The position numbers and the translations under genes are program-made. This document shows, one piece after another, positions 1 to 64,000 of a DNA stretch of 64,000 bases. The stretch is taken from assembly GCA_036397635.1 (NCBI GenBank), contig DASWIP010000031.1, forward strand, positions 6,536-70,535. Reading direction: 5' to 3'. Within the stretch, counting starts at the first letter, position 1, and every line of letters starts with the position of its first letter. The notes under the pieces were generated by a model. That model was not told the origin of the DNA and did not search any database. It saw nothing but the letters and a program-made list of their open reading frames with translations. This stretch comes from Actinomycetota bacterium (lineage in GTDB: Bacteria > Actinomycetota > AC-67).

Positions 1-2019
1 GTAGGTGTCGCCTCGGCCCCAGTAGTAGTCGTTCCGGTTGTACTGCCAGGAGTAGGACACCGGCAGGATCGTCACCCAGACGCGATCGTCGGGCTGGGAA
101 TCGATCGCCGCCTGCACGAAGGCATCGTGCACCTTCATCGGTGCGATGGTGAAGCCGCCACAGCACTGGTAGCCCTGGGTCCGCAGAGCGATGCCCGCTC
201 CGAGGTTGCCCGACGCGGCTGCGTTGGTGTGGAACCCCATCATCTCGTGGAGCCCGTCGAACGCCTGGCCCCAGCGGCTGGCCGCACGCGAGGAGCTGGT
301 GTCGCGCAGCACCTGGCAGGACAGCAATGCGAACCACTCGAGATCCCGGTCGCCCCAGCGGGCTTCGGTGAACTGCAGCGACTGATCCGTCGGCCCGACG
401 GTGTTCTCGAACGTGAAGCTGTTCGGACCTCCGTGACCGCAGTAGAAGGCGTAGTCCACGTCGTCGGCGTAGAAATGATCGTTGCCGCCTGAGATCGTGT
501 CAGACTTGAAGTCGCTCTCCCACGAGGAGTTCGTGGACCACGTCCACCTGACCTGGGGCCGGGGGCTCGGCGAGTTGTTGGTCCAGTCGCGGAACCCGCC
601 GGTGTAGGGCGAGCAGGCCGGACTGTCGGTGCCTGACCACGATGCGACCTGGTTCCCCCCCTGCGCGTGGCTGCCGCCATGACCCTCGAAGTCGGGGAGC
701 GGGAGCCCGAGCGCGGCGGCTGCGGGTGGCTCATCGATGACGGGCGGCTCGAGCGAGATCTCGAAGCTCTGCTGCGCGGTGGCGACCAAGCCGTTCGCGT
801 CGGTCACCATCAGCGTGAGCGTCTCAGGGATCGGGATGGTCTCAGGGATCGGGATGAGTGCCCTTTCCGGATCGGGGGTGATTTCGTAGGAGACCTCGCT
901 CGAGTTGGTTCCCACGCTGCCGTTGGTGGCGGAGGTCCACGCGTAGGCGTACGGCTCCGTCCCGCCGGAAACCTCGGCCATCGCGCTCACCGTTGACCCA
1001 TCGACGAATCCACCGATCTGGGCCTGCGGCGCGTTCAACACGGCCGGCACGTACTGGTCCAGCGGGATGGTGCCGTCGACGCCCTCGGGCAGACTGGCGC
1101 TGCACTCGAAGTGCGGCACGAGCGTTCCGACCTTCACGTCAAGGCTGGGTGCGAAGTAGACGAGGTCGGCGGAGATCTCAGCTCCTTCCGGTGCGTCCAG
1201 GGCCGCGTCGCAGATGCTCGGTCCAGCGAGTGGATCCGCGATCGGAACGCGAGCCCCGTCGGTGACCTGGCGCAGAGCGTACTGGGCTTGGGCCACCGTC
1301 CCGTCGGGGTTCACCGTGACGCTGACGTTGGCTCCCGGACCCGTGACCCGAACCCCGTCGAGCGCGATCTGCATGGAGACCTGCGTATCGAACAGCCACT
1401 CGGCGCGGTCGCCGATGCCGGGAAGAGCCGGCAGCAGCGAATTCGGGTTCAGTTGGAATGCGACCTTGGAGTTGGAGACGGTGCTGATCGCGTTCCCGGG
1501 AAGGAGCGCGGCGTCGTCGAGGGCTCCCTCAACGAAGTCGGTAGCGGCCTCGGCGCTGAGCACTGCTGGGCCGCCGTTCTGCAACGTCAACGCGATGTCG
1601 AGCAGGTTCAACGTGTCGAGGCCGGGGATCGGATCACCGGGATCGGCGAGGAAATAGAGCTCTTCGGGCAGTCCCTCGGGCATGGTCGGCCCCAGAGGTG
1701 GCACGGTCAACAACGTGGGAAGCTGCTGGAACTGCGCCTCGTCCAGGAACCAGAACACGCCGTTGTCGTCGATCGGCGGCCGGTCGCCGAGCCGTCCACC
1801 GAGCCTCAATGCGGCCACGAGCGCGTCGCCCTGCGCTGCCGTCAGCCCATCGGAGACGACCGTGAGCGTGGTTGCGAAGCACGACGAACGACCCGCCGGC
1901 GAGTACTTACACGCGATCCGTGACGACGGATCGGGATCGGTCCCCCGACCGACGGCGGTCGAGAACGGCGCCATCGTGACCAGCACGGCCACCAACGCCA
2001 AAGCACGTTTCGCTCGCAT
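1..2019 (-). CDS. Secreted hypothetical protein, 3' partial (runs off window at position 1); N-terminal signal peptide MRAKRALALVAVLVTMAPFSTAVG
   Basis: Hand translation of the minus strand gives an uninterrupted frame of more than 670 codons from the ATG at 2019-2017 to the window edge. A GGGGGAG SD sits just upstream. The gene is absent from the ORF track because no stop lies in the window, and the plus-strand track ORFs 1111..1923 and 1214..1657 are antisense to it. Confidence 0.7.
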   Translation of the reverse strand, partial: MRAKRALALVAVLVTMAPFSTAVGRGTDPDPSSRIACKYSPAGRSSCFATTLTVVSDGLTAAQGDALVAALRLGGRLGDRPPIDDNGVFWFLDEAQFQQLPTLLTVPPLGPTMPEGLPEELYFLADPGDPIPGLDTLNLLDIALTLQNGGPAVLSAEAATDFVEGALDDAALLPGNAISTVSNSKVAFQLNPNSLLPALPGIGDRAEWLFDTQVSMQIALDGVRVTGPGANVSVTVNPDGTVAQAQYALRQVTDGARVPIADPLAGPSICDAALDAPEGAEISADLVYFAPSLDVKVGTLVPHFECSASLPEGVDGTIPLDQYVPAVLNAPQAQIGGFVDGSTVSAMAEVSGGTEPYAYAWTSATNGSVGTNSSEVSYEITPDPERALIPIPETIPIPETLTLMVTDANGLVATAQQSFEISLEPPVIDEPPAAAALGLPLPDFEGHGGSHAQGGNQVASWSGTDSPACSPYTGGFRDWTNNSPSPRPQVRWTWSTNSSWESDFKSDTISGGNDHFYADDVDYAFYCGHGGPNSFTFENTVGPTDQSLQFTEARWGDRDLEWFALLSCQVLRDTSSSRAASRWGQAFDGLHEMMGFHTNAAASGNLGAGIALRTQGYQCCGGFTIAPMKVHDAFVQAAIDSQPDDRVWVTILPVSYSWQYNRNDYYWGRGDTY

Positions 2020-2255
2020 CGTGGATCTCCCCCCTCGCCGGGACGCGCTCGGCGAACACGGCCCCCGGATCGACTGATGCGATGAACGTATGCGCGCGCA
2101 CGACGAGGTTCAATACGGGAAATCGCGTAGGGCTCGACGTGCCGATCGCGAGGGGCTCGAGACCGTCGAATGCGAGTGGCGCATCATCGTCGGCTGCTGA
2201 GAGCAGGTGGGGAAGCGGTCGGGCAGGAGAGGGAGCCTCGAAGGACGAATCTGTG

Positions 2256-2786
2256 ATGGAGTTCTCACTCGAGCTGTGGGGAGGTCCTCCCGTGAACGTC
2301 TCCAGATCCCGCGCTGCTGTGGCGCTGGCCGCCGTAGCCGCCGCGGTACTGGTCTCGGGTCCAGCGCCGCCCGCGCAGGCTGATCACTGCAATCGGATCG
2401 TGCTGCACTCGGGGACCGGGCTGCTTATCGATGCGGGACTGGCCGGCTGCCATATGCCGGCGGGGCATGTCGACACGGATCACATCAATCCCGGCTCCTC
2501 GAGCCTGCAAGTGCGCGTGCTGGGAACCGAGAGGCCGTCGGACGTGAGCACGCTCGCCTTCCCCGGTCTGACCGACTCAAGGTCGTGCGCGGACGGTGTG
2601 TGTGGGCTTACCCAGTGGACGTTCGAGCCTGAGGGAACCGTCAGCCATCCGGAGCCGCTTTGGGACAGCGCCTTCTTCTCGATCGCGCGCGCGTCGAGCG
2701 TCGATGGGGGCGAAGCGGTTGTGACGATCTGCTTCGACGACGCAGGCACGGACTGCGTGTCGCGCACGTACCGCACGCTGGCCTGA
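2256..2786 (+). CDS. Small secreted hypothetical protein (signal peptide, Cys-containing)
   Basis: Internal ATG of ORF 2082..2786 at 2256 has an AAGGA SD 10 nt upstream, followed by a hydrophobic AVALAAVAAAVLVSGPAPPAQA signal-like segment. Confidence 0.45.
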   Translation: MEFSLELWGGPPVNVSRSRAAVALAAVAAAVLVSGPAPPAQADHCNRIVLHSGTGLLIDAGLAGCHMPAGHVDTDHINPGSSSLQVRVLGTERPSDVSTLAFPGLTDSRSCADGVCGLTQWTFEPEGTVSHPEPLWDSAFFSIARASSVDGGEAVVTICFDDAGTDCVSRTYRTLA

Positions 2787-2982
2787 AGCAACTGAGGGGT
2801 CCAACCGTCGTCACGCGACGCGTGCTCGGATGCGCGGCGGGACTGATCGAAGCGGGCTGCGCGATCTCGATTATGCTGACCACAGGCAGCACGGAGGAGG
2901 CGCTCGAACGCCTGCCTGATCATTCGATCGTTGGCTAGTTCCGGAGGCGGGGGACCACGGGGCGACGGTCAGATGTCTTCAG

Positions 2983-3855
2983 ATGATGGACTGGATCCGA
3001 GAAGGAGAAGCTCTGCCGCCCGCCTTGCCGGGTGAGCCGGACAGTTCCCGCGCGACTCGACCGACGGTGGTCGAGGATGAGGCCGGCGATCTGCGGATGT
3101 GGTACGCGGGTCACGACGGCTCGACGTCTCGGATCCTTGGAGCCGTCCAAAGGGTCGGGGAAGCGTGGAAGCGAATCGGTGTGGTCATCGATGCCGGTTT
3201 CTCGGGCGATGCGGACCACTATGGCGTCGAGTCTCCGTGCGTTGTGCGCACCCCCGGCGGGTACCTGATGTCCTACGGCGGCTTCGACGGCGAAGTCACG
3301 AGGCTCCACATGGCGACCTCGGCCGATGGACTGAACTGGGCTCCGCAAGGCACCATCATGCAGCGGGAAGCGGAGGACGTCCTTGCGGCCACCGATCCTT
3401 GCCTGCTCGTTTCGGGATCAGGGGTGTGGCTGTATTACACGGGCCATTCCGAGGTCGCGAACCTGCCGCGGGCAACCATCATGGCCGCTGTGTCCCCCTC
3501 CGGTGCGTCCTGGGATCGCATCGGCCCGGTGCTCGAGCCCGCCCCCGGCGAGGTTGCCCTCTCGCATGCCTGCGTCCTCGACGTCGCGGCGACCTTCTGG
3601 ATGTTCTTCGGTTGCGACGACGGCAGCCGCTCCACGATAGAGATGGCGACCTCGCGCGACGGCGTGACCTGGGAACGACGCGGAACGACGCTCTCGCCGT
3701 CGGGGACCGGACCAGACGCGCGTTCGGTACACGGCCCATGCGCAGTGCGCCTGCACGACGGAACTCTGCGGATGTGGTACGCGGGACTCGCAGCCGAGGA
3801 TCAGGGGCCCTCCTATCGCATCTGTTCCGCGAGGTTCCCTGCGCCGCCCTTTTAG
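2983..3855 (+). CDS. Five-bladed beta-propeller glycoside hydrolase-like protein (GH43/GH32/GH130-like)
   Basis: Four repeated blade motifs (E/D)xPC(V/L)x...G..(L/M)xYxG are present: ESPCVVRTPGGYLMSYGG, TDPCLLVSGSGVWLYYTG, SHACVLDVAATFWMFFGCDDG and HGPCAVRLHDGTLRMWYAG. Confidence 0.5.
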   Translation: MMDWIREGEALPPALPGEPDSSRATRPTVVEDEAGDLRMWYAGHDGSTSRILGAVQRVGEAWKRIGVVIDAGFSGDADHYGVESPCVVRTPGGYLMSYGGFDGEVTRLHMATSADGLNWAPQGTIMQREAEDVLAATDPCLLVSGSGVWLYYTGHSEVANLPRATIMAAVSPSGASWDRIGPVLEPAPGEVALSHACVLDVAATFWMFFGCDDGSRSTIEMATSRDGVTWERRGTTLSPSGTGPDARSVHGPCAVRLHDGTLRMWYAGLAAEDQGPSYRICSARFPAPPF

Positions 3856-5753
3856 CCTCGGGCCAGCGCGCGCCGGTGCTCGGAGCGAGGGGCTTGCGGG
3901 AGCGTGAACCGGAAGATGGAGCCCTTGTCCGGCTCACTCTGGAACGAGATCTGCCCGCCGTGCGCCTCGACGAGCCGCTTGGTCAAGGCGAGCCCCAGGC
4001 CGGTCGAGGGCTGACCGCGCAGCGGCGCCGTTCCTTGGGCCCGGTAGAAGGGCTCGAAGATGAGATCCCAGGCATCGGCTGGCACGCCGACGCCCGTGTC
4101 GCTCACCGTGATCTCGACCGCGCCGCTGCCCTCGACCGCGCCGCTGCTCTCGACCGCGCGCACCTCGATCCGCCCGCCAGGCGGGGTGTACTTGACCGCG
4201 TTGTCGAGAAGGTTCTGCACGATGCCTCTGAGCCGCCGCGGGTCCACGATGACGCGCGGCAGGGTGCGTGGGATCCGGACGGTGACGATGAGGTCGTCTT
4301 GATCGAACAGCGGCTGCATGCTGGGGATGACATCGTCGAGGACCTCGCGGACCGACACCGACTCTGGCTCGATCGTCAGCATGCCGGCTTCCATCTTCGC
4401 GAAATCGAGGATCTCGTTGACCAGGGCGAGCAGCTCGCGCGCCGAGCCATCGATCCGCCGGCCGGCGTGCGCGACGACGGCGTCCTTGGGCGCCTGCTCC
4501 AGGAGCATCGCCGCCTGGTTGAGGATGACGGCCAGCGGTGTCCGCAACTCGTGCGAGATCGACGCGAACAGCTCGTTGCGTTGTCCAAGCAGGCGCTGCA
4601 CCTCCTCGGTGCGCTGTTTCACGCGGGCGTCCAACGTGTCATGGCTCAACTGCAACTGATCGGCCATCTGATTGATCCCGAGCGCGAGCGACCCGATCTC
4701 GTCGGCGCCTTCCATGGTGGCGCGCGCGCTCAACTCGCCCCGGCCGAGACTGTGAACCGTGGACACCAACGGCCGGACCTGACCGACGACGACGCGGGAG
4801 AGCAACGCGCCGATCCCCACGACGCCGGCCATCCCCACCAACAGCAGCAGGCCAAGCTGGACCGCTGCTCGGCGCGCGGCTGCGAAGGCAGGCGCCGTGG
4901 GGGTCTGGAACGCCAGCGTCCCGAGCCTTCGTCCCTGCACTTCGTAGGGCGCGTAGAGGACGGCGAACTCCCGACCGCCGCTGCGGATGGTCTGGCGGCG
5001 GGAGGTACCCTCGTCCAACATCGGGACGTTCGTCGGTCGTAACCAAGGGCCGGCCGTTCCCAACTCACTCCCTTTTGCCGTGTAGAGCGCGACGGCTTCG
5101 TCGCCTGGGAACTCGCCGGAGGCTCGCGCCAGCGATTCGTCGAGTAGACCCTCCAGGCGCATCGCGACGATGGCCACGCCTACCACCTCGCACGGCTCGG
5201 ACGAAGCGCACACCGGCGTCGCGATCGCCAGCATCCTGGCATCTTGATCCTCGAGCACACCTGCATGTCGTCCCCCGTCGCGGTCTGCGAGGGCCACTTC
5301 GACGAAGCGCTCGTCGAACCGCGGTGCCGGGCCAGGCTCCGATCCTCTCGACCTGAGCGCGACCGGCCGGCGCGTCGGCTCCAGGACCACTGAGAGGTCG
5401 AGGTCGCTCTTCAACCGTTGCACGGAGCCCAGCAGCCGCGATACCGCGCGCACGTCCCGGTCCGAGACCGCCGTCGCCATCCCCTGGAGGTTCGACGCGA
5501 AGTTGACCGACTCGAGCAGGTAGAGCTCACGATCACGGAGCAAGGTGCGAACGTTGAGGGACCGCTGGAGCAGCTCCTGGTCGAGCTGAGCTTCGGCGCG
5601 CGCGGCGAGCTCGTGGATGATCCGGAAACCGCCCGCCGTACCGACGATCACCATAAGCGCGAAGAAGGGGATGAGCAGCTTCCAGAACAGCGGGAGATCG
5701 CGGAACCACGATCGCCGGTGGGGCGTCCGAACCCGTGCGGCCCTTCGAGACAT
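3852..5753 (-). CDS. Sensor histidine kinase (TM, HAMP, HisKA, HATPase_c)
   Basis: N-terminal TM helix, H-box SISHELRTPL, N-box LLDNAVKYT, and G-boxes DTGVGV / GLGLAL. Confidence 0.9.
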   Translation of the reverse strand: MSRRAARVRTPHRRSWFRDLPLFWKLLIPFFALMVIVGTAGGFRIIHELAARAEAQLDQELLQRSLNVRTLLRDRELYLLESVNFASNLQGMATAVSDRDVRAVSRLLGSVQRLKSDLDLSVVLEPTRRPVALRSRGSEPGPAPRFDERFVEVALADRDGGRHAGVLEDQDARMLAIATPVCASSEPCEVVGVAIVAMRLEGLLDESLARASGEFPGDEAVALYTAKGSELGTAGPWLRPTNVPMLDEGTSRRQTIRSGGREFAVLYAPYEVQGRRLGTLAFQTPTAPAFAAARRAAVQLGLLLLVGMAGVVGIGALLSRVVVGQVRPLVSTVHSLGRGELSARATMEGADEIGSLALGINQMADQLQLSHDTLDARVKQRTEEVQRLLGQRNELFASISHELRTPLAVILNQAAMLLEQAPKDAVVAHAGRRIDGSARELLALVNEILDFAKMEAGMLTIEPESVSVREVLDDVIPSMQPLFDQDDLIVTVRIPRTLPRVIVDPRRLRGIVQNLLDNAVKYTPPGGRIEVRAVESSGAVEGSGAVEITVSDTGVGVPADAWDLIFEPFYRAQGTAPLRGQPSTGLGLALTKRLVEAHGGQISFQSEPDKGSIFRFTLPQAPRSEHRRALARG

Positions 5754-5825
5754 CGCTCCCTCCCTGTGGGCCGCCGTCGGGCATGTGGCGAGGATCGCCG
5801 ACGCAAGCGTAACAGCGGTCGCGTG

Positions 5826-6887
5826 TCAGGCGGAACGGAGATACGCGATGACGGCCAGGACGCGGCGGTGGTCGTCGGGAGTGACCTCGAGCCCGAGCTT
5901 GGTGAAGATGCTCCGCACATGCGCCTCGACCGTCTTGGCGGTCAGCGAGAGATGCTCGGAGATCGCTTGATTGGACCGGCCCTCCGCCATTAACGCGAGC
6001 ACCTCACGCTCACGGGGTGAGATCGAAGCGAGGAGAGCACTTCCTCCTCCCACCAGCGAGCGAACCACGTCGGGATCGATCACGGTGTCACCGGCCACCA
6101 GCCGCACGAGCGCGTCGCGGAGTTGGTGTGGCTCGGACATCCGGCGATCGAGCAGCAGCCCGATGCCCGGCGCTCGCGTCACGACCGCGACATCGGCGGC
6201 GTCGGACAGCAGCAGGATGGGCAGATCGGCTCGGAACGCACGGAGCTGCGCGACCTCCGCATCGGTTCGGACGAGCGCGGCATCCGCGACCGCGACGTCG
6301 CAGGGCTGCTCTGCGATCAGAGCGAACAGATCTTCCAGTGTTTCCACCGAACCGAGCACGTCGAACCCGAGGTCCCCCACCACGCGCACGATCCCTTCGC
6401 GCATGAACATCGAACCGTGTGCGACGGTCACACGGAGCCGTGATTCGACGTTGGCCAAGCGGCGCAGCTCCGTGAGCACCAACCCGGCGAGGGTTGACGG
6501 GAACACGATCTCACCGGCGCGGATCGCGTGAACGGCATCGATGACGTCGGAAGCTTCAGCGGTCTTGACCAGGTATCCGGACGCACCTGCCTTGACGGCT
6601 CGGAGGACGTCAGACCGCTCCTCCGACGACGACAAGACCAGGACCTTCAACGCCGGTGTGTTCGAGAGCATCAGGGCGACCAGCCGGTCACCACTCTCGC
6701 CGGGCAGGCCCATATCCACGATCGCCAGCTCGGGGGATGTCTCGACGAGCATGGTCAACGCCGTGCCTGCATCGCCGGCCTCGGCGACCACGCGCGCGCC
6801 CGCGCGCTCGAGCATCGCGCGAAGCGTTTCACGCCAGATCGGGTGGTCGTCGACCAGCATCACCGTCGCCGGCTCTGGAACCGTCAT
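5826..6887 (-). CDS. Response regulator, LuxR/NarL family (REC + degenerate REC-like + LuxR HTH)
   Basis: MLVDDHP receiver start and a C-terminal LuxR HTH ([37 protein letters not shown]). The start was moved to the internal ATG at 6887-6885 (MTVPEP). The gene is co-directional with, and immediately upstream of, the histidine kinase. Confidence 0.85.
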
Positions 6888-7034
6888 GGGCGGAGTCTCA
6901 CATCCCAGTGCTGAGCGCGCAATGGAGCACACCCCGCATCTTCTGAGCTGGGGGTAACCCTCAAGCCATCTTCGCGGGCCTCCCCCGATGCGACACACGA
7001 TCCGTGAGGGGCACTATGTGCCACAGGGGACGAT

Positions 7035-7736
7035 ATGGCACCGATCAGCAGACCGAGCAGCCTCGAGGGGATACGACCCCTCCTCGCGGTCGTGATCTCG
7101 ATGACGCTGGTCATGGGTGGCATCCTGATCGGATCCCGGCTCCCCGGGCGGGATGTCACGCTGCGCTATCCAACCGGCTTCGCGCTCGACTATGCGGGCG
7201 CGCCCGCAGATTCATTCGTTCCGCTGACAGCGGACGGTCTGTCTCGCGGATCAGACCTCACGCCCCACGGCTCTGGCTCTGCCGACGACGTTCTGACTGG
7301 TGACGGGCGGGCGTTCCAAGGACCGGACCCCGAGTGCCGCGACAACCCGTACGACCTCCGCCCCCGACCGTGCGAGGCGACGAGCCAGAGCGTGGAGTAC
7401 GTAGCGACTCCGGGGGGCTTGGGCGTCAATTACGAAGACTCTCCCGCGAGCGTCGGCGGTCAGATCTTCCAGGTTCCATCGACACTGCGCAGCATCCGGG
7501 TCGAGGACGACAACGGCCCCGGCGTGTCGGTGTTCGTCTGCCAGCGGTACGTGGCCGACGGGAGGGGCGACATCTGCACGAGTGGCGACGTGGAGTTGCG
7601 GTTCTGCTCGGCGGCTGGACCGCTCGATGTCAGCGGTGAGGGATTCAGGCCGGGGTACTTCCGCATCCGTGTGGACACCGCGAGCCCGACCTGCCCAACC
7701 GCGGGAACAACGGGAACCATCACCATCACCTGGTAG
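7035..7736 (+). CDS. Membrane-anchored/secreted hypothetical protein
   Basis: AGGGGA SD, N-terminal TM segment LLAVVISMTLVMGGILIG, and a Cys-containing extracytoplasmic domain. Confidence 0.5.
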   Translation: MAPISRPSSLEGIRPLLAVVISMTLVMGGILIGSRLPGRDVTLRYPTGFALDYAGAPADSFVPLTADGLSRGSDLTPHGSGSADDVLTGDGRAFQGPDPECRDNPYDLRPRPCEATSQSVEYVATPGGLGVNYEDSPASVGGQIFQVPSTLRSIRVEDDNGPGVSVFVCQRYVADGRGDICTSGDVELRFCSAAGPLDVSGEGFRPGYFRIRVDTASPTCPTAGTTGTITITW

Positions 7737-7782
7737 CGCCTGACGCAACAGTCGGCGATGCCAGCCGAGAAGGGGGAAGGGC

Positions 7783-8229
7783 ATGTCCAAGAGACTGAGT
7801 ACGACGGTCTTGGCCTTAGTCGCGAGCATGGCGTTCGCATCGCCGGTGATCTCGCACGCCGGAACGGACCACTACATCTACCGCGCCGGCGACTCGACGG
7901 GCACCAATCTGCTTTCCACCGTGGAAACCCCGGCCGGGCGCGCCGCGCCGCTGGGCTACTTCTTCGTACGTCCCGTCGGCACCAGCTTCACGTTGAATGT
8001 GGACGACCAGGGAACCCTCGATGGGCTCGAGGTCGCCGTGAGCGCCCATACGTCCGACGGGTTCTTATTCGTGGGCTGCTTGCCGGTGCGAACCACGAGG
8101 ACGATCACGGGCGCCAGGCCGGGTGCGGAAGTCGTGATCTGGATCGAGAACCTCGGTCCACGCTCGTTCCCCGGCGCTTGCAGCGGCATGGCAACCGCCG
8201 GCATCGCAACCGTCACCGGCGTTCAGTAG
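7783..8229 (+). CDS. Small secreted hypothetical protein
   Basis: AAGGGGGAAGGG SD and signal peptide MSKRLSTTVLALVASMAFASPVISHA. The gene ends 18 nt before the S8 peptidase start. The overlapping 5' part of track ORF 7758..10241 is in another frame and was rejected. Confidence 0.55.
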   Translation: MSKRLSTTVLALVASMAFASPVISHAGTDHYIYRAGDSTGTNLLSTVETPAGRAAPLGYFFVRPVGTSFTLNVDDQGTLDGLEVAVSAHTSDGFLFVGCLPVRTTRTITGARPGAEVVIWIENLGPRSFPGACSGMATAGIATVTGVQ

Positions 8230-8246
8230 CACTTACAGGGGGAGAC

Positions 8247-10241
8247 ATGAACGCGATGATCAGAAGGATGGCGCTCGCTGCGAGCATCGTGCTGGCGGCG
8301 GCGGGATCGGTCGGTGCCTCGCACGCATCGGTGACACCGGTTGCACCGCGACCGGCGACGGTCCTAGACGCCGGCCTCGTTGCGATGCTGGACGCCGCGG
8401 AGCCGGGCGAGTCCCTGATCGTCTTCGTCCATGGCGAGGGGCGGGAGGACGCGTCGCGCGCGGCGCGAGCGGTGGGCCTCGACGTGCTGGAGCGCTGGGA
8501 GAAGGTCGGCGTCGCGGTCGCCTCTGGCTCTGCGGAGGCCATCCGACGGCTCTCTGCGGATCCCTCGGTGACCTACATCGAGCCAGACCGCCCGGTCGAG
8601 ATGCTCCTGGACACCGCACACATCGCGACGCGCGCGCAGGAGGCTCGCGAGCCCGCCGCAGGGCTGCTCGAGCCAGAGGGGTTCCCCTACGACGGCACCG
8701 GGGTGACGATCGCCATCCCCGACTCGGGGATCGACGCGACGCACCCGATGTTCGTGCAGGACGGAACCTCGAAGGTGGTGCGCAACCTGCGCCATGCCTG
8801 CCTCGAATCGGCTCCGTGCAGCGCCTGGGTCGAGGCCGACGACAACGACGCTGCCGACGGGCACGGCACCGCCGTGGCAAGCGTCGCAGCGGGCTACGAG
8901 CGCGTCAGCGCCAGGGGCAGGACCGTCCGCGGGGTTGCCCCCGGGGCGAAGCTCGTAGGGCTAGGGAGCGAGGGCGTCTATCTCTATGGCCACCTCAGCG
9001 GCTTCAACTGGGTCCTTGAGAATCACGCGGATCCCTGCGGTGATGGAACGTGTCCTCCGATCCGCGTGATGAGCTACTCGGGAGGGTCGGCGGATTCGGT
9101 GACGGCCGCGCAGCTGGTAGAGGCGTTGGTGTCTGAGGGGATCACCGTGACCGTGGCGGTGGGCAACGACGGCGGCGACGGGTCACAGGACAACGTCTCT
9201 CCGCTGGTGCATACCACGACGCCCGGCGTCATCGGCGTCGCGAACTACGAAGACAACGACATCGGCAGCAGGGACTACGGTCTGGACCCCAGCAGCGGGC
9301 GAGGACTCAGGACCGATCCAAGCAGTTATCCCGACCTCGCCGCGCCGGGGACTTGGATCACCCTGGCATGCAGGGCCACGCAACGGAGGTGCCAGCCGGG
9401 CCTCGAAGCGGATCCCGATTACTCGATCCTCACCGGGACGTCCCTCTCTGCTCCGTACGTCGCAGGCGTCGTTGCCTTGCTCGTCGAGGCGAACCCTGCG
9501 CTAACGCCCGCGGACATCGAGGACCTGCTGGAGGACACCGCCTATCAGTTCGGAACGGCCGACTATGTCGCTGATCCGACCAACCCGAACCATACGACCT
9601 CGTTCGACCGGGGTCACGGCCTCGTCGATGTCACGGCGGCCCTGGCGGCCGCGCTGGAGCGACCGGCACCGTACTGGAGCTGCGGTACCGGTGACATCGT
9701 CGATCCGGAGGGCGACGCGACGGCCCTCGCCGAGGAGACGGGCTTGTCGCCGCCGTCGGCCGACGGCCTGGACATCACGCGCGCGTGGGTGAGCACCGAC
9801 CCAACAACCGGCGCGCTCACGTTCGCCGTGCGGCTGGCCGATCTCGGGGAGCTTCCCCCGGCGGCTGCTGTGGGCGAGTACCTGCGCTTCTACTTCACCT
9901 ACGCTGGCGCGCCCTACGAGGTCCACATGCAGCGGCTGGGTGGCGCCGCCGAGGCGAGCGTCCGATTCCATCTGCAAACGGCGGGGAGCGCCATCGATCG
10001 AGTGATCGTCGCCGACGACCTCGCCGGCAGCTTCGACCATGTCGCAGACGTGGTTCGGGCAGTGGTTCCCGCCAGCGCGTTCAACGATTGGAACCCCGCC
10101 GTGCCGGTCGTCGTGGACGGCGACCTCCTGACCGGACTCCAGGTCACGTCCAACCGGCCGCACGGGAACCGTCCTGCAGGGCCGGCGTTCCTGATCGCCG
10201 ACACCGCCAAGGGCGCCTGTCCCCACATCGTCGGGTCCTAA
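8247..10241 (+). CDS. Subtilisin-like serine peptidase (S8) with inhibitor-I9-like propeptide
   Basis: AGGGGGAG SD before the ATG at 8247 and a signal peptide. The catalytic triad is visible: DSGID (Asp), HGTAVASVAAG (His) and GTSLSAPYVAGVVALL (Ser). Confidence 0.9.
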   Translation: MNAMIRRMALAASIVLAAAGSVGASHASVTPVAPRPATVLDAGLVAMLDAAEPGESLIVFVHGEGREDASRAARAVGLDVLERWEKVGVAVASGSAEAIRRLSADPSVTYIEPDRPVEMLLDTAHIATRAQEAREPAAGLLEPEGFPYDGTGVTIAIPDSGIDATHPMFVQDGTSKVVRNLRHACLESAPCSAWVEADDNDAADGHGTAVASVAAGYERVSARGRTVRGVAPGAKLVGLGSEGVYLYGHLSGFNWVLENHADPCGDGTCPPIRVMSYSGGSADSVTAAQLVEALVSEGITVTVAVGNDGGDGSQDNVSPLVHTTTPGVIGVANYEDNDIGSRDYGLDPSSGRGLRTDPSSYPDLAAPGTWITLACRATQRRCQPGLEADPDYSILTGTSLSAPYVAGVVALLVEANPALTPADIEDLLEDTAYQFGTADYVADPTNPNHTTSFDRGHGLVDVTAALAAALERPAPYWSCGTGDIVDPEGDATALAEETGLSPPSADGLDITRAWVSTDPTTGALTFAVRLADLGELPPAAAVGEYLRFYFTYAGAPYEVHMQRLGGAAEASVRFHLQTAGSAIDRVIVADDLAGSFDHVADVVRAVVPASAFNDWNPAVPVVVDGDLLTGLQVTSNRPHGNRPAGPAFLIADTAKGACPHIVGS

Positions 10242-10369
10242 CCCGAACCAGCATCGCGTTCCTGAATACGAAAGTGCTCCTCGCGAAGATTCACGGTCGG
10301 TTCGGCGAACTCGCCGGCGGCGCGCAGCCTCAACCCGACCGGCTCCAGTGCACCGACCAGGGCTGGTCC

Positions 10370-11587
10370 TCAGACAAGCTGCGACAAGAAGGTTTGCGCG
10401 GGGACGATCACGGGGCGCGACTCCTTGAACGAGTCCGCCGAATTGTACGGTGCGTCCATGACGACCTGGAATGCGTGCGCGGCTCCGACCGCCCGCTGGA
10501 AGTAGGCCAGCGAGGGAGACAATCGCGGGCCAGAGCCCTGCTTCACCTCCACGAGGAACCACGGCGTTCGATCGCGCGCAACGATCAGATCCACTTCACG
10601 TTTCTGCTTGTCGCGCAGGTAATGCATGGAGAAGTCACCGAGGCCTGCGTCGGTCCAGAAATGACACGCCTTCAGGAGTGCGGCTGCGACCATGTTCTCA
10701 GCGCGCGCGCCGGGGTCGTCGATGGATGACCAATCCCAGAGGTAGTACTTCGGCGCCTTGCGCAAGGACCGAGCGACGTTGCGCGTCCAGGGGCGGACGC
10801 TGAACAGGACGTAGAGATGCTCCAATGCGGTGAGCCACCGGCGGATCGAGTCCTGAGAGGCGCCCACTTCCGTCGCCAGCGCCGCCGTTGGAGCCGTCCC
10901 ACCCACCCGGTCCGCCACAACGTTTACGAGGTGCTCGACCTGAGCGATGTCCTGCAATCGAGTGAGATCGCGGAGGTCCTCCCTGAGGAGGCGTTCCGAT
11001 CGCAGCCGCCGCCATCGCCGCGCGAACCGCTCCTCCGCCCTCGTGAGCGGCTCGGGGAACCCACCGAAGCGCGCTAGGGCTTCGAAGGAATCGCGATCGA
11101 GCTTCTTGGGGGGCAGGATGAGCGCGTCTGGGTGCGCATTCGGTCGAACAAGTTCGCTGACCGAGAACGGGTGCATGCGATGGGGAAGGAACCGGCCCAA
11201 CAAGCTGTCTCCGCCCCGGCGGAAGATGTCGAGCCGAGCGCTTCCGGTGACCAAGATGCCGGCTTGTTCTCCGTACGTGTCGAAGAGACCCTTGAGCGAG
11301 TTCTTCCACCGGGGCATCTTGTGGATCTCATCCAACACCAGGATCGGCCTCCGGCGCCTCGCGGTGTCTAGCTCGGCGGATCGTGCGACCTCACCTGCGC
11401 CGGCCGCGAACAACCGTCGGACCTCCGGTGCGTCGGCGTTGAAGTAGCGGATCCGACCCAGCGAGGCGGGTGCAGTGCGCGAGGTGCTTGTCTTGCCTAC
11501 CTGACGGGGTCCGGACAAGAACAGCATCTGGCGGTTCTCAGTGAAGTGCTCCTTGATGACAGAGTCGTAGCGCCTTGGCACGTACAT
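10370..11587 (-). CDS. AAA+ family ATPase (COG1373/DUF4143-type)
   Basis: Walker A GPRQVGKTS, Walker B ILVLDEIH, and a C-terminal DUF4143-like region. Confidence 0.85.
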   Translation of the reverse strand: MYVPRRYDSVIKEHFTENRQMLFLSGPRQVGKTSTSRTAPASLGRIRYFNADAPEVRRLFAAGAGEVARSAELDTARRRRPILVLDEIHKMPRWKNSLKGLFDTYGEQAGILVTGSARLDIFRRGGDSLLGRFLPHRMHPFSVSELVRPNAHPDALILPPKKLDRDSFEALARFGGFPEPLTRAEERFARRWRRLRSERLLREDLRDLTRLQDIAQVEHLVNVVADRVGGTAPTAALATEVGASQDSIRRWLTALEHLYVLFSVRPWTRNVARSLRKAPKYYLWDWSSIDDPGARAENMVAAALLKACHFWTDAGLGDFSMHYLRDKQKREVDLIVARDRTPWFLVEVKQGSGPRLSPSLAYFQRAVGAAHAFQVVMDAPYNSADSFKESRPVIVPAQTFLSQLV

Positions 11588-11591
11588 GAGG

Positions 11592-11655
11592 TGACTATAC
11601 CACGGTAGGCCGCGGAACGGTCATAACTATTCCGCGGTAGGCCGTGGAATAGTCA
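11592..11655. mobile_element. MITE-like 64 bp palindromic element with 7 bp direct repeats CATGAGG at both flanks
   Basis: TIRs TGACTATA (11592-11599) and AATAGTCA (11648-11655). Internal imperfect inverted repeats CCACGGTAGGCCGCGGAA / TTCCGCGGTAGGCCGTGG surround the 12 nt spacer cggtcataacta. CATGAGG occurs at 11585-11591 and again at 11656-11662. Confidence 0.4.
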
Positions 11656-12149
11656 CATGAGGATGACCCCGTAGACGCCGCCTCCTCAACGCTGCCGCCG
11701 TGCGCGGGCCGGCGCCAGGACATCTTTGGGAACCCTCGCCATCGCGGGGAGCGGGTGCCGGAGGTGATGCTCTTGCTCTCGGCCGCGCTGGAGTCTTGCC
11801 GACCTTTGGCCGACCCTTGTCGGCTCCTACGCGTCCCTGAGAACGTATCCAGCTTGACACGTCCATCGAGGAACACGGCATGCAGCTCGAGAGTGCATCC
11901 AAGCGCTGCGACGTACTTCTTGAGCGTCGAGAGGTACACATCCTCCACGCGTTCCAGCCGGGACACGTTGGCTTGGGCTACCCCGAGCACGCGGGCTACT
12001 TCCAACTGTGTGAGCTTCCGGGATCCGCGTAGCTCGGCGAGTGCGACCGCAACACGGGCCGCGCCTTTGTGCGCCTCAACGCGAGGGCGACGTCCGGGTT
12101 CTGCGTCGACCCGCGCGCGCAGCTGGTCAAAGTTTCGCCTGCCGCTCAC
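11595..12149 (-). CDS. XRE-family HTH protein (HigA-like antitoxin) with unusual extended C-terminal tail
   Basis: HTH LTQLEVARVLGVAQANVSRLE. The GTG start overlaps the upstream toxin-remnant stop (GTGA). The stop codon and last ~20 codons lie inside the MITE-like element. Confidence 0.65.
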   Translation of the reverse strand: MSGRRNFDQLRARVDAEPGRRPRVEAHKGAARVAVALAELRGSRKLTQLEVARVLGVAQANVSRLERVEDVYLSTLKKYVAALGCTLELHAVFLDGRVKLDTFSGTRRSRQGSAKGRQDSSAAESKSITSGTRSPRWRGFPKMSWRRPAHGGSVEEAASTGSSSCDYSTAYRGIVMTVPRPTVV

Positions 12150-12343
12150 GGGAGTAGTCCTTCCTGTCGGAGCTCTGAGAGGTACACGTCATACAGGTCG
12201 TCGGCGATCGGCACCATCCGCTCGTACCACTTGTTCCACCACCTGGTCTTGTCACCACCGATGAGCAGGATCGCGCTCCTCCGGGGATCGAATGCGAAGA
12301 GAACCCGGAGGTTCCCCGCCGGCGGGATCGTCGTTGATCCCTA
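12146..12343 (-). pseudogene. N-terminally truncated RelE/HigB-like toxin remnant (C-terminal ~60 codons only, no start codon)
   Basis: Hand translation gives ...LRVLFAFDPRRSAILLIGGDKTRWWNKWYERMVPIADDLYDVYLSELRQEGLLP*, stop-to-stop with no Met. It is coupled by GTGA to the XRE gene. Its upstream end abuts the S8-gene fragment. Confidence 0.45.
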
Positions 12344-12597
12344 CGACGCAACGGCTTACGGAACCTCGTTGTCTGCGCCATGCGTCGCCGGCGTGGTAGC
12401 CCTTCCTCGAGGCGAACCTCGCGCTAACACCGCCGGCGGCCTCGGAGCGGTGGCTCGATATTCACGCGCGCCTGGGTGAGCACCGACCCGGCCACCGGCG
12501 CGCTCACGTTCGCCGTGCGGCCGGCCGACTCGGGGAGCTTCCCCAATGGCTGCGGTGGGCGAGTATCTGCACTGCTACTTCTAAAAGGGCTCGATGC
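12325..12597 (+). pseudogene. Decayed partial duplicate of the S8 peptidase gene (two 3' blocks juxtaposed, internal ~270 bp deleted)
   Basis: DNA at 12339-12420 aligns at roughly 80% with 9418-9500 (GTSLSAPYVAGVVALLVEANPALTPA block). DNA at 12440-12597 aligns at roughly 88% with 9768-9897 (RAWVSTDPTTGALTFAVRLADLGELPP...EYLRFYF block). Track ORFs 12069..12479 and 12476..12742 carry the matching peptide fragments. Confidence 0.6.
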
Positions 12598-12650
12598 CGC
12601 TGGGCTAGCTCCCGTTCGGACGAGTTGTGGGGGGGTGATCCGGCCCGGGT

Positions 12651-12686
12651 GCGATGGGGACCGGGCATCAGCCCGGTCCCCATCGC
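12651..12686. terminator. Perfect 16 bp stem / 4 nt loop hairpin (GCGATGGGGACCGGGC atca GCCCGGTCCCCATCGC), likely bidirectional terminator
   Basis: The inverted repeat was read directly. It lies 35 nt downstream of the stop of the minus-strand collagen-like gene and downstream of the S8 fragment. Confidence 0.5.
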
Positions 12687-12720
12687 GATCTTCGATGAGA
12701 TGCCTGTCGGAGGTGGTCGG

Positions 12721-13992
12721 TCAGCCCGTCACGGTTCCGTAGAACAGACACTCGACTCCAACGGGGGGAGCCCCTGGTATCGCGCGCGTGCCGACCACGC
12801 CGGAGACCACATGTCCGGCATCATCGGTGTACAGGAACGTCACCTGTGTCGGTGCCAGATCCGAGTCGAATTCGTCGGTCCCCGTCAGGGTGTCTCCGAA
12901 GGTGTCGAGCTGCGCGGCGCGCTCGACCACCAGCGTGTCGGCCCCGCGCGCGTGCCAGACGATCCTTGCGCCCGGCTCGCTGGAGCGAGCGGACAGGATC
13001 GCTACTGTTGGGGTGCTGGGGTCGAAGAATCCATAGTCGCAGCGACCGGTCAGCTCGAGTCCGGACGCCACGATGAGCGATAGCTCATCCGTCCCAGTCT
13101 TGCTGATCCGGAACGTGCTGGCGCCGTCCCCCGGTGCGCCTGCGGGTCCCTGCGGGCCTGCGGGTCCCTCCGGGCCGCTGAGACCCTGCGGTCCCGCGGG
13201 TCCAGCGAGGCCCGTCTCACCTTGCGGGCCCGCCGGTCCCGGCTCGCCTTGGGGACCGACTGGACCGGGTTCGCCCTGCTGATTCCAGCTCAACAGGCGT
13301 TCGTCCTTCTTGCATGCCGAGGGTCCATCGACCACGCGAAGCGAGCCGCCTGCGTTGCCGTAACAGGCGTAGATCGTGCCGTCCTCAGCGGGGATCTGGG
13401 CGAACGCGAACGTGGCGGTCAGCACCCCGAGGACGCTGAGCGCAGCGACGATGGGGATCGATCGGGCCTTGCGGATGATGCTGGTTCCCGTGGACATGTT
13501 CTTCCTCCTATCTGGGGCTTCCGCCCCTAACGGACCGGGATCGGTCCCGGCCACGAATTTCCTGCGGATGCGGGTTGACGACGCGAGGAGCTGCTCGAAA
13601 TCGGGGCCTTGGAAGACCAACGCACGCAGCGGCGTGCGTGCGACCACGGTCGCCGTCCTCGGCCGATTGGCCAGCAGCGATAGCTCCCCGACCATGGATC
13701 CGGCTCCGACGATCGCGACCAGATCGCCGGCTACGCGGACCTCGGCTTTGCCCTCGATCAGGAGGCAGCAGCCGCGCGCACCATGCCCCTCGACCGTGAG
13801 GGGCTCGCCGGCCTCGACCGTGATCTGGGAGCTGAGCCCGGCGATGATTCGCAGCTCGGCTGCCGTGCTGTCGGCGAACAACGGCATCTCACGCAGCGCG
13901 GCCATGATGCGCCGGCGGTGAACGACCATCCGAGCCATCTCCGCTCCTTTCGGGATCTCGCGCGATGCGACCCGAGAGGATGCTCGCGGCAA
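12721..13992 (-). CDS. In-frame fusion ORF: N-terminal cyclic-nucleotide-binding (cNMP/CAP-like) domain, TM/signal segment, collagen-like GXY repeats and an unknown C-terminal domain. An internal strong-SD start at 13497 would give the collagen-like secreted protein alone (12721..13497).
   Basis: cNMP domain [16 protein letters not shown]...GELSLL...[16 protein letters not shown]. The ATG at 13497-13495 is preceded by ATAGGAGGAAGAAC. It is followed by the hydrophobic [20 protein letters not shown] and then 17 GXY triplets ([49 protein letters not shown]). No stop separates the two parts. Confidence 0.6.
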
Positions 13993-14040
13993 GACGTAAA
14001 GGAGCTGTAAACACCGCCGCCGGCGCGGCTCTGTGACGGG

Positions 14041-17000
14041 CTAGGAGCCGTCCAGCGGCTCGCCCAAGGCGACCATGATCTGAACGAGTGCTTCGCGCGC
14101 GCCGACCTCGGCGGTTCGGCGGACCGCCTCATCGAACGCCGCCTCTCCCACGGCGTCGCGCACGAGCAGACTTGCGCCGTCGAAGGCCGCTCGTTCGGAC
14201 GGCGGCAAGACGCCTTCAGCACGTTCGAGCAGCGCGCGCGCAGCCCCAAGCGCCACCGCGGCCGCCTGCGGAGTGTCAGATGCTGCCACGACGCCGAGTG
14301 CGGTCAAGGAGCGAGCGATCTCGAATGTATCCTCGGTCTGCAGCAGGATCTCTACCGAACGCACCGCATGCGCGCGCGCCTCGACCGCATCGCCGGCCGT
14401 CATCTCCAGCGCGGTCAGGGAGCGCAGCAGCGTCCCATGCAAGCCCTCGTCGATCCCGCGCGCGGCGATCTCCAGCGCCTCGGCATAGCGCGTCCGGGCC
14501 TCGTCGAGGTCGCCACAAGCGAGGGCCACATCGCCCATGCCGATCGCACTGGCGAGCCCACCGCGAACGTAGCCGGCCACTCGCGACGCTTCCCGCGCTT
14601 CTGCGAGATGCGTCGACGCGGCGCCCAGGTCGCCGGCGGCGATGCGGCACGCCGACAGGACGAGAAGCGGCTCGATCGCGCCGAAAGTATCGCCGCTCTC
14701 ACGCATCATTCGCAGGGCGCGCTCAAGCGTGACGGACGCATTCACATATCCGCCCGTCTGATACAGCGCTGCCCCGATGTTGACGACGGCATTCCCGACG
14801 TGGCGCATCGCTCCTGCCGCGTAGGCGAGCTCGAGGGACGCCTCGTACCGCTCGAGCGCCTTCGACATGTGACCGCGGCGTTGATCCACCGAGCCGAGAT
14901 TGCCGAGAAGGGTCATCCGGTAGGTCACGTCACCGAGGGCCTCTGACATCTCGAGCGCTTCCGTCCATCGAGCGTCCGCGCCGTCGGTCTCGCCCTGCCG
15001 CCAGGCGATCACACCCAGGTTCGCCAATGCCCCGACCGCCGCGACACTATCCCCGCGCGCGCGCGCTATGGCGAGGGAACGCTCGATGAGGGCGGTCGCT
15101 CCACCCAAGTCGCCCTGCTCGGCGAGCGCCGGCGCGAGATTATGGATCGCCATGTGCTCTGTCTGCTCGTCGCCGATCCGCTGGGCGATCTCGAGCGCAG
15201 CGCGGAACGTAGTGATGCTTCCGGCGTAGTCGCCTTGATTCTTCATCGCGTTCCCGAGCGTGATCAGCGTGCTCATCTCGAGGATCTCGTCGCGCTCGGC
15301 ACGAGCGATGTCGAGCGCGTCCTCCGCGTACCCTTGGGCGCGCGGAAACTCTCCTTGATCGTTGGCTGTCGAAGCGAGAGATGTGAGGACACGCCCACGC
15401 AGGGGTGCCGTGGTCGCTTGATCCAGCGCGCGCTCGAGGTACTTCCGCCTGTCGCGCACGTAGCCTCGCCGAGCGAAGTACGGTGAGATCGCGACCGCCA
15501 GTCGCGCGGCCTCGTCGGCTCGCCGGTTGCCCGCGGTCGCCCGCTCGAGCGCTGTGGTGATGTTGTCGTGCTCCTCGGCCAGCGATGCAACCGTAACGGC
15601 GTCGCCCATCCAGGCCTTCTGCGTGGTGCTCTCGGCCACGGTCAGCACCCACCCGAGGTGAGCGTCGGCGATGCGGTCTGCCTCACCGGAGGCGCGCAAC
15701 TGCTCGGCCGCGTAATCGCGGATCACGACCAGCATCTCGTACCTGCTGGCCGACGTGGTATGTCGCATCGACAGCAGGGACTTGTCCACCAGACCGCTGA
15801 GAAGATCCAGCACCTCTGCTGCGTCGATCCCATCGCCGGCGCATACGAGGGTCGCGCTGGCGGTCGTGCATCCGCCGTGGAAGACCGACAGGCGGCGGAA
15901 GAGACAACGTTCCTCCTCGTTCAGCAGGTCGAAGGACCATGCGAGGGTACCGCGCATGGTCTGATGGCGCGGATCGCCGGTGCGGCTCCCGACCGTCAAG
16001 AGGCGCAGCGTGTCGGCAAGGTTCGCAACGAGGTCGGGAAGGCCTGCCGCACGCGTCCGCGCGGCGACCAGCTCGATCGCCAGCGGCATGCCATCGAGGC
16101 GCCGGCAGATCTCGACGATCGCACCGACGTGCGCGGCGGCGTCCAGGTGTGCGTTGGCTGCGCGCGCGCGCTCCAGGAACAGCGCAGCAGCGGGATGCTC
16201 CAGCGCCTCCTCCAGAGACCGCGTGTTTGCCGGCGGCACTGGGAGTGGTGCGATGACCGTGACGGTCTCTCCCGGCACTCGCAATGATTCCCGCGAGGTC
16301 GTGAGGATCCGCATCCTTGGGCACGCGGCGAGGATGGTTGCGCAGGCTGATGCGACCTCTTCGAGAAGATGCTCGCAGTTGTCGATCAACAACAGCGCCT
16401 GCCGGCCGGCGAGTTCGTCGAGCAGCGTATCTTGCAGTGCTCGTCCGGCTTGCTCGCGCACGCCGACCGCGGAGGCGATACGGCGGATCACCAATGAGGG
16501 GTCATCGACTGCGGCGAGTTCGACGAGCCATACGCCGTCGGGATATCGGGCGACCATCCGGTGCGCGATCTCGATGGCCAGGCGCGTCTTGCCCGAGCCA
16601 CCGGGTCCCGTGAGGGTCACCAGCCGCGCCTGGTCGAGCAGGTCGCCGACCTCTGTCTGCTCGGCCTCGCGCCCGAGGAAGCGATTCGCCGGGAAGGGCA
16701 GGTTGTGCGGGGCCGCCGTGTCGAGGATCCCGCCCACGTCGAGCGTCGCGGACTGTTTCAGGATCGCTTCGAACAGGGATGAAACCTCGGCTGAAGGGTC
16801 GATGCCGAGCGATTCGGCAAGGTGCTCTCGCAGTTCCTGAAACGCCTCGAGCGCGTCGGACTGTCGTCCCGCTCGGTACAGCGCGAGCATGCGTCTCGCC
16901 CACACTGTTTCGCGTGTCGGGAACCTGGCGCATTCGACGGCAAGCTCTTCGGCCACCCTCCGATGAGCACCCAGCGCGAGATCCACATCCGCCTTCTCTT

Positions 17001-17571
17001 CGACCGCGATCAGCCGCTGCTCGTTGAGACGAGCCGCGCCCGAGCGTGCGAAGGTGAGATCGATGCCGGTGAACGCATCCCCTCGCCACAAGCCCAGTGC
17101 CTCGGCGTACAGCGCGCTCGCATGACGGTGCGCGCCACGCGTCTCCCCTGCGCGCGCCTCGGCCAGGAGGGCGACGAATCGGCCGCTATCCACCTCGTTG
17201 CGCATGTCGACATCCAAGCGGTAGCCGCGCGGGACCGTCTCGACAACTCGTCGCCCACACATCTCTTCGAACGTCCGACGCAGCTTCGACACGTGCACGC
17301 GCAGGGCCGTTCCGGCGGTATCCGGTGGCGAGCCGTCCCACAGGTCCTCGATCAGCGCATCCACGGGGATCGGCCGCCCTTCGGCGAGCAACAGTCGCGC
17401 AAGCAACGCCTGCTCCTTCGTCGCCGAGATGGGAAGAGTCTTGCCGTCGTGGGTGACGGTCAGGGGGCCCAATATTTCGAAGAACACGCACAGAGGGTAC
17501 CGTCGGTGACGCCACGCGTGAACGCCGCCCACTCTCTGGTGCCGGGGGCCTCGATCAGCCAGGCTACCCAT
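14041..17571 (-). CDS. AfsR/SARP-family transcriptional regulator (OmpR-type winged helix + BTAD + NB-ARC ATPase + TPR repeats)
   Basis: FEILGPLTV SARP start motif, Walker A GPGGSGKTRLA, and a C-terminal ~500 aa TPR-like region. The true start may be the in-frame GTG near 17480 rather than 17571. Confidence 0.85.
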   Translation of the reverse strand: MGSLADRGPRHQRVGGVHAWRHRRYPLCVFFEILGPLTVTHDGKTLPISATKEQALLARLLLAEGRPIPVDALIEDLWDGSPPDTAGTALRVHVSKLRRTFEEMCGRRVVETVPRGYRLDVDMRNEVDSGRFVALLAEARAGETRGAHRHASALYAEALGLWRGDAFTGIDLTFARSGAARLNEQRLIAVEEKADVDLALGAHRRVAEELAVECARFPTRETVWARRMLALYRAGRQSDALEAFQELREHLAESLGIDPSAEVSSLFEAILKQSATLDVGGILDTAAPHNLPFPANRFLGREAEQTEVGDLLDQARLVTLTGPGGSGKTRLAIEIAHRMVARYPDGVWLVELAAVDDPSLVIRRIASAVGVREQAGRALQDTLLDELAGRQALLLIDNCEHLLEEVASACATILAACPRMRILTTSRESLRVPGETVTVIAPLPVPPANTRSLEEALEHPAAALFLERARAANAHLDAAAHVGAIVEICRRLDGMPLAIELVAARTRAAGLPDLVANLADTLRLLTVGSRTGDPRHQTMRGTLAWSFDLLNEEERCLFRRLSVFHGGCTTASATLVCAGDGIDAAEVLDLLSGLVDKSLLSMRHTTSASRYEMLVVIRDYAAEQLRASGEADRIADAHLGWVLTVAESTTQKAWMGDAVTVASLAEEHDNITTALERATAGNRRADEAARLAVAISPYFARRGYVRDRRKYLERALDQATTAPLRGRVLTSLASTANDQGEFPRAQGYAEDALDIARAERDEILEMSTLITLGNAMKNQGDYAGSITTFRAALEIAQRIGDEQTEHMAIHNLAPALAEQGDLGGATALIERSLAIARARGDSVAAVGALANLGVIAWRQGETDGADARWTEALEMSEALGDVTYRMTLLGNLGSVDQRRGHMSKALERYEASLELAYAAGAMRHVGNAVVNIGAALYQTGGYVNASVTLERALRMMRESGDTFGAIEPLLVLSACRIAAGDLGAASTHLAEAREASRVAGYVRGGLASAIGMGDVALACGDLDEARTRYAEALEIAARGIDEGLHGTLLRSLTALEMTAGDAVEARAHAVRSVEILLQTEDTFEIARSLTALGVVAASDTPQAAAVALGAARALLERAEGVLPPSERAAFDGASLLVRDAVGEAAFDEAVRRTAEVGAREALVQIMVALGEPLDGS

Positions 17572-17678
17572 ATTGATGGACCGCGCGGCCGGAACTCATC
17601 GGGTTCCCCTCACGGACGCGCAGGATCCACGGTGACCACGCAGGGGGTGACTTGGTCGGTCTCTGGTTCGGGTTGTCG

Positions 17679-18500
17679 TCAGGGCCTGGATGCCTTGACG
17701 ATCACCGCGGTCGCGACGTGGCTCTGTCGTTCCTGTGGGATCGTCCGGCGCATCGCCTCGATGACCTCGGCGGTGAAGAGCGGGTACATCGACGCCTCAG
17801 CGACGCCGAAGGGGCGATGGCCCCCTACCCACACGTTCGTGAACCCCGCTCGCTCGAGTTTGTCGGCGAAGACACGCTCCGCCAGGGCGCCCGACACTCA
17901 GCCGGCCCAAGCGCTGGGATCGGCTGCGACCTCGATGGGGAGCTCTGTATCGAGCGTGAGGTCCCCCAAGCAGATGCGGCCGCCGGGGCGCAGGACACGG
18001 TGGATCTCAGCCATCGCGCGGCTCTTGCGCGCCGAGAGGTTCAGCACACCGTTCGAGATCACCACATCGACCGACGCGTCGGGCAGCGGGATGTCTTCCA
18101 TCTCGCCCTGAACGAACCGGGTCCAACCGGCGACGCCCGCCGCGGTCGCGTGCGTGCCCGCTCGCTCGCACATCTCCTCAAGGATGTCCAGACCGATCGC
18201 GCTGCCGGTTGACCCGACGCGCCTGGCAGCGAGGATCGTGTCGATGCCCCCGCCGGATCCCACGTCGAGCACTGTCTCGCCGGGCTGGAGGAACGCGTAG
18301 CGGATCGGGTTGGCAACCCCGAGGGCCCAGCGCACCGCGTGGGCAGGGAGCTCAGCGAGCTCGGCGTCGCTGTAGAGCTTGCGCGCGACCGCCTCGCCAC
18401 CGCCGGACTCGATCGAGCGGTACGACTGCGCGACGTTGTCTTTGATCTCCTGTTGGAACATCAGGTCGCGGGCCATGACTCTCCTGTCGTCAAAGCTCAT
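17679..18500 (-). pseudogene. ArsM/UbiE-like class I SAM methyltransferase interrupted by a single in-frame TGA (17898-17900) at the position of a conserved Cys. Either a pseudogene or a recoded (Sec/readthrough) gene.
   Basis: SAM motif [11 protein letters not shown], then ...DPSAWAG-TGA-VSGALAERVFADKLERAGF...HVATAVIVKASRP (an ArsM-like C-terminus) in the same frame. Track ORFs 17898..18500 and 17679..17897 are one frame split by the TGA. Confidence 0.6.
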
Positions 18501-18726
18501 CCAGGAAGCGCTCCAAGTGGTCGCGGACGTGCTGCGGGATCACGTCGGACGTGCCGGTCGCTAGGAAGGACCGAACCTCCCTGGCGAACTCCAATTCTCC
18601 ACAGCAGGTCCGGCAGAACGCGAGGTGCTTCTCGACGCTCTCTTGCTCCTCGGGGGAGATCGCGTTGTCCAGGTACTCCCAGAGCCGCTTCACTGCCTCG
18701 GAGCATGGGATCAGCTGCTCGGTCAT
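18490..18726 (-). CDS. rsrA: Zinc-associated anti-sigma factor (ZAS, RsrA-like)
   Basis: HLAFCRTCC (HxxxCxxC) motif and ~78 aa length. Overlaps the downstream methyltransferase start by 11 nt and the upstream sigma gene stop. Confidence 0.8.
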   Translation of the reverse strand: MTEQLIPCSEAVKRLWEYLDNAISPEEQESVEKHLAFCRTCCGELEFAREVRSFLATGTSDVIPQHVRDHLERFLDEL

Positions 18727-19313
18727 GGTGTTTCCTCTCTAGCGAGGAGCCCCGCGTCGCCTGCGTAGCTCCACATCTCGATCTCGAAGCGCTTGCGCGC
18801 GCGATGCAGGCGCGCGAGCACGGTTCCCAGAGGGACGTCGAGCATCTGGGCGATCTCTTTGGTCGACCATCCCTCCATGTAGTGCAGGACGAGCGGTGCT
18901 CGGTAGATGTCCTGGATCCGCATGAGCACCGCGTGGACATCCTCTTTCCCGAAGGCGCTGAGGAAGTCGTGGTGGAGCGTGTCGGAATAGGGGAAGGGAT
19001 CCTCGATCGCGATGGTTCGGTAGAGCGAGAAGTCGTCGATCTCTTCGACGCTGACCTCTTCCACCGCGCGCGATCGCTTCCGCAGTGTGTCGTGGAACAC
19101 GTTCACCAGGATCCGCTTGAGCCATGGTCCAACCGAGGCGTCGGTCTTCAGGGTCCCGAACGACCGGTAGGCCCGCAGCAGCGTCTCCTGCACCAGATCC
19201 TCCGCGCTCACCTCATCCAGCCGCCGCGCCAGTGAGTACAGGCCCGCCAGCTCGGGAAGCGTCAGCAACCGGAACGCCTCCTTCGTGCGGTCCTGCACCA
19301 CCTGTTCGTTCAT
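18723..19313 (-). CDS. ECF RNA polymerase sigma factor (SigR/SigE-like)
   Basis: Sigma-70 region 2 (LVQETLLRAYRSF) and region 4 (WSTKEIAQMLDVPLGTVLARLHRARKRF). ATG at 19313 chosen; the track ORF begins at a GTG at 19337. Confidence 0.85.
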   Translation of the reverse strand: MNEQVVQDRTKEAFRLLTLPELAGLYSLARRLDEVSAEDLVQETLLRAYRSFGTLKTDASVGPWLKRILVNVFHDTLRKRSRAVEEVSVEEIDDFSLYRTIAIEDPFPYSDTLHHDFLSAFGKEDVHAVLMRIQDIYRAPLVLHYMEGWSTKEIAQMLDVPLGTVLARLHRARKRFEIEMWSYAGDAGLLAREETP

Positions 19314-19378
19314 CGCGCGCGGCTTCGAACCTTCCACGAGGAGTCCTCACAGGGTTAGACGACGCCGAGGGCGATCCT

Positions 19379-19401
19379 ATTGCACGCCGGCACGATGCAA
19401 T
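19379..19401. promoter_or_regulatory. Palindrome ATTGCA-N11-TGCAAT in the divergent sigma / membrane-protein intergenic region (candidate operator)
   Basis: Inverted repeat read directly from the sequence. Confidence 0.3.
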
Positions 19402-19447
19402 ACAACTGTCGCGCCGACCGTCTTGTCATGGGCAGGAGGTGAGATCT

Positions 19448-19948
19448 ATGGCAAGCATCACACTGGAGGGCGATCGGTCGGCGACCGCCGACTCAATGCT
19501 CCGATCCGGCTCGTGGCTGATGGGTGTCGCGGCGGTGGGGTTCATCGGGTACTCGGTCATCTTCCTCATCAGGAACTTCACGGACAGCTTCCTCGAGCTG
19601 GGGATCGGCCCGAGCGAGGTCAACGTGGGCAAAGAGGCGATCCAGGCGTTCAGCCCGTCGCTGTACCACTACATCGGCCATCTCCACATCGCCGTTTCGG
19701 GCTTCATCGCTGCAACCGGTGTCGCGGTGCTGTTCCTGGTCGCGTACGGCGTGCGTCGCGGCCACCTGTGGGCGTGGATCGGCGCCGTCGCGGCACCCGT
19801 GCTGGGGCTCGCGGTTGCGCTGCCCGCGCACTATCCCAACAGCTTCGATACCGTCGGGCACCTGGGACTCATCTACTTGGCGGTCGTCATCTTCGTCGGG
19901 GGCGCCCTCGTAGCGCTCCGAGGCCTCGTCGACCATCGCCGCACGTAA
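19448..19948 (+). CDS. Integral membrane hypothetical protein (4 TM)
   Basis: AGGAGGTGA SD 5 nt before the ATG and four hydrophobic helices. The 5' part of track ORF 19124..19948 has no support. Confidence 0.6.
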   Translation: MASITLEGDRSATADSMLRSGSWLMGVAAVGFIGYSVIFLIRNFTDSFLELGIGPSEVNVGKEAIQAFSPSLYHYIGHLHIAVSGFIAATGVAVLFLVAYGVRRGHLWAWIGAVAAPVLGLAVALPAHYPNSFDTVGHLGLIYLAVVIFVGGALVALRGLVDHRRT

Positions 19949-20011
19949 ACGACAAGTTATCCCGGGGCCGGCGTCGAGGCTGGTCCGGGGGTCGACCTAC
20001 CGAAAGGAAGG

Positions 20012-20197
20012 ATGCCCGTGACCGAGACGTTGCTGTGCGCGAAATGCGGAGGTGCCGCCGATGGGTGGAAGTGCGCCATCTGCGGGTCCCTTGCGCGCGA
20101 TCACGATGCCAACCATATGCACGCCGGCTCGGATCGCTACTGCACGATCAAGTGCGCGGCGTGCAGCGAGGCCGACGTGCTCTGCACCTGTGTGTAG
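20012..20197 (+). CDS. Small Cys/His-rich protein (9 Cys in 61 aa; metallothionein- or zinc-ribbon-like)
   Basis: AAGGAAGG SD and the sequence CAKCGG...CAICGS...HMH...CTIKCAACSEADVLCTC. Confidence 0.5.
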   Translation: MPVTETLLCAKCGGAADGWKCAICGSLARDHDANHMHAGSDRYCTIKCAACSEADVLCTCV

Positions 20198-20255
20198 ACC
20201 TGATCGGGACCGGGTCGTCCTGGGTTGGCTGAGCCGGCGCCGTGATCCTCCGCGT

Positions 20256-20699
20256 CTAACCTTCGAGTTGGGCTTTGAGGCGCTCCAGCGCTTTGGTCGC
20301 CTCCTTGCGGATCGCCCCCGGCGCCACCCGCTTGGCGAGGAAGCCTCGGACCCCCTTGGCGGAGGGGATCCCGACGGTTCTCGTGACGAGCGTGCCGCCG
20401 TCCTTCGCCTCGAGCGTGAAGGCGTGTGTGAACGTCCCGTCATCCTGCGCCGCGTCGAACGCCACCTGCTTGGGCGAATCGTACTGCGTGATCCGGATGC
20501 GGGCGCCGACATCCTTCCCGAGGAACTTGGAGCTCGACGTGAACTCGCTGCCTACGGCGATCGGCGCCTCGCTCGCGGCTGACACCTTGAGCGGGGCCTT
20601 CGCGCTCCAGGCGCCGTGATTGGTCGGGTCGCCGATGTGCTCGAAGACCGTGTCCGGCGGCGCATCGATCCACACCGAGGCTTCCGAGGTGATTTCCAT
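20256..20699 (-). CDS. SRPBCC-superfamily protein (polyketide cyclase/dehydrase-like)
   Basis: Start MEITSEASVWIDAPPDTVFEHI is typical of SRPBCC/activator-of-Hsp90 ATPase homologues. Internal ATG at 20699 chosen. Confidence 0.7.
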   Translation of the reverse strand: MEITSEASVWIDAPPDTVFEHIGDPTNHGAWSAKAPLKVSAASEAPIAVGSEFTSSSKFLGKDVGARIRITQYDSPKQVAFDAAQDDGTFTHAFTLEAKDGGTLVTRTVGIPSAKGVRGFLAKRVAPGAIRKEATKALERLKAQLEG

Positions 20700-20767
20700 A
20701 TCGTGCACCTCCCGCTTGCGCTCCCCGCAGCCTACGCCGGTGGGATCAGGTTGTCGCACCTCGTGCC

Positions 20768-22063
20768 TCATGCTCCCTTGGCCGGGTGACCCGGTCGGGA
20801 AGGAGTGCCGCCGCCGGCCGCCCAGCGGTAGATGCCTTTCGCCATGACCGAGGACTCAGTCTCGGCAAGGAGATCGAAGATCTCCCGGTGAGCAGATCCG
20901 ACCGTCGGATCATCGGGAGCGGCGCGCCAAGCGAGGTCGGCGAGGTGTGCGGCCAACCGCAAGCGCCCCTCCGCGGCGCGTTCGCGCGCGGTTGCGGCCA
21001 GGCGGTCGGCACCACCGGCGAGCGCCGCGATCTCTGCGGCTGCTTCGCTGTCGCGCGGTGGTTTGAGCCGAGATGGGTTGCCGTCGTACCAGCCGCCGTA
21101 GAGGCGCCACACGTTGCGTACCACGAACTCGGGATCGTCGTAGATCGGTTGGAGGTACGGCCGGTCGAGCAGATGGGCGGGGGTCGTCACGGTGTGGATG
21201 ATCTCGTCGAGCGTCGCGCCGGCGTTCATCATCTCGACGGTGCGGTCGTGCAGATGCTCGAGCAGCTCCGCGGTGTCCGACAACGCCTGCCGGATCCGGC
21301 CGGCGCCGACGATGAGGAAGCCGTGCCCCGGAAGGAGCAGCTCGGCGCCAAGGTCGGCCATCATCCGCAGCGCGCGCGCCCACTCGCGCGGGTACCGCTG
21401 TACCTTCTGCGGGTTGCCAGCGTTCGGCGTGGCCCAGATGAACAGATCGCCGGAACACAGGACGCGGCGGGACGGCACCCAGGTCCAGGTGTGGTCGTCG
21501 GTCTCGCCGCGCGCGTGATGCAGCTCGAATCGGTCGGCGCCGGCCTTCACGCTCAGCGAGTCGCGGTAGGTCCGGTCGGGCTGCGGGTACTCCGTCGGCC
21601 ACGTGAACTGGTCGGTAAGCCCGAACTGCCGCTGGTTGATCACCGCGTTATAGCCGGCGGTGAGGACGTAGCGCTCGAACCGGGCGGGAACGGCTTCGTG
21701 CGCGATCACTTCGGGTGGCGGCCAGCCGTTCGCGCGCGCCTCTTCCTCGAACGGCGCGACGCCGAAGACGTGATCGATGTGGCCGTGCGAGAACACCGCG
21801 AGGTTCAGCCGGCTGTGGTCCCAGGACCGGATGCGCTCGTGGTGCATGGATGCGAGCCCGAACTCGCCGGTATCGACGAGCACGAGCCCTTCGTTGGTGC
21901 GGAAGGCGGCGACGTTCGACAGCGTTGTGCTGAAGAACACGCCGGGGGCGATCTCCTCGCCGCCGCCCGTCTCCCGTATCCCGCCCGACAACGGGTGCTC
22001 ACGCGTGAGATCGAGCTCGCCGTTCCACGCGCGCTCGGCCCGCTCGAGCAACCCGCCACTCAT
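20768..22063 (-). CDS. MBL-fold metallohydrolase, alkyl/aryl-sulfatase (SdsA1/BDS1)-like
   Basis: HGHIDH metal-binding motif and a long C-terminal dimerisation / SCP2-like region, about 430 aa in total. Confidence 0.75.
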   Translation of the reverse strand: MSGGLLERAERAWNGELDLTREHPLSGGIRETGGGEEIAPGVFFSTTLSNVAAFRTNEGLVLVDTGEFGLASMHHERIRSWDHSRLNLAVFSHGHIDHVFGVAPFEEEARANGWPPPEVIAHEAVPARFERYVLTAGYNAVINQRQFGLTDQFTWPTEYPQPDRTYRDSLSVKAGADRFELHHARGETDDHTWTWVPSRRVLCSGDLFIWATPNAGNPQKVQRYPREWARALRMMADLGAELLLPGHGFLIVGAGRIRQALSDTAELLEHLHDRTVEMMNAGATLDEIIHTVTTPAHLLDRPYLQPIYDDPEFVVRNVWRLYGGWYDGNPSRLKPPRDSEAAAEIAALAGGADRLAATARERAAEGRLRLAAHLADLAWRAAPDDPTVGSAHREIFDLLAETESSVMAKGIYRWAAGGGTPSRPGHPAKGA

Positions 22064-22322
22064 GGGCGCGTATGGTACTTGGCGACGACGCCCGACGACG
22101 CCGACGCAGGGTTCACTCAGACGCCGACTCGTTGAGGCTCGGCTCGGACCGGATCGATGATGAGACTGGAAGTGAAAGCACGAACGCGCTTCCGGCCGGC
22201 CCTCCGGGAGGTGTCTCGCCCTATAAGGTCAGGGTCGGAAGGTCGATCGACTCGCGGCAAGGGAACCCGATGGTCTCGATGCCCGTCCCATGTTTAGGAC
22301 GTGGGTTAGAAAGGAGCAGAAC

Positions 22323-23225
22323 GTGAGGCTCCGTGCGCCGGTTGCGGCGGCCGCCGCGGTCGCGGTGGCGCTCGGCGCGGCCGTCGGTGTGTTGGTCGCC
22401 CGCGACGACGAACCCGACCCGACGCCGACCCCGGGACCGCCGCTTGGACAGACCGAGCTCGCGTACTTGCTCACCGATCGATTCGATCCGATCTTCTTCT
22501 GCGATCCGGACTTCTACCCGGTCGGTAGCGATGAGGGTGAGCGGACCAACGCGCGCACCTGGTGGACCTCGGCGGATCGAGACGGTGATGAGGTGACGAC
22601 GATACTTGCGCACCTCGGTCTCTCGGGTGAACTGGACGATGAGGAGGCCCTGCGCGCCTATCGCGAGCACAAGCGATTGATGGCGATCGGGCTCGAGCCG
22701 GACGGCGCCGGCCTCCGCTTCGCATTGCGCTCCGGGCAAGAACAGGATGCGGTCCAGGTAACCGGAATGATCGCTCGTGACGGGACGATCCGGACTGAGG
22801 CGCAAGAGCCGGCGAACACGGCCTGCCCGATCTGCCTCCAGGCCGGAACGCTGATCGATACCCCCGACGGGCGGGTACCCATCGCGGCGCTTCGCCCGGG
22901 GATGCGCGTCTGGACCGCGGACGAGGCAGGACTTCGGATCGAAGCCATCGTGCTGCGGACGTCGCGACGGGCCGTCGGTTCACCATCGCTGCTCGTCCGC
23001 GTCACGCTCGCGGACGGACGGAATATCGTTGCTTCCGCTGCGCACCCCACCGCCGACGGGAGCCACCTCGGCGCACTGTTGCCCGGCGGGATCCTCGACG
23101 GGTCCGGCGTGACTTCGGTCCAGATCGTCCCCGCGTCCGGCGGTGTGACCTACGACCTGCTTCCGTCCGGCCCGACCGGCTCGTACTGGGCGGACGGCGT
23201 GCTCGTGGGAAGCACCCTCGGCTGA
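22323..23225 (+). CDS. Secreted protein with C-terminal Hint (bacterial intein-like, BIL) domain
   Basis: AAAGGAG SD 6 nt before the GTG at 22323 (an in-frame ATG at 22290 is the alternative). N-terminal signal-anchor AAAAVAVALGAAVGVLVA. Hint N-block CPICLQAGTLIDTPDGRVPIAALRPGMRVWT. Intein-like C-block TYDLLPSGPTGSYWADGVLVGS, lacking the terminal HN. Confidence 0.65.
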   Translation: MRLRAPVAAAAAVAVALGAAVGVLVARDDEPDPTPTPGPPLGQTELAYLLTDRFDPIFFCDPDFYPVGSDEGERTNARTWWTSADRDGDEVTTILAHLGLSGELDDEEALRAYREHKRLMAIGLEPDGAGLRFALRSGQEQDAVQVTGMIARDGTIRTEAQEPANTACPICLQAGTLIDTPDGRVPIAALRPGMRVWTADEAGLRIEAIVLRTSRRAVGSPSLLVRVTLADGRNIVASAAHPTADGSHLGALLPGGILDGSGVTSVQIVPASGGVTYDLLPSGPTGSYWADGVLVGSTLG

Positions 23226-23272
23226 TGGTGTGCGACCAGCGCGGTGGCCGCGGAACTAGTGGGTAGGGGTTG

Positions 23273-24961
23273 TCAATGGGCTGGGCCCGCCCACTCGGGG
23301 AAGGGGCTCGGGGTGGGCGGTGCGACCTCCGTGAAGTAGCGGATCATCCAGTACGGCGTGAGGAAGTCCAGACCGGGCATGCGCCACGAGCGAGGTTGCC
23401 CGTTCCCCAATCCATCGAGAAGCCTCGGGCCGCGCTGCCATAGGAAGTCCCAGGGCGGGCGTACGGCGACCGGCAGAGGGTCCCTCGCCTTCCATCCTGG
23501 GCTCTGGCTCACCGGTGGAGCGTCGGGTTGTCCCGGCCGCCAGGCCACCGGACCGACCGGCGTGTACACGTGGTACTCGTCTTGCGGCACGCACTCGAGA
23601 TCGTTGCCGCAACGCGGGCTGTTGAGCACGAGCTCCCCTGTCGAGATCCGCGCACGGTACTGCAGCCACTCCCGCAGATGGGTGACGGCGGCGTCGAGGC
23701 GCCAGGCGTCGCCGGTGAGGGCGTACGTGATCGCCTCGAAATGGGCGTTGATGGCGTCGCGCGTTGACTTGTCCTCTACCGCGAAGCCGGCTGCCAGGAA
23801 CTCGCGCTCGGCCCCGGTTGTGGTGCGCAGAAGGTTGAACGCGTTCAGGTGGTGCAGGTTGTACTTGTAGTACGGCTCGTAATTCTCGAGGTTGTCGACC
23901 TCCATCGATGGTCCGAGTTCGGGACCCTGGTTCGCGAATTCCTCCAGCCACACCGCGTTCCACTTCTGCCGGTCCTCCTCAGTGCCCCCGTTGTTCAAGA
24001 CATGCCGGACGGCATTCGTCATGTTCAGCCGAGCCATCGGGACGTGAACGAAGAGGGGCGAGATGAAACCGTCGAAATCGTTCTTCGTCGTCACGTACCC
24101 ATGGGGACGGGGGTAGAACCAGCCGTACTTCAGCAGGAAGTTGCCCATCGAGAGGAGATCCTCGCGGATCTGATCGGCCAGCTCGGGCTCGTCCGGGCCG
24201 ACGAGGTCGAAGATCGTGAGCAAGCCGAAGGTCAGGCCCGCGTATGTGTCGCGGCTTGGCGAGGTTTCGCAGTAGTAGGTGCCACCGTCGCCCGAGGTCC
24301 AGGTGATCTCGTAGACGCGGTTGCTGTTGTTGTTCACCGGCTCTACCTCGTCGACCGTGGGTGGGTTGATCCCCATCTGGCCCAGCCCGACCGGTGTGCA
24401 GGTTCGCATGAGCATGCCGCGCTCGCCTTCGATGATCCCTCCACCGAAGTCGGCTGCGTGACGCTTCCCCGTCGGATCGGAGTTGACGCTCGGAGGGATC
24501 TTGAGGCCCCCGCGCCAATCCTCTGCGATGTTGATCTCGCGATGCTGGGCGACCAGGATCGTCTCGATCCTGCTCAAGGCCTCGTCTCGTTGTGCGGTCC
24601 AGAACGCCGTGTCATCACCGGCGGCGAGGTGGGCTTTCGCGACGGCGTAACGCATCGCCTCTGCGCCGGCGTAGACGCCGGTCCACTCTCCGCTATCACC
24701 CCACGACCATGTGCTCTCCACATCGCCAGGGATCTGTTCCGCGGTGCGGAAGTTGATCTCGACGATATGACCCTGCTGGAACGAGTCGTTGATCTTGGTC
24801 TCCAGGTCGACCATCGCGGCGGTGTCGGCGTCCGTCGTCAAGGGCCCTACCAACGGCGGCGTGGGCGGCGATGCGGGACTGGCCGAACCGGCGATCGACG
24901 TTGAGGCGAGAACGACTGCTACGAGCGCTCGTCTCATATGAGCAACATGTGCGCGATCCAT
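23273..24961 (-). CDS. Secreted protein, paralogue P1 of an unrecognised ~550-600 aa family (putative carbohydrate-active enzyme)
   Basis: GAAAGGAGAG SD before the ATG at 24961, then signal peptide ...MRRALVAVVLASTSIAGSA. Shared family motifs are FGGG(V/I)xGExGxLMRxCTP, YxCxxTSRDxYAG, ALKYLWNxPRPHG, PLFVYVPMARLNM, YYKYxLHH and LPYWM(I/L)RYYTE. The gene lies 31 nt downstream of P2. Confidence 0.75.
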   Translation of the reverse strand: MDRAHVAHMRRALVAVVLASTSIAGSASPASPPTPPLVGPLTTDADTAAMVDLETKINDSFQQGHIVEINFRTAEQIPGDVESTWSWGDSGEWTGVYAGAEAMRYAVAKAHLAAGDDTAFWTAQRDEALSRIETILVAQHREINIAEDWRGGLKIPPSVNSDPTGKRHAADFGGGIIEGERGMLMRTCTPVGLGQMGINPPTVDEVEPVNNNSNRVYEITWTSGDGGTYYCETSPSRDTYAGLTFGLLTIFDLVGPDEPELADQIREDLLSMGNFLLKYGWFYPRPHGYVTTKNDFDGFISPLFVHVPMARLNMTNAVRHVLNNGGTEEDRQKWNAVWLEEFANQGPELGPSMEVDNLENYEPYYKYNLHHLNAFNLLRTTTGAEREFLAAGFAVEDKSTRDAINAHFEAITYALTGDAWRLDAAVTHLREWLQYRARISTGELVLNSPRCGNDLECVPQDEYHVYTPVGPVAWRPGQPDAPPVSQSPGWKARDPLPVAVRPPWDFLWQRGPRLLDGLGNGQPRSWRMPGLDFLTPYWMIRYFTEVAPPTPSPFPEWAGPAH

Positions 24962-24992
24962 GGGCTCTCCTTTCGAAGGCACCGGCGGGCGT

Positions 24993-26627
24993 TCATCGGA
25001 AGATGGGACCGGGCCACGCCGGGAACGGCGAGAGCGCAGGCGGGGCGGCCTCGGTGTAGTAGCGGATCATCCAGTAGGGGAGGAGGAAGTCTGCGCCGGG
25101 TGATTCCCACCGCGGATCGTTCGGACCGCCGTCGAGGATCGTCGGATCCTTCTGCCACATGAAGTCCGCGGGGTATCGCAGAGCGACCGGAAGCGGATCC
25201 TGCGCGCGCTGCCGGTCGTCGAAGCCCGGCTGGGACACGATCAGGTCCTCCCCCTCCGGGAGCGGCTGGACCATGTCGACTTGATCGCGGGGGACGCAGG
25301 TCAGCGTGGTGCCGCATGCGGCGCTGTTGTTGACCACGTTCCCGTTGGCGTCGGCGTTGGCCCGATAGTCCAGCCACTGTCGATGATGCTCGACGGCGTC
25401 GTCCAGCCTCGGTTCTTCGCCGGTGAGCGCGAACGTGATCGCCTCGAACAAGGCGTTGACGTCGTCGCCGGTGGTGGCGTCCATGACCCCGAACGCCTGA
25501 GCGAACACCTCGCGCAGGACGGGATCCTGCTCGAGCCGGACCAGGTTGAATCCGGTGATGTGATGCAGGTGGTACTTGTAATACCCGCCGTGGGGCCCGG
25601 CCGCGTCGATCTCCATCGACGCCGCCAGCACTGGAACCTGCGAGGCCAGTTCCTCGGCCCACAGAGCCTCGTAGCGCGCCACGTGCTCGGCCGTGCCGGC
25701 TTCGCGCGCGGCGTGGCGCGCCACCTGAAGCATGTTCAGCCGCGCCATCGGGACGTAGACGAACAGCGGGGATACGAAGTTGTCGAGGTCGTTTCCGCCG
25801 AACAGCTCGGGGACGACGACCTCGCCGTGTGGCCGCGGCGTGTTCCACAGGTACTTCAGCGCGTAGTCGGTCATCGCCATCAGGTCGTGGCGGATCGTCT
25901 CGCGCATCGCGGGATCGTCGGCGGTGACAAGATCGAATGCCGTTGCGAGCCCGAACGTCACACCCGCGTAGGCGTCGCGGCTGGTCGCGTCGAGGCAGTA
26001 GTACTGCTCTCCATCCTCCCAGTCGAGAGGACCGACGAGCCGGTCCCGACCCGGGTCGCGACCGACGTTGAGAGGCGGGGGCGCGTCCACCGGAGTGCAG
26101 GCCCGGAAGAGGAGGCCGGCCTCGCCGGGGAACACGCCGCCACCGAAGTCGATGTATCCGTCATCGGTCGGCTCTCGATCATCGTTGACGCGCGGATCGA
26201 ACTCGGTCTGCCAGGCGGCCGAGATGTTGATCAACAGGTGGAACTGTTCCACCATCTGGTCGACACGTGACTTGGCCTGTGCCTTCTGGGCTTCCCAGAA
26301 CGAGGCGTCCTCACCCGCGGCAAGCTTCTGGGCCGCGAGCGCGTATCGGAACGCCTCCGCTGCGAGGTAGTTGCCGGTGTACAGGGCCGAGTCGTTCTCG
26401 CCAACCAGGGTGAGGATCTCGCCTTCCGCGCGCTCGGAGTCCACGTAGTACTGCTCGTGGATCTGCCCGTAGTGGAAATGGTCCAGGATGCGGTCCTCGA
26501 ACCAGGAGGCTGCGGTGAGGTCGGCGTCGGTGTCCAGCGGCGCGCCGAAGGGCTGCTCGGCGCGCGCAGGTGCGCTCGCGGCGAGGAGTCCGGTGATCGC
26601 GAGAACGATCGGCAACCTTGGGCGCAT
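24993..26627 (-). CDS. Secreted protein, paralogue P2 of the same family
   Basis: GGGAGGAG SD, signal peptide MRPRLPIVLAITGLLAASAPARA, and the same motif set as P1. Confidence 0.8.
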   Translation of the reverse strand: MRPRLPIVLAITGLLAASAPARAEQPFGAPLDTDADLTAASWFEDRILDHFHYGQIHEQYYVDSERAEGEILTLVGENDSALYTGNYLAAEAFRYALAAQKLAAGEDASFWEAQKAQAKSRVDQMVEQFHLLINISAAWQTEFDPRVNDDREPTDDGYIDFGGGVFPGEAGLLFRACTPVDAPPPLNVGRDPGRDRLVGPLDWEDGEQYYCLDATSRDAYAGVTFGLATAFDLVTADDPAMRETIRHDLMAMTDYALKYLWNTPRPHGEVVVPELFGGNDLDNFVSPLFVYVPMARLNMLQVARHAAREAGTAEHVARYEALWAEELASQVPVLAASMEIDAAGPHGGYYKYHLHHITGFNLVRLEQDPVLREVFAQAFGVMDATTGDDVNALFEAITFALTGEEPRLDDAVEHHRQWLDYRANADANGNVVNNSAACGTTLTCVPRDQVDMVQPLPEGEDLIVSQPGFDDRQRAQDPLPVALRYPADFMWQKDPTILDGGPNDPRWESPGADFLLPYWMIRYYTEAAPPALSPFPAWPGPIFR

Positions 26628-26645
26628 CCTGGGTTCTCCTCCCTG

Positions 26646-26680
26646 GGTTTGTACGGAAATCTTACGAAATACCCCGCGGG
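26646..26680. promoter_or_regulatory. Conserved AT-rich direct-repeat motif site A (TTTGTACGGAAATCTTACGAAATACC + CCGCGG), promoter region of P2-P1
   Basis: Shares 20/26 identity with site B. The 46 nt upstream of the P2 ATG align almost base-for-base with the 46 nt upstream of the P3 ATG (GGTATTTCGTAAGATTTCCGTACAAA vs GGTATTTGTAAGGTATTCGTACGAAT). Confidence 0.45.
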
Positions 26681-26714
26681 GAGGTTTCGACGCTGTGTGC
26701 CCCGCGTCCTGCCT

Positions 26715-28388
26715 CTAGAGCGCCGGCGGTTTGACCCCGAAGACACCGAAGCGGAAAGCGAAGCTCGTGTCGCCGGCGATCCCGAGCGCGCCACGGATGA
26801 AGGCTTCCCAGGGATCGATCCGTCCGAGCGTCAGCGCAGCGAGCGTTTCCGCGTCGCCGGACAGCTCGAGCCGGCGGTGACCCCCGCTCGCGGTGCGCGC
26901 GGCGCATCGGCCTTGGTCCACCACGAGTTCTCGGGCTACCTCGCGATCGCCGACCGTGATCCGGAAGCCGATCACGACGCTCATGCCCTCGGCGGCGTCG
27001 GCGTCGAAACCGGCGACCCATGCGCCGACGATGGCATCTGCGACGGCATCGGGATCCTCGTCCTCGAGGATGGATGAGGCGGCGTCCGCTCCGGCGTCGG
27101 CCACCCGCTGCATGATCGGTGGTAACGCAGGCCGCTTCGGGGCGGCTCGCGACCGCGTGGGACGTCCGCTGAGCCAGTCGCATACCGACACGATCCGATC
27201 CCAGTCGCGTGCATGAGCGAGGTGCGCGAGGTAGGAGGCGGCTGCTCCGAGGCGGGTCGCGTCACCGTCGCCGAGTGCCGACGGATCCGCCAGCTCCCGG
27301 GCGAAGGTCTGGTGGACGGAATCTGCTGCCTCGCGAGCCCGGGACGGCCAGGGTGGAACCCGGGCGTCCGGGGGCGGAAGCCTCGGGACGGGCACAGTCC
27401 GATCTCTTTGGTACCAGTAGGCGACCGAAGACCAGTCATCGTCCCGATCGTTGGCGTGGCCGCGCTCGATGCTCGCGTGGAGTGAGCGGTCGAACCTGAT
27501 GGGATCTGCGACGTGGAAGCGGTAGAGGTGCGAGAAACCGCTCCAGTCCGGACGGTCGGTGACCGGCTGTCCGTACCATGGGTGTGAGAACTGTTCCGCC
27601 GGACTCCACGCTGTGCCCGCCCAGTCCTCCGTCCCCGTGCCGTGGATCGCCGGTGGCCATCGGTCGTCGTCGATGAAGATCATCTCGTCGCCTTCCCCAT
27701 ACCAACCGCCGTCGGTGGAGTGCACGTACAGGAACGCGCCGAGATAGTGACCCGCTCCCCGGATGTCGGCGAAAACGTGGTTGCCGTCCCGGGATGCGTG
27801 AGGCTGAGGGCCGTACACGCCGGGCGAGTCCTCCTCGCGACGAGCGGGCGTCCGGTTCCACCAGGCGTGGAAGCGCTCCGCGCGCGGCTGTTCCGGCCAG
27901 GACTCGTGATCGATGTGGAGATAGATCGCGAGCAGCGGAAGATCCGACTGATTCTCCACCTCGAGCCGGAAGCCGTCGGCGAACGGCATCTCGAACCAGG
28001 CGTGATACGAGCGCGCATCGCGCGGCGCGACCGAGAGCAGCTCGGAGGCGAACTCTCCCGCCACGCAGTTGCCGGCACCGAAGAAGTCGCCGAAGGGAAC
28101 CTCGACGCTCGGGGTTTCCTCTCCATCCCAGTACGCGCGCAGCACGAGCGATCGGCCCCAGAGCAGGTCGGGGGCGAGTGCGGTGGCCCACAGGTGCGTG
28201 ATCCGTCCCGCCCCTTCGGCTTGGGCGACGTTCTGAGTCGCGCCGGGGGGGACGAACGATGAATCGTTGTTCCCGCCGGTACGATCCCACGTCGATACGC
28301 GCGCGCGGCGCGCGGCCGAGGGGATGGCGTCGCCGGTCACCAGGCCGGACAGATCGCGCGCGTTGAGCCTGATCTCTCGTTCCGTCAT
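26715..28388 (-). CDS. DUF2961 (GH172-family glycoside hydrolase-like) protein fused to C-terminal SCP2 sterol-carrier-like domain
   Basis: DUF2961 signature VSTWDRTGGNNDS... The C-terminal ~110 aa (GFRITVGDREVARELVV...LELSGDAETLAALTLGRIDPWEAFIRGALGIAGD) is SCP2-like. The ATG at 28388 overlaps the P3 stop (ATGA). Confidence 0.8.
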   Translation of the reverse strand: MTEREIRLNARDLSGLVTGDAIPSAARRARVSTWDRTGGNNDSSFVPPGATQNVAQAEGAGRITHLWATALAPDLLWGRSLVLRAYWDGEETPSVEVPFGDFFGAGNCVAGEFASELLSVAPRDARSYHAWFEMPFADGFRLEVENQSDLPLLAIYLHIDHESWPEQPRAERFHAWWNRTPARREEDSPGVYGPQPHASRDGNHVFADIRGAGHYLGAFLYVHSTDGGWYGEGDEMIFIDDDRWPPAIHGTGTEDWAGTAWSPAEQFSHPWYGQPVTDRPDWSGFSHLYRFHVADPIRFDRSLHASIERGHANDRDDDWSSVAYWYQRDRTVPVPRLPPPDARVPPWPSRAREAADSVHQTFARELADPSALGDGDATRLGAAASYLAHLAHARDWDRIVSVCDWLSGRPTRSRAAPKRPALPPIMQRVADAGADAASSILEDEDPDAVADAIVGAWVAGFDADAAEGMSVVIGFRITVGDREVARELVVDQGRCAARTASGGHRRLELSGDAETLAALTLGRIDPWEAFIRGALGIAGDTSFAFRFGVFGVKPPAL

Positions 28389-30169
28389 TCGAACCGAGGG
28401 CCCGGCCACGCGGGGAGCGGGCTCTCCGGGCCGGGAACCTCGACCTCGCTGTAGTACCGGAGCATCCAGTACGTCGCGAGGAAGTCGATGCTGGGACCCC
28501 GCCACGGCACCGCGTGATCCCCGTTGATGATCGTCGGATCCTTCTGCCACAGGAAGTCCGCGAGCCGGCGGACCCCGACCGGCAACGGATCCTTCGCTCG
28601 GCGCGCGCTGTCGGTGCCGGGCCGGAACGGGGTGACCACCTCGTCGCCGCCGGGCACCGGCAGGACCATGTCCACCTGGTCCTTCGGCGCGCACTCCAGG
28701 GGTCGCTCCTGGATCGGAGCGTTCTCACCCGGATCTTCGGTGATGTCGCAACGCCCGGTGTGCAGGAACGGTGTGTTCCCCGCGCGCGCCGCCTCCTCGT
28801 GGAAGGCGTAGTAGTCCAGCCAGTCGCGGTGGTACCCGACCGCCTCGTCGAGCCGGGCCACCTCGCCGGTCAACGCGTAGATCATCGCCTCGAAGAACGG
28901 GTTGCCGTCGTCGGTGAGGCTCGCGTCGAGAACGGACATGGCTCGCTCGAACTCTTCTCGTACCACCGGATCCGGCTCGAGCCTTATGAGGTTGAAGAAG
29001 GACACCAGATGCAGCTGGTACTTGTAGTAGGCGTTGTGTGGGCTCATCGAGTCGATCACCATCGAGTCGAGCAGCGATCCGGTCCCGACGGTGTTCGCAA
29101 CCTCTTCGAGCCAGAGGACCTCGTAGCGCTGCTTTCCTTCGGCGTGGCCGATGAGGTTGGCGGCGTGGCGCGCGGTCTGGAGCATGTGCAACCGGTGCAG
29201 CGGAACCTGGATGAACAGCGGGCTGAACGGCCCGTTGAGGTCGTTGTCGGTGATCGGGTTGGCGACCCGCCCGTGCGGACGCGGCTGGTTCCACAGGTAC
29301 TTCAACGCGTAGTCGGTCATGGCCATCAGGTCGTGCGCGAGCGTCGCGCGCAACTCGGGGTTCTCCTCGGTCGCCAGGTAGTCGAGCGCGACCGCGAGAC
29401 CGAAGATCGTCCCCATGTAGGAGTCGCGACTGGTGTTCTGGACGCAGTACCAGTTCCGGCCGTCTTCCCACCGAAGCGGCCCGATGACGTAGGGCGTGGG
29501 GGCGTAGTTGTAGCGGATGTCGGTGTAGGCGGGATCCGCGTCCTCCGGGGTGCACGTACGCATAAGCAGGCCCTTCTCGCCTGGGATGACGCCCCCGCCG
29601 TAGTCCAGCCAGCCGGACTCGTCCGGCGTCTTGCTCAAGTCGATCTGCGGGTCGAGCTCGGTCTCCCAGTACTGCGCGATGTTCACAAGGATGTGGTAGT
29701 AACCGACGATTTCAGCGGCGCGCGCGCGAGCTTCGTCGCGCTGCCCGCGCCAGAACGCTACTGCTGCGGAATCGCTCGGTACATCGTCGAGCGGGTCGAC
29801 GCCGAGTAGCACGAGCTGCGCTTTGGCTTGGGCGTACCGCCACGACTGCGCCGCGAGGTATACGCCGGTGTAGTTACCGGAGTCGCCCTCCCCTTCCATG
29901 CGCACCGGCTGGGCGTCCGGGTCCAGGTGCGGCCACGCGTCGAACAGCAGCGGGACGATCATGCCCTCGAAGGTGTGTTCGGGGATCAAGGATTCGAAGC
30001 GAAGGGCCGCGTCGAGGTCTCCGGCGGTGTCGAGCGGACCGGTGTCGTCACTGATCGCCTCGAAAGGCTCCGCCTGCCCGATGGGCGGATTGACGGCGAG
30101 CAGCGCGAGCACGAGTCCGAGGAGCGGGGCGATCCCCCGACGCATGACACCGTTCCCGCGTGATCCCAT
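28385..30169 (-). CDS. Secreted protein, paralogue P3 of the same family
   Basis: AAGGGGG SD before the ATG at 30169 and signal peptide MGSRGNGVMRRGIAPLLGLVLALLAVNPPIGQA. Same motif set as P1/P2, and translationally coupled to the DUF2961 gene. Confidence 0.75.
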   Translation of the reverse strand: MGSRGNGVMRRGIAPLLGLVLALLAVNPPIGQAEPFEAISDDTGPLDTAGDLDAALRFESLIPEHTFEGMIVPLLFDAWPHLDPDAQPVRMEGEGDSGNYTGVYLAAQSWRYAQAKAQLVLLGVDPLDDVPSDSAAVAFWRGQRDEARARAAEIVGYYHILVNIAQYWETELDPQIDLSKTPDESGWLDYGGGVIPGEKGLLMRTCTPEDADPAYTDIRYNYAPTPYVIGPLRWEDGRNWYCVQNTSRDSYMGTIFGLAVALDYLATEENPELRATLAHDLMAMTDYALKYLWNQPRPHGRVANPITDNDLNGPFSPLFIQVPLHRLHMLQTARHAANLIGHAEGKQRYEVLWLEEVANTVGTGSLLDSMVIDSMSPHNAYYKYQLHLVSFFNLIRLEPDPVVREEFERAMSVLDASLTDDGNPFFEAMIYALTGEVARLDEAVGYHRDWLDYYAFHEEAARAGNTPFLHTGRCDITEDPGENAPIQERPLECAPKDQVDMVLPVPGGDEVVTPFRPGTDSARRAKDPLPVGVRRLADFLWQKDPTIINGDHAVPWRGPSIDFLATYWMLRYYSEVEVPGPESPLPAWPGPRFE

Positions 30170-30193
30170 CTCGGCCCCCTTGACGCACCCCGA

Positions 30194-30226
30194 TTCGTAC
30201 GAATACCTTACAAATACCGTGAACGG
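30194..30226. promoter_or_regulatory. Conserved motif site C (TTCGTACGAATACCTTACAAATACC + CCGTGAACGG palindrome) in the 49 bp divergent P3/P4 intergenic region
   Basis: Same architecture and absolute orientation as sites A, B, D and E. It ends at the candidate GTG start of P4, so P4 is probably leaderless. Confidence 0.45.
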
Positions 30227-31850
30227 GACACAAGCCCTCATCTGGCGCGCGGCCGCAGCCGTGCTGTGCGGCGCTTTGCTCACGCCCGTGGGAGCGTCCG
30301 CCTCATCGCCGCTCACCCCCGACGACCAGGCCGCGGCTCTGCTGCTCGAGGACCGCATCGCGGACAACCTGTGGTACGGCCAGGTCTTCGAGGCGACCTA
30401 CCGCACGCCCGATCGCACGCCGGGTGATCTCGCGAGCGTGCACAACTTCGGTGACTCGGCCCTGTGGACCGGCACCTATCTCGCAGCGGAGGCGTTCCGG
30501 TACGCGACCGCGCGCACCAAGATCGCCACCGGCGAGGACGTGGCTTTCTGGGGCGAGCAGCAGGCGGAGGCGAAGGCCCGCATCGATCAGATAGTCGCCA
30601 AGTACCACCTGCTGATCAACATCTCGAAGAACTGGGATTACGAGCTCGAGCCCTCGCTGGACCCGCCGTCGTTCGGCGGCGGCGTGTTCCGCGGCGAGCC
30701 CGGGTACCTGATGCGCGCCTGCATCCCCACCGACGCCCCCTCGTGGGCGACCTGGGGCGAGCCGCGCGGCCCCCGGGTGTTCGGGCCCTTGGACTGGGAC
30801 GACGGCAACCAGTACTGGTGCGAGGACGCGACCAGCCGCGACGCCTACGCCGGCACGACCTTCGGTCTTCTGACCGCGTTCGACCTCGTCGGGCCCGACG
30901 ACGACGAGCTGCGCGCGCAGATCCGTGACGACGTCATCACGATGACGACCTTCGCCCTGAAGTACCTGTGGAACACGCCGCGGCCGCACGGCAACATCTC
31001 GCTGCCGCCGGAGGACCTCGAGGAGTACAGCCCCGTCGACGTCTGGGGGCACGACTTCGAGAATTTCATCTCGCCGTTGTTCGTCTACGTCCCGATGGCG
31101 AGGCTCAACATGACCCAGATCGCTCGCCACGTCGCCGATGAGGCGGGCACGCCCGAGCAGGCGGCCTTCTGGGAAGCGGTCTGGGCAGAGGAGCTGGCGT
31201 CGCAGGGCTCGTTGCTCGCGACGTCGATGGAGATCGATTCCTTCCAGCCCAACGACGGGTACTACAAGTTCAACCTGCATCACCTCACCGGCTACACCAC
31301 GATCAGGCTCGAGCCGGATCCGGCAGTGCGCGAGCTGCTTCGCCAGGCGTTCAGCGTCATGGACAACACGACTCGCGACGACGTCAATGCGCACTTCGAG
31401 ACCATCACCTACGCGCTGACCGGCGAGGCCGGCCGTCGTGACCTAGCGATCGAGCACCTCCGGGAGTGGCTCGACTATCGCGCGCGCATCGACCTGGGCG
31501 TGCCGACCAACAACAGCCCCGGCTGCGATGTCGAGTTCGAATGTGTGGCGCGGGACTCGCTCGAGCTGGTCGTGCGCGCGGCGGACGGATCGGAAGCCGC
31601 CGCGGTCACGCTCTTCCCCGGGACCGACGCCCGGCTGCGCGCGCGCCGCCCCCTGCCGGTGCCGCTCCGTCCCCCGACCGATTTCCTGTGGCAGCGGCCG
31701 CCGACGCAGCTCGAGGGCTTCGAAGGGGCGACGCGCCAGGCACCGGGCATCGACTACCTGCTGCCGTACTGGATGCTTCGGTACTACACGGACGTGGCGC
31801 CGCCGGGCTTGTCGCCGTTCCCGCCTTACCCTGCGCCGGCGCACGCATGA
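30219..31850 (+). CDS. Secreted protein, paralogue P4 of the same family (start uncertain: GTG 30219 or TTG 30180)
   Basis: The 5' part of track ORF 29898..31850 overlaps the divergent P3 and is not credible. From the GTG at 30219 the N-terminus MNGTQALIWRAAAAVLCGALLTPVGASA is a plausible signal peptide. Same motif set as P1-P3. Confidence 0.65.
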   Translation: MNGTQALIWRAAAAVLCGALLTPVGASASSPLTPDDQAAALLLEDRIADNLWYGQVFEATYRTPDRTPGDLASVHNFGDSALWTGTYLAAEAFRYATARTKIATGEDVAFWGEQQAEAKARIDQIVAKYHLLINISKNWDYELEPSLDPPSFGGGVFRGEPGYLMRACIPTDAPSWATWGEPRGPRVFGPLDWDDGNQYWCEDATSRDAYAGTTFGLLTAFDLVGPDDDELRAQIRDDVITMTTFALKYLWNTPRPHGNISLPPEDLEEYSPVDVWGHDFENFISPLFVYVPMARLNMTQIARHVADEAGTPEQAAFWEAVWAEELASQGSLLATSMEIDSFQPNDGYYKFNLHHLTGYTTIRLEPDPAVRELLRQAFSVMDNTTRDDVNAHFETITYALTGEAGRRDLAIEHLREWLDYRARIDLGVPTNNSPGCDVEFECVARDSLELVVRAADGSEAAAVTLFPGTDARLRARRPLPVPLRPPTDFLWQRPPTQLEGFEGATRQAPGIDYLLPYWMLRYYTDVAPPGLSPFPPYPAPAHA

Positions 31851-31884
31851 ACACCCGAACGCCGGCACGGCCGTCGCGGATAGC

Positions 31885-32934
31885 ATGAGCGACGCGGAGA
31901 CCCCCGCAGCCATGAACACCGAGCAGATCCCCTCGTCCCGCCCTTACGCGCTGTCCGCGCGCGGGGTAGGTGTGAGTTTCGGAGGCTTGCGCGCGCTCGA
32001 CGGCGTGGACCTCGACGTCGAGCCCGGCGCCATCATCGGTGTGATCGGGCCCAACGGCGCCGGCAAGACCACGCTGTTCGATGCGATCAGCGGGTTCATC
32101 CCATGCGAGGGGAGGATGTGGGTCAACGGCGTCCAGATCAGCGGCCTCCCACCGCACCGCCGCGCCGCGGCCGGGCTCGGCCGCTCGTTCCAGGACGCGC
32201 GCTTGTTCCACGCCATGACGGTGCTGGACACCCTGCGGGTCGCCTGCGAGCTGCACGTACGCGCTTCAGGCGTCGTTGGCATCGTGCTCGGACTGCCCGG
32301 CGCGCGCGGCGCCGAGCGCGCTGCGACCGCGCGCGCGCTGGAGCTTGTCGAGCTGTTCGGGCTCGGCGGATTCCGCGACAAGCTCATCCGTGAGCTGTCC
32401 ACGGGGACACGCCGGATCGTGGACCTCGCGTGCGTGCTCGCCCACGGCCCGTCGGTCGTGATGCTCGATGAGCCGTCGTCGGGGATCGCGCAGCGGGAGA
32501 CCGAAGCCCTGGGTCCGTTGCTGCGCCGGATCCGCGACCGCACCGGGTGCGCGATGCTGCTGATCGAGCACGACATGCCGTTGCTTCTGCACCTGGCCGA
32601 GCGCGTCTACGCGCTCGAGACCGGCCGCGTGATCGCATCGGGGGATCCCGAGGATGTCGTGCACGACCCCGAGGTGATCCGCTCGTACCTCGGTGCCGAC
32701 GCCGCCGCGATCAACCGGTCGGGCGCGCTGCCCGATGCCGCGCCGAAGCCTCGGGCTACCCGAGCCCGCAGGCCAGCGAAGGCCGCGCGGTCCACGACAT
32801 CGAACGCCGAAGCCACGACATCGAACGCCGAGGCCAAGATGAAGAAGGTGCGCGCACGCGCAGCCGCCACCAAGAAGGTCACCAAGAGAGCCACGAAGAA
32901 GGCGCCCACCACGAAGGGCAGCCCCAGCGTATGA
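31885..32934 (+). CDS. ABC transporter ATP-binding protein, LivG-like, with C-terminal Lys/Ala/Thr-rich histone-H1/HupB-like tail
   Basis: Walker A GPNGAGKTT, signature LSTGTRR, Walker B VVMLDEPSSG. The tail is ...KMKKVRARAAATKKVTKRATKKAPTTKG. A 21 bp tandem duplication (STTSNAEA x2) lies at 32789-32830. Confidence 0.85.
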   Translation: MSDAETPAAMNTEQIPSSRPYALSARGVGVSFGGLRALDGVDLDVEPGAIIGVIGPNGAGKTTLFDAISGFIPCEGRMWVNGVQISGLPPHRRAAAGLGRSFQDARLFHAMTVLDTLRVACELHVRASGVVGIVLGLPGARGAERAATARALELVELFGLGGFRDKLIRELSTGTRRIVDLACVLAHGPSVVMLDEPSSGIAQRETEALGPLLRRIRDRTGCAMLLIEHDMPLLLHLAERVYALETGRVIASGDPEDVVHDPEVIRSYLGADAAAINRSGALPDAAPKPRATRARRPAKAARSTTSNAEATTSNAEAKMKKVRARAAATKKVTKRATKKAPTTKGSPSV

Positions 32935-35102
32935 CCGCGACGCCGTCACGCGGCCGCGTGCTGCTCAGAGATCAACCCGCCGTGGGCGTGGTCGTCTCCG
33001 ACGGGCTGCACGTGACGCGCACCGCCGCCGACGGCACGTTCGCGCTTCGCGGGTTCGGGCCGTTCGCGATCGTGACGTGTCCGACCGGATGGACCACCGA
33101 CGGGTGGCACCTTCCCGCCGGCGACGACCTCAGGTTCGAGCTGCATCCCGATGAGCAGCCGGTCCCGTTCACTTTCGTCCAGGTCACCGACCTGCACGTG
33201 TCGCTGGGCGATCCCGCGTTCGGCGACGGTGCGGGCGACGCGACCTTCTACCAGGCCGACGGCGAGTGGCGCGAGCGGATCGTCACCACGCCGGCCGTCC
33301 TCGCATCGCTGCTGGAAGAGATCGCGCGCGAGCAGCCCGGCGCTTGGATCGTCGCCACCGGCGACCTGACGAACACCGGCGCGGAAGACGAGTACGAGGC
33401 GTACCGTGCAACGGTCGCGGCGAGCGGGCTGCACGTCGTGTCCATCCCAGGCAATCACGACCTCATGCCTCAGCGAGGCGATGACGAGGGAGGCGCCGAC
33501 ACGCTGTACGCGGCGGTGACGGCGCGGTACGAGGGCTACCTCGGGCCGCGGTATTTCTCGTTCGACCACGGAGGGCTGCATTTCATCGTGATCGACTGGT
33601 TCACGCACCTGTTGGGGGTCGATCGCCAGGCGCAGGAGACCTGGGTCGCCGCCGACCTCGCGGTGGCAGGCGACACCCCCGTGGTGATGCTGACCCACGA
33701 TCAGATGCGAGCCGAGTTCTACGCGGGGCTCGCGCGCGCGCCGGTCGCCAGCTTCTCCGGCCACTGGCACACGAGTCGCGTCGTCGTGCACGCGGGGACG
33801 ACCCACTACAACAGCGCCCCGGCCACGTTCGGCGGCTTGGACTACACGCCGGCGAGCTACCGGGTCGCCACGTGGGACGGCGCGAGGCTGCGGGTGCGGA
33901 CCGTCGCGCGCGGCGACGGCGCTTCGAGTGGCGCGACGTTCCGGAGCGAACCCGCGCCGGATGGCGTGTGCGCCTGGACGGCCCGCCTGGACGGCGGCGT
34001 GCACCTGGGGCCGCCGGTGGTGCACGGCGACGCGGTGCTTGCGACGTCGAAGCGGGAGGACGAACCCGGCGGGTCGATCGCGTGTTTCGATGCGGCCGAC
34101 GGCACGCTGCGGTGGCGGGTCGCCCTGAGCGCCGGGGTGAAGGCTGCACCGCTTGTCGTCGGCGACCTCGCGGTCGCAACCGCGGTCACCGGCGAGACCG
34201 TGTGCGTCGAGATCGGCACCGGGCGGGAGCGGTGGCGGACCGAGATAGCCGATCCGTTGCTGCTGTGGACCTACCTGCGCCCGGCCTCCGACGGCGCGCG
34301 GGTGTTCGTCGGGGACGTGGCGCGGTTCGTCGCGCTCGACCTCGTCGACGGCTCGGTCGCCTGGGCCCGCGAGGACCTCGGGAAGCGTGAGAACATGACC
34401 GCGCACGCCCACCCGGTCGTCGTCGACGGCACGCTGCTGGTGTCCTTCACCGCTCAGATCCCGGACCTGTGGGGCCTGGATCCGGCGACGGGCGCCACGC
34501 GCTGGCCCGCCGGCGTCGCCGCGCGCAGCGTCTACCAAGGGTCGTCGTCGGAGATCGTGATCCACCTTCCCCGGACGCCGGTCGCCGCGCTGGCCGCCGA
34601 TCCGGATGGAAAGGACGTCTACGTTGTTCGGCTCGGGTCTGTGCTCGAGCGCGTCCGCGCCGCCGACGGCGCGAGTGTCTGGACGGCGCAGTTCCTCGGC
34701 TGGTTCAACCCGGCGCGCCCGGCCGTGACCGAAGACGCGGTGCTGGCGTCCGCCGGGACGGGGACCGTGTTCTGCTTCGAGCGCAGGAGCGGCGCTCTTC
34801 GGTGGCGAACCGAGGTGGCGCGGGACGCGCCGGTCGCGCTGGGGCCGTACCGGGCCTCGGGGGCGGCGCTGCTCGCCGGGCCGCTGGTCGTCGGCGACGT
34901 GGCTGTGGTGGCCACGGGCGACGGGCGTCTGGTAGGTCTGGCCTGCGAGGACGGGCGGGAGGTCGGGATGATCGACGTTGGCGTTCCGGTGACGAGCCGC
35001 GCCGCGATCGCCGGCGAACATGTCGTGGTGGCGGCGCTGGACGGTACGGTACGGGCGCTGCCCTTGGCGGCCGTCGGGGTCGGCCGATTGTCGGCACCCT
35101 AG
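32931..35102 (+). CDS. Calcineurin-like metallophosphoesterase fused to PQQ/BamB-like beta-propeller repeats
   Basis: The ATG at 32931 overlaps the LivG stop (ATGA). Motifs GDLTNTG and GNHD mark the N-terminal metallophosphoesterase half. The C-terminal ~400 aa carry repeated ...GxLxA(L/F)DxxxGxxxW propeller motifs. Track ORF 32946..35840 on the opposite strand is an artefact. Confidence 0.75.
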   Translation: MTATPSRGRVLLRDQPAVGVVVSDGLHVTRTAADGTFALRGFGPFAIVTCPTGWTTDGWHLPAGDDLRFELHPDEQPVPFTFVQVTDLHVSLGDPAFGDGAGDATFYQADGEWRERIVTTPAVLASLLEEIAREQPGAWIVATGDLTNTGAEDEYEAYRATVAASGLHVVSIPGNHDLMPQRGDDEGGADTLYAAVTARYEGYLGPRYFSFDHGGLHFIVIDWFTHLLGVDRQAQETWVAADLAVAGDTPVVMLTHDQMRAEFYAGLARAPVASFSGHWHTSRVVVHAGTTHYNSAPATFGGLDYTPASYRVATWDGARLRVRTVARGDGASSGATFRSEPAPDGVCAWTARLDGGVHLGPPVVHGDAVLATSKREDEPGGSIACFDAADGTLRWRVALSAGVKAAPLVVGDLAVATAVTGETVCVEIGTGRERWRTEIADPLLLWTYLRPASDGARVFVGDVARFVALDLVDGSVAWAREDLGKRENMTAHAHPVVVDGTLLVSFTAQIPDLWGLDPATGATRWPAGVAARSVYQGSSSEIVIHLPRTPVAALAADPDGKDVYVVRLGSVLERVRAADGASVWTAQFLGWFNPARPAVTEDAVLASAGTGTVFCFERRSGALRWRTEVARDAPVALGPYRASGAALLAGPLVVGDVAVVATGDGRLVGLACEDGREVGMIDVGVPVTSRAAIAGEHVVVAALDGTVRALPLAAVGVGRLSAP

Positions 35103-35132
35103 TTTGTATGTATAGTTACCATATACGACGTC
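35103..35132. promoter_or_regulatory. Conserved motif site E (TTTGTATGTATAGTTACCATATACG + GACGTC) upstream of the substrate-binding-protein gene
   Basis: Same orientation and tandem ~11 bp unit structure as sites A-D. It sits 86-116 nt upstream of the ATG at 35218. Confidence 0.35.
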
Positions 35133-35217
35133 GAGAGCAGGAAGTCCGGTTCGCCCGAGCGCGGAGGCCTGAGGGTCGGCCGCGTTACGGTGGTCCGGCG
35201 TCGGGAGGCCAGAGGGC

Positions 35218-36816
35218 ATGAATGACCGACTGGATCGAGTCTTCAAGCATCCCATATTCAACCACCCGCAGACGCTCCGGGTCCTGACGATCGCCATCTC
35301 CGTCACCCTCGTCAGCGGCGTGGCGATGATCGGTCCCGTCGGCGGTCGCGGCGATGATCCCCGCGACAACGAAGGGGCGTTCGTCGTCGACGACGACGTT
35401 ATCCCGGGGACGACGGCCAGCCTGTCGCCCGGCGCGACCCCATCGCTGAGCGGATCCGGGACGCCGGTTACACCGGGGCAAGGATCGACACCCGGCTTCA
35501 TCATCCCAGGTGGCGGGAAGCCATCGATCCCGCCCTCGAAGATCCCGAGCTTCGGACTTCGCACCCAAGGCATCACCGCCGACGCGGTGAAGATCGGCAT
35601 CTCGTACAACGTCGCTTCGTGCGGCGACGCGGCGGTGCTCGAAGCGATGCTGGGGCCCACGACGGCGGGTGATCTGGAGAAGTCGATCAACACGTTCGCG
35701 CGCCACATCAACGACACGGGCGGGCTCGGCGGGAAGAAGTACCAGCCGATCATCGTGGACGATGGCGGTGCCGGCTGCCCGGCGAAGAACATCTCGGCAG
35801 CGATCAAGATGGCAGAAGAGGAAAAGGTCTTCATGGCCATCCCGGGGCTGCACGTCGAATCCGACTACATCATGAAGCACTACAAGATCCCCGTGTTCGG
35901 GGGCCGCGAGGATCCCGACTCGCTCGGCCGGTACGGCCCCAACGGCCTGCAGATCCTCGAACCTCTCGAGCCGACATTCGAGGCGTGGGCGAGCTTCGGC
36001 CGGTACTACCTCAACGGACAGGATAAGAAGCCGTGCCTGATCCGGATCGAAAGCGGCGCGGCCGGCGACTTCGACACCGCGGAGCGGATCCTCAAGCAGA
36101 AGATGTCGAAGTACGGGCTGACGTTCGCCGACCGGATCTGGGTGTTCAAAGACGACGTTTCGACCGCGCAGCAACAGTCCAATTCGATCGCGGCTGCGGC
36201 CAAGGGCAAAGGTTGCGATCAGGTGTACTACCTCGCAGGCAACCCGATCGGCCTGATCTTCTTCACCGACGCTGCCACCCAGAACGGGTGGTTCCCGACC
36301 TGGACCTTCACCAGCATGGTGATCCTCACCGACGACGACGCGATCGGGAACCTGATGGATCCCGTGCAGTGGGAGAACGCCATCGGCCTTTCCTACCGCG
36401 TGCCGGCCGGGCAGCATCGCGATGAGGGGAATTGCAAGCGGATCTACGAGCGCTACAACGGCAACGACGGGCAGAGCGATTCCGCCGCGGTGAAGCTGGC
36501 GTGCGCGACGATCCTGCCCACCGCGGAGATGATGCGCCGTGCGATCCAACTCACCGGCACGCTGACCGCCGATACGCTGTTGCTCGGCGCCGACGCGATC
36601 GACAACGACTTCTTCTTCGACGCGACCGTCCCCCTCGACTGGCGGTACCCGAACATCAACGGTCCGTTCAAGACCCGCGGTTTCAGCCACTACACCGTTG
36701 TGGACTGGAGCTCGTCGCAGAAGCGCTACACGTTCCCGAAGTACCCCTGTTACTACAAGGTCTTCGAGGCCCAGAACGGCGGCTGCGAGAACCTCACGAA
36801 GTACTACAAGAAGTAG
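35218..36816 (+). CDS. ABC transporter substrate-binding protein (type-1 periplasmic binding fold, LivJ/amide-binding family), membrane-anchored
   Basis: GGGAGG SD, N-terminal TM anchor, Pro/Gly/Ser/Thr-rich linker, then a PBP1 domain. Confidence 0.8.
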   Translation: MNDRLDRVFKHPIFNHPQTLRVLTIAISVTLVSGVAMIGPVGGRGDDPRDNEGAFVVDDDVIPGTTASLSPGATPSLSGSGTPVTPGQGSTPGFIIPGGGKPSIPPSKIPSFGLRTQGITADAVKIGISYNVASCGDAAVLEAMLGPTTAGDLEKSINTFARHINDTGGLGGKKYQPIIVDDGGAGCPAKNISAAIKMAEEEKVFMAIPGLHVESDYIMKHYKIPVFGGREDPDSLGRYGPNGLQILEPLEPTFEAWASFGRYYLNGQDKKPCLIRIESGAAGDFDTAERILKQKMSKYGLTFADRIWVFKDDVSTAQQQSNSIAAAAKGKGCDQVYYLAGNPIGLIFFTDAATQNGWFPTWTFTSMVILTDDDAIGNLMDPVQWENAIGLSYRVPAGQHRDEGNCKRIYERYNGNDGQSDSAAVKLACATILPTAEMMRRAIQLTGTLTADTLLLGADAIDNDFFFDATVPLDWRYPNINGPFKTRGFSHYTVVDWSSSQKRYTFPKYPCYYKVFEAQNGGCENLTKYYKK

Positions 36817-36819
36817 CCG

Positions 36820-38082
36820 ATGAGCGAGCGTCTCGCCCTCGACGGAGGAACCCCGGTCCGCCGCCAGCCCCTGTCGATGGGCAAGGGTGTCGCGTTCCTC
36901 GGCGACGAGGAGCGGGCGGCGGTGATGGCGGTGCTGGAGAGCCGCAGCCTGTTCCGCTACTACGGGCCCGACCTGCAGGAGACCGTCGCCGGGTTCGAAC
37001 GAGACGCAGGGGCGTATCTGGGTGCCGCGCACGCCGTCGCGACGTCCAGCGGGACGGCGGCGCTTCGTGTCGCGCTTGCCGCGCTGGGGATCGGGTGCGG
37101 TGACGAGGTCATCGTCCCGGCGTTCACCTTCATCGCGACGGTCAATGCGGTCGTGCTCGCCGGTGCCGTCCCGGTTTTCGCCGAGGTCGACGAGACGCTG
37201 GGCCTCGACGCTGCGGCAGTCGAGGCGGGCGTGACCGAACGGACCGTGGCGGTCATCCCCGTCCATCTCGAGAACGTCGCCTGCGACATGGACCCCCTGC
37301 TGAAGATCGCCGAGCAGCGCTCACTCGCCGTCCTCGAAGACACGGCCCAGTCGATGGGCGCGACGTATCACGGGCGCGCGCTCGGCACGCTCGGCGACAT
37401 CGGCGCGTTCTCGCTCCAGCTCGAGAAGAACATCACCGCGGGCGAGGGCGGCCTCATCGTCACCGACGACGAGGCGCTGTGGATCCGGGCTGCTCGGTAT
37501 CAGGATCAGGGCGGTCAGTTCGTGACCGGCCACGGCGGCAGCCGCGGTGCGGAACTCGACGAGCCGTTCGTCGGGGAGAATCTTCGCATGACCGAGATCG
37601 CCGGCGCGATCGCCGGCGCGCAGCTCACGAAGCTTCCGTCGATCCTCGGTGCGATGCGCCGGAACAGAGCGGCCATCGAGGCTGCGGTCGGTGTGATCGA
37701 TGGGATGCAGGCGCGCCGCAGTCCCGATCCCGACGGCGACGGCGCGTCGAGCATCACGTGGTTCCTCCCCGACGCCGCGCTCGCCGCCCGGTTCGCCGAC
37801 GCCTTGCGTGCCGAGGGGATCCCATCGGCGCAGATCTACGATGGCCGGCCCGTGTATGCGACGCCATCCATCCTCGGCCGGCGGACCGCGAGCGGGAAGG
37901 GTGGTCCCTGGAACTGCGCCGAGCATCCCACCGACGTCGTGTACCGGCTCGGGATGTGCCCGCGAACCGAGGCCCTCGTCGCGCGCTCGGCATCCGTCGG
38001 GATCGGCGCGCGCTGGAACGAAGACGATGCTCGTGACGTCGCGGCGGCGGTGCAGAAGGTCGCGTCGGTGCTCCTCGGATGA
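36820..38082 (+). CDS. DegT/DnrJ/EryC1/StrS-family PLP-dependent aminotransferase
   Basis: AHAVATSSGTAALRVALAALGIGCGDEVIVPAFTFIATVNAV and the family-typical length and pattern through the gene. Confidence 0.9.
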   Translation: MSERLALDGGTPVRRQPLSMGKGVAFLGDEERAAVMAVLESRSLFRYYGPDLQETVAGFERDAGAYLGAAHAVATSSGTAALRVALAALGIGCGDEVIVPAFTFIATVNAVVLAGAVPVFAEVDETLGLDAAAVEAGVTERTVAVIPVHLENVACDMDPLLKIAEQRSLAVLEDTAQSMGATYHGRALGTLGDIGAFSLQLEKNITAGEGGLIVTDDEALWIRAARYQDQGGQFVTGHGGSRGAELDEPFVGENLRMTEIAGAIAGAQLTKLPSILGAMRRNRAAIEAAVGVIDGMQARRSPDPDGDGASSITWFLPDAALAARFADALRAEGIPSAQIYDGRPVYATPSILGRRTASGKGGPWNCAEHPTDVVYRLGMCPRTEALVARSASVGIGARWNEDDARDVAAAVQKVASVLLG

Positions 38083-39053
38083 GCCTGCGCGTCGCCGTCA
38101 TCGGCTGCGGCGCCGCCGCCCGGCGGCTGCATCTCCCCGCGATGCGCGACGCCGGCGCCGACGTGGTGGCGTTCGCCAGCGGCTCGCGCGCGTCCGCGTC
38201 CGCGGCGGCGGCGGACTGGGGCGGCGGCATCGTTTACGACGACTGGCGTACGGCCATCGAAGCTGCCGGCGTCGATGCCGTCGATATCTGTACGCCGAAC
38301 CATCTGCACGCCGAGATCGCCATCGCGGCCGCGCGGGCCGGCAAGCACGTGCTCGTCGAGAAGCCGATCGCGCCGACGCTGGCAGAGGCCGACGCGATGA
38401 TCGACGCTGCGGCCGACGCGGGCGTGGTGCTGATGGTCGCGCACAGCGCGCGCTACGCGCCGCCGGTGCGCGCGATCCTCGCGGCGGTGCGCGCGGGCGC
38501 GATCGGAACGGTGCGATCCGCGCGCGCCGTTCTGCGCAACGAGGGCCCCGAGGTGTGGTCGCCGGACTCGACGTGGTTCACGGACCCGGCGCGCAGCGGG
38601 GGCGGAGCGCTGCTCGACCTGGGTGTGCACGTCGCAGATCTGCTGCGCGCGGTGTTCGAGCGCGATGCGCTCGAGGTGACCGCGATGTGCCGGCCGGAGG
38701 CGCCTGCAGAGCTCGAGGCGCATGCGGTCATCCGCTTCGAGGATGACGCCTTGGCGACGATGCAGGTTGGTTGGGATTCCGGTAGCGGACCCGACGTCGT
38801 GGTCGAGGTCGCCGGTGAGGCGGGCGTGATCCGGTTCGACGGCGCGCGCGCCCCCGTGGTGCGAACCGCCGATCGCGAGAAGGACGTACCGCCCCAGGAG
38901 CCCGATGATGCCGTCGCTGCGTTCGCGCGCGCCGTCGCCGGACGGGAAGCCCCCGCGGTCACCGGGGAAGACGGGCGCGCGGCGCTTTCCATCGTGATGG
39001 CTGCCTACTCGTCGGCGCGCACCTGCACGACGACGAAGGTCGACCGGAGGTAG
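38079..39053 (+). CDS. Gfo/Idh/MocA-family NAD(P)-dependent oxidoreductase
   Basis: LRVAVIGCGAAARRLHLPA Rossmann start and EKP motif VLVEKPIA. The ATG overlaps the aminotransferase stop (ATGA). Confidence 0.9.
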   Translation: MSLRVAVIGCGAAARRLHLPAMRDAGADVVAFASGSRASASAAAADWGGGIVYDDWRTAIEAAGVDAVDICTPNHLHAEIAIAAARAGKHVLVEKPIAPTLAEADAMIDAAADAGVVLMVAHSARYAPPVRAILAAVRAGAIGTVRSARAVLRNEGPEVWSPDSTWFTDPARSGGGALLDLGVHVADLLRAVFERDALEVTAMCRPEAPAELEAHAVIRFEDDALATMQVGWDSGSGPDVVVEVAGEAGVIRFDGARAPVVRTADREKDVPPQEPDDAVAAFARAVAGREAPAVTGEDGRAALSIVMAAYSSARTCTTTKVDRR

Positions 39054-39057
39054 GTCC

Positions 39058-41052
39058 GTGGACATCGTCGTGCTCGGACTCGTCATCGGGATGGCCAACG
39101 CGCTGCTCGCGGTGGGTCTGGTGCTCATCCACAAGGCTAACCGCGTGATCAACCTGGCCCACGGTGAACTGGGCGCCTTCACGGTCGCGATGATGCTGTC
39201 GCTGACCCGCGTCGCGCACCTCAACTACTGGCTGGCGCTGCTCTGCAGCCTCGCCGGAACGGTTTTGCTGACCGCGATGATCGAGCGCACGGTTCTTCGC
39301 CGGCTGTTCCGCAGCCCGCGATTGATCATGCTCATCGCCACGATCGGCGTCGCCCAACTGGTCATCGTGCTGCGGCTCGTGCTGCCGAAGCCGAGGACGG
39401 CGCTTGGTGATTCGATCCTCGCCGGCGGCGGATCGCAGTTCCCGGTGCCCTTCCAGATGGACCCGATCCCCTTCGGCCGGATCGTGCTCGGGCCGGCGCA
39501 CTTCATGGCGCTGGTCGCCGGACCCCTGCTCGCGATCGGGCTCCTGCTGTTCCTGAAGCGGTCCTCCTATGGGATCGCGCTTCGCGCTGCCGCCGAGAAC
39601 GCGCCGCGCGCGCAGCTGCTCGGTATCCCGGTCCGCCGGGTGTCGACCCTGGCCTGGGTACTGGCAGGCCTGCTCTCCGGCGTCGCAGCGGTGCTGCTCG
39701 CGCCGATCATCGGCTTCTCGGCGACCGAGGCGGTGGGGTTGCCGCTGCTGATGCGCGGCTTGGCCGCCGCGACCGTCGCGCGCATGGAGTCCGTCGGGAT
39801 CGCGTTCGTGGGCGGCCTCGCGCTCGGTGTCGCGGATCAGGTCGTGTTCTTCACCACGGGGCGGAGCGACCTGACGGATCTGGTTCTGTTCATCGTGATC
39901 CTGCTCGCGCTGCTGCCCAGGCGCGCGCTTCAGCGTCGCACGGTCGCGGCGGAGGAGTCGTCGTGGGACGTCGCCGACCCGGTACGGCCGTTGCCGATCG
40001 AGCTCGCCTCGCATCCGCGGTGGCGCGCGCTCAGCCGTACGGCGCTTGCCCTCGGCGTGCTTGCGATCGGCGCCGGGCCGTTCCTGCTGCAGCCGTCGGC
40101 GACGTTCTTCCTCTCGACCGTGTTCCTGGTCGGCGCGGTCGCCGTGTCGATGACGGTGCTGACCGGCTGGGCCGGGCAGATGTCGATCGGGCAATGGGCC
40201 CTGGCCGGTGCCGGCGGCGTGATCGGATCCAAGCTCGTCGGCACGATGGGATGGCCCTTCTGGCCGTCGCTCCTCGTCGCGGCGCTGCTTGGCATGGTGC
40301 TCGCCGTCGCGATCGGGTTGCCGGCGCTGCGGCTCGAGGGCACATCGCTCGCGGTCGTCACCCTCGGGTTCGCGGTCGTTTCTGCATCCTGGCTGTTCCA
40401 ACAAGATTGGTTCGGCGGCGACGGATTCATGCCCAAGCCCGACTATCTCTCGACGCGGTGGTACTACGCCGTCGCGATCGTGTTCCTGGCGCTGACGATG
40501 CTCGCCGCGCGCGCGCTGCAGCGAAGCAGGTTCGGGCGGAACACGGTCGCGGTTCGCGACAACCCGCGGCAGGCAGCATCGTTCGGCGTGGCGATCGTGC
40601 GCACCAAGCTCACGGCGTTCGCGGTATCGGGTGCGATCGCGGCGGCGGCCGGGTTCCTGTGGGCCGCGGGGATCGGGATCGCCGACGCGTCGGTCTTCCC
40701 GCCGGTCCGGTCGCTCTCCATCGTCGCCGCGGTCGTCATCGGCGGGCTCGGCTCGGTCCCCGGGGCGGTGCTCGGCGCGTTCTATCTGCAGGCGATCCCG
40801 TACTTCGGCGCGTCGATCTCGCCGTACATCGGGTTGCTCACGACCGGGTTCGGTCTGTTGATCCTCCTGATCTTCTTCCCCGGGGGGCTCGCCCGGCTGG
40901 TTCAGACGGGACGCGATCTGCTCGCTCGTGCCGTCACCGGGATCGATCCGCGACCACAGGGTCGCGTGGCCGATGAGGATGCGCTCAGCGCTGCCAGCGA
41001 AGGGCTGGTCCCCGATGGCGTCGCGCCCGAGCCGGTGGGGACGAGGGTGTGA
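39058..41052 (+). CDS. ABC transporter permease, fused LivH-like + LivM-like domains
   Basis: About 20 hydrophobic helices. The N-terminal half is LivH-like and the C-terminal half LivM-like. Confidence 0.85.
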   Translation: MDIVVLGLVIGMANALLAVGLVLIHKANRVINLAHGELGAFTVAMMLSLTRVAHLNYWLALLCSLAGTVLLTAMIERTVLRRLFRSPRLIMLIATIGVAQLVIVLRLVLPKPRTALGDSILAGGGSQFPVPFQMDPIPFGRIVLGPAHFMALVAGPLLAIGLLLFLKRSSYGIALRAAAENAPRAQLLGIPVRRVSTLAWVLAGLLSGVAAVLLAPIIGFSATEAVGLPLLMRGLAAATVARMESVGIAFVGGLALGVADQVVFFTTGRSDLTDLVLFIVILLALLPRRALQRRTVAAEESSWDVADPVRPLPIELASHPRWRALSRTALALGVLAIGAGPFLLQPSATFFLSTVFLVGAVAVSMTVLTGWAGQMSIGQWALAGAGGVIGSKLVGTMGWPFWPSLLVAALLGMVLAVAIGLPALRLEGTSLAVVTLGFAVVSASWLFQQDWFGGDGFMPKPDYLSTRWYYAVAIVFLALTMLAARALQRSRFGRNTVAVRDNPRQAASFGVAIVRTKLTAFAVSGAIAAAAGFLWAAGIGIADASVFPPVRSLSIVAAVVIGGLGSVPGAVLGAFYLQAIPYFGASISPYIGLLTTGFGLLILLIFFPGGLARLVQTGRDLLARAVTGIDPRPQGRVADEDALSAASEGLVPDGVAPEPVGTRV

Positions 41053-43091
41053 GCTTGCGGCCCCCGCTCTCGCCGCGGACGTGGATCCCGCGGCTGCGCG
41101 CGTATCTCAACGGCGAGGCGCTGTTCCCGATCCTGGTGCTGTTCGCGCTCAACGCGGTCGACGAGTTCGATAGCCGGACCTTCGATGTGCTGGGGCCCGA
41201 GATCGCCGAGGACTTCGGCGTCGGGGTCGGCGCCTTCGGATCGATCGCGGTGCTGGTGCTGCTGCTCGTGCCCCTGGTCGCGGTGCCGGTCTCGTACCTG
41301 GCCGACCGGTGGCGCCGGATGCCGCTGGCGATCGGCGGTGCGGCGGCGTGGGGCGCCTTCTCGCTGGCGACGGGCCTCGCGCCGATCCTGCCGCTGCTGA
41401 TCCTGTCCCGGGTGGGGTCGGGCTTCGGGAAGGTCGTCAACCAGCCGGTGCACGGGGCGCTCATCTCGGAGTTCTACTCGCCGCGCACGCGCGCGAAAGC
41501 GTTCGGGATCCACTCGCTGGCCAACATCGGCGGCGCGGCGGTCGCGGCCGTGCTCGGCGGCGTCATCGCGCAGGTGTTCGGCTGGCGGACCGCGTTCTTC
41601 GTGCTGACGATCCCGACGGTCGCGGCGATCCTGATCGCGTTGCGGCTGCGCGAGCCGCCCCGCGGCCGCTTCGAGGTCACCGAAACGCCGGCCGCGCCCC
41701 CGTTGCGCCAGACGATCCGCCGGCTGTGGGCCATCCGCTCGCTGCGTTACCAGTGGATCGGACTCGCCTACACGACCGGATCGACGCTGGGCATCGGCGT
41801 GCTCGTGCCGTTCTTCCTGGAGGAGGACTTCGGGGTTGAGCCGGGCTTGCGGGGCGTGCTGATCGGCGTCGGGACGGCGATCTCGGCTGTCGCCGTGCTC
41901 ATCGGCACGGCGGTCGCGCAGAATCGGATCAACGAGCGGCCCAGCGAAGGACTGCGGCTGCTGTGCTTCAGCGGCATCGCTGCCGGCGTGGCGCTGTTCG
42001 GGATGGCGGTCGCACCGTCGCTGGCGCTCATCGTGCTGTTCCTGTGGATCATCATGGCCATCTTCGCGTTCGTCGCACCAGGCCTGCTGTCGATCACGGC
42101 GATCGTGTCGCCCCCGGAGATCCGATCGTCGGCGTTCGCGCTCGGCGGGTTCATCGCCCTCGCGGGCTCGGGGTTCTCGCTGATCGGCTTCGCGATCGGC
42201 GACCAGGTGAGCATGCGGCTTGCGATCGGCATCATGGCCCCGGTGTTCCTGCGCGGTGTCGGCTACTTCTTCAAGGCCGCCGGGTATCTCGACGATGACG
42301 TCGAGAGACTCGATCCCGCGCATGCGCAGAAGGCGGGCGGCGAGAGCGGCCCTGTGCTGCTCGAGACCAAGGGGCTCATGGTGTCCTTCGACGGCGTCCG
42401 CGTCCTGTTCGGCGTGAACCTCGAGATCCGGCGAGGCGAGGTCGTCGCGCTGCTCGGCACGAACGGTGCCGGGAAGTCCACCACGCTGAACGCGATCAGC
42501 GGCATCGTCGAGCCGGAGGCCGGCAACGTGTGGTTCGAGGGTGAGGCGATCGTCGGCGAGTCGCCCGAGCAGACGGTCAAGAGGGGCATCGTGCAGGTGC
42601 CGGGCGGGCGCGGCGTCTTCCCCGGGCTGACGGTCGAGGAGAACCTGCGCATGGGCGCGTTCCTCATCCGGCGCGACCGCGCGCTGGTTCAGCGGCGCCT
42701 GGACGAGGTGTTCGGTCTGTTCCCCAGACTCGCGGAGCGGCGCGGGCAGCGCGCCGGGTCGCTGTCCGGCGGCGAGCGCCAGATGCTGACGCTCGCCCAG
42801 TCGTTCCTGCTGCGGCCGACGCTGCTGCTGATCGACGAGCTTTCCCTCGGCCTCGCCCCGACCGTGGTCGAGGAGCTGCTCGGCGCCGTGCGCACGATGA
42901 ACCAGGAGGGGACGACGATCGTCATCGTGGAGCAGTCGGTTAACATCGCGCTCAACCTGGCCGACCGCGCCTACTTCATGGAGAAGGGCGAGGTTCGGTT
43001 CTCGGGGCCGACCGCCGAGCTGCTGCAGCGGCAGGACCTGCTGCGCTCGGTCTTCCTCGAGGGAGCAGGCAGGTCGGTCGCGCGCACGTGA
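41049..43091 (+). CDS. Fusion protein: N-terminal MFS-transporter-like domain (~430 aa, ~12 TM) + C-terminal LivF-like ABC ATPase
   Basis: MFS motif A LADRWRRMP. C-terminal Walker A GTNGAGKST, signature LSGGERQ, Walker B LLLIDELSLG. The start overlaps the permease stop. Confidence 0.8.
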   Translation: MSLRPPLSPRTWIPRLRAYLNGEALFPILVLFALNAVDEFDSRTFDVLGPEIAEDFGVGVGAFGSIAVLVLLLVPLVAVPVSYLADRWRRMPLAIGGAAAWGAFSLATGLAPILPLLILSRVGSGFGKVVNQPVHGALISEFYSPRTRAKAFGIHSLANIGGAAVAAVLGGVIAQVFGWRTAFFVLTIPTVAAILIALRLREPPRGRFEVTETPAAPPLRQTIRRLWAIRSLRYQWIGLAYTTGSTLGIGVLVPFFLEEDFGVEPGLRGVLIGVGTAISAVAVLIGTAVAQNRINERPSEGLRLLCFSGIAAGVALFGMAVAPSLALIVLFLWIIMAIFAFVAPGLLSITAIVSPPEIRSSAFALGGFIALAGSGFSLIGFAIGDQVSMRLAIGIMAPVFLRGVGYFFKAAGYLDDDVERLDPAHAQKAGGESGPVLLETKGLMVSFDGVRVLFGVNLEIRRGEVVALLGTNGAGKSTTLNAISGIVEPEAGNVWFEGEAIVGESPEQTVKRGIVQVPGGRGVFPGLTVEENLRMGAFLIRRDRALVQRRLDEVFGLFPRLAERRGQRAGSLSGGERQMLTLAQSFLLRPTLLLIDELSLGLAPTVVEELLGAVRTMNQEGTTIVIVEQSVNIALNLADRAYFMEKGEVRFSGPTAELLQRQDLLRSVFLEGAGRSVART

Positions 43092-43840
43092 GCGCGCGCG
43101 CGAACGCGGGCGAGCTGATCGCCCGCGGCGACGCGGTGCTCCTCGACGTGGACGGGGTCATCTGCCTGGAAGACGAGCCGATCGCCGGCGCCGCGGAGGC
43201 CGTCGCGTCGCTTCGCTCGCGCGTGCCGCTGCTGGTTGCGGTGACCAACGATTCGCGGCGCACGCGCGTCCGGCAGCACGAGCGTCTCGCGCGCGTAGGC
43301 CTGACAGGCGCGCGGGTGGCGACGGCGATCGACGCGCTGGCCGCTGAGCTGCTCGCGCAACGGCACTGTGTCGTCGCGGCGTGCGGCACGCCGTCGTTGA
43401 CCGCTGATCTGAGACGTCTGGGCGTCGACGTCGACCCCACGCGCGCGACGGCGCTCGCGATCGGGGCTGCCGCGAACCCGTCCGCGGTCGCCGACGGACG
43501 CGCGATGCTCGCGCGCGGGCTGCCGGCGTTCGCCGCGAACGCCGACCTTTCGATCCCGACGCTGGAGGGGCGCGTGCCCGACACCGGCGCGGTGGTTGCT
43601 GCCTTGGGCTGTCTGCCAACCTTCTGCGGGAAGCCGAACGAGCCCATGAGCCGGATCGTGCATGCGCTGATCGGCGACGCCGCCCGCGTCGTGGTGATCG
43701 GCGACGGGATCGACACGGATCTCGCGTGGGCGCGCGCGGAAGGCTGGGCGTCGATCTACATCGGCGAGGGCGAGGGCGGGGACGTGGATGCCGACGCAGT
43801 CGTGCCTTCGATCGCGGCGCTTGCTACAGCAACGCCCTGA
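43088..43840 (+). CDS. HAD-superfamily hydrolase (subfamily IIA, NagD-like sugar-phosphatase type)
   Basis: Motif I LLDVDGVI and motif IV VVVIGDGIDTDL. Confidence 0.8.
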   Translation: MSARANAGELIARGDAVLLDVDGVICLEDEPIAGAAEAVASLRSRVPLLVAVTNDSRRTRVRQHERLARVGLTGARVATAIDALAAELLAQRHCVVAACGTPSLTADLRRLGVDVDPTRATALAIGAAANPSAVADGRAMLARGLPAFAANADLSIPTLEGRVPDTGAVVAALGCLPTFCGKPNEPMSRIVHALIGDAARVVVIGDGIDTDLAWARAEGWASIYIGEGEGGDVDADAVVPSIAALATATP

Positions 43841-44885
43841 GATCGTCGCTCGCGGAGGCGACCTCGCCCCCCCGGATGCATCCCGCCACTTTCAGCTCGG
43901 CGTCCCAGATCGCGAGGTCGGCGCGCGCGCCGGGCGCCAGCGTCCCGCGATCGGCGGCCTCAAGCAGCGCGGCCGGCGCGGCAGAGGCCATGCGCGCGGC
44001 CTCCTCGATGCCCAGCCCGTGCACGCGCGCGATCCGGCCGACGCCGTCGGCGAGGGTCGCGGCCGAGCCCGCGAGCACGCCGGCCGGCGGGCGACGATCG
44101 GGGGCGGCGTCGGGGTCGGGGGCGGCGTCGCTGACCAGGAAGACGCGCGGCCCCGCGACGCGCAGCGCCAGCGCGAGGATCGCGTCGTGCAGGTGCACCC
44201 CATCGGCGATCAGGGCGACGCGCCCGCGCTCGTCCAGCAGGTACGCGAGTGCGGCACCGGGCGCGCGCTGATGCACGGGCGTCATCGCGTTGAACAGGTG
44301 CGTCGCGACGTCGATGCCGTCCTCGATCGCCTCGATCGCCTGCTCGTAGGTGGCGCCGGTGTGCCCGGCCGCCACGACGATGCCTCGCGCGATCGCCGCG
44401 GCTGCGTAAGCGCGCGCGCCGGGCACCTCCGGTGCGAGGGTGATCATGCGCACGCCCGGCAGTTCGAGCAGCGCGCGCGTCTGCGGGTCGTCGCCGCGGC
44501 GCAGGTGCTCGGGCGGATGCGCGCCCGGGTGCTCGGGGGACAGGACGGGTCCTTCCAGGTGCAGGCCGAGGAGGCCGGTGTCCGAGCCGTCGCGGGCGGC
44601 GGCGACTGCAGCGGCGAGCGCCGCGACGCGCGCGGGCTCGGATGACGGCACCGCGCAGAGCCACGAGGTCACCCCCGCGGCGGCGAGGCGCGCGTCCAGA
44701 GCCGGCAGGCACGCGGGGTTCCCGAGCGGGAACAGCTCGCCCAGCCCGTTGACCTGCAGGTCGATGAGCCCCGGCGTGATCGACCATCCTTCGGGGAGGT
44801 CCACGACCGGCCCGGCCGGCGGCGCGCTTAGGACGGGCCCGTCGATGCAGACGAGCCGGTTGGCGGCGCGCAGGCTCAGGCGCAT
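43824..44885 (-). CDS. nagA: N-acetylglucosamine-6-phosphate deacetylase
   Basis: GLIDLQVNG, HLEGP, AAGHTGAT and HLFNAM motifs. The start was moved to the ATG at 44885 (MRLSLRAANRLVCIDG); the track's N-terminal extension to 45374 is unsupported. Confidence 0.85.
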   Translation of the reverse strand: MRLSLRAANRLVCIDGPVLSAPPAGPVVDLPEGWSITPGLIDLQVNGLGELFPLGNPACLPALDARLAAAGVTSWLCAVPSSEPARVAALAAAVAAARDGSDTGLLGLHLEGPVLSPEHPGAHPPEHLRRGDDPQTRALLELPGVRMITLAPEVPGARAYAAAAIARGIVVAAGHTGATYEQAIEAIEDGIDVATHLFNAMTPVHQRAPGAALAYLLDERGRVALIADGVHLHDAILALALRVAGPRVFLVSDAAPDPDAAPDRRPPAGVLAGSAATLADGVGRIARVHGLGIEEAARMASAAPAALLEAADRGTLAPGARADLAIWDAELKVAGCIRGGEVASASDDLRALL

Positions 44886-45556
44886 GTCTCGCCCATGATG
44901 ACGGTCAGCGACGGATGGCGGCGGAGGTGCGATGCGGGGACGTCGTCCCCCGCCGGTCCCTCGAGCAAGCGAAGCAGCGCGGCTTGCTTCCCGGGGCCGG
45001 CCGCGATGATCGCGACTCGCTCGGCGCGCATGATCGTGCCGAGACCGATCGTCAACGCGAGCGCCGCGGGTGCGACGCCGCCGAGCCGCGCGAGGTTCGC
45101 CGGTGCCAGCGCCACGATCCGGACGCCGTCGGCGGCCCGGCTGCCGGGCTGGTTGAAGGCCACGTGCCCGTCGGGGCCGAGCCCGAGCAGGACCGCGGCC
45201 AGTCCCTGTTCCTCGATGCGAGTCTCCAGCGTCGCGGGATCGGCGGAAAGGTCGTCCACGCGTGCGGCCAGCGCCGCCGGGAGCGCGCGCCGCAGGCGGC
45301 TCGCGAAGCGCTGGTCGGGATCCGCCGGCGGCGGCATCAGTTCGTCCACGGGCACGATGGTGCGCTCCGTCCACGCCGGATCGTCGGCGGGCAGGTCACC
45401 GTAGAGTGGGAGCGTGCTGGAGCCGACCGCGAGCCCGACGAGCCTGCCCCTGCCGGCATGCAGGGCTTCGAGCAGCCACGCGCGCGCCGCGGCAGCCAGC
45501 CCGGGACCCGACGCCCGGATGAGGTTCGGCGCGGCGGGGATCTCTGCTGGTGGCAT
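44876..45556 (-). CDS. nagB: Glucosamine-6-phosphate deaminase
   Basis: LLGLGPDGHVAFNQPGS active-site motif. The start was set at the MPPAEIP ATG (45556). The track start at 45589 would overlap the divergent GH84 start codon within CCATGG. Confidence 0.8.
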   Translation of the reverse strand: MPPAEIPAAPNLIRASGPGLAAAARAWLLEALHAGRGRLVGLAVGSSTLPLYGDLPADDPAWTERTIVPVDELMPPPADPDQRFASRLRRALPAALAARVDDLSADPATLETRIEEQGLAAVLLGLGPDGHVAFNQPGSRAADGVRIVALAPANLARLGGVAPAALALTIGLGTIMRAERVAIIAAGPGKQAALLRLLEGPAGDDVPASHLRRHPSLTVIMGETCA

Positions 45557-45587
45557 TTTGTACGAGAATCTTACATAATTGCCGGCC
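45557..45587. promoter_or_regulatory. Conserved motif site B (TTTGTACGAGAATCTTACATAATTGCC + GCCGGC) filling the 31 bp between the divergent nagB and GH84 start codons
   Basis: 20/26 identity to site A. Contains the -10-like TACATAAT 8 nt before the GH84 ATG, so the transcript is probably leaderless. Confidence 0.45.
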
Positions 45588-46886
45588 ATGGGCGAACGGC
45601 GATGGCTGGGCGCGGTCGAGGGCTACTACGGCCCGCCGCTGTCGCACGAGGAACGCGTCGAGCTGATCCGCTGGCTCGGGACGCAGGGGTTCAACGCATA
45701 CGCCTACGCGCCGAAGGATGACCCCCTCCATCGCGAGCGTTGGCGCGAGCCTTACCCCGAAGACCGGCGCGCGCTGTTCCGCGAGCTGGTCGCCGAGGGG
45801 CGCGCGGCGGGGCTCGAGGTCGTGCTCGTCGTCTCCCCGGGCCTGGACTGGGGCGACGACGACGAAGCCGCCCTCGCGGTCAAGCTCGAGGCGTTCGCCG
45901 AGGACGGAGCGCAGACCCTCGGGATCGCCTTCGACGACGTGCCGCCCGGTGGGGCCCAGCTCGGGGCCGCGCACGCTTCCGGTATCGCGGCCGCCGTCGG
46001 GCGGCTCGGCGGCGGGTTCGAGTGGATCACCTGCCCGACCGACTACGCGAGCGATCGAGTGACTGCCTACCTGCGCGCCTATCACGACGGACTCCCCGAC
46101 GGCGTCGAGGTGATGTGGACCGGCCCGTCGATCGTGAGCCCGCGCGTCACCGGCGAGATGGCCGCCGCCCTCGGCACGGAGCTCGGCCGGCCGCTGCTGT
46201 TCGCGGAGAACTATCCCGTCAACGACGGCCCCATGGCCGGCGTGCTGCACCTGGGGCCCTACCGCGGTCGCGCGCCGGACCTCCCGGCGGCGACCAGCGG
46301 CGTGTTCTTCAACTTCATGTCATTCCCGCGCGCGAGCCGCCTCGCGCTCGCTGCCGGCGCGCGCTTCTGGCGCGACCCGACCGGGGATCCCGAAGCGATC
46401 TGGCGCGAGTGCCTCGCGGCATCCCCGGGGCTGGAGCCGCTGGCCCGCGCGTCGCGCTCTTGGATCGGCGACGAGGGCCCCGACGCCGGACTCGCGTCGG
46501 CGGCCGCGGCGGCGCTCGACGGGGACACCGCGCCGCTCAAGGCCTACATCGACGCGGGAGTGCGCGACGGGCTCGAGCCGGCGCTCGCCGCCGAGATCGA
46601 GCCGTGGCTCGCGCAGTGGGAGGCCGAGACGCTGGCGATGCGCTACGCGACGATGTGGCTCGACGAGCCCGACCGCTGGGGGGTCGAGGGCCCATTCGCC
46701 GTCGCCGAGGCGTGGGCGCGCGCGCGTCACTCGCGGCTGCAGCTTTTCGGCATCCGGTGGGCGTACTACCCGCTGGTCGCACGCGCGGGGGACGAGCTGC
46801 TCGCCCTGCCCGAGGCGTTGGTGACCGGCGCGAACCTGACGGACCTGCTGTGCGCTACCGTGATCGAGCGGGCCTCGAAGGGCTGA
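45588..46886 (+). CDS. GH84-family beta-N-acetylglucosaminidase (O-GlcNAcase-like), no signal peptide
   Basis: N-terminal GAVEGYYGPPLSHEERVELIRWLGTQGFNAYAYAPKDDPLHRERWREPYP matches the GH84 catalytic-domain start (cf. human OGA: GVVEGFYGRPW...LNTYLYAPKDD). The protein begins directly with the domain. Confidence 0.8.
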   Translation: MGERRWLGAVEGYYGPPLSHEERVELIRWLGTQGFNAYAYAPKDDPLHRERWREPYPEDRRALFRELVAEGRAAGLEVVLVVSPGLDWGDDDEAALAVKLEAFAEDGAQTLGIAFDDVPPGGAQLGAAHASGIAAAVGRLGGGFEWITCPTDYASDRVTAYLRAYHDGLPDGVEVMWTGPSIVSPRVTGEMAAALGTELGRPLLFAENYPVNDGPMAGVLHLGPYRGRAPDLPAATSGVFFNFMSFPRASRLALAAGARFWRDPTGDPEAIWRECLAASPGLEPLARASRSWIGDEGPDAGLASAAAAALDGDTAPLKAYIDAGVRDGLEPALAAEIEPWLAQWEAETLAMRYATMWLDEPDRWGVEGPFAVAEAWARARHSRLQLFGIRWAYYPLVARAGDELLALPEALVTGANLTDLLCATVIERASKG

Positions 46887-47586
46887 GGTCCACCTCGATC
46901 CCCGCGAGGCGAAGCAACCCCCACGCCGCCGCCGATTTCGCCGGGCCGGGCGCCGCCGACGCCTCGACCCGGTACGCGCCGAGTAGCGCGCGCACCGCGC
47001 GAAGGATCGCCGGGTAACGCCGGGCGAGCCCACCGCCGATCACGATCAGCTCGGGCGTCTCCGCATCCTCGATCGAGCGCGCGAGCGCGGCGGCGATCGT
47101 GCCGATCGCCTCCACCGGCACCGGCGAGGGGAGCGCCCATCCGGCGGCGACCGTCTCGAGGCATCCGGTGCGCCCGCAGGGGCACGCCGCCTCGCCGAAC
47201 GAGCCGCGATGCCCGAAGACCTCGTGCTCGACGACGGCGCCGTCACGCACGATCGCGCCGCCGATGCCGGTGCCGAGCCCCAGGTACGCGAGATCGCCGA
47301 CGCCCCGCAGGACGGCCTCGCCCAGCGCCGCGGCTTGGGCGTCGTTGGCGACGACGCGCGCGGTGCCGTCGAGCCCGAGCGCCGCCACGGGGTCCACGTC
47401 GAACCAGCGAAGGTTGGATGCCGCGACGACCCGGCCACCTGCGACGAGGCCCGGCACCGCGATCAGCAGCGGCGCGCCGTCGGCACGCGAGGCGCCGTCG
47501 AGGAACGCCGGCTCGGCCGCGCCGTCGAACACGACGGTCTGGATGCCACCGCCCCCTACCTCGATGCAGACAGCGCGCGCCGTCAT
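46855..47586 (-). CDS. ROK-family sugar kinase (N-acetylglucosamine/glucose kinase-like)
   Basis: The 3' third of track ORF 46855..48687 reads MTARAVCIEVGGGGIQTVV...CPCGRTGCLE (ROK Zn motif). The ATG at 47586 overlaps the regulator stop (ATGA). Confidence 0.75.
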   Translation of the reverse strand: MTARAVCIEVGGGGIQTVVFDGAAEPAFLDGASRADGAPLLIAVPGLVAGGRVVAASNLRWFDVDPVAALGLDGTARVVANDAQAAALGEAVLRGVGDLAYLGLGTGIGGAIVRDGAVVEHEVFGHRGSFGEAACPCGRTGCLETVAAGWALPSPVPVEAIGTIAAALARSIEDAETPELIVIGGGLARRYPAILRAVRALLGAYRVEASAAPGPAKSAAAWGLLRLAGIEVDLSPSRPARSR

Positions 47587-48743
47587 GTCCGCAGGTGGAA
47601 CGTCTCGGAGAGCACGAGCCCGGCGGCGCCGAGCAGCGTCGCGCGCTCGTTCAGTGAGGACAGCACGATGTCGAGGCCGTCGCGCAGGTGCGGCAGGCAT
47701 CGCTCGCGCGTGTGCTGCTCGATGCGCGCGCGAAGGTCCTCGCCTCCGCCGACCGCGTCGCCGTGCAGGATGATCCGCGGCGGGTTGACCAGTTGCATCA
47801 GCAGCGCGAGCCCGAGCGATAGGTTGGCGGCGTACAGGTCGAGCAGCGCGCCGGCGTCGCGAACGCCGGTGCGTGCGAGCGTCACGAGCGCGGCCGCGTC
47901 GAGCTTGGACGCGCCGGGAAGCTTGCGCGCGCGCGCCTCGCGTCGCAGCCACGGCAAGGTCGCGATCGTCTCCCAGCAGCCGCGGAGTCCGCACGCGCAG
48001 CGCGCGTCGTCCCCGAGCGGCACGTGTCCGATCTCGCCGACGCGTCCATCTTCGCCGCGGTAGATGGTCCCGTCGATCACGAGGCCGGCGCCCAGGCCGT
48101 GCCCCGTCTGGATGGCCGCGAAGGTGGCGACACCGCGACCCTCGCCGAACCATTTCTCGCCGAGCGCTTGGGCGTGAGAGTCGTTGTCGATGAGCACATC
48201 GGCGTCCAGGCGCTCCCGTAGCCCCTGCGCGAGCGCGTTCCCGCCGAGCCCGGTGATCTGCGACGAACCGACCACGACGCCGTGCGCCGGGTCGCACACG
48301 CCCGGGACGGCGACCCCGATGCCGAGCAGGTCCGGCCGCGTGGGCGACAGTAACGCCGAGACCCTCGCGACGATGTCGCGATGCACCGCGCGACCGTCGG
48401 TCGGATCGGTCAGCTCGGCCGCCTCGTGCGCGAGCAGCTCGCCGCGCGCGCTCACCAGCGCGGCCTCGCACGCATCGGCGCGCAAGGCGATCCCGACCGA
48501 GAGCCCGGCGCCGGCGCGGAACCACAGCGGGCGTCCCGGCTTGCCCACCCGTGTCACGCTTCGGTCGGGGGGCCCTTCCTCCAGCAGCCCGCCGTCGAGC
48601 AGCGGCCGGACGATGCCCGAGATGGTGGCGCGCGGGACGCCGGCGAGCCGCGCCAGGTCGGCGCGCGTCAGCGGCCCGTGGTCGCACAATGCCTGCAGCA
48701 CGCGTGAACGGTTGACATCGCCCATGCGGCTCGGGGACAGCAT
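47583..48743 (-). CDS. ROK-family transcriptional regulator (NagC/Mlc-like: HTH + ROK domain)
   Basis: HTH LTRADLARLAGVPRATISGIVRPLL and ROK motif CACGLRGCWE. The start was chosen at the ATG at 48743, which has a GGGGGGAAAC SD. Confidence 0.8.
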   Translation of the reverse strand: MLSPSRMGDVNRSRVLQALCDHGPLTRADLARLAGVPRATISGIVRPLLDGGLLEEGPPDRSVTRVGKPGRPLWFRAGAGLSVGIALRADACEAALVSARGELLAHEAAELTDPTDGRAVHRDIVARVSALLSPTRPDLLGIGVAVPGVCDPAHGVVVGSSQITGLGGNALAQGLRERLDADVLIDNDSHAQALGEKWFGEGRGVATFAAIQTGHGLGAGLVIDGTIYRGEDGRVGEIGHVPLGDDARCACGLRGCWETIATLPWLRREARARKLPGASKLDAAALVTLARTGVRDAGALLDLYAANLSLGLALLMQLVNPPRIILHGDAVGGGEDLRARIEQHTRERCLPHLRDGLDIVLSSLNERATLLGAAGLVLSETFHLRT

Positions 48744-48865
48744 GCGCGCGCTACCGCGGCGGCCGTTTCCCCCCGGGTCGATGATGCCCCCCTGCCCCGA
48801 TCGTCGATGAGTGAGCGCATCGTAGCGGGGGCGCGCGCGTCCGGAGGTGTGGGTGGGCGCGTCGC

Positions 48866-50002
48866 TCACGTTGCCTCCCTCGCGAACGCCCCGGCGACCA
48901 GCGCGTCGGCGAGCTGGGACACCGCGCGCGCGCCGAGGCTAACCGTCTCCTCGTAGCCGTCGCCGAACGGCATCGGGAGATAGCCGTGCCACGCCGGCGC
49001 GAGGCCGGCCAGCAGCGCGCGCCCTCCCCGTGCATCGTCGATCGCGCGTCCGAGCGCGTGGAACGCCTCCCCCGGGATGCCGACCAGATGCACCGAGCCG
49101 AGCATCCACTCGACCAGCTCGACGGTGTCCTCGGTGATGCCCAGCAGCTGCGCGAGCGTGCCCTCGGCGGGAACCGTCAGGTGCCGCGACCCGGTCCGCA
49201 AGGGTCCGGCGATCGGAACGGCGGCGGTGAGTGCGGTGTGGACTGCGATGGCCGCCGCCGCTCCGATCGCCGATGCTTCCTCGTAGGCCTCCGCGAGATG
49301 GGTGGGAACGTCGGTGTGTCGTTCCACCGGGTTCACGTCGCCGAGCGAGCCGGAGAGCATGACCGTCGTGCCGCCCCCGATCTCGGTCAGCGCCTCGCGG
49401 AACGGTCCCACCCAGTCACGCGAAACCGCGAGCCACGGCGAGCCCAGCGACACAGGATGGATGGCGATGTTCGCGATCACGCCGACGCGCGCGCCGTCGG
49501 TCGCGCGCAGCTCGAGCGCGGCGAACCACGGGTCGTAGGGCAGGCCGCGGCGGTTGTAGGAGATGTCCGCCGGCAGTGATGCGCGCGCGTGATGCAGCGT
49601 CACCGGCACCGCCGCCGCTTTCGCCGCGCGCGCCGCATCGGTGCACCGCTCGACCAGGAGCCGGCCGTATCCTTCCGGCGTTTTCCAGCCGAGCTGCTCG
49701 CCGCCGGCCATCGCGTTGGGTCCCGAATGGGTGTGCGTGCTCGAGGTGAGCACCGCGTCGCGAGGCAGACCATGCTCGACCGCGAGCGTGTCGCGGATCG
49801 GGTCGGAGAACTCGACCGACATCCCGAGCAGGTCCAGCACGAGCACGCACGCGGCCCGTTCACCGTCGTCGAGCCAGACCGCGTAGACCTCGAGGTCGTC
49901 GTGCACGGTGCCGGCGGGCTCGGTCCTGTCGGCGAAGCCGGCGAGGCTGACCGGCACCGGCGGCGTGATGGTCGCCTTGCCGATCCCCGCGCGCCAGCTC
50001 AC
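48866..50002 (-). CDS. Neutral/alkaline ceramidase-like hydrolase (N-terminal catalytic-domain-like, ~379 aa)
   Basis: ...VLVLDLLGMS...SSTHTHSGPN resembles the neutral-ceramidase THTHSGP motif. The GTG at 50002 is coupled (GTGA) to the upstream hydrolase stop. The long N-terminal extension in the track ORF overlaps the neighbouring gene. Confidence 0.5.
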   Translation of the reverse strand: MSWRAGIGKATITPPVPVSLAGFADRTEPAGTVHDDLEVYAVWLDDGERAACVLVLDLLGMSVEFSDPIRDTLAVEHGLPRDAVLTSSTHTHSGPNAMAGGEQLGWKTPEGYGRLLVERCTDAARAAKAAAVPVTLHHARASLPADISYNRRGLPYDPWFAALELRATDGARVGVIANIAIHPVSLGSPWLAVSRDWVGPFREALTEIGGGTTVMLSGSLGDVNPVERHTDVPTHLAEAYEEASAIGAAAAIAVHTALTAAVPIAGPLRTGSRHLTVPAEGTLAQLLGITEDTVELVEWMLGSVHLVGIPGEAFHALGRAIDDARGGRALLAGLAPAWHGYLPMPFGDGYEETVSLGARAVSQLADALVAGAFAREAT

Positions 50003-50904
50003 GCGCCGCCCCCGAGCACCTGCGAGGCGAAGCCGCGGATCCGCCCCGACGCCTCCTGCCGGCGCGTTACGAAGAAGATGTGTCCCGCCTCGTCGTAGGT
50101 CTCTAGCGTCGCACCCGGGATCGCGCGCGCGTAGTGCTCGCCGTGGAACAGGGGGACGACCTCGTCGGCCGTCCCGTGCAGCACCAGGGTGGGAACGGAG
50201 ATCTGAGGGACGTCGTCGCGGGAAGCCTGAGCGCGGCGGATCTGTGCCAGGTCGTTGCGCATCCCCGCCAGACCCGGGGGCGCATCCAGGTGGGTTCGCG
50301 CGAAGGCGACGAGGTCGTCGCGGATGCGAGGGTCCGCGGCCACGCGGCGCTGCTCGTCGGGGGTCAGGTCCGAGGCGATCTTGCGGTCGATGACGCGTGC
50401 GCTGGCGAGCTGCCGCGCCGCGAGCACACGGCCGACCGCCGACAGGATCTCGCCGAGCACCGGGACGGTCATCAATCGCGGCTCGCGTGGGATCTTCAGC
50501 CGGTGGGCGACCAGCGCGCAGGCGAGCACCAGCCCGGCGGTCCGATCGGGGTGCCGGGCCGCGAACGCGGCGGCCGGCGGCCCGCCGCCGGACGCGCCGA
50601 CGACCAGCGCGCGCTGGATCCCGAGCGAGTCGAGCGCGGCCGCGAACGCGTCGGCCTGCTCGTCGTAGGTCCGCCCGACGCTCAGGGGAGTGCGCCCGTA
50701 GCCGGGCCGCGAGGGCGCGATCACCCGGTAGCCGTCGCGCAGGTCGGCGGCCAGCGTCAGGGCCTGGCGCCACGAGCCTGGGACGCCGTGGACGACCAGG
50801 ACGCACGGGCCGTCGCCGGCGCGACCCACTTCGATGGGTCCGTGCGCGGTGGGCACCAGCGCAACGTCGTCCCAGATGCTGGTTGCGGGAGACTCGGTCG
50901 GCAT
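49999..50904 (-). CDS. Alpha/beta-fold hydrolase
   Basis: HGVPGS oxyanion region, nucleophile elbow VGASGGG, and a C-terminal HG...DE...H catalytic region. Confidence 0.8.
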   Translation of the reverse strand: MPTESPATSIWDDVALVPTAHGPIEVGRAGDGPCVLVVHGVPGSWRQALTLAADLRDGYRVIAPSRPGYGRTPLSVGRTYDEQADAFAAALDSLGIQRALVVGASGGGPPAAAFAARHPDRTAGLVLACALVAHRLKIPREPRLMTVPVLGEILSAVGRVLAARQLASARVIDRKIASDLTPDEQRRVAADPRIRDDLVAFARTHLDAPPGLAGMRNDLAQIRRAQASRDDVPQISVPTLVLHGTADEVVPLFHGEHYARAIPGATLETYDEAGHIFFVTRRQEASGRIRGFASQVLGGGA

Positions 50905-50936
50905 GATTGGTAAGATATCATACTAATACCCGCGGA
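50905..50936. promoter_or_regulatory. Conserved motif site D (TTGGTAAGATATCATACTAATACC + CCGCGG) between the ADP-ribosylglycohydrolase stop and the alpha/beta-hydrolase start
   Basis: Same orientation as A-C and E. On the minus strand it reads GGGTATTAGTATGATATCTTACCAATC-ATG, which parallels the P2 and P3 promoter regions. Confidence 0.4.
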
Positions 50937-50951
50937 TGGGGGCCCGGCCGG

Positions 50952-52277
50952 TTACGAACCGCGCCGCGCGAGCCCACCCATGCGCGCGGTTACCGCCGCA
51001 AGCGAACGCTCATGGAACAGCGCCAGTGCCGTTCGCAGGTCATCCCGGAACGGCCGCCGCCACCGCTCCTCCAAGGCCTCCGGCCCGAGCAGCGCGCCGA
51101 GCAGCGATCCCGCGGTCGCGCCGAAGGAATCGGTGTCGTTGCCCTGCATCACCTGAAGGCAGATGCCGTGCCCGGTGTCCTCCGCGAAGCGCAGCGTGTT
51201 CATCAGGGTCCCGATCTCCTGGTACACCCGGCAGTGGGTGTACGAGCCGAACAGGTCGTGGACACGCCGGTAGCCGTCCTCGAAGCCCTCCGCGTACGAG
51301 ACCTCGTCCAGGCACTGCCGCGCGCGCTCGGCGAACCGGCTGCGCTGCGGCACGAAGCCCAGCGCCACGCGGAACGCATCCAACCGGTCGCCCCCGCACG
51401 GCGCCGCGGCGATCGCCGCGGCGACGAACATCGCCGCATACACCCCGGTCCGGCGGTGCGTGCACGAGGCATCCCGCCACGCGAGCGCGGCCGCGCGCGC
51501 CGGGTCGCCCAGGCACGCGTACGCGTACGCGTCCACGCGGATCAGCGCCCCGCACAGCTCGTCGCCGGGGTTCAGCTCCGCGACCCAGGCGTCCGGATCC
51601 GGCTGCTCGGTCTCGTGCAGCGCCTGCAGTGCCGCGCGCGCCATCAGCGTGCGCTCGGGCCCGAAGGTCGCCCGCAGCGGGAGCTGGAGTGCCCACTGCT
51701 CGAGCATCTGCTCCTTGGTCCAATCCAGCCCGTGCGCCTCGAGCAGCAGCATCCCGATGATCGTGTAGTTGAGGTCGTCGTCGGGCACGACGTGGTCGAT
51801 CCGCTCGCGGACGAGCTCGGGCCATTGGCCCTGCCGCTCGCGCAGACGCGCGACCGCCGCCTCGCTCGGGTAGTCCCGCAGCGGCCACTCGCCGACCGGC
51901 TCGAGCGCGTCGCGAAGCTCGTCTCGCGTCGGGTCGATCTCGAAGAGCTTGCCGAGCATGCAGCCGCAGACGCGGGCCAGGAACGCGGCTTCGGCGCGCG
52001 CGCGCGCGTCCTCGGGGGAAAGGGGCGCCAGCGGCTCGCGCGGCCGGTCGGGGTCCGCGGCGGCGAGGATCGCCGGCAGGTCGTCGGGCTCCTCGTAGGG
52101 CCAGTCGATGCGCACCGGCGCGTTCGCCAGCCGTCCCGCGATCGCCGCGAGCGCGTCGTAGGAGTCCGGCGCGGTGGCCAGCTCGTCGGCGAAGCCGTCG
52201 ACGTTGTGTCCCTGCTCGTCCTTGTCGGCCAGCACGGCCGTCAGGCGCGCGCGGAGGGACGCGATCGTCGGCAGCAC
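50952..52277 (-). CDS. ADP-ribosylglycohydrolase-family protein
   Basis: N-terminal ARVCGCMLGKLFE, mid DDDLNYTIIGMLL, and C-terminal MQGNDTDSFGATAGSLLGALLG (GxDTDS metal site). Confidence 0.7.
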   Translation of the reverse strand: MLPTIASLRARLTAVLADKDEQGHNVDGFADELATAPDSYDALAAIAGRLANAPVRIDWPYEEPDDLPAILAAADPDRPREPLAPLSPEDARARAEAAFLARVCGCMLGKLFEIDPTRDELRDALEPVGEWPLRDYPSEAAVARLRERQGQWPELVRERIDHVVPDDDLNYTIIGMLLLEAHGLDWTKEQMLEQWALQLPLRATFGPERTLMARAALQALHETEQPDPDAWVAELNPGDELCGALIRVDAYAYACLGDPARAAALAWRDASCTHRRTGVYAAMFVAAAIAAAPCGGDRLDAFRVALGFVPQRSRFAERARQCLDEVSYAEGFEDGYRRVHDLFGSYTHCRVYQEIGTLMNTLRFAEDTGHGICLQVMQGNDTDSFGATAGSLLGALLGPEALEERWRRPFRDDLRTALALFHERSLAAVTARMGGLARRGS

Positions 52278-52445
52278 GGGCGATAGCCTATCCGGCTACT
52301 CGGCCCTGTCGTGATTCGCAAGAGTTTCCAACTTTTCCAAGCCGAACGGCAGGAACCGACTGAATGATGCGCGAACCTGCGCATCGACACGTCCGGGACG
52401 GGGGTTCCGGCGGGACACGAGCCAGGAGGTCGGCCATGAGGCGCA

Positions 52446-52789
52446 TCGTTCTCGGGATGATCATCGCGGCGGCGATCGCGCCGGCCGCCGCGGGAGCGGA
52501 CGACATCCCCGACGGGAGAGACTGCCGGCAGGCCTCGGAAAGCAGCGTCACCACCTACGCGAACGGCTCCTCCGAGGCGGACCGCCTCGCGATCTGCGTC
52601 AAGAACGGCGGGCAGACGGTGTTCTACTTCGGCGGCGAGATGCAGTCCGAGGATCCCCGCAACGATGGCTTCGGCGGCACCTGCGGTGCGATCATCGTGG
52701 CCGACGAGCCGGTCACCTCGGGCGCGTACGGCGAGGACTGGGACACGCGCGGCTCCAGCCCCGGCCCTGAAGACGACTTCCACTGCTGA
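52446..52789 (+). CDS. Small secreted hypothetical protein
   Basis: AGGAGG SD 8 nt before the ATG at 52446, signal peptide MRRIVLGMIIAAAIAPAAAGA, and 4 Cys. Confidence 0.5.
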
Positions 52790-52793
52790 GGAG

Positions 52794-55016
52794 ATGCTGC
52801 TTCCCTCACGTCGTATGACGCGAGTGCGGTCGTCCGCCGCCGCCCATCTCATCGCCCTCGTGGTCGCGATGGTGCAAGCGACGGGTCTGGCTTTGGGAGC
52901 GGGTACAACTTCGCCCGGCCCGGGCGACGGGACGCAGCTCGTCGTCCAGACTCTGTCGAACCGGGCGGACCTGATCTCCGGCGGTGATGCGCTGATCGAC
53001 ATCGCTCGATCCGACGGGGGCAGCGTGTCGGGTCTGACCGTCATGGTGAACGGAGACGATGCGACCGCCGCCTTCGCCGAGCGGCCCAACGGACGCATCC
53101 AAGGGGTCGTGACTGGTCTGGCGGAGGGCGAGAACGTCATCGTGGCGGAGGCTTCGGGTGCGACGGGCGCGCAGCTCGTCGTGACGGATCATCCGATCGC
53201 TGGGCCGGTCTTCTCGGGTGAGCAGGTCCAGCCCTGGGCTTGCACCACCGAACGGAACGGTTTGGGGGCGCCGCTTGACGAAGCGTGCAACGCGTCGGCG
53301 GTGCAACGGTGGCGGTACCGCACCACCGGTGGCGCGTTCGCCGACTACGACGTCGCCGACCCGCCGAGTGATGTGGCGACCACCACGACCGATCAGGGTG
53401 AGGCCGTGCCCTACGTGTTCATGGTGGAGACCGGAGCGATGAACCGTGGCATCTATCGGTTCGCCATGCTCGCAGACCCGACCCAGCCGATCGAGCCGTG
53501 GGTCCATCCGCGCGGCTGGAACGGCGGCGTCTACTACAAGTTCGGTCCCTCGTGCGGCACGCAGTACAGCCAGGGTGACCCGATCGAGAACGTGGAAGAC
53601 AACCGGCCCCTGTCGAAGGGGTACGCCGTCGCCACTTCGTCGCTGTCTGTGCTCGGCTCGAACTGCAACACCGTCACCTCGGCCGAGTCACTGATGATGC
53701 TGCAGGAGCACATGGTCGAGCGGTTCGGTCCCATAACGCATACGCGCGGAAAAGGCGGCTCCGGCGGCTCGATCGGCCAGTTCGTCGTCGCGAGCAGCTA
53801 CCCGGGCCTTCTGCAAGGACTCAACGTCGATCTCTCCTTCGAGGATGTCTGGACGACGCTGAACGAAGTGGCTGATTGCCGGCTGCTGCTGAACTACTTC
53901 ACCCAGACCTCTCCTCACCTGTGGGGTGACGCGCGGGCGCAGGCGCTGGTCACCGGCCACATGTCGATCGCGAGCTGCGCGGCGTGGGAGGTCGCGTTCG
54001 CGCCGTTGCTGAACCCGACCACGGGTTGCGGGGCGGGATCGCCCTACGATCCGAGCAGCAACCCGAGCGGGTGCCGCGCGACGATCCAGGACATGCAGGT
54101 AAGTATCCTCGGCCGTCGGCCGCCGGAGGTGTGGAGCGCCGCGGAGCAAGCAGCCGGCTTCGGGTTCGCCGAGTTCCCCTACGACAACACCGGGCGTCTC
54201 TACGGGTTGAACGCGTTGCGGTCCGGCGACATCACCTCCGAGCAGTTCGTCGACCTGAACGAGAAGATCGGGGGGCTCGACGTCGATGGCAACGTCGTCG
54301 CCGAACGCAGCGCCGCCGATGCGGCCGTCGTCGAGACCTTGTATCGCGCGGGGCTTGTGAGCAGTGGCGCCACGCTGAAGCAAGTGCCGATCATCGACGT
54401 GCGCGCGTTCACCGGCAACGCCGAGATCCACACCAACTTCCACAGCTACGCGATGCGGCAGCGACTGCTCAACGCGCAAGGGCACCACGACAACCAGTCG
54501 ATCTGGCAGCTCTTCGAGGTGCCCAACCTGCCGTCGGTCGCGGGGCCGCAGAGCTTCGCGCTGATGAGCCAGTGGTTGCACGCGATCGACGCGGACGCCG
54601 GCGGCGACTCGATCGAGGCGAAGATCGCCCGCAACCGTCCGGCAGGCGCTGAGGACTCGTGCCTGATCCAGGACCAGAAGGACGGCGACCTGAGCCGGTG
54701 CGCCGCGTTCACCTACTACGGGAACCCGTTGATCGCATCGGGCGGACCGGCGTCCAACGACGTGATGAAGTGCGCGCTGCGGCCGTTGCCGAATGTGTGG
54801 CCCGCCGACGGCAGCTTCGGCCGGCTGCCGTTCACGCGCACCGTCGGTCCGGTGACCGGACAGTGGGAACGGCTGCGCGCGAACTTCCCAGACGGCGTGT
54901 GTGACTTCAGCCGCCCGGGTATCGGTCAGGTGCCGGTCGAACCGTGGACGACGTTCGCAGGCGGACCGGGAGGCACACAGCTGGGGCCCGCGCCGCGATC
55001 AGAGGCCGTGTCTTAG
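52794..55016 (+). CDS. Large secreted protein, alpha/beta-hydrolase-like (tannase/feruloyl-esterase-like nucleophile elbow GKGGSGGSIG)
   Basis: Signal-like MTRVRSSAAAHLIALVVAMVQATGLALGAG and a GxSxG motif. Start is 52794 or 52815. Confidence 0.55.
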   Translation: MLLPSRRMTRVRSSAAAHLIALVVAMVQATGLALGAGTTSPGPGDGTQLVVQTLSNRADLISGGDALIDIARSDGGSVSGLTVMVNGDDATAAFAERPNGRIQGVVTGLAEGENVIVAEASGATGAQLVVTDHPIAGPVFSGEQVQPWACTTERNGLGAPLDEACNASAVQRWRYRTTGGAFADYDVADPPSDVATTTTDQGEAVPYVFMVETGAMNRGIYRFAMLADPTQPIEPWVHPRGWNGGVYYKFGPSCGTQYSQGDPIENVEDNRPLSKGYAVATSSLSVLGSNCNTVTSAESLMMLQEHMVERFGPITHTRGKGGSGGSIGQFVVASSYPGLLQGLNVDLSFEDVWTTLNEVADCRLLLNYFTQTSPHLWGDARAQALVTGHMSIASCAAWEVAFAPLLNPTTGCGAGSPYDPSSNPSGCRATIQDMQVSILGRRPPEVWSAAEQAAGFGFAEFPYDNTGRLYGLNALRSGDITSEQFVDLNEKIGGLDVDGNVVAERSAADAAVVETLYRAGLVSSGATLKQVPIIDVRAFTGNAEIHTNFHSYAMRQRLLNAQGHHDNQSIWQLFEVPNLPSVAGPQSFALMSQWLHAIDADAGGDSIEAKIARNRPAGAEDSCLIQDQKDGDLSRCAAFTYYGNPLIASGGPASNDVMKCALRPLPNVWPADGSFGRLPFTRTVGPVTGQWERLRANFPDGVCDFSRPGIGQVPVEPWTTFAGGPGGTQLGPAPRSEAVS

Positions 55017-55107
55017 GGGGGTCCGTCTCCTCACGCCCATCGCTGAGCCGCGCGCGGTGGCAGCTCCGATCGGCGCAAGCCCGTCGTCCCGCCTTCGTTC
55101 TTCGGGG

Positions 55108-55482
55108 TTACCAGAGCGAGTGGATCACCGGTGACCCGTGGAGCACGGCGATGTCGACCTTGCCCGCCCATTCGACGAAGGCGCCGAAGTCAGACCAGCT
55201 CTCTGCAGCCTGCTTCCAGTGATCGTCGAGACCAGCCGGGCTCTCATACACTTCGGTGAGAGCGAAGCATGTCTTGCCGGTCGGCGTAGATGAGGGGTCA
55301 AGCGAGTTCGACAATTCGGGCCCCTTCGCCACGTCGTAGCTCAACAGAGCGAGCTTCCCGTCGCGATGGTGGGTCTTCTCCAGCCAGTCTGCATGGGTCG
55401 TGAAGAGGCGCTCTCCGTCGGCCGCGAGGTCGGGAGGCGCGGTGAACACCATCGTGATCTGTGTCTTTCCCTTGTGAGACAT
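55108..55482 (-). CDS. Small cytoplasmic hypothetical protein
   Basis: AAGGAGGAAGG SD directly before the ATG at 55482, and 124 aa. Confidence 0.5.
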   Translation of the reverse strand: MSHKGKTQITMVFTAPPDLAADGERLFTTHADWLEKTHHRDGKLALLSYDVAKGPELSNSLDPSSTPTGKTCFALTEVYESPAGLDDHWKQAAESWSDFGAFVEWAGKVDIAVLHGSPVIHSLW

Positions 55483-55628
55483 CCTTCCTCCTTGGTGACG
55501 AGCGGCAGCCGCCTGGTCGCCTGCGCGCTTGTCCACCCTGGGGGCCCAGCTCCGGTGGGTCAATCCCTAAACTGAGGGTGTGGTGGCCGGTTTTGTGGCG
55601 TTGGTCGGCGACGGATCGAGTCGTTCGG

Positions 55629-56060
55629 TCAGAAGATTCCGAAGACGAAATGTCTCGTTGCCGAGTTCGAGGCGACGGTGATGACGGCGTAGCGAGCCCC
55701 GGTCGGGATCGTGCCTGCTTCCCACGACAGTCCGGAGAACGTCTGCAAGGAGATGGGGTCGGAGCCGTCGCAGGTTCCGAGATCCGCATAGAAAGAGACG
55801 TCGGGATCAAGAGCGTCCGAGAGTGAGAAGGTGTGACCTGTGTCCTCGGCGGTCAGCTCAACGACCCATCCCAGAACGCCTTGGGATCGCGGACCGGTAG
55901 CGAGCCAGGCACACCGGGCGGGACGGTCGACCGGCTGGAGAGCCGGGGCCGCTTTGGCAGCGGGGAGCAGGATGGTGCCCTCGATCTGGCGCGTGTGAGC
56001 CGCGGCCGGCTGGTGGGCGACGAGGGCGAAGCCGATCGCCACGATCATGAGGATCCTCAT
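55629..56060 (-). CDS. Secreted hypothetical protein
   Basis: AAGGGAA SD, then MRILMIVAIGFALVAHQPAAAHT signal peptide. The upstream part of the track ORF is antisense to a VOC-domain remnant and was rejected. Confidence 0.45.
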   Translation of the reverse strand: MRILMIVAIGFALVAHQPAAAHTRQIEGTILLPAAKAAPALQPVDRPARCAWLATGPRSQGVLGWVVELTAEDTGHTFSLSDALDPDVSFYADLGTCDGSDPISLQTFSGLSWEAGTIPTGARYAVITVASNSATRHFVFGIF

Positions 56061-56262
56061 CTGCCGATTCCCTTCTTGTCGTCGCGGGATCGTCGGATCG
56101 GTCCACAAGGGTGTTTCGACTGGATGCCCCGAGATTCCTGCGACGGTCTTCGCTGGCCTGCGGCGCGAGCGGATCGCTTGGTTCAAGGACCCCGCCGGTA
56201 ATGTGCTGTCTGGGCTCGGCCCGATAGGGGCCGGTATCCTTCGGCTGATCGAGCAGGTGTGA
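56061..56262 (+). pseudogene. Possible C-terminal remnant of a VOC/glyoxalase-family gene
   Basis: Track ORF 56047..56262 ends ...VFAGLRRERIAWFKDPAGNVLSGLGPIGAGILRLIEQV, a typical VOC C-terminus. No upstream N-terminal half exists in frame. Confidence 0.25.
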
Positions 56263-56305
56263 CGGCATCTTCTGGACACGCTGAAGGAAACGGGGAGGTA
56301 GGCAT

Positions 56306-57421
56306 ATGGGCGGGGTGCGCGTTCTGGTCGGGACTCGTAAGGGCGCGTTCGTTCTGACCTCTGACGGGAAGCGGGAAAGCTGGGACGTCGAGGGACCGCA
56401 TTTCGGCGGCTGGGAGATCTATCACCTCAAGGGATCACCCGCCGACGACGAACGAATCTACGCGTCGCAGAGCACCTCCTGGTTCGGTCAGCTGATCCAG
56501 CGCTCGGATGACGGTGGCCGGACGTGGACGCCGGTAGGGAACGAGTTCACCTACGACGGCACTCCCGGGACGCACATGTGGTACGACGGCACACCGCATC
56601 CGTGGGAGTTCGCGCGCGTCTGGCACCTCGAGCCGTCGCTGACCGATCCCGACACGGTCTACGCCGGTGTCGAGGACGCCGCGTTGTTCCGTTCCATCGA
56701 CGGTGGGCAGAGTTGGCACGAGCTTCCCGGCTTGCGCGAACATGGATCCGCCGGCTCGTGGCAGCCGGGTGCGGGCGGACTGTGCCTGCACACGATCGTC
56801 GTGGACCCGACCCGTCCCGACAGGATCTTCGTCGCCATCTCCGCGGCGGGCGTGTTCCGTACGGATGACTCGGGCAAGACCTGGCAGCCGATGAACCGTG
56901 GGCTGCGATCCGAGGGCCTGCCCGATCCTGATGTCGAGGTCGGTCATTGCGTGCACCGCATCGCCCTGCACCCGTCACGTCCAGATGTGCTGTTCATGCA
57001 GAAACACTGGGACGTGATGCGCAGCGACGACGCCGGCGAGTCGTGGAACGAGGTCAGCGGCAACCTGCCCAGCGACTTCGGGTTCGTCGTCGACGTGCAC
57101 GCGCACGAGCCCGACACGATCTACGTCGTCCCGATCAAGAGCGACTCGGAGCACTATCCACCCGACGGACGGCTGCGCGTGTACCGCAGCAAGACGGGTG
57201 GGAACGATTGGGAGGCGCTCACCGACGGGCTTCCCCAGAAGGACTGCTACCTGAACGTGCTGCGCGATGCGATGGCCGTCGACGCGCTCGACCCGTGTGG
57301 CGTGTACTTCGGCACCAGCGGAGGGCAGGTGTACGCGTCAGCCGATGCGGGAGACAGCTGGGCTCCGATCGTCCGGGATCTCCCGGCGGTGCTCTCCATC
57401 GAGGTGCAGACGCTGCCATGA
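56306..57421 (+). CDS. BNR/Asp-box repeat beta-propeller protein (sialidase / Ycf48-like)
   Basis: Five SxDxGxTW boxes: [32 protein letters not shown] and [16 protein letters not shown]. Confidence 0.8.
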
Positions 57422-57714
57422 TCCGGGTCGTGCTCCCCACGCATCTGCGAAACCTCGCCCACGTGGATGGAGAAGCGACGCTCGACGTGCATGGGCCGGT
57501 GACGCAGCGCTCCGTCTTCGACGCGCTCGAGTCAAGCTATCCGATGCTCCGCGGCACGATCCGCGACCATGCCACGAAGAAGCGCCGGCCGTTCGTGCGG
57601 TTCTACGCGGGTGGGGAGGACCTGTCGCACGAGCCACCGGACGCCCTGCTGCCGGACGATGTCGCCAGCGGTACTGAGCCTCTCCTGGTCGTGGGCGCCA
57701 TGTCCGGCGGCTAG
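57418..57714 (+). CDS. ThiS/MoaD/CysO-like ubiquitin-fold sulfur-carrier protein ending in Gly-Gly
   Basis: 98 aa. The ATG overlaps the BNR gene stop (ATGA). C-terminus ...[10 protein letters not shown]. Confidence 0.6.
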
Positions 57715-57754
57715 CGTCGCCGGGCCCCGGGACCGCGAGGCTCTTCGTGACCGA

Positions 57755-58558
57755 TCAGGTCACGATCAGCGTGCCCGCCATGTCGTCGTCGGCCGGGTCG
57801 GGGGACTCTGGATCGCTGTGAGGCTGGCAGTAGAAGATGTACGTCCCCGGCTCCGAAGGGATCTGGATGGTCTTGGAGCTCCCGACGGTGAAACCTTCGT
57901 CGATGCCAAGCTCGTCCACGGTGAAGGTGTGGAAGAAGGGATCATCGTTCTCGACGTAGATCGTCGACCCCGCGGGGACCGTGATCTGCTCGGAGCTGAA
58001 CTCGAAGTTCTTCATCGCGACCTGCGCGGCCGCGCCGGTCGCATCGGCGGTCGACCGCCCTGTGACCGTGAGCACGCCTGAGATGACGGCGAGCACCGCG
58101 ACGGTCGCCACGGCGATGCGGATCCCTCGTGCCTCCCCGCCTTCCGCGCGCGCGGTCAGGTGGCCGCGTCGTCCGGCTTTGATGGCCGCGACGGACGATG
58201 CCACGCCGAGCAAGACGCCCGGCACGTACAGCACCGAGGGGATGAAGTCGAAGAAGTTGTTCGGGACGAAGAGCCCGAAGATCATCCAGAACAGCATCAG
58301 CGCGCCGAGCAGGCCCAGAACGATGCCGACGATCTTCGCCCAGGTTCCGAAACGCCAGACGAGAGAGGCGACGATCGAGAAGACCACGATCGGGATCACG
58401 AAGAAGGTCGCGTCCGCGAGATCGAGTCCGAAGGCCGCCCCGGCTGCCAGCAAGATCAGGGGCGCTGCCGCCGCCGATCCGAATCCAAGCACCGCCAGGC
58501 GGGTCCAGCGGGCCTTCCCTATGCGCACGGTCGTGTCGAGTGTTCCAGCCATCCCCAT
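57755..58558 (-). CDS. Membrane protein with C-terminal cupredoxin (blue-copper) domain
   Basis: Four N-terminal TM helices. The C-terminus has H...YIFYCQPHSD...MAGTLIV (Cys-His-Met copper-ligand pattern). Confidence 0.7.
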   Translation of the reverse strand: MGMAGTLDTTVRIGKARWTRLAVLGFGSAAAAPLILLAAGAAFGLDLADATFFVIPIVVFSIVASLVWRFGTWAKIVGIVLGLLGALMLFWMIFGLFVPNNFFDFIPSVLYVPGVLLGVASSVAAIKAGRRGHLTARAEGGEARGIRIAVATVAVLAVISGVLTVTGRSTADATGAAAQVAMKNFEFSSEQITVPAGSTIYVENDDPFFHTFTVDELGIDEGFTVGSSKTIQIPSEPGTYIFYCQPHSDPESPDPADDDMAGTLIVT

Positions 58559-58753
58559 CCACCTCCCAGGATCAGGCCGACCATACGAAGCGGCCCAGGT
58601 GCGGTCCAGGAAGGCTCCACCACAACGACCAGGGAGGTGTCCCTCCCCGTGTGTCTTTGGTCGCCTCGATTTCCGACCGACCGGAAGGATTTAGGGCACG
58701 AGCACCGTATTTCCCTTCCTGGAGGCCGTTCCCAGACCAAGGAAAGGAACCCG

Positions 58754-61114
58754 ATGCTTCGCAGGGTCATGCTCTCCGCGCTCGTGCTCGCCCTCGTTCC
58801 GCTGCCGGGTATCGCCGGCGGGGATGCGGATCCCTGGTACGAGTGGAGCGGTGAACCAGCCCTGATCGCCAATGCGGGCGTCTATCGGCATGGCGAGTTC
58901 ATCTACAACGACTACGTCTACGACGATCATGGTGCGAACACCGACGGCAAGGACCGGCTCGATCTGCCGTTCGGCGCGTGGCCGGATCCGAGCCGGCCCG
59001 GCGAAGCGCGGTTCTCCCCCACCGGGGGCGCCGTCCGTCACGCCGGCGACTTCATGTACGCGGCCGACGACGACAACCTGATGCGCAACGTCGCCGACCT
59101 CCTCGAGTTCCGCGTCACGACGGACCCCGACGATGTGTTTCTGCACGCCCGCTTCGGCGACATGACCGCGGAGGATTCCAACGTCGTTGCCGCGTGCATC
59201 GACACCGATCTCTTGGCGGCGACCGGGGTGCAATCTTGGCCTCATGGCGCGAACATGACCGCGCGCCTCGGCTGCGACCTGCTCGTCACCGCGTGGGGCA
59301 CCGGCGCCAGCGTGGCGACGAGCGACGGCGTCGCCGACCTGGCGTCACTCGACGGCGACGTTCGCGCCGACGTTGCCGAGGCAACGATCGACCTTCGCCT
59401 GCCGAAGAGCCAGGCCGACCCCGGCGACGACACGTGGCGTATGTGGGTCGCGAGCGGGATCTGGGACGCGGCCGCGAGCTCGTGGCTGCAGGTCCCGCCG
59501 ATCCCGCAGGCGATCGGCGAGCCGCTGGTCTCCGGTGGCGGCCTCGGTGTCCCGAACGTCTGGGACCTCCTGTCGAACAACAACGAGTCGAACTCGTACT
59601 GGATGGAGGAGAAGCAGGCGAACGATCTGGCGCGCTCGTACATCTTCGACGACTTCGTCGACGTCGACTTCGATCGTCTGAAGGAGCACGACAACGACCC
59701 CGATCCGCAGATCACGGGATTCATGCAGCGGATCTATATCTCCGAGCATCCCATGGACCCGCCGCGGGGCATCATCGCCGAGGGCGACGAACCGACGACC
59801 AACTTCGAGTATCTCGGGCCCTACCAGCCCTACGCGATGGTGGTTCCCTCGCGCTACTACGACGAGCCGAACAGCCGTTGGGCATACGACGAATGCCTTC
59901 ACCCGCTCAACGGCAACCACATGGTCGAGGTCTATTACTCGCAAGCCTTCTATCAGGGCGAGGGGTACAACCCGCTCGTCACCGGGACTGTCCCGCAGAC
60001 CGGCTATCTCGGGTTCAGCGAGATCGAGGGCCTCGCCGACCGGCTCGGCACGCTCTACTCATGCGTGCTCGGCCGCGGAGAAGGGGTCGGGTACACGGGC
60101 GGCGATGGTTTGGTCGACGCGCTCGAGGTGCAGGCAGACGTGTTGCGTCGTTACCGTGTCGACGAGGATCGCGTGACGGTGCACGGCGTGTCCCTCGGTG
60201 CGATCGGCTCGTGGTACATGTCGCAGCTCTACCCGGACCGGTACAGCGCGGTCATGCCCTACATCTTCTCGCCGAACATCGTTGCCGGCGACCTGCCGCG
60301 GTTGATGAACCTGCACAACACCCCTGTGTTCTATGCGATCGGCACCCTCGATCAATTCGCGCAGGGGACGCAGGGTGACCCGACCGCCGATCGCATGGAA
60401 GAGGAAGGAAACGAATACGTCTACGTGCACTACCTCGGGCGGCAGCACGAGGGCCGCATCGAGGGGGACTTCCTGCCGTTCACCGAGGCGCTTGCGTATC
60501 CCCGGACGCGGGTCGAGGATCCTGCGCGCGTCCGCTACCGTTTCGACGCCGGGGCGTTCAGCTCGAAGATCCCCGGGGATGGATCCGCATACTGGGTGCG
60601 CGCGTCGCAAGCTCGTAGCGGAGACAGCTCCACGGTCGACGTGACGAGTCTCGCGCGCGCCGAGCAGCTTCCGACGCACCAGGTGATCTTCGACGGGCTC
60701 TACACGAACACGATCGAGGGCTGGCAGGCGCGCATCAGGGGGCTGTTGCGGGTGAGCGAGGCCGAGTTCCAAGCCATATGGCAGCCCGCGCAGTGGGAGC
60801 CGGGTTGGGAGGAGCTCTCGCTCGAGGTGACCGAAGCTGCCCTCGAGCCACGGGTGGTGAGCAACGGTTTCGAGCTCACCTCGAGCAACCTCGGCGCGGT
60901 GACGCTCGACACCGACCGGATGGACCTGGACACCGACGAGCCGATCGTCGGTATCGCCTCGGGGGATGGCCCGACATCGTTCACGCTGCTCGGCATCCCC
61001 GGCGGCGCGAGCGTGACGATGGACGGTGACCCCGTCACGACGGATCTTGCCTTCGGCGGGATCACCTTCACGGTCGATCTCAGCGGTGGGCCCCACACCC
61101 TCGTGATCGGCTAG
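58754..61114 (+). CDS. Secreted alpha/beta-hydrolase (S9-peptidase/esterase-like) with N-terminal and C-terminal accessory domains
   Basis: AAGGAA SD before the ATG at 58754, signal peptide MLRRVMLSALVLALVPLPGIAGG, and nucleophile elbow HGVSLGAIGSW. The upstream part of the track ORF is unsupported. Confidence 0.7.
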   Translation: MLRRVMLSALVLALVPLPGIAGGDADPWYEWSGEPALIANAGVYRHGEFIYNDYVYDDHGANTDGKDRLDLPFGAWPDPSRPGEARFSPTGGAVRHAGDFMYAADDDNLMRNVADLLEFRVTTDPDDVFLHARFGDMTAEDSNVVAACIDTDLLAATGVQSWPHGANMTARLGCDLLVTAWGTGASVATSDGVADLASLDGDVRADVAEATIDLRLPKSQADPGDDTWRMWVASGIWDAAASSWLQVPPIPQAIGEPLVSGGGLGVPNVWDLLSNNNESNSYWMEEKQANDLARSYIFDDFVDVDFDRLKEHDNDPDPQITGFMQRIYISEHPMDPPRGIIAEGDEPTTNFEYLGPYQPYAMVVPSRYYDEPNSRWAYDECLHPLNGNHMVEVYYSQAFYQGEGYNPLVTGTVPQTGYLGFSEIEGLADRLGTLYSCVLGRGEGVGYTGGDGLVDALEVQADVLRRYRVDEDRVTVHGVSLGAIGSWYMSQLYPDRYSAVMPYIFSPNIVAGDLPRLMNLHNTPVFYAIGTLDQFAQGTQGDPTADRMEEEGNEYVYVHYLGRQHEGRIEGDFLPFTEALAYPRTRVEDPARVRYRFDAGAFSSKIPGDGSAYWVRASQARSGDSSTVDVTSLARAEQLPTHQVIFDGLYTNTIEGWQARIRGLLRVSEAEFQAIWQPAQWEPGWEELSLEVTEAALEPRVVSNGFELTSSNLGAVTLDTDRMDLDTDEPIVGIASGDGPTSFTLLGIPGGASVTMDGDPVTTDLAFGGITFTVDLSGGPHTLVIG

Positions 61115-61147
61115 CCGGGGTGAGCGCGTGACCGTGAGTGGACCGGG

Positions 61148-61519
61148 TTAACCGCGGCGGTCCTCGGGTGTGCGGCCGGTGGCGGTTCCCCATGAATGAC
61201 GGCTCACTACCGGCATCGCGTCCGGCGGGAGCGCGGCGTTGGAGCGCGCGAGCTGCTCGATAAGCGGTGCATCGCAGACCCGGCAGAGCTGCACCTTCGT
61301 GTAGCCCACGACCGACATCTGATCCCCGCGGACCTTCTGGACGACGGCTTTCGGCGCCTCGACCAGATCTCGTCCCCCGCACTGCGGGCACGTGGGGCGC
61401 GGATCACGCTCCCAGCGATGTGCGCACGCATCGCAGGTGAGCATGATCACGTCGCCATCGCGCTCGCCGCGGATGTCTTCCGCTTCGCCGCAGGCCGGAC
61501 AGGCTATCGCTCGAGTCAT
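61148..61519 (-). CDS. Zinc-ribbon hypothetical protein (three CxxC pairs)
   Basis: CPACG...CDAC...CPQCG...CRVC. Confidence 0.5.
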   Translation of the reverse strand: MTRAIACPACGEAEDIRGERDGDVIMLTCDACAHRWERDPRPTCPQCGGRDLVEAPKAVVQKVRGDQMSVVGYTKVQLCRVCDAPLIEQLARSNAALPPDAMPVVSRHSWGTATGRTPEDRRG

Positions 61520-61669
61520 TCCGTCATCACCCTAAACGAGTCGATGGAGTGGGCCGGATAAGCGACAAAGCCGTAAGAATCAGGTGATAGGGGCGTATCT
61601 ACCATCTGGGTGGTGCGAGCCAGGGCGCGGTGGCGCGCTCACGCACGCCCGGTGATGGGGGAGGGACGC

Positions 61670-62335
61670 ATGGGGCTACGGCGACTGATGGGGTTGATGG
61701 TCGTCATCTTCGCGCTCATGGGGTTCGGGCTTGCCGCCGCGGCACCCGAGTGCCTCGGCAGCAGCGCGCATGCCGCGAACTGCGATTGGGACGGGGACGG
61801 CATCGCCAACAAGGACGATCCCGACGACGACAACGACGGCTGCCTGGACGAGGCGGACAACGACAAGTGGGTGGCCGATCCAGACAACTGCAGCGGGGGT
61901 GGCGAACCCGAACCCGAACCCGACCCGATCGACGAGCTGATCGCGGCCCTCTGCGGGGTCGTGCCGGACCTGCCGGTCTGCGGTGACGGCGGTGGTGGAG
62001 AGCCTCCGACGCCGGATGAGATCGTGGCGGCGTTCTGCGAGCAGGTTCCCGACGCACCGATCTGCGATGGCGGTGGGGAGCCGCCAACACCTGATGATCT
62101 GATCGCAGCCTTGCTTGAGCTGCTCTGCGGAGTCGTGCCGGACCTGCCGGTCTGCGGTGACGGCGGTGGTGGAGAGCCTCCGACGCTGGATGAGATCGTG
62201 GCGGCGTTCTGCGAGCAGGTTCCCGATGCACCGATCTGCGATGGCGGTGGAGAGCCGCCGCCGGCTCCAACGCCGGAGGAGATCGTGGCCGCGGTATGCG
62301 AGCAGGCGCCCGACGCGCCGGTCTGCACCCTGTAG
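61670..62335 (+). CDS. Secreted Asp-rich calcium-binding (thrombospondin type-3-like) repeat protein with internal ~176 bp tandem repeat
   Basis: GGGAGGGA SD, signal peptide, DWDGDGIANKDDPDDDNDGCLDEADND, then two ~97%-identical DNA repeats (approx. 61951-62126 and 62127-62300) encoding LCGVVPDLPVCGDGGGGEPPT(P/L)DEIVAAFCEQVPDAPICDGGGEPP. Confidence 0.7.
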   Translation: MGLRRLMGLMVVIFALMGFGLAAAAPECLGSSAHAANCDWDGDGIANKDDPDDDNDGCLDEADNDKWVADPDNCSGGGEPEPEPDPIDELIAALCGVVPDLPVCGDGGGGEPPTPDEIVAAFCEQVPDAPICDGGGEPPTPDDLIAALLELLCGVVPDLPVCGDGGGGEPPTLDEIVAAFCEQVPDAPICDGGGEPPPAPTPEEIVAAVCEQAPDAPVCTL

Positions 62336-62473
62336 CATCGCTCGGCAGCGGAGAGCGCTCGGAGCCATCCGGGCGCTCTCCGGTTGTTCCAGCGCCGAGA
62401 CTCCGCCGGCCTCGACGAAGGCTGGCTCCGAGGGTGCAGGAGGAAGCGGAGAGCCCGAAGAAGTACATCCGCC

Positions 62474-63646
62474 ATGGACAGAGCGGCGGAACGAACGGTT
62501 GGGCGTCGGGACTTCATGCGTGGCGCCGTCGCGCTCGGGGCATCCTGGGCGATCCTGCCTCGGCTCGCGTTCGGCGGGTCGGGCTTGGACGGCGAAGGGG
62601 TGTGGTTGGCCGGCGACCTGCACTGCCATACCGTGTTCTCGCACGACGTGTGGTCGCCCGAGGACGACAACACCGACATGGAGGAGGCCTACACCTTCGG
62701 CTGGACCGCGGCCGAGCAGATCACCAACGCGGAGGTGCGCGGGCTCGATTTCCTCGCGGTGACCGACCACAACGACGTGCGCTGGCTCTCGGACGGAACG
62801 TTCGCGGGCTACGACGGTCCGGTGACGCTGGTGCCCGGTTACGAGCACTCGCTCCGCCACGGCCACGCCGGCTGTCTCGGCGTCTTCGAGCGGTTCAGCA
62901 TCGACACGTCGGGCGACGATGGAGCCCTCGCCCTTCGCGACGCGGTGCGCGCCGCCGGCGGCATCTTCATCTTGAACCACCCCTTCTATAAGGGCCATCC
63001 CCAGACGGGTGCCGACGGGATCCCGGCGTGGGGCTACTCGCCGGAGACCGTGGTGCCCGATTCCGTGGAGGTGTGGAACATCAGCTGGCCTTTCCGGCGC
63101 CCCGTTTTCCAGGGGTTCTCCACGTCGGAGAACTATCTGTCGCTCCCGTGGTGGGATGAGGAGTTCCTCGGCCGGGGCCTACGCATCCCGGCGACGGGCG
63201 GCAGTGATAACCACTGGCGCTCGACCTACACCGTTCAGGGCGTCGGGCAGCCGACCACCTGGGTGTACGCGCGCGACCGCACCTGGCAGGCGGTCCTCGA
63301 CGCGATCGTCGCGGGACGAACGTTCGTCGCGGCCGAGCCTCCGGTGCTCGGCGGCGCGCGCGTCTTCCTCGAGGCCGAACAAGGTTCGGAGCGCTGGATG
63401 GTCGGCGACGTGGTACCGGCAGCCTCGGGTGAGGTGACGGTCTCCGCGCGCGTCGTGGGCGCGCCCGGCATGCTTGTGCGATTCGTCGTCGACAACGTTC
63501 CCGGGCCGCTGACGCCCGTGGCCGGTCCCGAGTACACGCACACCGCGAGCGTCGATGCCGGCGCGCACACGCGCGTGCGCGCGGAGCTGCTCGCCGACGA
63601 AGGCTGGTGGATGATGGCCCTCACCAGCCCGATCTACTTCGGCTGA
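62474..63646 (+). CDS. Tat-exported PHP-domain metallohydrolase (CehA/McbA family)
   Basis: Twin-arginine motif GRRDFMRGAVALGASWAILPRLAFG. PHP motifs GDLHCHTVFSHD, AVTDHND and GGSDNH. Confidence 0.75.
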   Translation: MDRAAERTVGRRDFMRGAVALGASWAILPRLAFGGSGLDGEGVWLAGDLHCHTVFSHDVWSPEDDNTDMEEAYTFGWTAAEQITNAEVRGLDFLAVTDHNDVRWLSDGTFAGYDGPVTLVPGYEHSLRHGHAGCLGVFERFSIDTSGDDGALALRDAVRAAGGIFILNHPFYKGHPQTGADGIPAWGYSPETVVPDSVEVWNISWPFRRPVFQGFSTSENYLSLPWWDEEFLGRGLRIPATGGSDNHWRSTYTVQGVGQPTTWVYARDRTWQAVLDAIVAGRTFVAAEPPVLGGARVFLEAEQGSERWMVGDVVPAASGEVTVSARVVGAPGMLVRFVVDNVPGPLTPVAGPEYTHTASVDAGAHTRVRAELLADEGWWMMALTSPIYFG

Positions 63647-63667
63647 GCCGAAGGCAGCCGAAGCGGT

Positions 63668-64000
63668 CTACGAGACGTGGTCGTCGAGATCCGCGTCGAC
63701 CTCGGCCGCCCAGCGCGCGTTCGCTTCTTCGAAGAGACCGCGGACGTATGCGAGGTCGTATGGCTGCTCGAGCAGCGTGTCCGGATCCCACTGGCTCCGT
63801 GGCTGGTTCACGAAATCGCCGCCGTAGATGTGGATCGCGCCGGTGAAACGCCGCTCGGGGTTGCTGACGGAGTGGATAGCATCGCTCCCGAGCGCCAGCA
63901 CGTCGCTCTCACGCAACTCCCTCCCGCCGGAGCTTTGGATGCGGTCCGGCCCCCTGCGATACAGGGTGTTGTCCTCGACGCCGCCGTAGATCCCGATGGT
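63668..64000 (-). CDS. Cupin-like protein (cysteine-dioxygenase-type fold?), 5' partial (start beyond window end)
   Basis: Hand translation shows the frame stays open from 64000 into track ORF 63668..63916. Motif ...SVSNPERRFTGAIHIYGGD. Confidence 0.4.
   Translation of the reverse strand, partial: TIGIYGGVEDNTLYRRGPDRIQSSGGRELRESDVLALGSDAIHSVSNPERRFTGAIHIYGGDFVNQPRSQWDPDTLLEQPYDLAYVRGLFEEANARWAAEVDADLDDHVS

Follow-up and report, generated by a model that had tools for sequence, protein, structure and literature searches.

Transcription regulators of the ROK family bind palindromes of about 23 bp (PMC3553997). In bifidobacteria, the ROK regulator NagR controls nagA, nagB and nagK and is released by GlcNAc intermediates (PMC9599254). 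The site of RokB, from Streptomyces coelicolor, is TTTGTTC-N11-GAACAAA and overlaps a start codon (PMC4856308). In this work, we have analysed a stretch of 64,000 nucleotides (hereafter the window) from an uncultured actinobacterium, a sequence which matches metagenome contigs only, and five related sites in it, A to E, that had been picked out by a sequence-only reading. The analysis supports viewing these sites as shared, putative cis-regulatory elements at the promoters of a glycan and amino-sugar gene set. They are quite probably the operators of a ROK-family transcription factor encoded at 47583–48869. A local amino-sugar and glycan regulon under one ROK repressor would be nothing unusual among the modes of gene control in bacteria.

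All five sites are present where they had been reported, and Pfam searches together with gene calls have confirmed that they front the paralogue operons, the nagB/GH84 pair, the hydrolase/ceramidase/ROK operon and the substrate-binding-protein gene. The candidate operator at site A (26648–26668, TTTGTA-CGGAAATCT-TACGAA; none of the five is assigned a strand) lies 20 nt upstream of the ATG of P2 (26627, minus strand), and the gap holds the ribosome-binding site GGGAGGAG. Behind it is the P2-P1 operon (23273–26627, minus strand), whose products are, judged from paralogy and fold, secreted paralogues of an uncharacterised (alpha/alpha)6-barrel family; a family match for them was sought in Pfam and NCBIfam and none was found. 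Site C (30194–30214, TTCGTA-CGAATACCT-TACAAA) is located between the divergent P3 (ATG at 30169, minus strand) and P4 (GTG at 30219, plus strand). On its left is the P3-DUF2961 operon (26715–30169, minus strand; assigned by paralogy and Pfam, DUF2961 3.5e-73), and on its right, according to Pfam, the operon of P4, an ABC ATPase and a Metallophos/PQQ-propeller gene (30219–35102, plus strand). Site E (35103–35123, TTTGTA-TGTATAGT(T)-(T)ACCATA) directly follows the TAG stop of the Metallophos/PQQ gene and is 95 nt upstream of the ATG of the substrate-binding protein (35218). That gene opens an operon (35218–43840, plus strand; Pfam) which also encodes a DegT aminotransferase, a GFO/IDH/MocA oxidoreductase, a fused permease, an MFS-ABC ATPase fusion and a HAD hydrolase.

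Site B (45557–45577, TTTGTA-CGAGAATCT-TACATA) lies between nagB, whose ATG (45556, minus strand) abuts it, and GH84 (ATG at 45588, plus strand). The nagB-nagA operon on its left (43824–45556, minus strand; gene calls) encodes a GlcN-6-P deaminase-like protein (Pfam Glucosamine_iso) and a GlcNAc-6-P deacetylase (NCBIfam nagA, 1.1e-50), and the gene on its right (45588–46886, plus strand) a GH84 beta-N-acetylglucosaminidase (Pfam NAGidase, 1.8e-65). Site D (50907–50926, TTGGTA-AGATATCA-TACTAA, with an N8 spacer) is 2 nt from the ATG (50904, minus strand) of a four-gene operon (46855–50904, minus strand): an alpha/beta hydrolase (49999–50904), a ceramidase-like protein (48866–50002), the ROK regulator (47583–48869) and a ROK kinase (46855–47586), with a 4-nt stop/start overlap at each junction. 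Taken together, the sites are placed in front of seven transcription units, which span 23273–50904 and comprise about 20 genes. As had been proposed, several of these genes begin very close to a site, the starts of nagB, GH84, P4 and the hydrolase gene being only 0–9 nt away.

The similarity of the five sites is not due to chance. The conserved core, T(T/C)nGTA-N9-TACnAA, is palindromic but not perfectly so, and D and E have eight rather than nine bases between the two arms (N8). In the window, the pattern GTAnG-N7-TAC is matched by A, B and C on both strands, which gives 6 matches versus 0.5 expected, while TTnGTA-N9-TACnAA with at most one mismatch has 3 matches versus 0.05 expected. A and B agree in 20 of the 22 nt of a common consensus, which has 2 matches versus 0.00 expected. 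For the shorter spacing, GTAnG-N6-TAC shows 3 matches versus 0.74 expected, a number reached in 11 of 100 shuffles. D and E score well only with an N8 matrix, for which the best hits in shuffled sequence have a 95th percentile of 15.5 and a maximum of 21.1, and N8 spacing was found in none of 40 other loci.

For comparison, we have collected 32 loci (493 kb) around orthologues of the ROK regulator in other Actinomycetota, and counted without bias all 4-mer palindromes with spacers of 0–14. TGTA-N9-TACA ranks first among the spaced palindromes, with 16 occurrences versus 0.25 expected, that is, a 64-fold excess; the second, AGTA-N7-TACT, falls in coding sequence. Only these 16 foreign sites were used as seeds of a weight matrix. 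When the 64 kb are scanned with it, the five sites of the window take the top five places and the next distinct hit scores 6.9; in 50 shuffles, the best hit averages 9.9 and peaks at 15.4. Site B has the highest score in the window (33.0), C scores 21.4, A ranks fourth with 19.9, and E, whose spacer can be read as N8 or N9, scores 24.6 or 20.1, respectively. D is the weakest, with 19.6 under N8 and 11.1 under the standard N9 matrix, the latter within reach of shuffles.

In the 32 loci, 36 sites score at least 20, versus 0.05 in shuffles, and 20 of them are non-seeds. None of the 36 is within a labelled gene and 34 are at the start of a syntenic gene, namely genes for the substrate-binding protein (11), ABC ATPase (8), ROK kinase (7), nagA (6), ROK regulator (4), P homologues (4), GH84 (3), and the hydrolase, nagB, DegT and ADP-ribosylglycohydrolase (1 each). 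Thus the motif recurs at the same genes in genomes with an orthologous regulator. Locus L004 has a counterpart of site B between GH84 and nagB (ATGTATGGTCTTCATACAAAATG) and, at the position orthologous to D, in front of the hydrolase gene, a site with a score of 26.8. Site A has its counterpart in the same motif upstream of P homologues in other loci, and the half-site variant of C is also seen in L087 (TTCGTA-N9-TACGAA, upstream of a P homologue). Site E is close to a recurrent variant, TTTGTATGTATAGTTTGCATTT, which in L004, L007, L010, L013, L014, L019 and L030 precedes genes for the ROK regulator, an ABC transporter or a hydrolase. In addition, five loci anchored on P2 (L084, L085, L088, L089 and L090), on contigs too short to reveal the presence of a ROK gene, carry a site scoring 15.3–23.5 about 40–320 nt upstream of the P homologue.

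The ROK regulator itself has 428 aa (minus strand, third gene of its operon) and consists of an N-terminal winged helix-turn-helix and a ROK sugar-binding domain. Pfam reports ROK (9.6e-43) plus MarR_2, HTH_20 and TrmB, and the nearest solved structures are the ROK regulators 1z05, Lmo0178 and Mlc. The NCBIfam models for NagC and Mlc score below their cut-offs (138.5 vs 650 and 112.3 vs 530, respectively). This regulator had been named as one candidate binder, and that suggestion is supported by the present results.

The sites also overlap promoter-like sequences, whose positions are matches to consensus. A candidate −10 box, TAAGAT (reverse complement of 26659–26664), can be read within site A, and another, TAAGGT (reverse complement of 30205–30210), within site C on the P3 side. 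For P4, the candidate promoter TTGACG (30180–30185)-N18-TACCTT (30204–30209) was read from the sequence and is below the threshold of the promoter scan; if it were used, the P4 GTG would be nearly leaderless. The scan itself has given TTGTCG-17-TATAGT (35088–35116) at site E, with the −10 box inside the operator, and GTGGCA-18-CATAAT (45550–45579) spanning site B. The GH84 ATG is 8 nt after CATAAT, the P4 GTG 9 nt after TACCTT, and the hydrolase ATG 7 nt after TATCTT. In Frankiales loci, a consensus TTGACA box is found at a spacing which places the −10 box within the operator.

Based on what is known of the family, a dimer of the ROK regulator would recognise the half-sites T(T/C)nGTA and TACnA(A/T), nine bases apart, with conserved contacts expected at about ±5 to ±10 from the dyad centre. 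As judged by consensus matches, each site would overlap a candidate −10 box, transcription start or start codon of one or two units, so that a bound protein would block RNA polymerase. Since the regulator's own operon is among the targets, autoregulation is implied. An amino-sugar intermediate (GlcNAc, GlcNAc-6-P or a relative) may bind the ROK domain and release the DNA; this effector is proposed by analogy with NagC and NagR and from the nagA, nagB, GH84 and ROK-kinase content of the regulon. The ATCTTAC centre, the GTAC, the GC palindrome and the AATACC tail (the tail compared among window sites only) are most simply taken as lying outside the recognition site, and may belong to the promoters (−10 box, spacer) of the genes that start on the minus strand to the left of A, B, C and D. 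Four of the five sites have an ATAC(C) tail at one end, which the palindrome model leaves unexplained.

The sequence-only reading had described the motif as two direct-repeat units of about 11 bp followed by a GC palindrome, all in one orientation. Actually, the conserved symmetry is inverted, TGTA-N9-TACA across the 32 loci, and the impression of a first TAC unit comes only from the C that follows GTA in A, B and C. A GC palindrome is indeed present at four of the five sites, but is not conserved: 6-bp palindromes, which begin at 3% of window positions, accompany foreign sites at only 4 of 72 flanks. No weight can be given to the shared orientation, because the core is palindromic, the chance of 1 in 16 is weak in itself, and a minus-strand gene starts just left of A, B, C and D. 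Although the units do look alike within the window (e.g. TACGAATACC and TACAAATACC in site C), and a SARP gene with BTAD, Trans_reg_C, NB-ARC and TPR domains is encoded there (14041–17571, AfsR-like, about 9 kb from the nearest site), it is highly improbable that direct repeats (TAC..AAT.C) are bound by a SARP- or OmpR-type activator such as this one. The first unit vanishes in foreign sites, where GTAC is seen only once in 35 and the central nine positions vary; TTAC, GTAC, ATAC, TACG and TACA show no enrichment as 11-bp direct repeats; a SARP homologue was sought in the 32 orthologous loci and found in none; and the candidate −10 boxes are overlapped by the sites rather than located downstream of them. 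A MITE-like origin, in which the sites would be what is left of a small mobile or repeated element that spread within the genome in one orientation, is barely credible, even though A and B are nearly identical over their consensus and the five can all be aligned in a single orientation. Their likeness ends within about 25–30 bp, the flanks are without apparent terminal repeats or target duplications, and the starts of orthologous genes carry the sites in genomes that share only 50–70% protein identity, which contradicts a repeat-element origin and indicates conservation by selection, not recent spread.

Sigma-70 promoters have 16–19 nt between −35 and −10. It is very unlikely that the sites are a shared promoter module only, that is, a −10 box with flanks for a particular sigma factor and no repressor: the TAnnnT hexamers (TAAGAT, TAAGGT, TATAGT, CATAAT, TATCTT) are sensibly spaced from start codons, but the conserved bases are symmetric half-sites, and their nine-base separation fits neither a −10 hexamer nor a −35/−10 spacing. 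Moreover, the would-be −10 box in A, B and C is the central part, variable between genomes, and genes on either strand are served by the same palindrome. On the other hand, the sites might belong to another dimeric factor encoded elsewhere (an amino-sugar regulator of the GntR/HutC type or a global carbon regulator) that happens to accompany this gene set, while the ROK protein binds something else. We consider this unlikely, although palindromes of the GTA-N-TAC type are generic, the association between regulator and motif is partly built into a sample chosen by presence of the ROK gene, and L005, the second-closest orthologous locus (67% identity), retains the ROK gene yet has only degenerate sites (at most 8.8) at the expected places. 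Against it, Pfam reveals no other transcription factor gene within 23–52 kb, in most loci a site immediately precedes the ROK gene or the operon containing it, and related palindromes (GGTATGTA-N9-TACATACC and TTTGTT-N9-CACAAA) stand just upstream of ROK genes with 41–46% identity in Streptosporangiales and Alphaproteobacteria, despite different neighbourhoods. A DasR-type site was not found in the cluster, the sole hit in the window (6558, 3 mismatches) being at chance level. Finally, the TTTGT half-site is similar to the RokB site, which has been defined by experiment (PMC4856308).

The proposed ROK regulon can be compared with four described systems. RokB (SCO6115) of Streptomyces coelicolor has a mapped inverted repeat, TTTGTTC-N11-GAACAAA, which shares the TTTGT/ACAAA core with the sites here, and for its overlap with a start codon, repression by occlusion has been proposed (PMC4856308). 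However, RokB has 15 bases between the two cores, compared with 11 here, chromosomal RokB sites have no clear inverted repeat, and the RokB regulon concerns amino-acid metabolism and transport (PMC4856308).

NagC and Mlc of Escherichia coli are, like the protein here, full-length ROK regulators with an N-terminal helix-turn-helix, and their operators are likewise dyads of 21–23 bp, conserved from ±5,6, with a variable centre and AT-rich arms (PMC4288165). They also control nagA/nagB-type genes and have the regulator encoded with its targets (PMC4288165). The invariant bases at ±5,6 differ, being TT/AA in NagC/Mlc but TA/TA, within TGTA...TACA, here; PTS genes are absent from this locus, which has an ABC transporter, GH84, DUF2961 and four genes of one unknown family instead.

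NagR of Bifidobacterium is an actinobacterial ROK repressor with a palindromic operator predicted, as here, by comparative genomics, several operators of differing strength, and a regulon with nagA, nagB, a ROK kinase (nagK) and glycan-uptake ABC transporters (PMC9599254, PMC4746261). Its effectors are GlcNAc intermediates (PMC9599254, PMC4746261), and similar ones may act here by analogy. Binding by NagR has been tested by EMSA while that here is predicted, the gene content differs in that LNB/GNB and HMO genes are absent here, and the likeness concerns the form of the operators and part of the regulon. The ROK regulators of Thermotogae belong to a different phylum and have different motif sequences, and several have been validated in vitro (PMC3553997). 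Nevertheless, they also form local sugar regulons, with the regulator beside transporter and hydrolase genes, and their 23-bp palindromic motifs were obtained by a similar comparative reconstruction (PMC3553997).

All five AT-rich intergenic sites that the sequence-only reading had described are present in the window at the exact positions reported: A at 26648 (GGGTTTGTACGGAAATCTTACGAAATACCCCGCGG), B at 45557 (CATTTTGTACGAGAATCTTACATAATTGCCGGCC), C at 30194 (CGATTCGTACGAATACCTTACAAATACCGTGAACGG), D at 50907 (TGATTGGTAAGATATCATACTAATACCCGCGG) and E at 35103 (TAGTTTGTATGTATAGTTACCATATACGACGTC). In these 64 kb with 68.6% G+C, the only occurrences of GTA-N9-TAC are the three at A, C and B, and those of GTA-N8-TAC the two at E and D. 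We have derived expected counts from shuffles keeping the dinucleotide content. The shuffles predict 0.5 matches to GTAnG-N7-TAC, where the window has 6 (three sites, each on both strands); for TTnGTA-N9-TACnAA, allowing up to one mismatch, they predict 0.05 where it has 3, and for the 22-nt A/B consensus 0.00 where it has 2. GTAnG-N7-TAC fits A, B and C read from either strand, and the core is therefore an inverted repeat, GTAnG-N5-CnTAC, which in these three sites is flanked by TT at the left and AA at the right. The one-base-shorter pattern fitting D and E is not significant alone (3 matches against 0.74 expected, a number reached in 11 of 100 shuffles), and site D is the least secure of the five.

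The sites are distributed over a gene cluster of the following layout. P1 (23273–24982) and P2 (24993–26627), both on the minus strand, lie to the left of site A, and a DUF2961 protein (26715–28388, minus) and P3 (28385–30169, minus) lie between A and C. P4 (30219–31850, plus) is to the right of C. P1–P4 are secreted paralogues with 37–54% identity. Between P4 and site E are an ABC ATPase and then a Metallophos/PQQ-propeller protein ending at 35102, and to the right of E is the substrate-binding protein (35218–36816, plus). The transporter operon, on the plus strand, includes a DegT aminotransferase and a GFO/IDH/MocA oxidoreductase (within 36820–39053), then a fused permease, an MFS-ABC ATPase fusion (41049–43091) and, as its last gene, a HAD hydrolase (43088–43840). 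nagA and nagB (43824–45556, minus) are found to the left of site B and GH84 (45588–46886, plus) to its right. The ROK kinase, ROK regulator (47583–48869), ceramidase-like protein and alpha/beta hydrolase genes are translationally coupled at 46855–50904 on the minus strand, to the left of site D, while an ADP-ribosylglycohydrolase (50952–52277, minus) is to its right. Domain searches have found the ROK regulator as the sole transcription factor gene at 23–52 kb.

Several of these genes deserve separate mention. The MFS-ABC fusion is one 680-aa ORF (MFS_1 at residues 32–376, ABC_tran at 455–597); it is kept in many orthologous loci at 51–71% identity and is also one gene in the source assemblies. 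The DegT/GFO/HAD trio, which we take to resemble the kanosamine enzymes NtdA/NtdC/NtdB, would suggest the handling of keto- or amino-sugars. The ADP-ribosylglycohydrolase gene is syntenic with the cluster in four other loci (L014, L019, L021 and L024), and the region upstream of it in the window (52290–52345) holds only a weak motif-like ATTCGCAAGAGTTTCCAACTTTT with a score of 3.9. Upstream of the cluster are a LuxR-type response regulator (5826–6998, minus), a cNMP-binding protein with collagen-type repeats (12721–13992, minus), an AfsR/SARP-like STAND regulator (14041–17571, minus), an ECF-type sigma factor (18723–19337, minus) and a Hint-domain protein (22290–23225, plus), none of which shows a link to the motif in other genomes.

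Comparison with other genomes decides between the direct-repeat and the inverted-repeat reading. Scanning species-representative genomes with the ROK regulator has given 80 loci, all picked by way of the ROK gene; 32 of them belong to Actinomycetota-type assembled genomes with 50–71% protein identity and amount to 493 kb. We have counted every 4-mer palindrome at spacers of 0–14 in these 32 loci, and TGTA-N9-TACA is the top-ranked spaced palindrome, with 16 occurrences against 0.25 expected. A symmetric weight matrix was then built solely from these 16 foreign sites and run over the window. Its five highest scores there belong to the five sites, namely B with 33.0, C with 21.4, E with 20.1, A with 19.9 and D with 11.1, and the distinct match that follows has 6.9; over 50 shuffled windows, the best match has a mean score of 9.9 and a maximum of 15.4. 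When the central column is dropped for an N8 spacer, E scores 24.6 and D 19.6, with everything else in the window at most 8.4, while the best shuffle match has a 95th percentile of 15.5 and a maximum of 21.1. Since no N8-spaced site scoring at least 17 is found in 40 other loci, the short spacers of D and E are peculiar to the window.

A score of 20 or more is reached by 36 sites in the 32 loci (0.05 in shuffles), and 20 of them were not seeds of the matrix. None of the 36 lies inside a labelled gene, and 34 are located at -40 to +400 nt from the start of a gene homologous to a window-cluster gene. The genes behind them encode the substrate-binding protein (11), the ABC ATPase (8), the ROK kinase (7), nagA (6), P homologues (4), GH84 (3), one each of the hydrolase, nagB, DegT and the ADP-ribosylglycohydrolase, and the ROK regulator (4, a count that uses extrapolated starts, with more seen by eye). 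The closest locus, L004, has a site between GH84 and nagB, orthologous in position to B, and one upstream of the hydrolase gene, orthologous in position to D. Among 35 distinct foreign sites, the bases are nearly invariant on the left at -10 T, -8 T, -7 G, -6 T and -5 A, and on the right at +5 T, +6 A/G, +7 C, +8 A and +9/+10 T/A; positions -4 to +4 are variable.

We have also used a second anchor that is independent of the regulator, namely P2 searched against metagenome contigs. In five P2-anchored loci (L084, L085, L088, L089 and L090), a site scoring 15.3–23.5 is found ~40–320 nt upstream of the P homologue. In L087 the site reads TTCGTA-N9-TACGAA, a variant whose half-sites also occur in window sites A and C. 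The window region itself is matched by metagenome contigs only (~63–71 kb). On the other hand, the second-closest orthologous locus, L005 (67% identity, on a 1.58-Mb contig), shows the motif in degenerate form only, with scores of 8.8 and 4.5 (7938 and 13928), where strong sites would be expected. This locus retains the hydrolase/ceramidase-like/ROK/ROK-kinase operon and GH84/nagA. Palindrome counts upstream of ROK genes, if left unnormalised, are dominated by GC-rich 4-mers and give no information on the actinobacterial groups. AGTA-N7-TACT, which ranks second in enrichment in the orthologous loci, looked like a second motif, yet it is coding sequence and not a regulatory site: it lies in a block conserved towards the C-terminal end of the substrate-binding protein (window 36740; SBP genes of L005–L033).

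Three other explanations of the sites have been weighed against an inverted-repeat operator. The sequence-only reading had seen two 11-bp tandem direct repeats followed by a GC palindrome and had proposed a SARP- or OmpR-type activator. The apparent direct TAC..AAT.C units arise from the C that follows the left GTA in A, B and C (giving GTAC), together with the AT-rich centre and right flank. Foreign sites keep the palindrome and not the repeats: the first TAC, as GTAC, is present in 1 of 35, and direct repeats of TTAC, GTAC, ATAC, TACG and TACA at an 11-bp period are not enriched in the orthologous loci (a count read for these targeted rows only, the top of the ranking being swamped by runs of N). 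Thus the direct-repeat reading fails the comparison while the palindrome holds. The AfsR/SARP regulator invoked as a neighbour is a real gene with BTAD, Trans_reg_C, NB-ARC and TPR domains, but it lies ~9 kb from the nearest site. A tblastn search with it has found no homologue in the 32 orthologous loci or in L084–L091, the sole matches being unrelated ones in L040 and L044. In SARP promoters, the repeats replace the -35 box and are found next to the -10 box on its upstream side; here the candidate -10 boxes of consensus-match promoters are inside the sites, not downstream of them. The SARP/OmpR proposal is rejected on the direct-repeat count, the base frequencies of foreign sites and the SARP synteny.

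A further candidate is the operator dre of DasR, the GntR/HutC amino-sugar regulator of Streptomyces, with the 16-bp consensus ACTGGTCTAGACCACT. No match to this consensus is found in the cluster, where the nag genes are; the one window match, at 6558, has 3 mismatches, is inside a gene and is at chance level. Moreover, the GntR domain is absent from every gene between 20 and 55 kb, and a dre operator is rejected on these two grounds. As for a remnant of a small repeat element, also suggested earlier, a MITE or dispersed repeat should show extended similarity, terminal repeats or target duplications, and copies independent of gene starts. The similarity among the sites is limited to ~25–30 bp, all copies are at gene starts, and distant genomes have them in the same positions, so this suggestion is given up as well.

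The other features first ascribed to the element, a common orientation and an adjoining GC palindrome, may be traced to the surroundings of the inverted repeat. As the core is palindromic, the orientation rests on the flanks alone. Each of A, B, C and D has the start of a minus-strand gene directly on its left, and the common centre ATCTTAC is the reverse complement of G-TAAGAT, a candidate -10 box of these left-hand genes; this would place the AATACC tail and the GC-rich palindrome in the spacers of those promoters. Site E faces a plus-strand gene and has a different recurrent variant (TTTGTATGTATAGTT...) with a candidate plus-strand -10 box. Palindromes of 6 bp start at 3% of window positions and occur on 4 of 72 flanks of foreign sites. 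On these observations, both the shared orientation and the GC palindrome are taken as local promoter features or coincidence. A one-sided ATAC(C) tail is present at four of the five window sites, and there is a smaller possibility that it is no promoter spacer but a second recognition element, used, e.g., by a partner protein or for an additional contact.

Candidate promoters are found at the sites. The promoter scan, by consensus match, gives TTGTCG-17-TATAGT at 35088–35116, with its -10 box within site E, and GTGGCA-18-CATAAT at 45550–45579, which spans site B and is followed after 8 nt by the GH84 ATG. Reading the sequence at site C gives a candidate TTGACG-N18-TACCTT 9 nt before the P4 GTG. 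In the same way, candidate minus-strand -10 boxes are read within the operators: TAAGAT in both A and B, TAAGGT in C, and either TATCTT or TATGAT in D. P2, nagB, P3 and the hydrolase gene start 7–29 nt from these boxes. The nagB ATG abuts operator B, an arrangement also seen in L004. In the Frankiales-type loci, a conserved CTGTCAA, the reverse complement of the consensus -35 box TTGACA, stands beside the operator (L008 9961, L011 8012, L012 1777, L015 9943, L016 9957 and L087 8239; L023 10763, L027 10856 and L033 16190), spaced such that the -10 box of the divergent transporter or nagA/ROK-kinase promoter falls inside the operator. Judging from these predicted overlaps, the protein bound here may repress by promoter occlusion.

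With regard to this protein, the ROK regulator is the most likely candidate. It is full-length, with an N-terminal winged HTH and a ROK domain (Pfam ROK 9.6e-43, plus MarR_2, HTH_20 and TrmB), it has 1z05, Lmo0178 and Mlc as PDB relatives, and it is encoded among the genes that carry the sites. The window sites have the dyad symmetry over ~21–23 bp expected of ROK-family operators. In most loci the motif is directly upstream of the ROK gene or ROK operon, and in the other genomes bearing the orthologue it precedes both the regulator gene and sugar transport and catabolic genes. Given this dyad symmetry, the linked full-length regulator and the conserved regulon, the element is predicted to work like a ROK operator of the NagC/Mlc/NagR/RokB type.

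Distant ROK homologues (41–46% identity; Streptosporangiales and Alphaproteobacteria) have different gene neighbourhoods and related palindromes just upstream, GGTATGTA-N9-TACATACC and TTTGTT-N9-CACAAA. In Streptosporangiales (L035–L037, L044, L045, L047 and L048), two tandem ROK paralogues with ~44–45% identity to the window regulator are preceded, at ~65 nt, by a longer palindrome, GGTATGT(A/C/T)-N9-(G/A)TACATACC. The alphaproteobacterial homologues (41–46% identity; Kaistia, Labrys, Inquilinus and Rhizobium) have palindromes of the AGTTTGTT-N9-CACAAACT type at 150–300 nt before the ROK gene (L051, L053, L057, L060, L064, L066, L069, L072, L074, L077 and L083), with a GFO-type oxidoreductase ~4 kb off in a neighbourhood unlike that of the window.

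Overall, five look-alike sequences become a defined local regulon of one ROK regulator, five predicted operators, seven transcription units and ~20 genes, conserved with shuffled gene order in Frankiales-, Acidimicrobiia- and Mycobacteriales-type metagenome-assembled genomes. The P1–P4 family, the ceramidase-like protein, the MFS-ABC fusion and the DUF2961 protein thereby gain a link to amino-sugar/glycan use. For the P family, sequence searches have given no match in Pfam, NCBIfam or PDB, and fold comparison alone is informative: as the confident model of one member is an (alpha/alpha)6 barrel, the family may represent a new glycoside hydrolase family. We would further suggest, tentatively and at somewhat short of even chances, that the operator marks an undescribed glycan/amino-sugar catabolic system of uncultured Actinomycetota, under a new NagC-like ROK subfamily recognising TGTA-N9-TACA. 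If so, its most heavily regulated genes would be the four secreted paralogues P1–P4, together with GH84, DUF2961, the DegT/GFO/HAD trio and the MFS-ABC fusion transporter. No new regulatory principle is revealed; the gain is a recognition sequence that can be put to the test for a ROK branch as yet uncharacterised.

ROK regulators are known to bind palindromes of ~23 bp (PMC3553997). In NagC/Mlc operators, the only invariant bases are those at ±5,6 around a variable centre, TT/AA (PMC4288165). The window motif has the same geometry, i.e., conserved ±5,6 around a variable centre, whereas its bases are TA at -6,-5 and TA (TG in a variant) at +5,+6. In addition, the NCBIfam equivalog scores of the ROK regulator are 138.5 bits for NagC against a cut-off of 650, and 112.3 for Mlc against 530. 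With scores so far under the cut-offs and different invariant bases, the regulator is, on sequence grounds, neither a NagC nor an Mlc orthologue. RokB of Streptomyces coelicolor binds TTTGTTC-N11-GAACAAA, which overlaps a start codon (PMC4856308). In bifidobacteria, the ROK protein NagR has nagA, nagB, nagK and glycan transporters under its control, and GlcNAc intermediates release it (PMC9599254, PMC4746261). Judging from the content of the regulon (nagA, nagB, GH84 and the ROK kinase) and by analogy with NagC and NagR, the effector of the window regulator may be an amino-sugar intermediate such as GlcNAc, GlcNAc-6-P or a relative.

Follow-up and report, generated by a model that had tools for sequence, protein, structure and literature searches.

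The 12-kb gene cluster at positions 31885–43840 of the window (the whole stretch of 64,000 nucleotides analysed here) is best read as the uptake arm of a larger regulon, which on the sequence data would comprise the genes from 23.3 to 52.3 kb, about 29 kb in all. We give an even chance to the reading that this regulon scavenges an extracellular glycoconjugate carrying beta-linked GlcNAc. The first-pass annotation had bounded the cluster at 31885–43840, and this limit has to be given up for a co-regulated set spanning about 23.3–52.3 kb. Its view that the locus does not serve ordinary amino-acid transport and has an amino-sugar theme was borne out by the GH84, ROK and NagA-like neighbours and by the NagB-like gene in the window.

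The importer cluster and its binding protein

All eight open reading frames of the cluster were confirmed on the plus strand with the coordinates and domains given below, in agreement with the earlier description, and their GC3 ranges from 0.87 to 0.94.

31885..32934, plus: LivG-like ABC ATPase (Pfam ABC_tran and BCA_ABC_TP_C)
32931..35102, plus: metallophosphoesterase fused to a BamB/PQQ-like beta-propeller (Pfam Metallophos and PQQ_2)
35218..36816, plus: membrane-anchored substrate-binding protein of LivJ/Peripla_BP_6 fold (Pfam Peripla_BP_6)
36820..38082, plus: DegT/DnrJ/EryC1-family PLP aminotransferase, DegT (Pfam DegT_DnrJ_EryC1, 262.8 bits)
38079..39053, plus: Gfo/Idh/MocA NAD(P) sugar oxidoreductase, Gfo (Pfam GFO_IDH_MocA N- and C-terminal domains)
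39058..41052, plus: fused LivH and LivM permease, LivHM (two Pfam BPD_transp_2 halves)
41049..43091, plus: MFS domain fused to a LivF-like ABC ATPase, MFS-LivF (MFS_1 residues 32–376, ABC_tran 455–597)
43088..43840, plus: HAD-IIA phosphatase of NagD/pNPPase type (Pfam and NCBIfam HAD-IIA)

Four-nucleotide ATGA/GTGA overlaps join LivG to the phosphoesterase and DegT to Gfo, the two couplings already noticed, as well as LivHM to MFS-LivF and MFS-LivF to the HAD gene, while 3–4 nt separate the binding-protein gene from DegT and Gfo from LivHM. The tight packing described earlier therefore holds for these junctions but not between the phosphoesterase and binding-protein genes, where a spacer of 115 nt includes a promoter-like site and an AT-rich palindrome resembling an operator; for this reason the cluster probably consists of two transcription units. 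Inspection of the cluster enzymes and both ATPases revealed intact catalytic motifs: D-x-H, GD, GNHD and GH-x-H in the phosphoesterase, the catalytic lysine of DegT in SLQLEK, EKP and D-x3-H in Gfo, DVDGV in the HAD phosphatase, and Walker A, Walker B and signature motifs in the LivG-like and MFS-LivF ATPases.

The best NCBIfam match of the first ATPase, which carries a Lys/Ala-rich C-terminal tail of about 70 residues, is LivG (207 bits, under the model cutoff); those of the fused permease are UrtB, UrtC, LivH and LivM, and that of the ATPase half of MFS-LivF is LivF. For the MFS half the nearest matches are a major facilitator family transporter (6e8j) and Spinster homolog 1. Of the best 120 orthologue clusters, 118 retain the fusion, with all three ATPase motifs (Walker A, Walker B, signature) unbroken, and MFS motif A is seen in 89. 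The importer is most likely of the HAAT type with an unusual fused MFS-LivF subunit. We know of no HAAT-family importer that carries a sugar, which counts against the GlcNAc reading.

The binding protein contains a single TM-like segment (residues 20–38) and a disordered linker (residues 33–99), and its Pfam match to Peripla_BP_6 is weak (38.6 bits, cutoff 31.7; 1.3e-9). Its top Foldseek matches are all Liv-type at 11–16% identity. The best 50 structural matches consist of proteins of the LivJ/UrtA/AmiC kind and ligand-binding domains of class-C receptors (mGluR, calcium-sensing), and the ligands of these neighbours are amino acids, urea, amides, aromatic acids and fatty acids. No sugar- or inositol-binding protein is present among those 50. 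The analogy to inositol and rhizopine loci proposed before is not supported: no iol- or MocC/D/E-type genes are present among the scanned window ORFs. The binding protein belongs to an isolated, highly divergent Liv-type family: only 19 representatives are found at E <= 1e-30, and full-length scores show a drop from 596 bits to 118 bits or less. The LivJ backbone-binding motif 'TPAATAP' is replaced in this family by an invariant GGR-D-P in an alignment that is of low confidence because identity is about 14%, and the amino-acid-backbone motif accordingly appears to be absent.

For comparison, 23 loci of at least 12 kb encoding a binding protein 41–72% identical to that of the window were collected from several actinobacterial orders, all from MAGs or metagenomes. 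LivG is kept in 21 of them, MFS-LivF in 21 and LivHM in 19, and the genes for these subunits and the binding protein are contiguous or differently ordered there. The dispersal of the transporter among enzymes is real in the window, but the interleaving is specific to the window's lineage. The phosphoesterase-propeller (2/23) and the HAD phosphatase (0/23) likewise drop out as conserved parts of the cluster. Orthologues of the former, which shows no evident signal peptide and whose PDB sequence matches span the propeller alone, are restricted to L007, L031 and L044 among the compared loci; the PDB matches of the latter are pNPPase- and NagD-type proteins.

Flanking GlcNAc-type enzymes and secreted proteins

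The genes on both sides of the cluster are as follows; UNKfam denotes a family of secreted proteins that has no annotation.

23273..24982, minus: UNKfam paralogue A, secreted (47% identity to g0; N-terminal signal-like segment; no Pfam match)
24993..26627, minus: UNKfam paralogue B, secreted (54% identity to g0; signal peptide MRPRLPIVLAITGLLAASAPARA)
26715..28694, minus: GH172 (DUF2961) glycosidase-like protein with C-terminal SCP2 (Pfam DUF2961 3.5e-73, SCP2 1.3e-4)
28385..30169, minus: UNKfam paralogue C, secreted (41% identity to g0; signal peptide)
30219..31850, plus: UNKfam paralogue g0, secreted (UNKfam homology; start codon uncertain)
43824..44885, minus: NagA-like amidohydrolase (TIGR00221 nagA 172.7 bits, below the cutoff of 225.65)
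44876..45589, minus: NagB-like deaminase/isomerase-family protein (Pfam Glucosamine_iso; start possibly 45556)
45579..46886, plus: cytoplasmic GH84 beta-N-acetylglucosaminidase (Pfam NAGidase, 221.6 bits)
46855..47586, minus: ROK1, short protein of 243 aa, candidate sugar kinase (Pfam ROK)
47583..48869, minus: ROK2, NagC/Mlc-like HTH-ROK regulator, candidate regulon repressor (Pfam ROK and MarR/HTH)
48866..49996, minus: CerLike, neutral-ceramidase-N-terminal-like candidate amidase (52% identity to the L023 member)
49999..50904, minus: alpha/beta-fold hydrolase, abH (Pfam Abhydrolase_1; 10/23 loci)
50952..52277, minus: ADP-ribosylglycohydrolase-family protein, ADPRGH (Pfam ADP_ribosyl_GH 9.7e-34)

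GH84 possesses the YAPKDD motif and the FDD (119–120) catalytic pair, shows neither a signal nor a TM segment, and occurs in 16 of the 23 loci. ROK1 (13/23), ROK2 (14/23) and NagA-like genes (about 9/23) also recur, and GH84, the ROK kinase-like protein and regulator, and NagA-like proteins accompany the transporter across MAGs of Acidimicrobiales, Mycobacteriales, Frankiaceae and Nitriliruptorales. The NagA, NagB, NagC and ROK-kinase assignments all lie under curated NCBIfam cutoffs: the nagB models score 71–76 bits, the best match of ROK2 is NagC at 138 bits, and ROK1 matches glucokinase and polyphosphate-glucokinase models weakly. Neither the NagB-like nor the GH172-like gene is conserved across the 23 loci, and GH172 domains are recorded for the corresponding gene of L001. 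ADPRGH is clustered in the window and in 10 related loci, often immediately 3' of the binding-protein gene (7/23 at the count thresholds).

All four UNKfam paralogues in the window bear signal peptides, and two of the operators are located at the promoters of these genes. The g0 frame is open from 29898 on; in the public gene call the start is 30180. A search with g0 gave 349 matches, the best 120 of which have no Pfam domain and are all named 'hypothetical protein' in their source. Its AF2 model (pLDDT 87) is helix-rich and has no significant PDB match (best GH9, GH116 and epimerase barrels, E >= 0.014, TM 0.3–0.36); the predicted fold bears a weak resemblance to (alpha/alpha)6 barrels. In 13/23 loci a protein of UNKfam is encoded close to the binding-protein gene, and relatives occur in unrelated contexts too.

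The operator palindrome

A palindrome, TTTGTA-N9-TRCAAA, is located at five window promoters between 26.6 and 50.9 kb.

26648..26668, unstranded: operator-like palindrome TTTGTACGGAAATCTTACGAA, 1 mismatch to the pattern on both strands, directly upstream of UNKfam paralogue B
30194..30214, unstranded: operator-like palindrome TTCGTACGAATACCTTACAAA, between the divergently oriented genes of UNKfam C and g0
35103..35123, unstranded: degenerate operator-like site TTTGTATGTATAGTTACCATA upstream of the binding-protein gene, 38.7 bits with a weight matrix partly built from this site itself
45557..45577, unstranded: operator-like palindrome TTTGTACGAGAATCTTACATA, between the starts of the NagB-like and GH84 genes
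50905..50925, unstranded: degenerate operator-like site, 23.8 bits, second best in the window, upstream of abH-CerLike-ROK2-ROK1

Three of these sites have at most one mismatch to the pattern (chance expectation 0.17 per window) and two come from the weight matrix, which finds no site above 6 bits in the window outside 26–51 kb; each of the five is in the promoter region of a gene of the system. The site at 35103 is overlapped by the promoter-like site (35088–35116), and in L007, too, the motif precedes the binding-protein gene. A looser pattern matched 17 times in the fetched loci, where mononucleotide shuffles gave 6.35 matches on average, and 16 of the 17 adjoin system genes; they are found at the binding-protein gene, the ROK1/DegT divergent region, LivG/ROK2, GH84/UNKfam, NagA/ROK1 and GH84/abH, and the motif is common there to the DegT/Gfo pair and the binding-protein gene. 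Since the palindrome marks five window promoters and recurs in other loci, it would define a single regulon. The regulon is probably repressed by a ROK protein, and ROK2 may be the one that binds the operator.

The DegT–Gfo module and the proposed route

The expected recurrence of DegT, Gfo and the binding protein was found in part: 10/23 loci have DegT no more than 10 kb from the binding protein (Gfo is present in 7/23), and the window's order of binding protein, DegT and Gfo is repeated in L015 and, up to a contig end within DegT, in L007, but 13/23 loci have no DegT within that distance. Among 37 DegT-centred loci the binding protein is found in just 3, and most DegT–Gfo–CerLike modules come without the transporter; together these counts make the link of DegT to the transporter facultative. 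Gfo is immediately 3' of DegT in 16/37 of these loci, and CerLike is present in 21/37 and in 10/23 binding-protein loci, its assignment having as sole domain basis a sub-cutoff match (PF04734, 3.9e-7) of the L023 member. DegT–Gfo with CerLike is a separate mobile module. DegT orthologues elsewhere sit in catabolic-looking operons such as MFS>ROK>DegT>NagA-like (L094) and ROK>CerLike>DegT>Gfo>NagA>Gfo>NagB (L093), and minimal MFS-ROK-DegT-NagA operons also harbour genes of the module. KdnA (5k8b, 2.5e-65) heads the PDB matches of DegT, followed by Fic25, with NtdA at just 6e-27; to our knowledge, the substrate of KdnA is not nucleotide-linked. The best PDB matches of Gfo are 1,5-anhydrofructose reductase, a 'putative dehydrogenase' (6a3f) and DgpA. 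In the crystal structure of Fic25, the enzyme is in contact with a carrier protein (PMC11726168).

It seems plausible that the secreted UNKfam proteins free the ligand from a polymer and that the anchored Liv-type binding protein captures it for import by the HAAT-type transporter, made up of LivHM, LivG and MFS-LivF. Cytoplasmic GH84 would then cleave off GlcNAc, the short ROK protein may phosphorylate it, and the NagA-like and NagB-like enzymes could lead the product towards fructose-6-phosphate. For the other amino group the accessory module may act, with CerLike removing an N-acyl group, DegT turning the amine into a ketone by transamination, and Gfo reducing the keto sugar; the transaminase would here deal with an amine beyond the reach of NagB. 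The phosphoesterase-propeller and HAD proteins may be lineage-specific add-ons that remove phosphate ester or diester groups. Such a regulon would allow uncultured soil Actinomycetota to scavenge a GlcNAc glycoconjugate that probably also carries a second amino sugar or an amino-polyol.

Gene content and layout of the locus

The first-pass annotation had described eight co-directional genes between 31885 and 43840, and Pfam and NCBIfam support every one of these genes and their domain assignments. Its bounds were however too narrow, since further genes of the same system are located both upstream and downstream.

Genes of the cluster and of the adjoining regions
31885-32934, + strand, LivG-like ATPase (Pfam ABC_tran and BCA_ABC_TP_C; best NCBIfam match LivG)
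32931-35102, + strand, metallophosphoesterase with a BamB/PQQ-like propeller (Pfam/NCBIfam)
35218-36816, + strand, Peripla_BP_6 binding protein (Pfam 38.6 bits, cutoff 31.7)
36820-38082, + strand, DegT aminotransferase (Pfam 262.8 bits)
38079-39053, + strand, Gfo/Idh/MocA oxidoreductase, Gfo (both Pfam domains)
39058-41052, + strand, fused LivH and LivM permease, LivHM (two BPD_transp_2 stretches)
41049-43091, + strand, MFS domain fused to a LivF-like ATPase, MFS-LivF (Pfam/NCBIfam)
43088-43840, + strand, HAD-IIA phosphatase (Pfam/NCBIfam)
23273-31850, upstream of LivG, a GH172 protein and four paralogues (A, B, C and g0) of a secreted unannotated family, UNKfam
43824-45589, - strand, NagA-like amidohydrolase and NagB-like protein
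45579-46886, GH84 beta-N-acetylglucosaminidase (Pfam NAGidase 221.6 bits)
46855-52277, - strand, short ROK protein (ROK1), HTH-ROK regulator (ROK2), neutral-ceramidase-N-terminal-like protein (CerLike), alpha/beta hydrolase (abH) and ADP-ribosylglycohydrolase-family protein

Base composition is about 70% G+C across the region, and GC3 of the eight + strand ORFs is 0.87-0.94, the usual range for genuine genes in this DNA. All catalytic and nucleotide-binding motifs are intact, and six metagenome contigs, each from one sample, encode a DegT protein identical to this one, so the segment is a real and recurrent piece of a genome. The tight overlaps said to run through the whole cluster are present at four junctions (ATGA/GTGA, 4 nt), and two further junctions are gaps of 3-4 nt, but a spacer of 115 nt, containing an AT-rich motif and a promoter-like site, separates the phosphoesterase gene from the binding-protein gene. 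The 12 kb stretch probably falls into two units, namely g0-LivG-phosphoesterase and binding protein-DegT-Gfo-LivHM-MFS-LivF-HAD.

A domain scan of the rest of the window identified regulators, a subtilase and proteins without known function, while Rfam detected neither a riboswitch nor any other RNA family over the whole window. The GH172 (DUF2961) protein at 26715-28694 has an SCP2 sterol-carrier-like domain at its C-terminus (22.6 bits, just over the cutoff), so that a glycosidase is here joined, unusually, to a lipid-binding domain. A tannase-like DUF6351 protein (52461-55016; 713 bits) is present just outside the regulon, and a cyclic-nucleotide-binding domain is combined with collagen triple-helix repeats in one protein at 12721-13992. 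The 101-nt tRNA-Ala(CGC) called by ARAGORN at 8284-8384 lies inside the subtilase ORF (7758-10241); its length and location make a false positive probable.

The importer and its binding protein

Its component parts place the importer in the HAAT family. As in the LivJ/K-HMGF and UrtABCDE systems (TC 3.A.1.4), separate LivG- and LivF-type ATPases are present (207 and 196.7 bits to their best NCBIfam models, both below the equivalog cutoffs), with a BCA_ABC_TP_C tail on the LivG-like one, together with two BPD_transp_2 domains of the LivH/LivM (UrtB/UrtC) type and a binding protein of the LivJ-like Peripla_BP_6 fold. The best NCBIfam matches of LivHM are UrtB, UrtC, LivH and LivM, ahead of MglC and AraH. 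In contrast to these reference systems, LivH and LivM are fused into a single protein of 664 aa and LivF carries an N-terminal MFS domain of ~430 residues. The latter fusion is present in 118 of the best 120 orthologue clusters; the Walker A and B motifs are kept in all 118, the signature motif in 117 and an MFS motif-A-like sequence in 89. The MFS half is closest to the major facilitator family transporter 6e8j, with Spinster homolog 1 as its second-best solved match and drug-type MFS proteins after these. No description of an MFS-LivF or a HAAT plus MFS fusion was found in the searchable literature. The MFS domain could provide a second translocation path, export a by-product or act as a structural partner.

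At the C-terminus of the LivG-like ATPase, ~70 residues (window 32700-32931) form a histone-H1-like tail that is rich in Lys, Ala and Thr and contains a duplicated TTSNAEA motif. Alignments with orthologues of the ATPase mostly stop near residue 280, and the sequence of the tail is not conserved.

The binding protein departs further from the reference systems, being membrane-anchored. Its AF2 model, built from 26 sequences (pLDDT 81), shows a membrane anchor at the N-terminus and a linker (residues 33-99) that is disordered. The best Foldseek matches in the PDB are all LivJ-type and 11-16% identical, with ligands that include Leu/Ile/Val, urea, amides, aromatic acids and fatty acids; the second-best is the fatty-acid-binding protein 4n03. 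Bacterial proteins among the 50 best matches are all of the Liv/Urt/AmiC type (TM (target) of 0.65-0.77 for the better ones), and none of the 50 is a sugar- or inositol-binding protein. The family profile reaches solved Liv proteins at E = 5e-4 only. In a low-confidence profile alignment (~14% identity), the 'TPTATGP' segment of the Leu-binding protein 4n0q faces an invariant Gly-Gly-Arg-x-Asp-Pro (G229-R230-x-D232-P233 in the binding protein), and residues of the LivJ Ser79/Ala100-Thr102 type, which bind the alpha-amino and alpha-carboxylate groups, are not retained. We take this 4n0q segment to be equivalent by homology to 'TPAATAP' of LivJ, which binds the amino-acid backbone; the printed LivJ alignment leaves the region uncovered.

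A search of 1.84 billion representative proteins found only 19 that reach E <= 1e-30 to the binding protein, and full-length scores of its relatives drop from 596 to at most 118 bits. The family is small and sharply isolated. The binding protein is Liv-type by fold, yet it is no recognisable Leu/Ile/Val binder. The backbone motif, which alone would mark the importer as a transporter of amino acids, is apparently missing from it. Two fusions set it apart from the reference systems, and unlike these its conserved genomic partners are GlcNAc-type catabolic genes.

Conserved partners and a shared operator-like palindrome

Relatives of the binding protein number 144 at E <= 0.001, and the 120 listed are 43-89% identical and come without exception from metagenomes or from Actinomycetota/Acidimicrobiales MAGs. 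A scan of one genome per species yielded 30 binding-protein loci, all in MAGs, from Acidimicrobiales, Mycobacteriales, Frankiaceae, Nitriliruptorales and others, and the window proteins were mapped onto them by tblastn. Genes were counted over the loci of at least 12 kb (n=23).

Occurrence of window genes in the 23 binding-protein loci
LivG, 21
MFS half, 21; LivF half, 21
LivHM, 19
GH84, 16
ROK2, 14
ROK1, 13
UNKfam, 13
DegT, 10
CerLike, 10
alpha/beta hydrolase, 10
NagA-like, ~9
Gfo, 7 (other Gfo clusters, 6 and 4)
ADP-ribosylglycohydrolase, 7
PfkB kinase, 3
phosphoesterase-propeller, 2
HAD, 0

The association of DegT, Gfo and the binding protein noted earlier does recur, but it is facultative (10/23 and 7/23). 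Gene order is strongly shuffled, with three arrangements: contiguous LivG>LivHM>MFS-LivF>binding protein in Mycobacteriales-type loci, binding protein>LivHM>MFS-LivF in Frankiaceae-type loci, and, in many Acidimicrobiales-type loci, the binding-protein gene and the three remaining transporter genes in convergent orientation. The split importer interleaved with enzymes is therefore real in the window but a local feature, its order being repeated only in the closest relative, L007 (related loci are given L numbers); binding protein>DegT>Gfo is contiguous in L015 too.

Several peculiarities of individual loci were also seen. L007 (JACQXY010000054.1; binding protein 72% identical) is labelled 'Acidobacteria bacterium' while all other relatives are Actinomycetota, and the taxonomic label or the binning of this MAG may be wrong. 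The binding-protein gene is directly followed by an ADP-ribosylglycohydrolase-family gene (window 50952-52277) in L011-L014 and L024, and by a PfkB kinase gene in L008 and L021. In the Mycobacteriales-/Frankiales-type loci L020, L022, L026-L030, L033, L035 and L036 it precedes the gene for a conserved, lipoprotein-like protein (~350 residues) that Pfam does not match. Four of these loci (L020, L022, L026 and L033) have a different Gfo-family oxidoreductase on the upstream side of the transporter genes, farther out than UNKfam and, for L020 and L022, farther out than GH84 as well. It is adjoined by a PQ-loop/SemiSWEET-like membrane protein in L020, L022 and L026, which was not called in L033. 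DegT is absent in L020-L033 and present in L035 and L036.

The palindrome TTTGTA-N9-TRCAAA was found because the AT-rich element 5' of the binding-protein gene was examined. With at most one mismatch it occurs at three sites in the window, against a chance expectation of 0.17. A weight matrix built from 11 sites adds two degenerate sites (35103 and 50905) and gives no site above 6 bits in the window outside 26-51 kb.

Operator-like sites in the window
26648, upstream of UNKfam-B
30194, between UNKfam-C and g0
35103, upstream of the binding-protein gene
45557, between the starts of the NagB-like and GH84 genes
50905, upstream of the abH-CerLike-ROK2-ROK1 run

Over the fetched loci a looser pattern gave 17 matches compared to a mean of 6.35 in mononucleotide shuffles, and 16 of the 17 adjoin genes of the system; among them are sites between divergent DegT and ROK1 and between divergent LivG and ROK2, as well as sites in the GH84/UNKfam and NagA/ROK1 regions. 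This shared operator is the strongest evidence that the transporter, DegT-Gfo, GH84, the nag-like genes and UNKfam belong to one regulon. The HTH-ROK protein ROK2, whose best NCBIfam match is NagC, is the obvious candidate for the repressor and probably acts at these sites. The AT-rich palindrome also occupies promoter regions of system genes in L007, L011-L015, L020, L023, L032, L042, L049 and L054; the genome has a GC content of ~70%.

The regulon works like the NagC/NagA/NagB/NagK regulons, in which uptake is by NgcEFG, DasABC or a PTS, yet no nag-like protein reaches the curated equivalog thresholds. Common to both are a ROK-family HTH regulator, an AT-rich palindromic operator of ~21-23 bp at several promoters, NagA- and NagB-like enzymes, a ROK kinase-like protein and a beta-N-acetylglucosaminidase. 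The NagA-like protein matches nagA best at 172.7 bits (cutoff 225.65) and the NagB-like protein matches nagB at 71-76 bits (cutoffs 237-326). In comparison to the nag regulons, uptake here is through a HAAT-type importer instead of a CUT1 ABC transporter or PTS, the glycosidase belongs to GH84 rather than GH3 or GH20, and DegT, Gfo, CerLike and the ADP-ribosylglycohydrolase are additional. GH84 contains the YAPKDD motif and the FDD (119-120) catalytic Asp-Asp pair. Literature searches on GH84 with ROK and ABC proteins in actinobacteria and on natural substrates of bacterial GH84 yielded no account of such a system.

The four UNKfam paralogues are ~550 residues in length, 41-54% identical and all have signal peptides. 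Among the best 120 listed of 349 homologues, no Pfam domain is present and every source name is 'hypothetical protein'; a profile search of PDB sequences gave no match. In the AF2 model (pLDDT 87) helices predominate, with only a weak likeness to (alpha/alpha)6 glycosidase barrels, and the invariant residues include many Arg, Asp, His and Tyr along with four Cys. More distant members (~50% identity) on long contigs occur in unrelated contexts, so a link to the transporter does not hold for the family at large.

The DegT-Gfo module and the class of ligand

DegT has a fold-type I domain with the PLP-binding Lys (SLQLEK from residue 198), which marks it as an aminotransferase and not a dehydratase, and Gfo shows GCGAAA at residue 9, EKP at 94 and DLGVH (D-x3-H) at 180. 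The best solved relative of DegT is KdnA (225 bits), the Kdo8N transaminase, whose sugar substrate is not nucleotide-linked. The second is Fic25 (186 bits), a structure identified through PMC11726168. WbpE (~113 bits) and NtdA (98 bits, 6e-27) are more distant than KdnA, and glutamine:(2-deoxy-)scyllo-inosose aminotransferases score 148-157 bits. Gfo is nearest to 1,5-anhydrofructose reductase, the 'putative dehydrogenase' 6a3f, presumably levoglucosan dehydrogenase, and DgpA; its best NCBIfam match is the inositol 2-dehydrogenase IolG (135.8 bits, cutoff 355). A CerLike search against PDB sequences gave nothing usable.

Among 37 metagenome loci of at least 7 kb centred on DegT (44-74% identical), Gfo directly follows DegT in 16 and CerLike is adjacent or nearby in 21, while the binding protein is present in only 3 and a HAD orthologue in none. 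Compact operons are MFS>ROK>DegT>NagA-like in L094 and ROK>CerLike>DegT>Gfo>NagA>Gfo>NagB in L093. Our inference is that DegT-Gfo(-CerLike) forms a mobile module for catabolism, combined with different uptake systems, in which transamination would strip the amino group from an amino sugar or amino-polyol and the resulting ketone would be reduced. Like WbpB/WbpE, GnnA/GnnB and NtdC/NtdA, it couples a Gfo/Idh/MocA oxidoreductase translationally to a DegT-fold aminotransferase with a catalytic Lys. Those pairs make 3-amino sugars, whereas the context here is catabolic and transport-linked and the third conserved partner is ceramidase-like instead of an acetyltransferase or a phosphatase. DegT neighbours were discarded as a clue to the pathway: in many DegT-centred loci they look unrelated to sugar pathways and, judged by eye, resemble a PPK2 kinase, SPFH proteins, a carboxylase and a two-component system.

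The explanation that we favour, to which we give about an even chance, is that the locus serves an amino-sugar conjugate, the class of ligand being suggested by genomic context. The ligand would be released and captured outside the cell and taken up by the HAAT-type importer; GH84 would then cut off GlcNAc for catabolism by the ROK, NagA-like and NagB-like proteins, CerLike, DegT and Gfo would handle a second amino group, and a ROK repressor at the palindromes would control the whole set.

The aminocyclitol salvage proposed in the first-pass annotation, with an inosamine- or rhizopine-like cyclitol imported and Gfo and DegT interconverting inositol, inosose and inosamine, now appears very improbable. 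IolG as the best match of Gfo, the inosose aminotransferase matches of DegT and the PfkB kinase of three loci are in its favour, but DegT is nearer to KdnA, the conserved partners are GlcNAc-type enzymes, and the 50 best structural matches of the binding protein include no sugar or inositol binder. Moreover, the Pfam scan of the window ORFs revealed no inositol-catabolic genes, and IolB/C/D/E and MocC/D/E-type genes were seen neither in the ORFs scanned nor in the recurrent clusters of related loci. The Sinorhizobium rhizopine (moc) cluster, to which the locus had been likened, also has a type-1 binding protein adjoining a Gfo/Idh/MocA oxidoreductase. However, MocB is a ribose-binding-type (CUT2) protein whereas its counterpart in the window is Liv-type, the search for MocC/D/E/F and iol genes gave none, and we know of no DegT in the moc cluster. 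A conventional importer of amino acids, urea or amides, with its sugar-enzyme neighbours brought in by operon shuffling in a carbohydrate-rich region, would explain why the gene order is so heavily shuffled, why DegT-Gfo mostly occurs without the transporter and why all transporter parts match Liv/Urt models best. We consider it quite unlikely, as GH84, ROK and UNKfam are kept over several orders despite the shuffling, the operator is shared 5' of the binding-protein, LivG, GH84, ROK1, DegT and NagA genes, and the binding-protein family is isolated and its motif apparently missing.

Unlikely, though less so than the other rivals, is a GlcNAc conjugate bearing amino acids (a muropeptide or glyco-amino acid), of which the binding protein would see the amino-acid or peptide part, while GH84 would play the role of NagZ and CerLike and abH that of amidase or peptidase. 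The HAAT type of the binding protein and transporter, the resemblance of GH84, the kinase-like ROK and the NagA-/NagB-like enzymes to a cell-wall recycling set, and the matches of abH to S33 aminopeptidase-type models agree with it, as does the MFS domain, AmpG, the Gram-negative muropeptide permease, being an MFS protein too. On the other hand, MurQ-like (SIS), AnmK, LdcA-type and peptide-processing genes were not seen in the window or in the recurrent clusters, the backbone-binding motif is apparently not conserved, and DegT and Gfo have no obvious role. An N-acylated amino-sugar glycolipid (e.g. lipid-A-like, with 2,3-diamino-glucose), stripped of its acyl groups and phosphates and relieved of the 3-amino group by reversed chemistry of GnnA/GnnB, a Gfo-family and DegT-family pair, is hinted at weakly by the ceramidase-like protein, the match of the MFS domain to Spinster homolog 1, the SCP2 domain, the alpha/beta hydrolase, 4n03, and the phosphoesterase and phosphatase of the operon. 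All these hints are marginal (sub-threshold Pfam, 49-bit MFS and 22.6-bit SCP2 matches), GH172, the phosphoesterase and HAD are not conserved, and what GH84 enzymes require is a 2-acetamido group rather than a long acyl chain, making such a ligand highly doubtful. The three enzyme families of NtdC/NtdA/NtdB (PMC8788734) are together in one operon here, so Gfo, DegT and HAD might make or degrade a kanosamine-type 3-amino-3-deoxy sugar phosphate. A strict NtdABC/KabABC analogy was nevertheless rejected, NtdA being distant from DegT and HAD, which is of subfamily IIA (NagD/pNPPase type), being absent from both sets of loci, and of all readings this has the slimmest chance. The locus is neither moc-type nor Ntd-type.

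Returning to the amino-sugar conjugate, it can be proposed more boldly, though only tentatively, that uncultured soil Actinomycetota have recruited a HAAT importer, with a functional MFS domain permanently joined to its LivF, for an amino-sugar glycoconjugate. The importer would be the entry to an undescribed ROK-controlled pathway with a cytoplasmic GH84, NagB-independent deamination by transamination (CerLike-DegT-Gfo) and a new secreted helix-rich protein family as putative extracellular depolymerase. The account as a whole draws on comparative genomics of uncultured organisms. The hosts are abundant, uncultured actinobacteria of soil and groundwater, in which automatic annotation assigns these genes to branched-chain amino-acid transport. 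If confirmed, the substrates of HAAT importers would extend past amino acids, urea, amides and organic acids to amino-sugar conjugates, and a conserved MFS-ABC ATPase fusion would be documented. Cytoplasmic bacterial GH84 ('O-GlcNAcase-like') enzymes would gain a physiological context in the form of a nutritional role, and a transaminase/oxidoreductase route of amino-sugar catabolism would be added together with a new regulator-operator pair.
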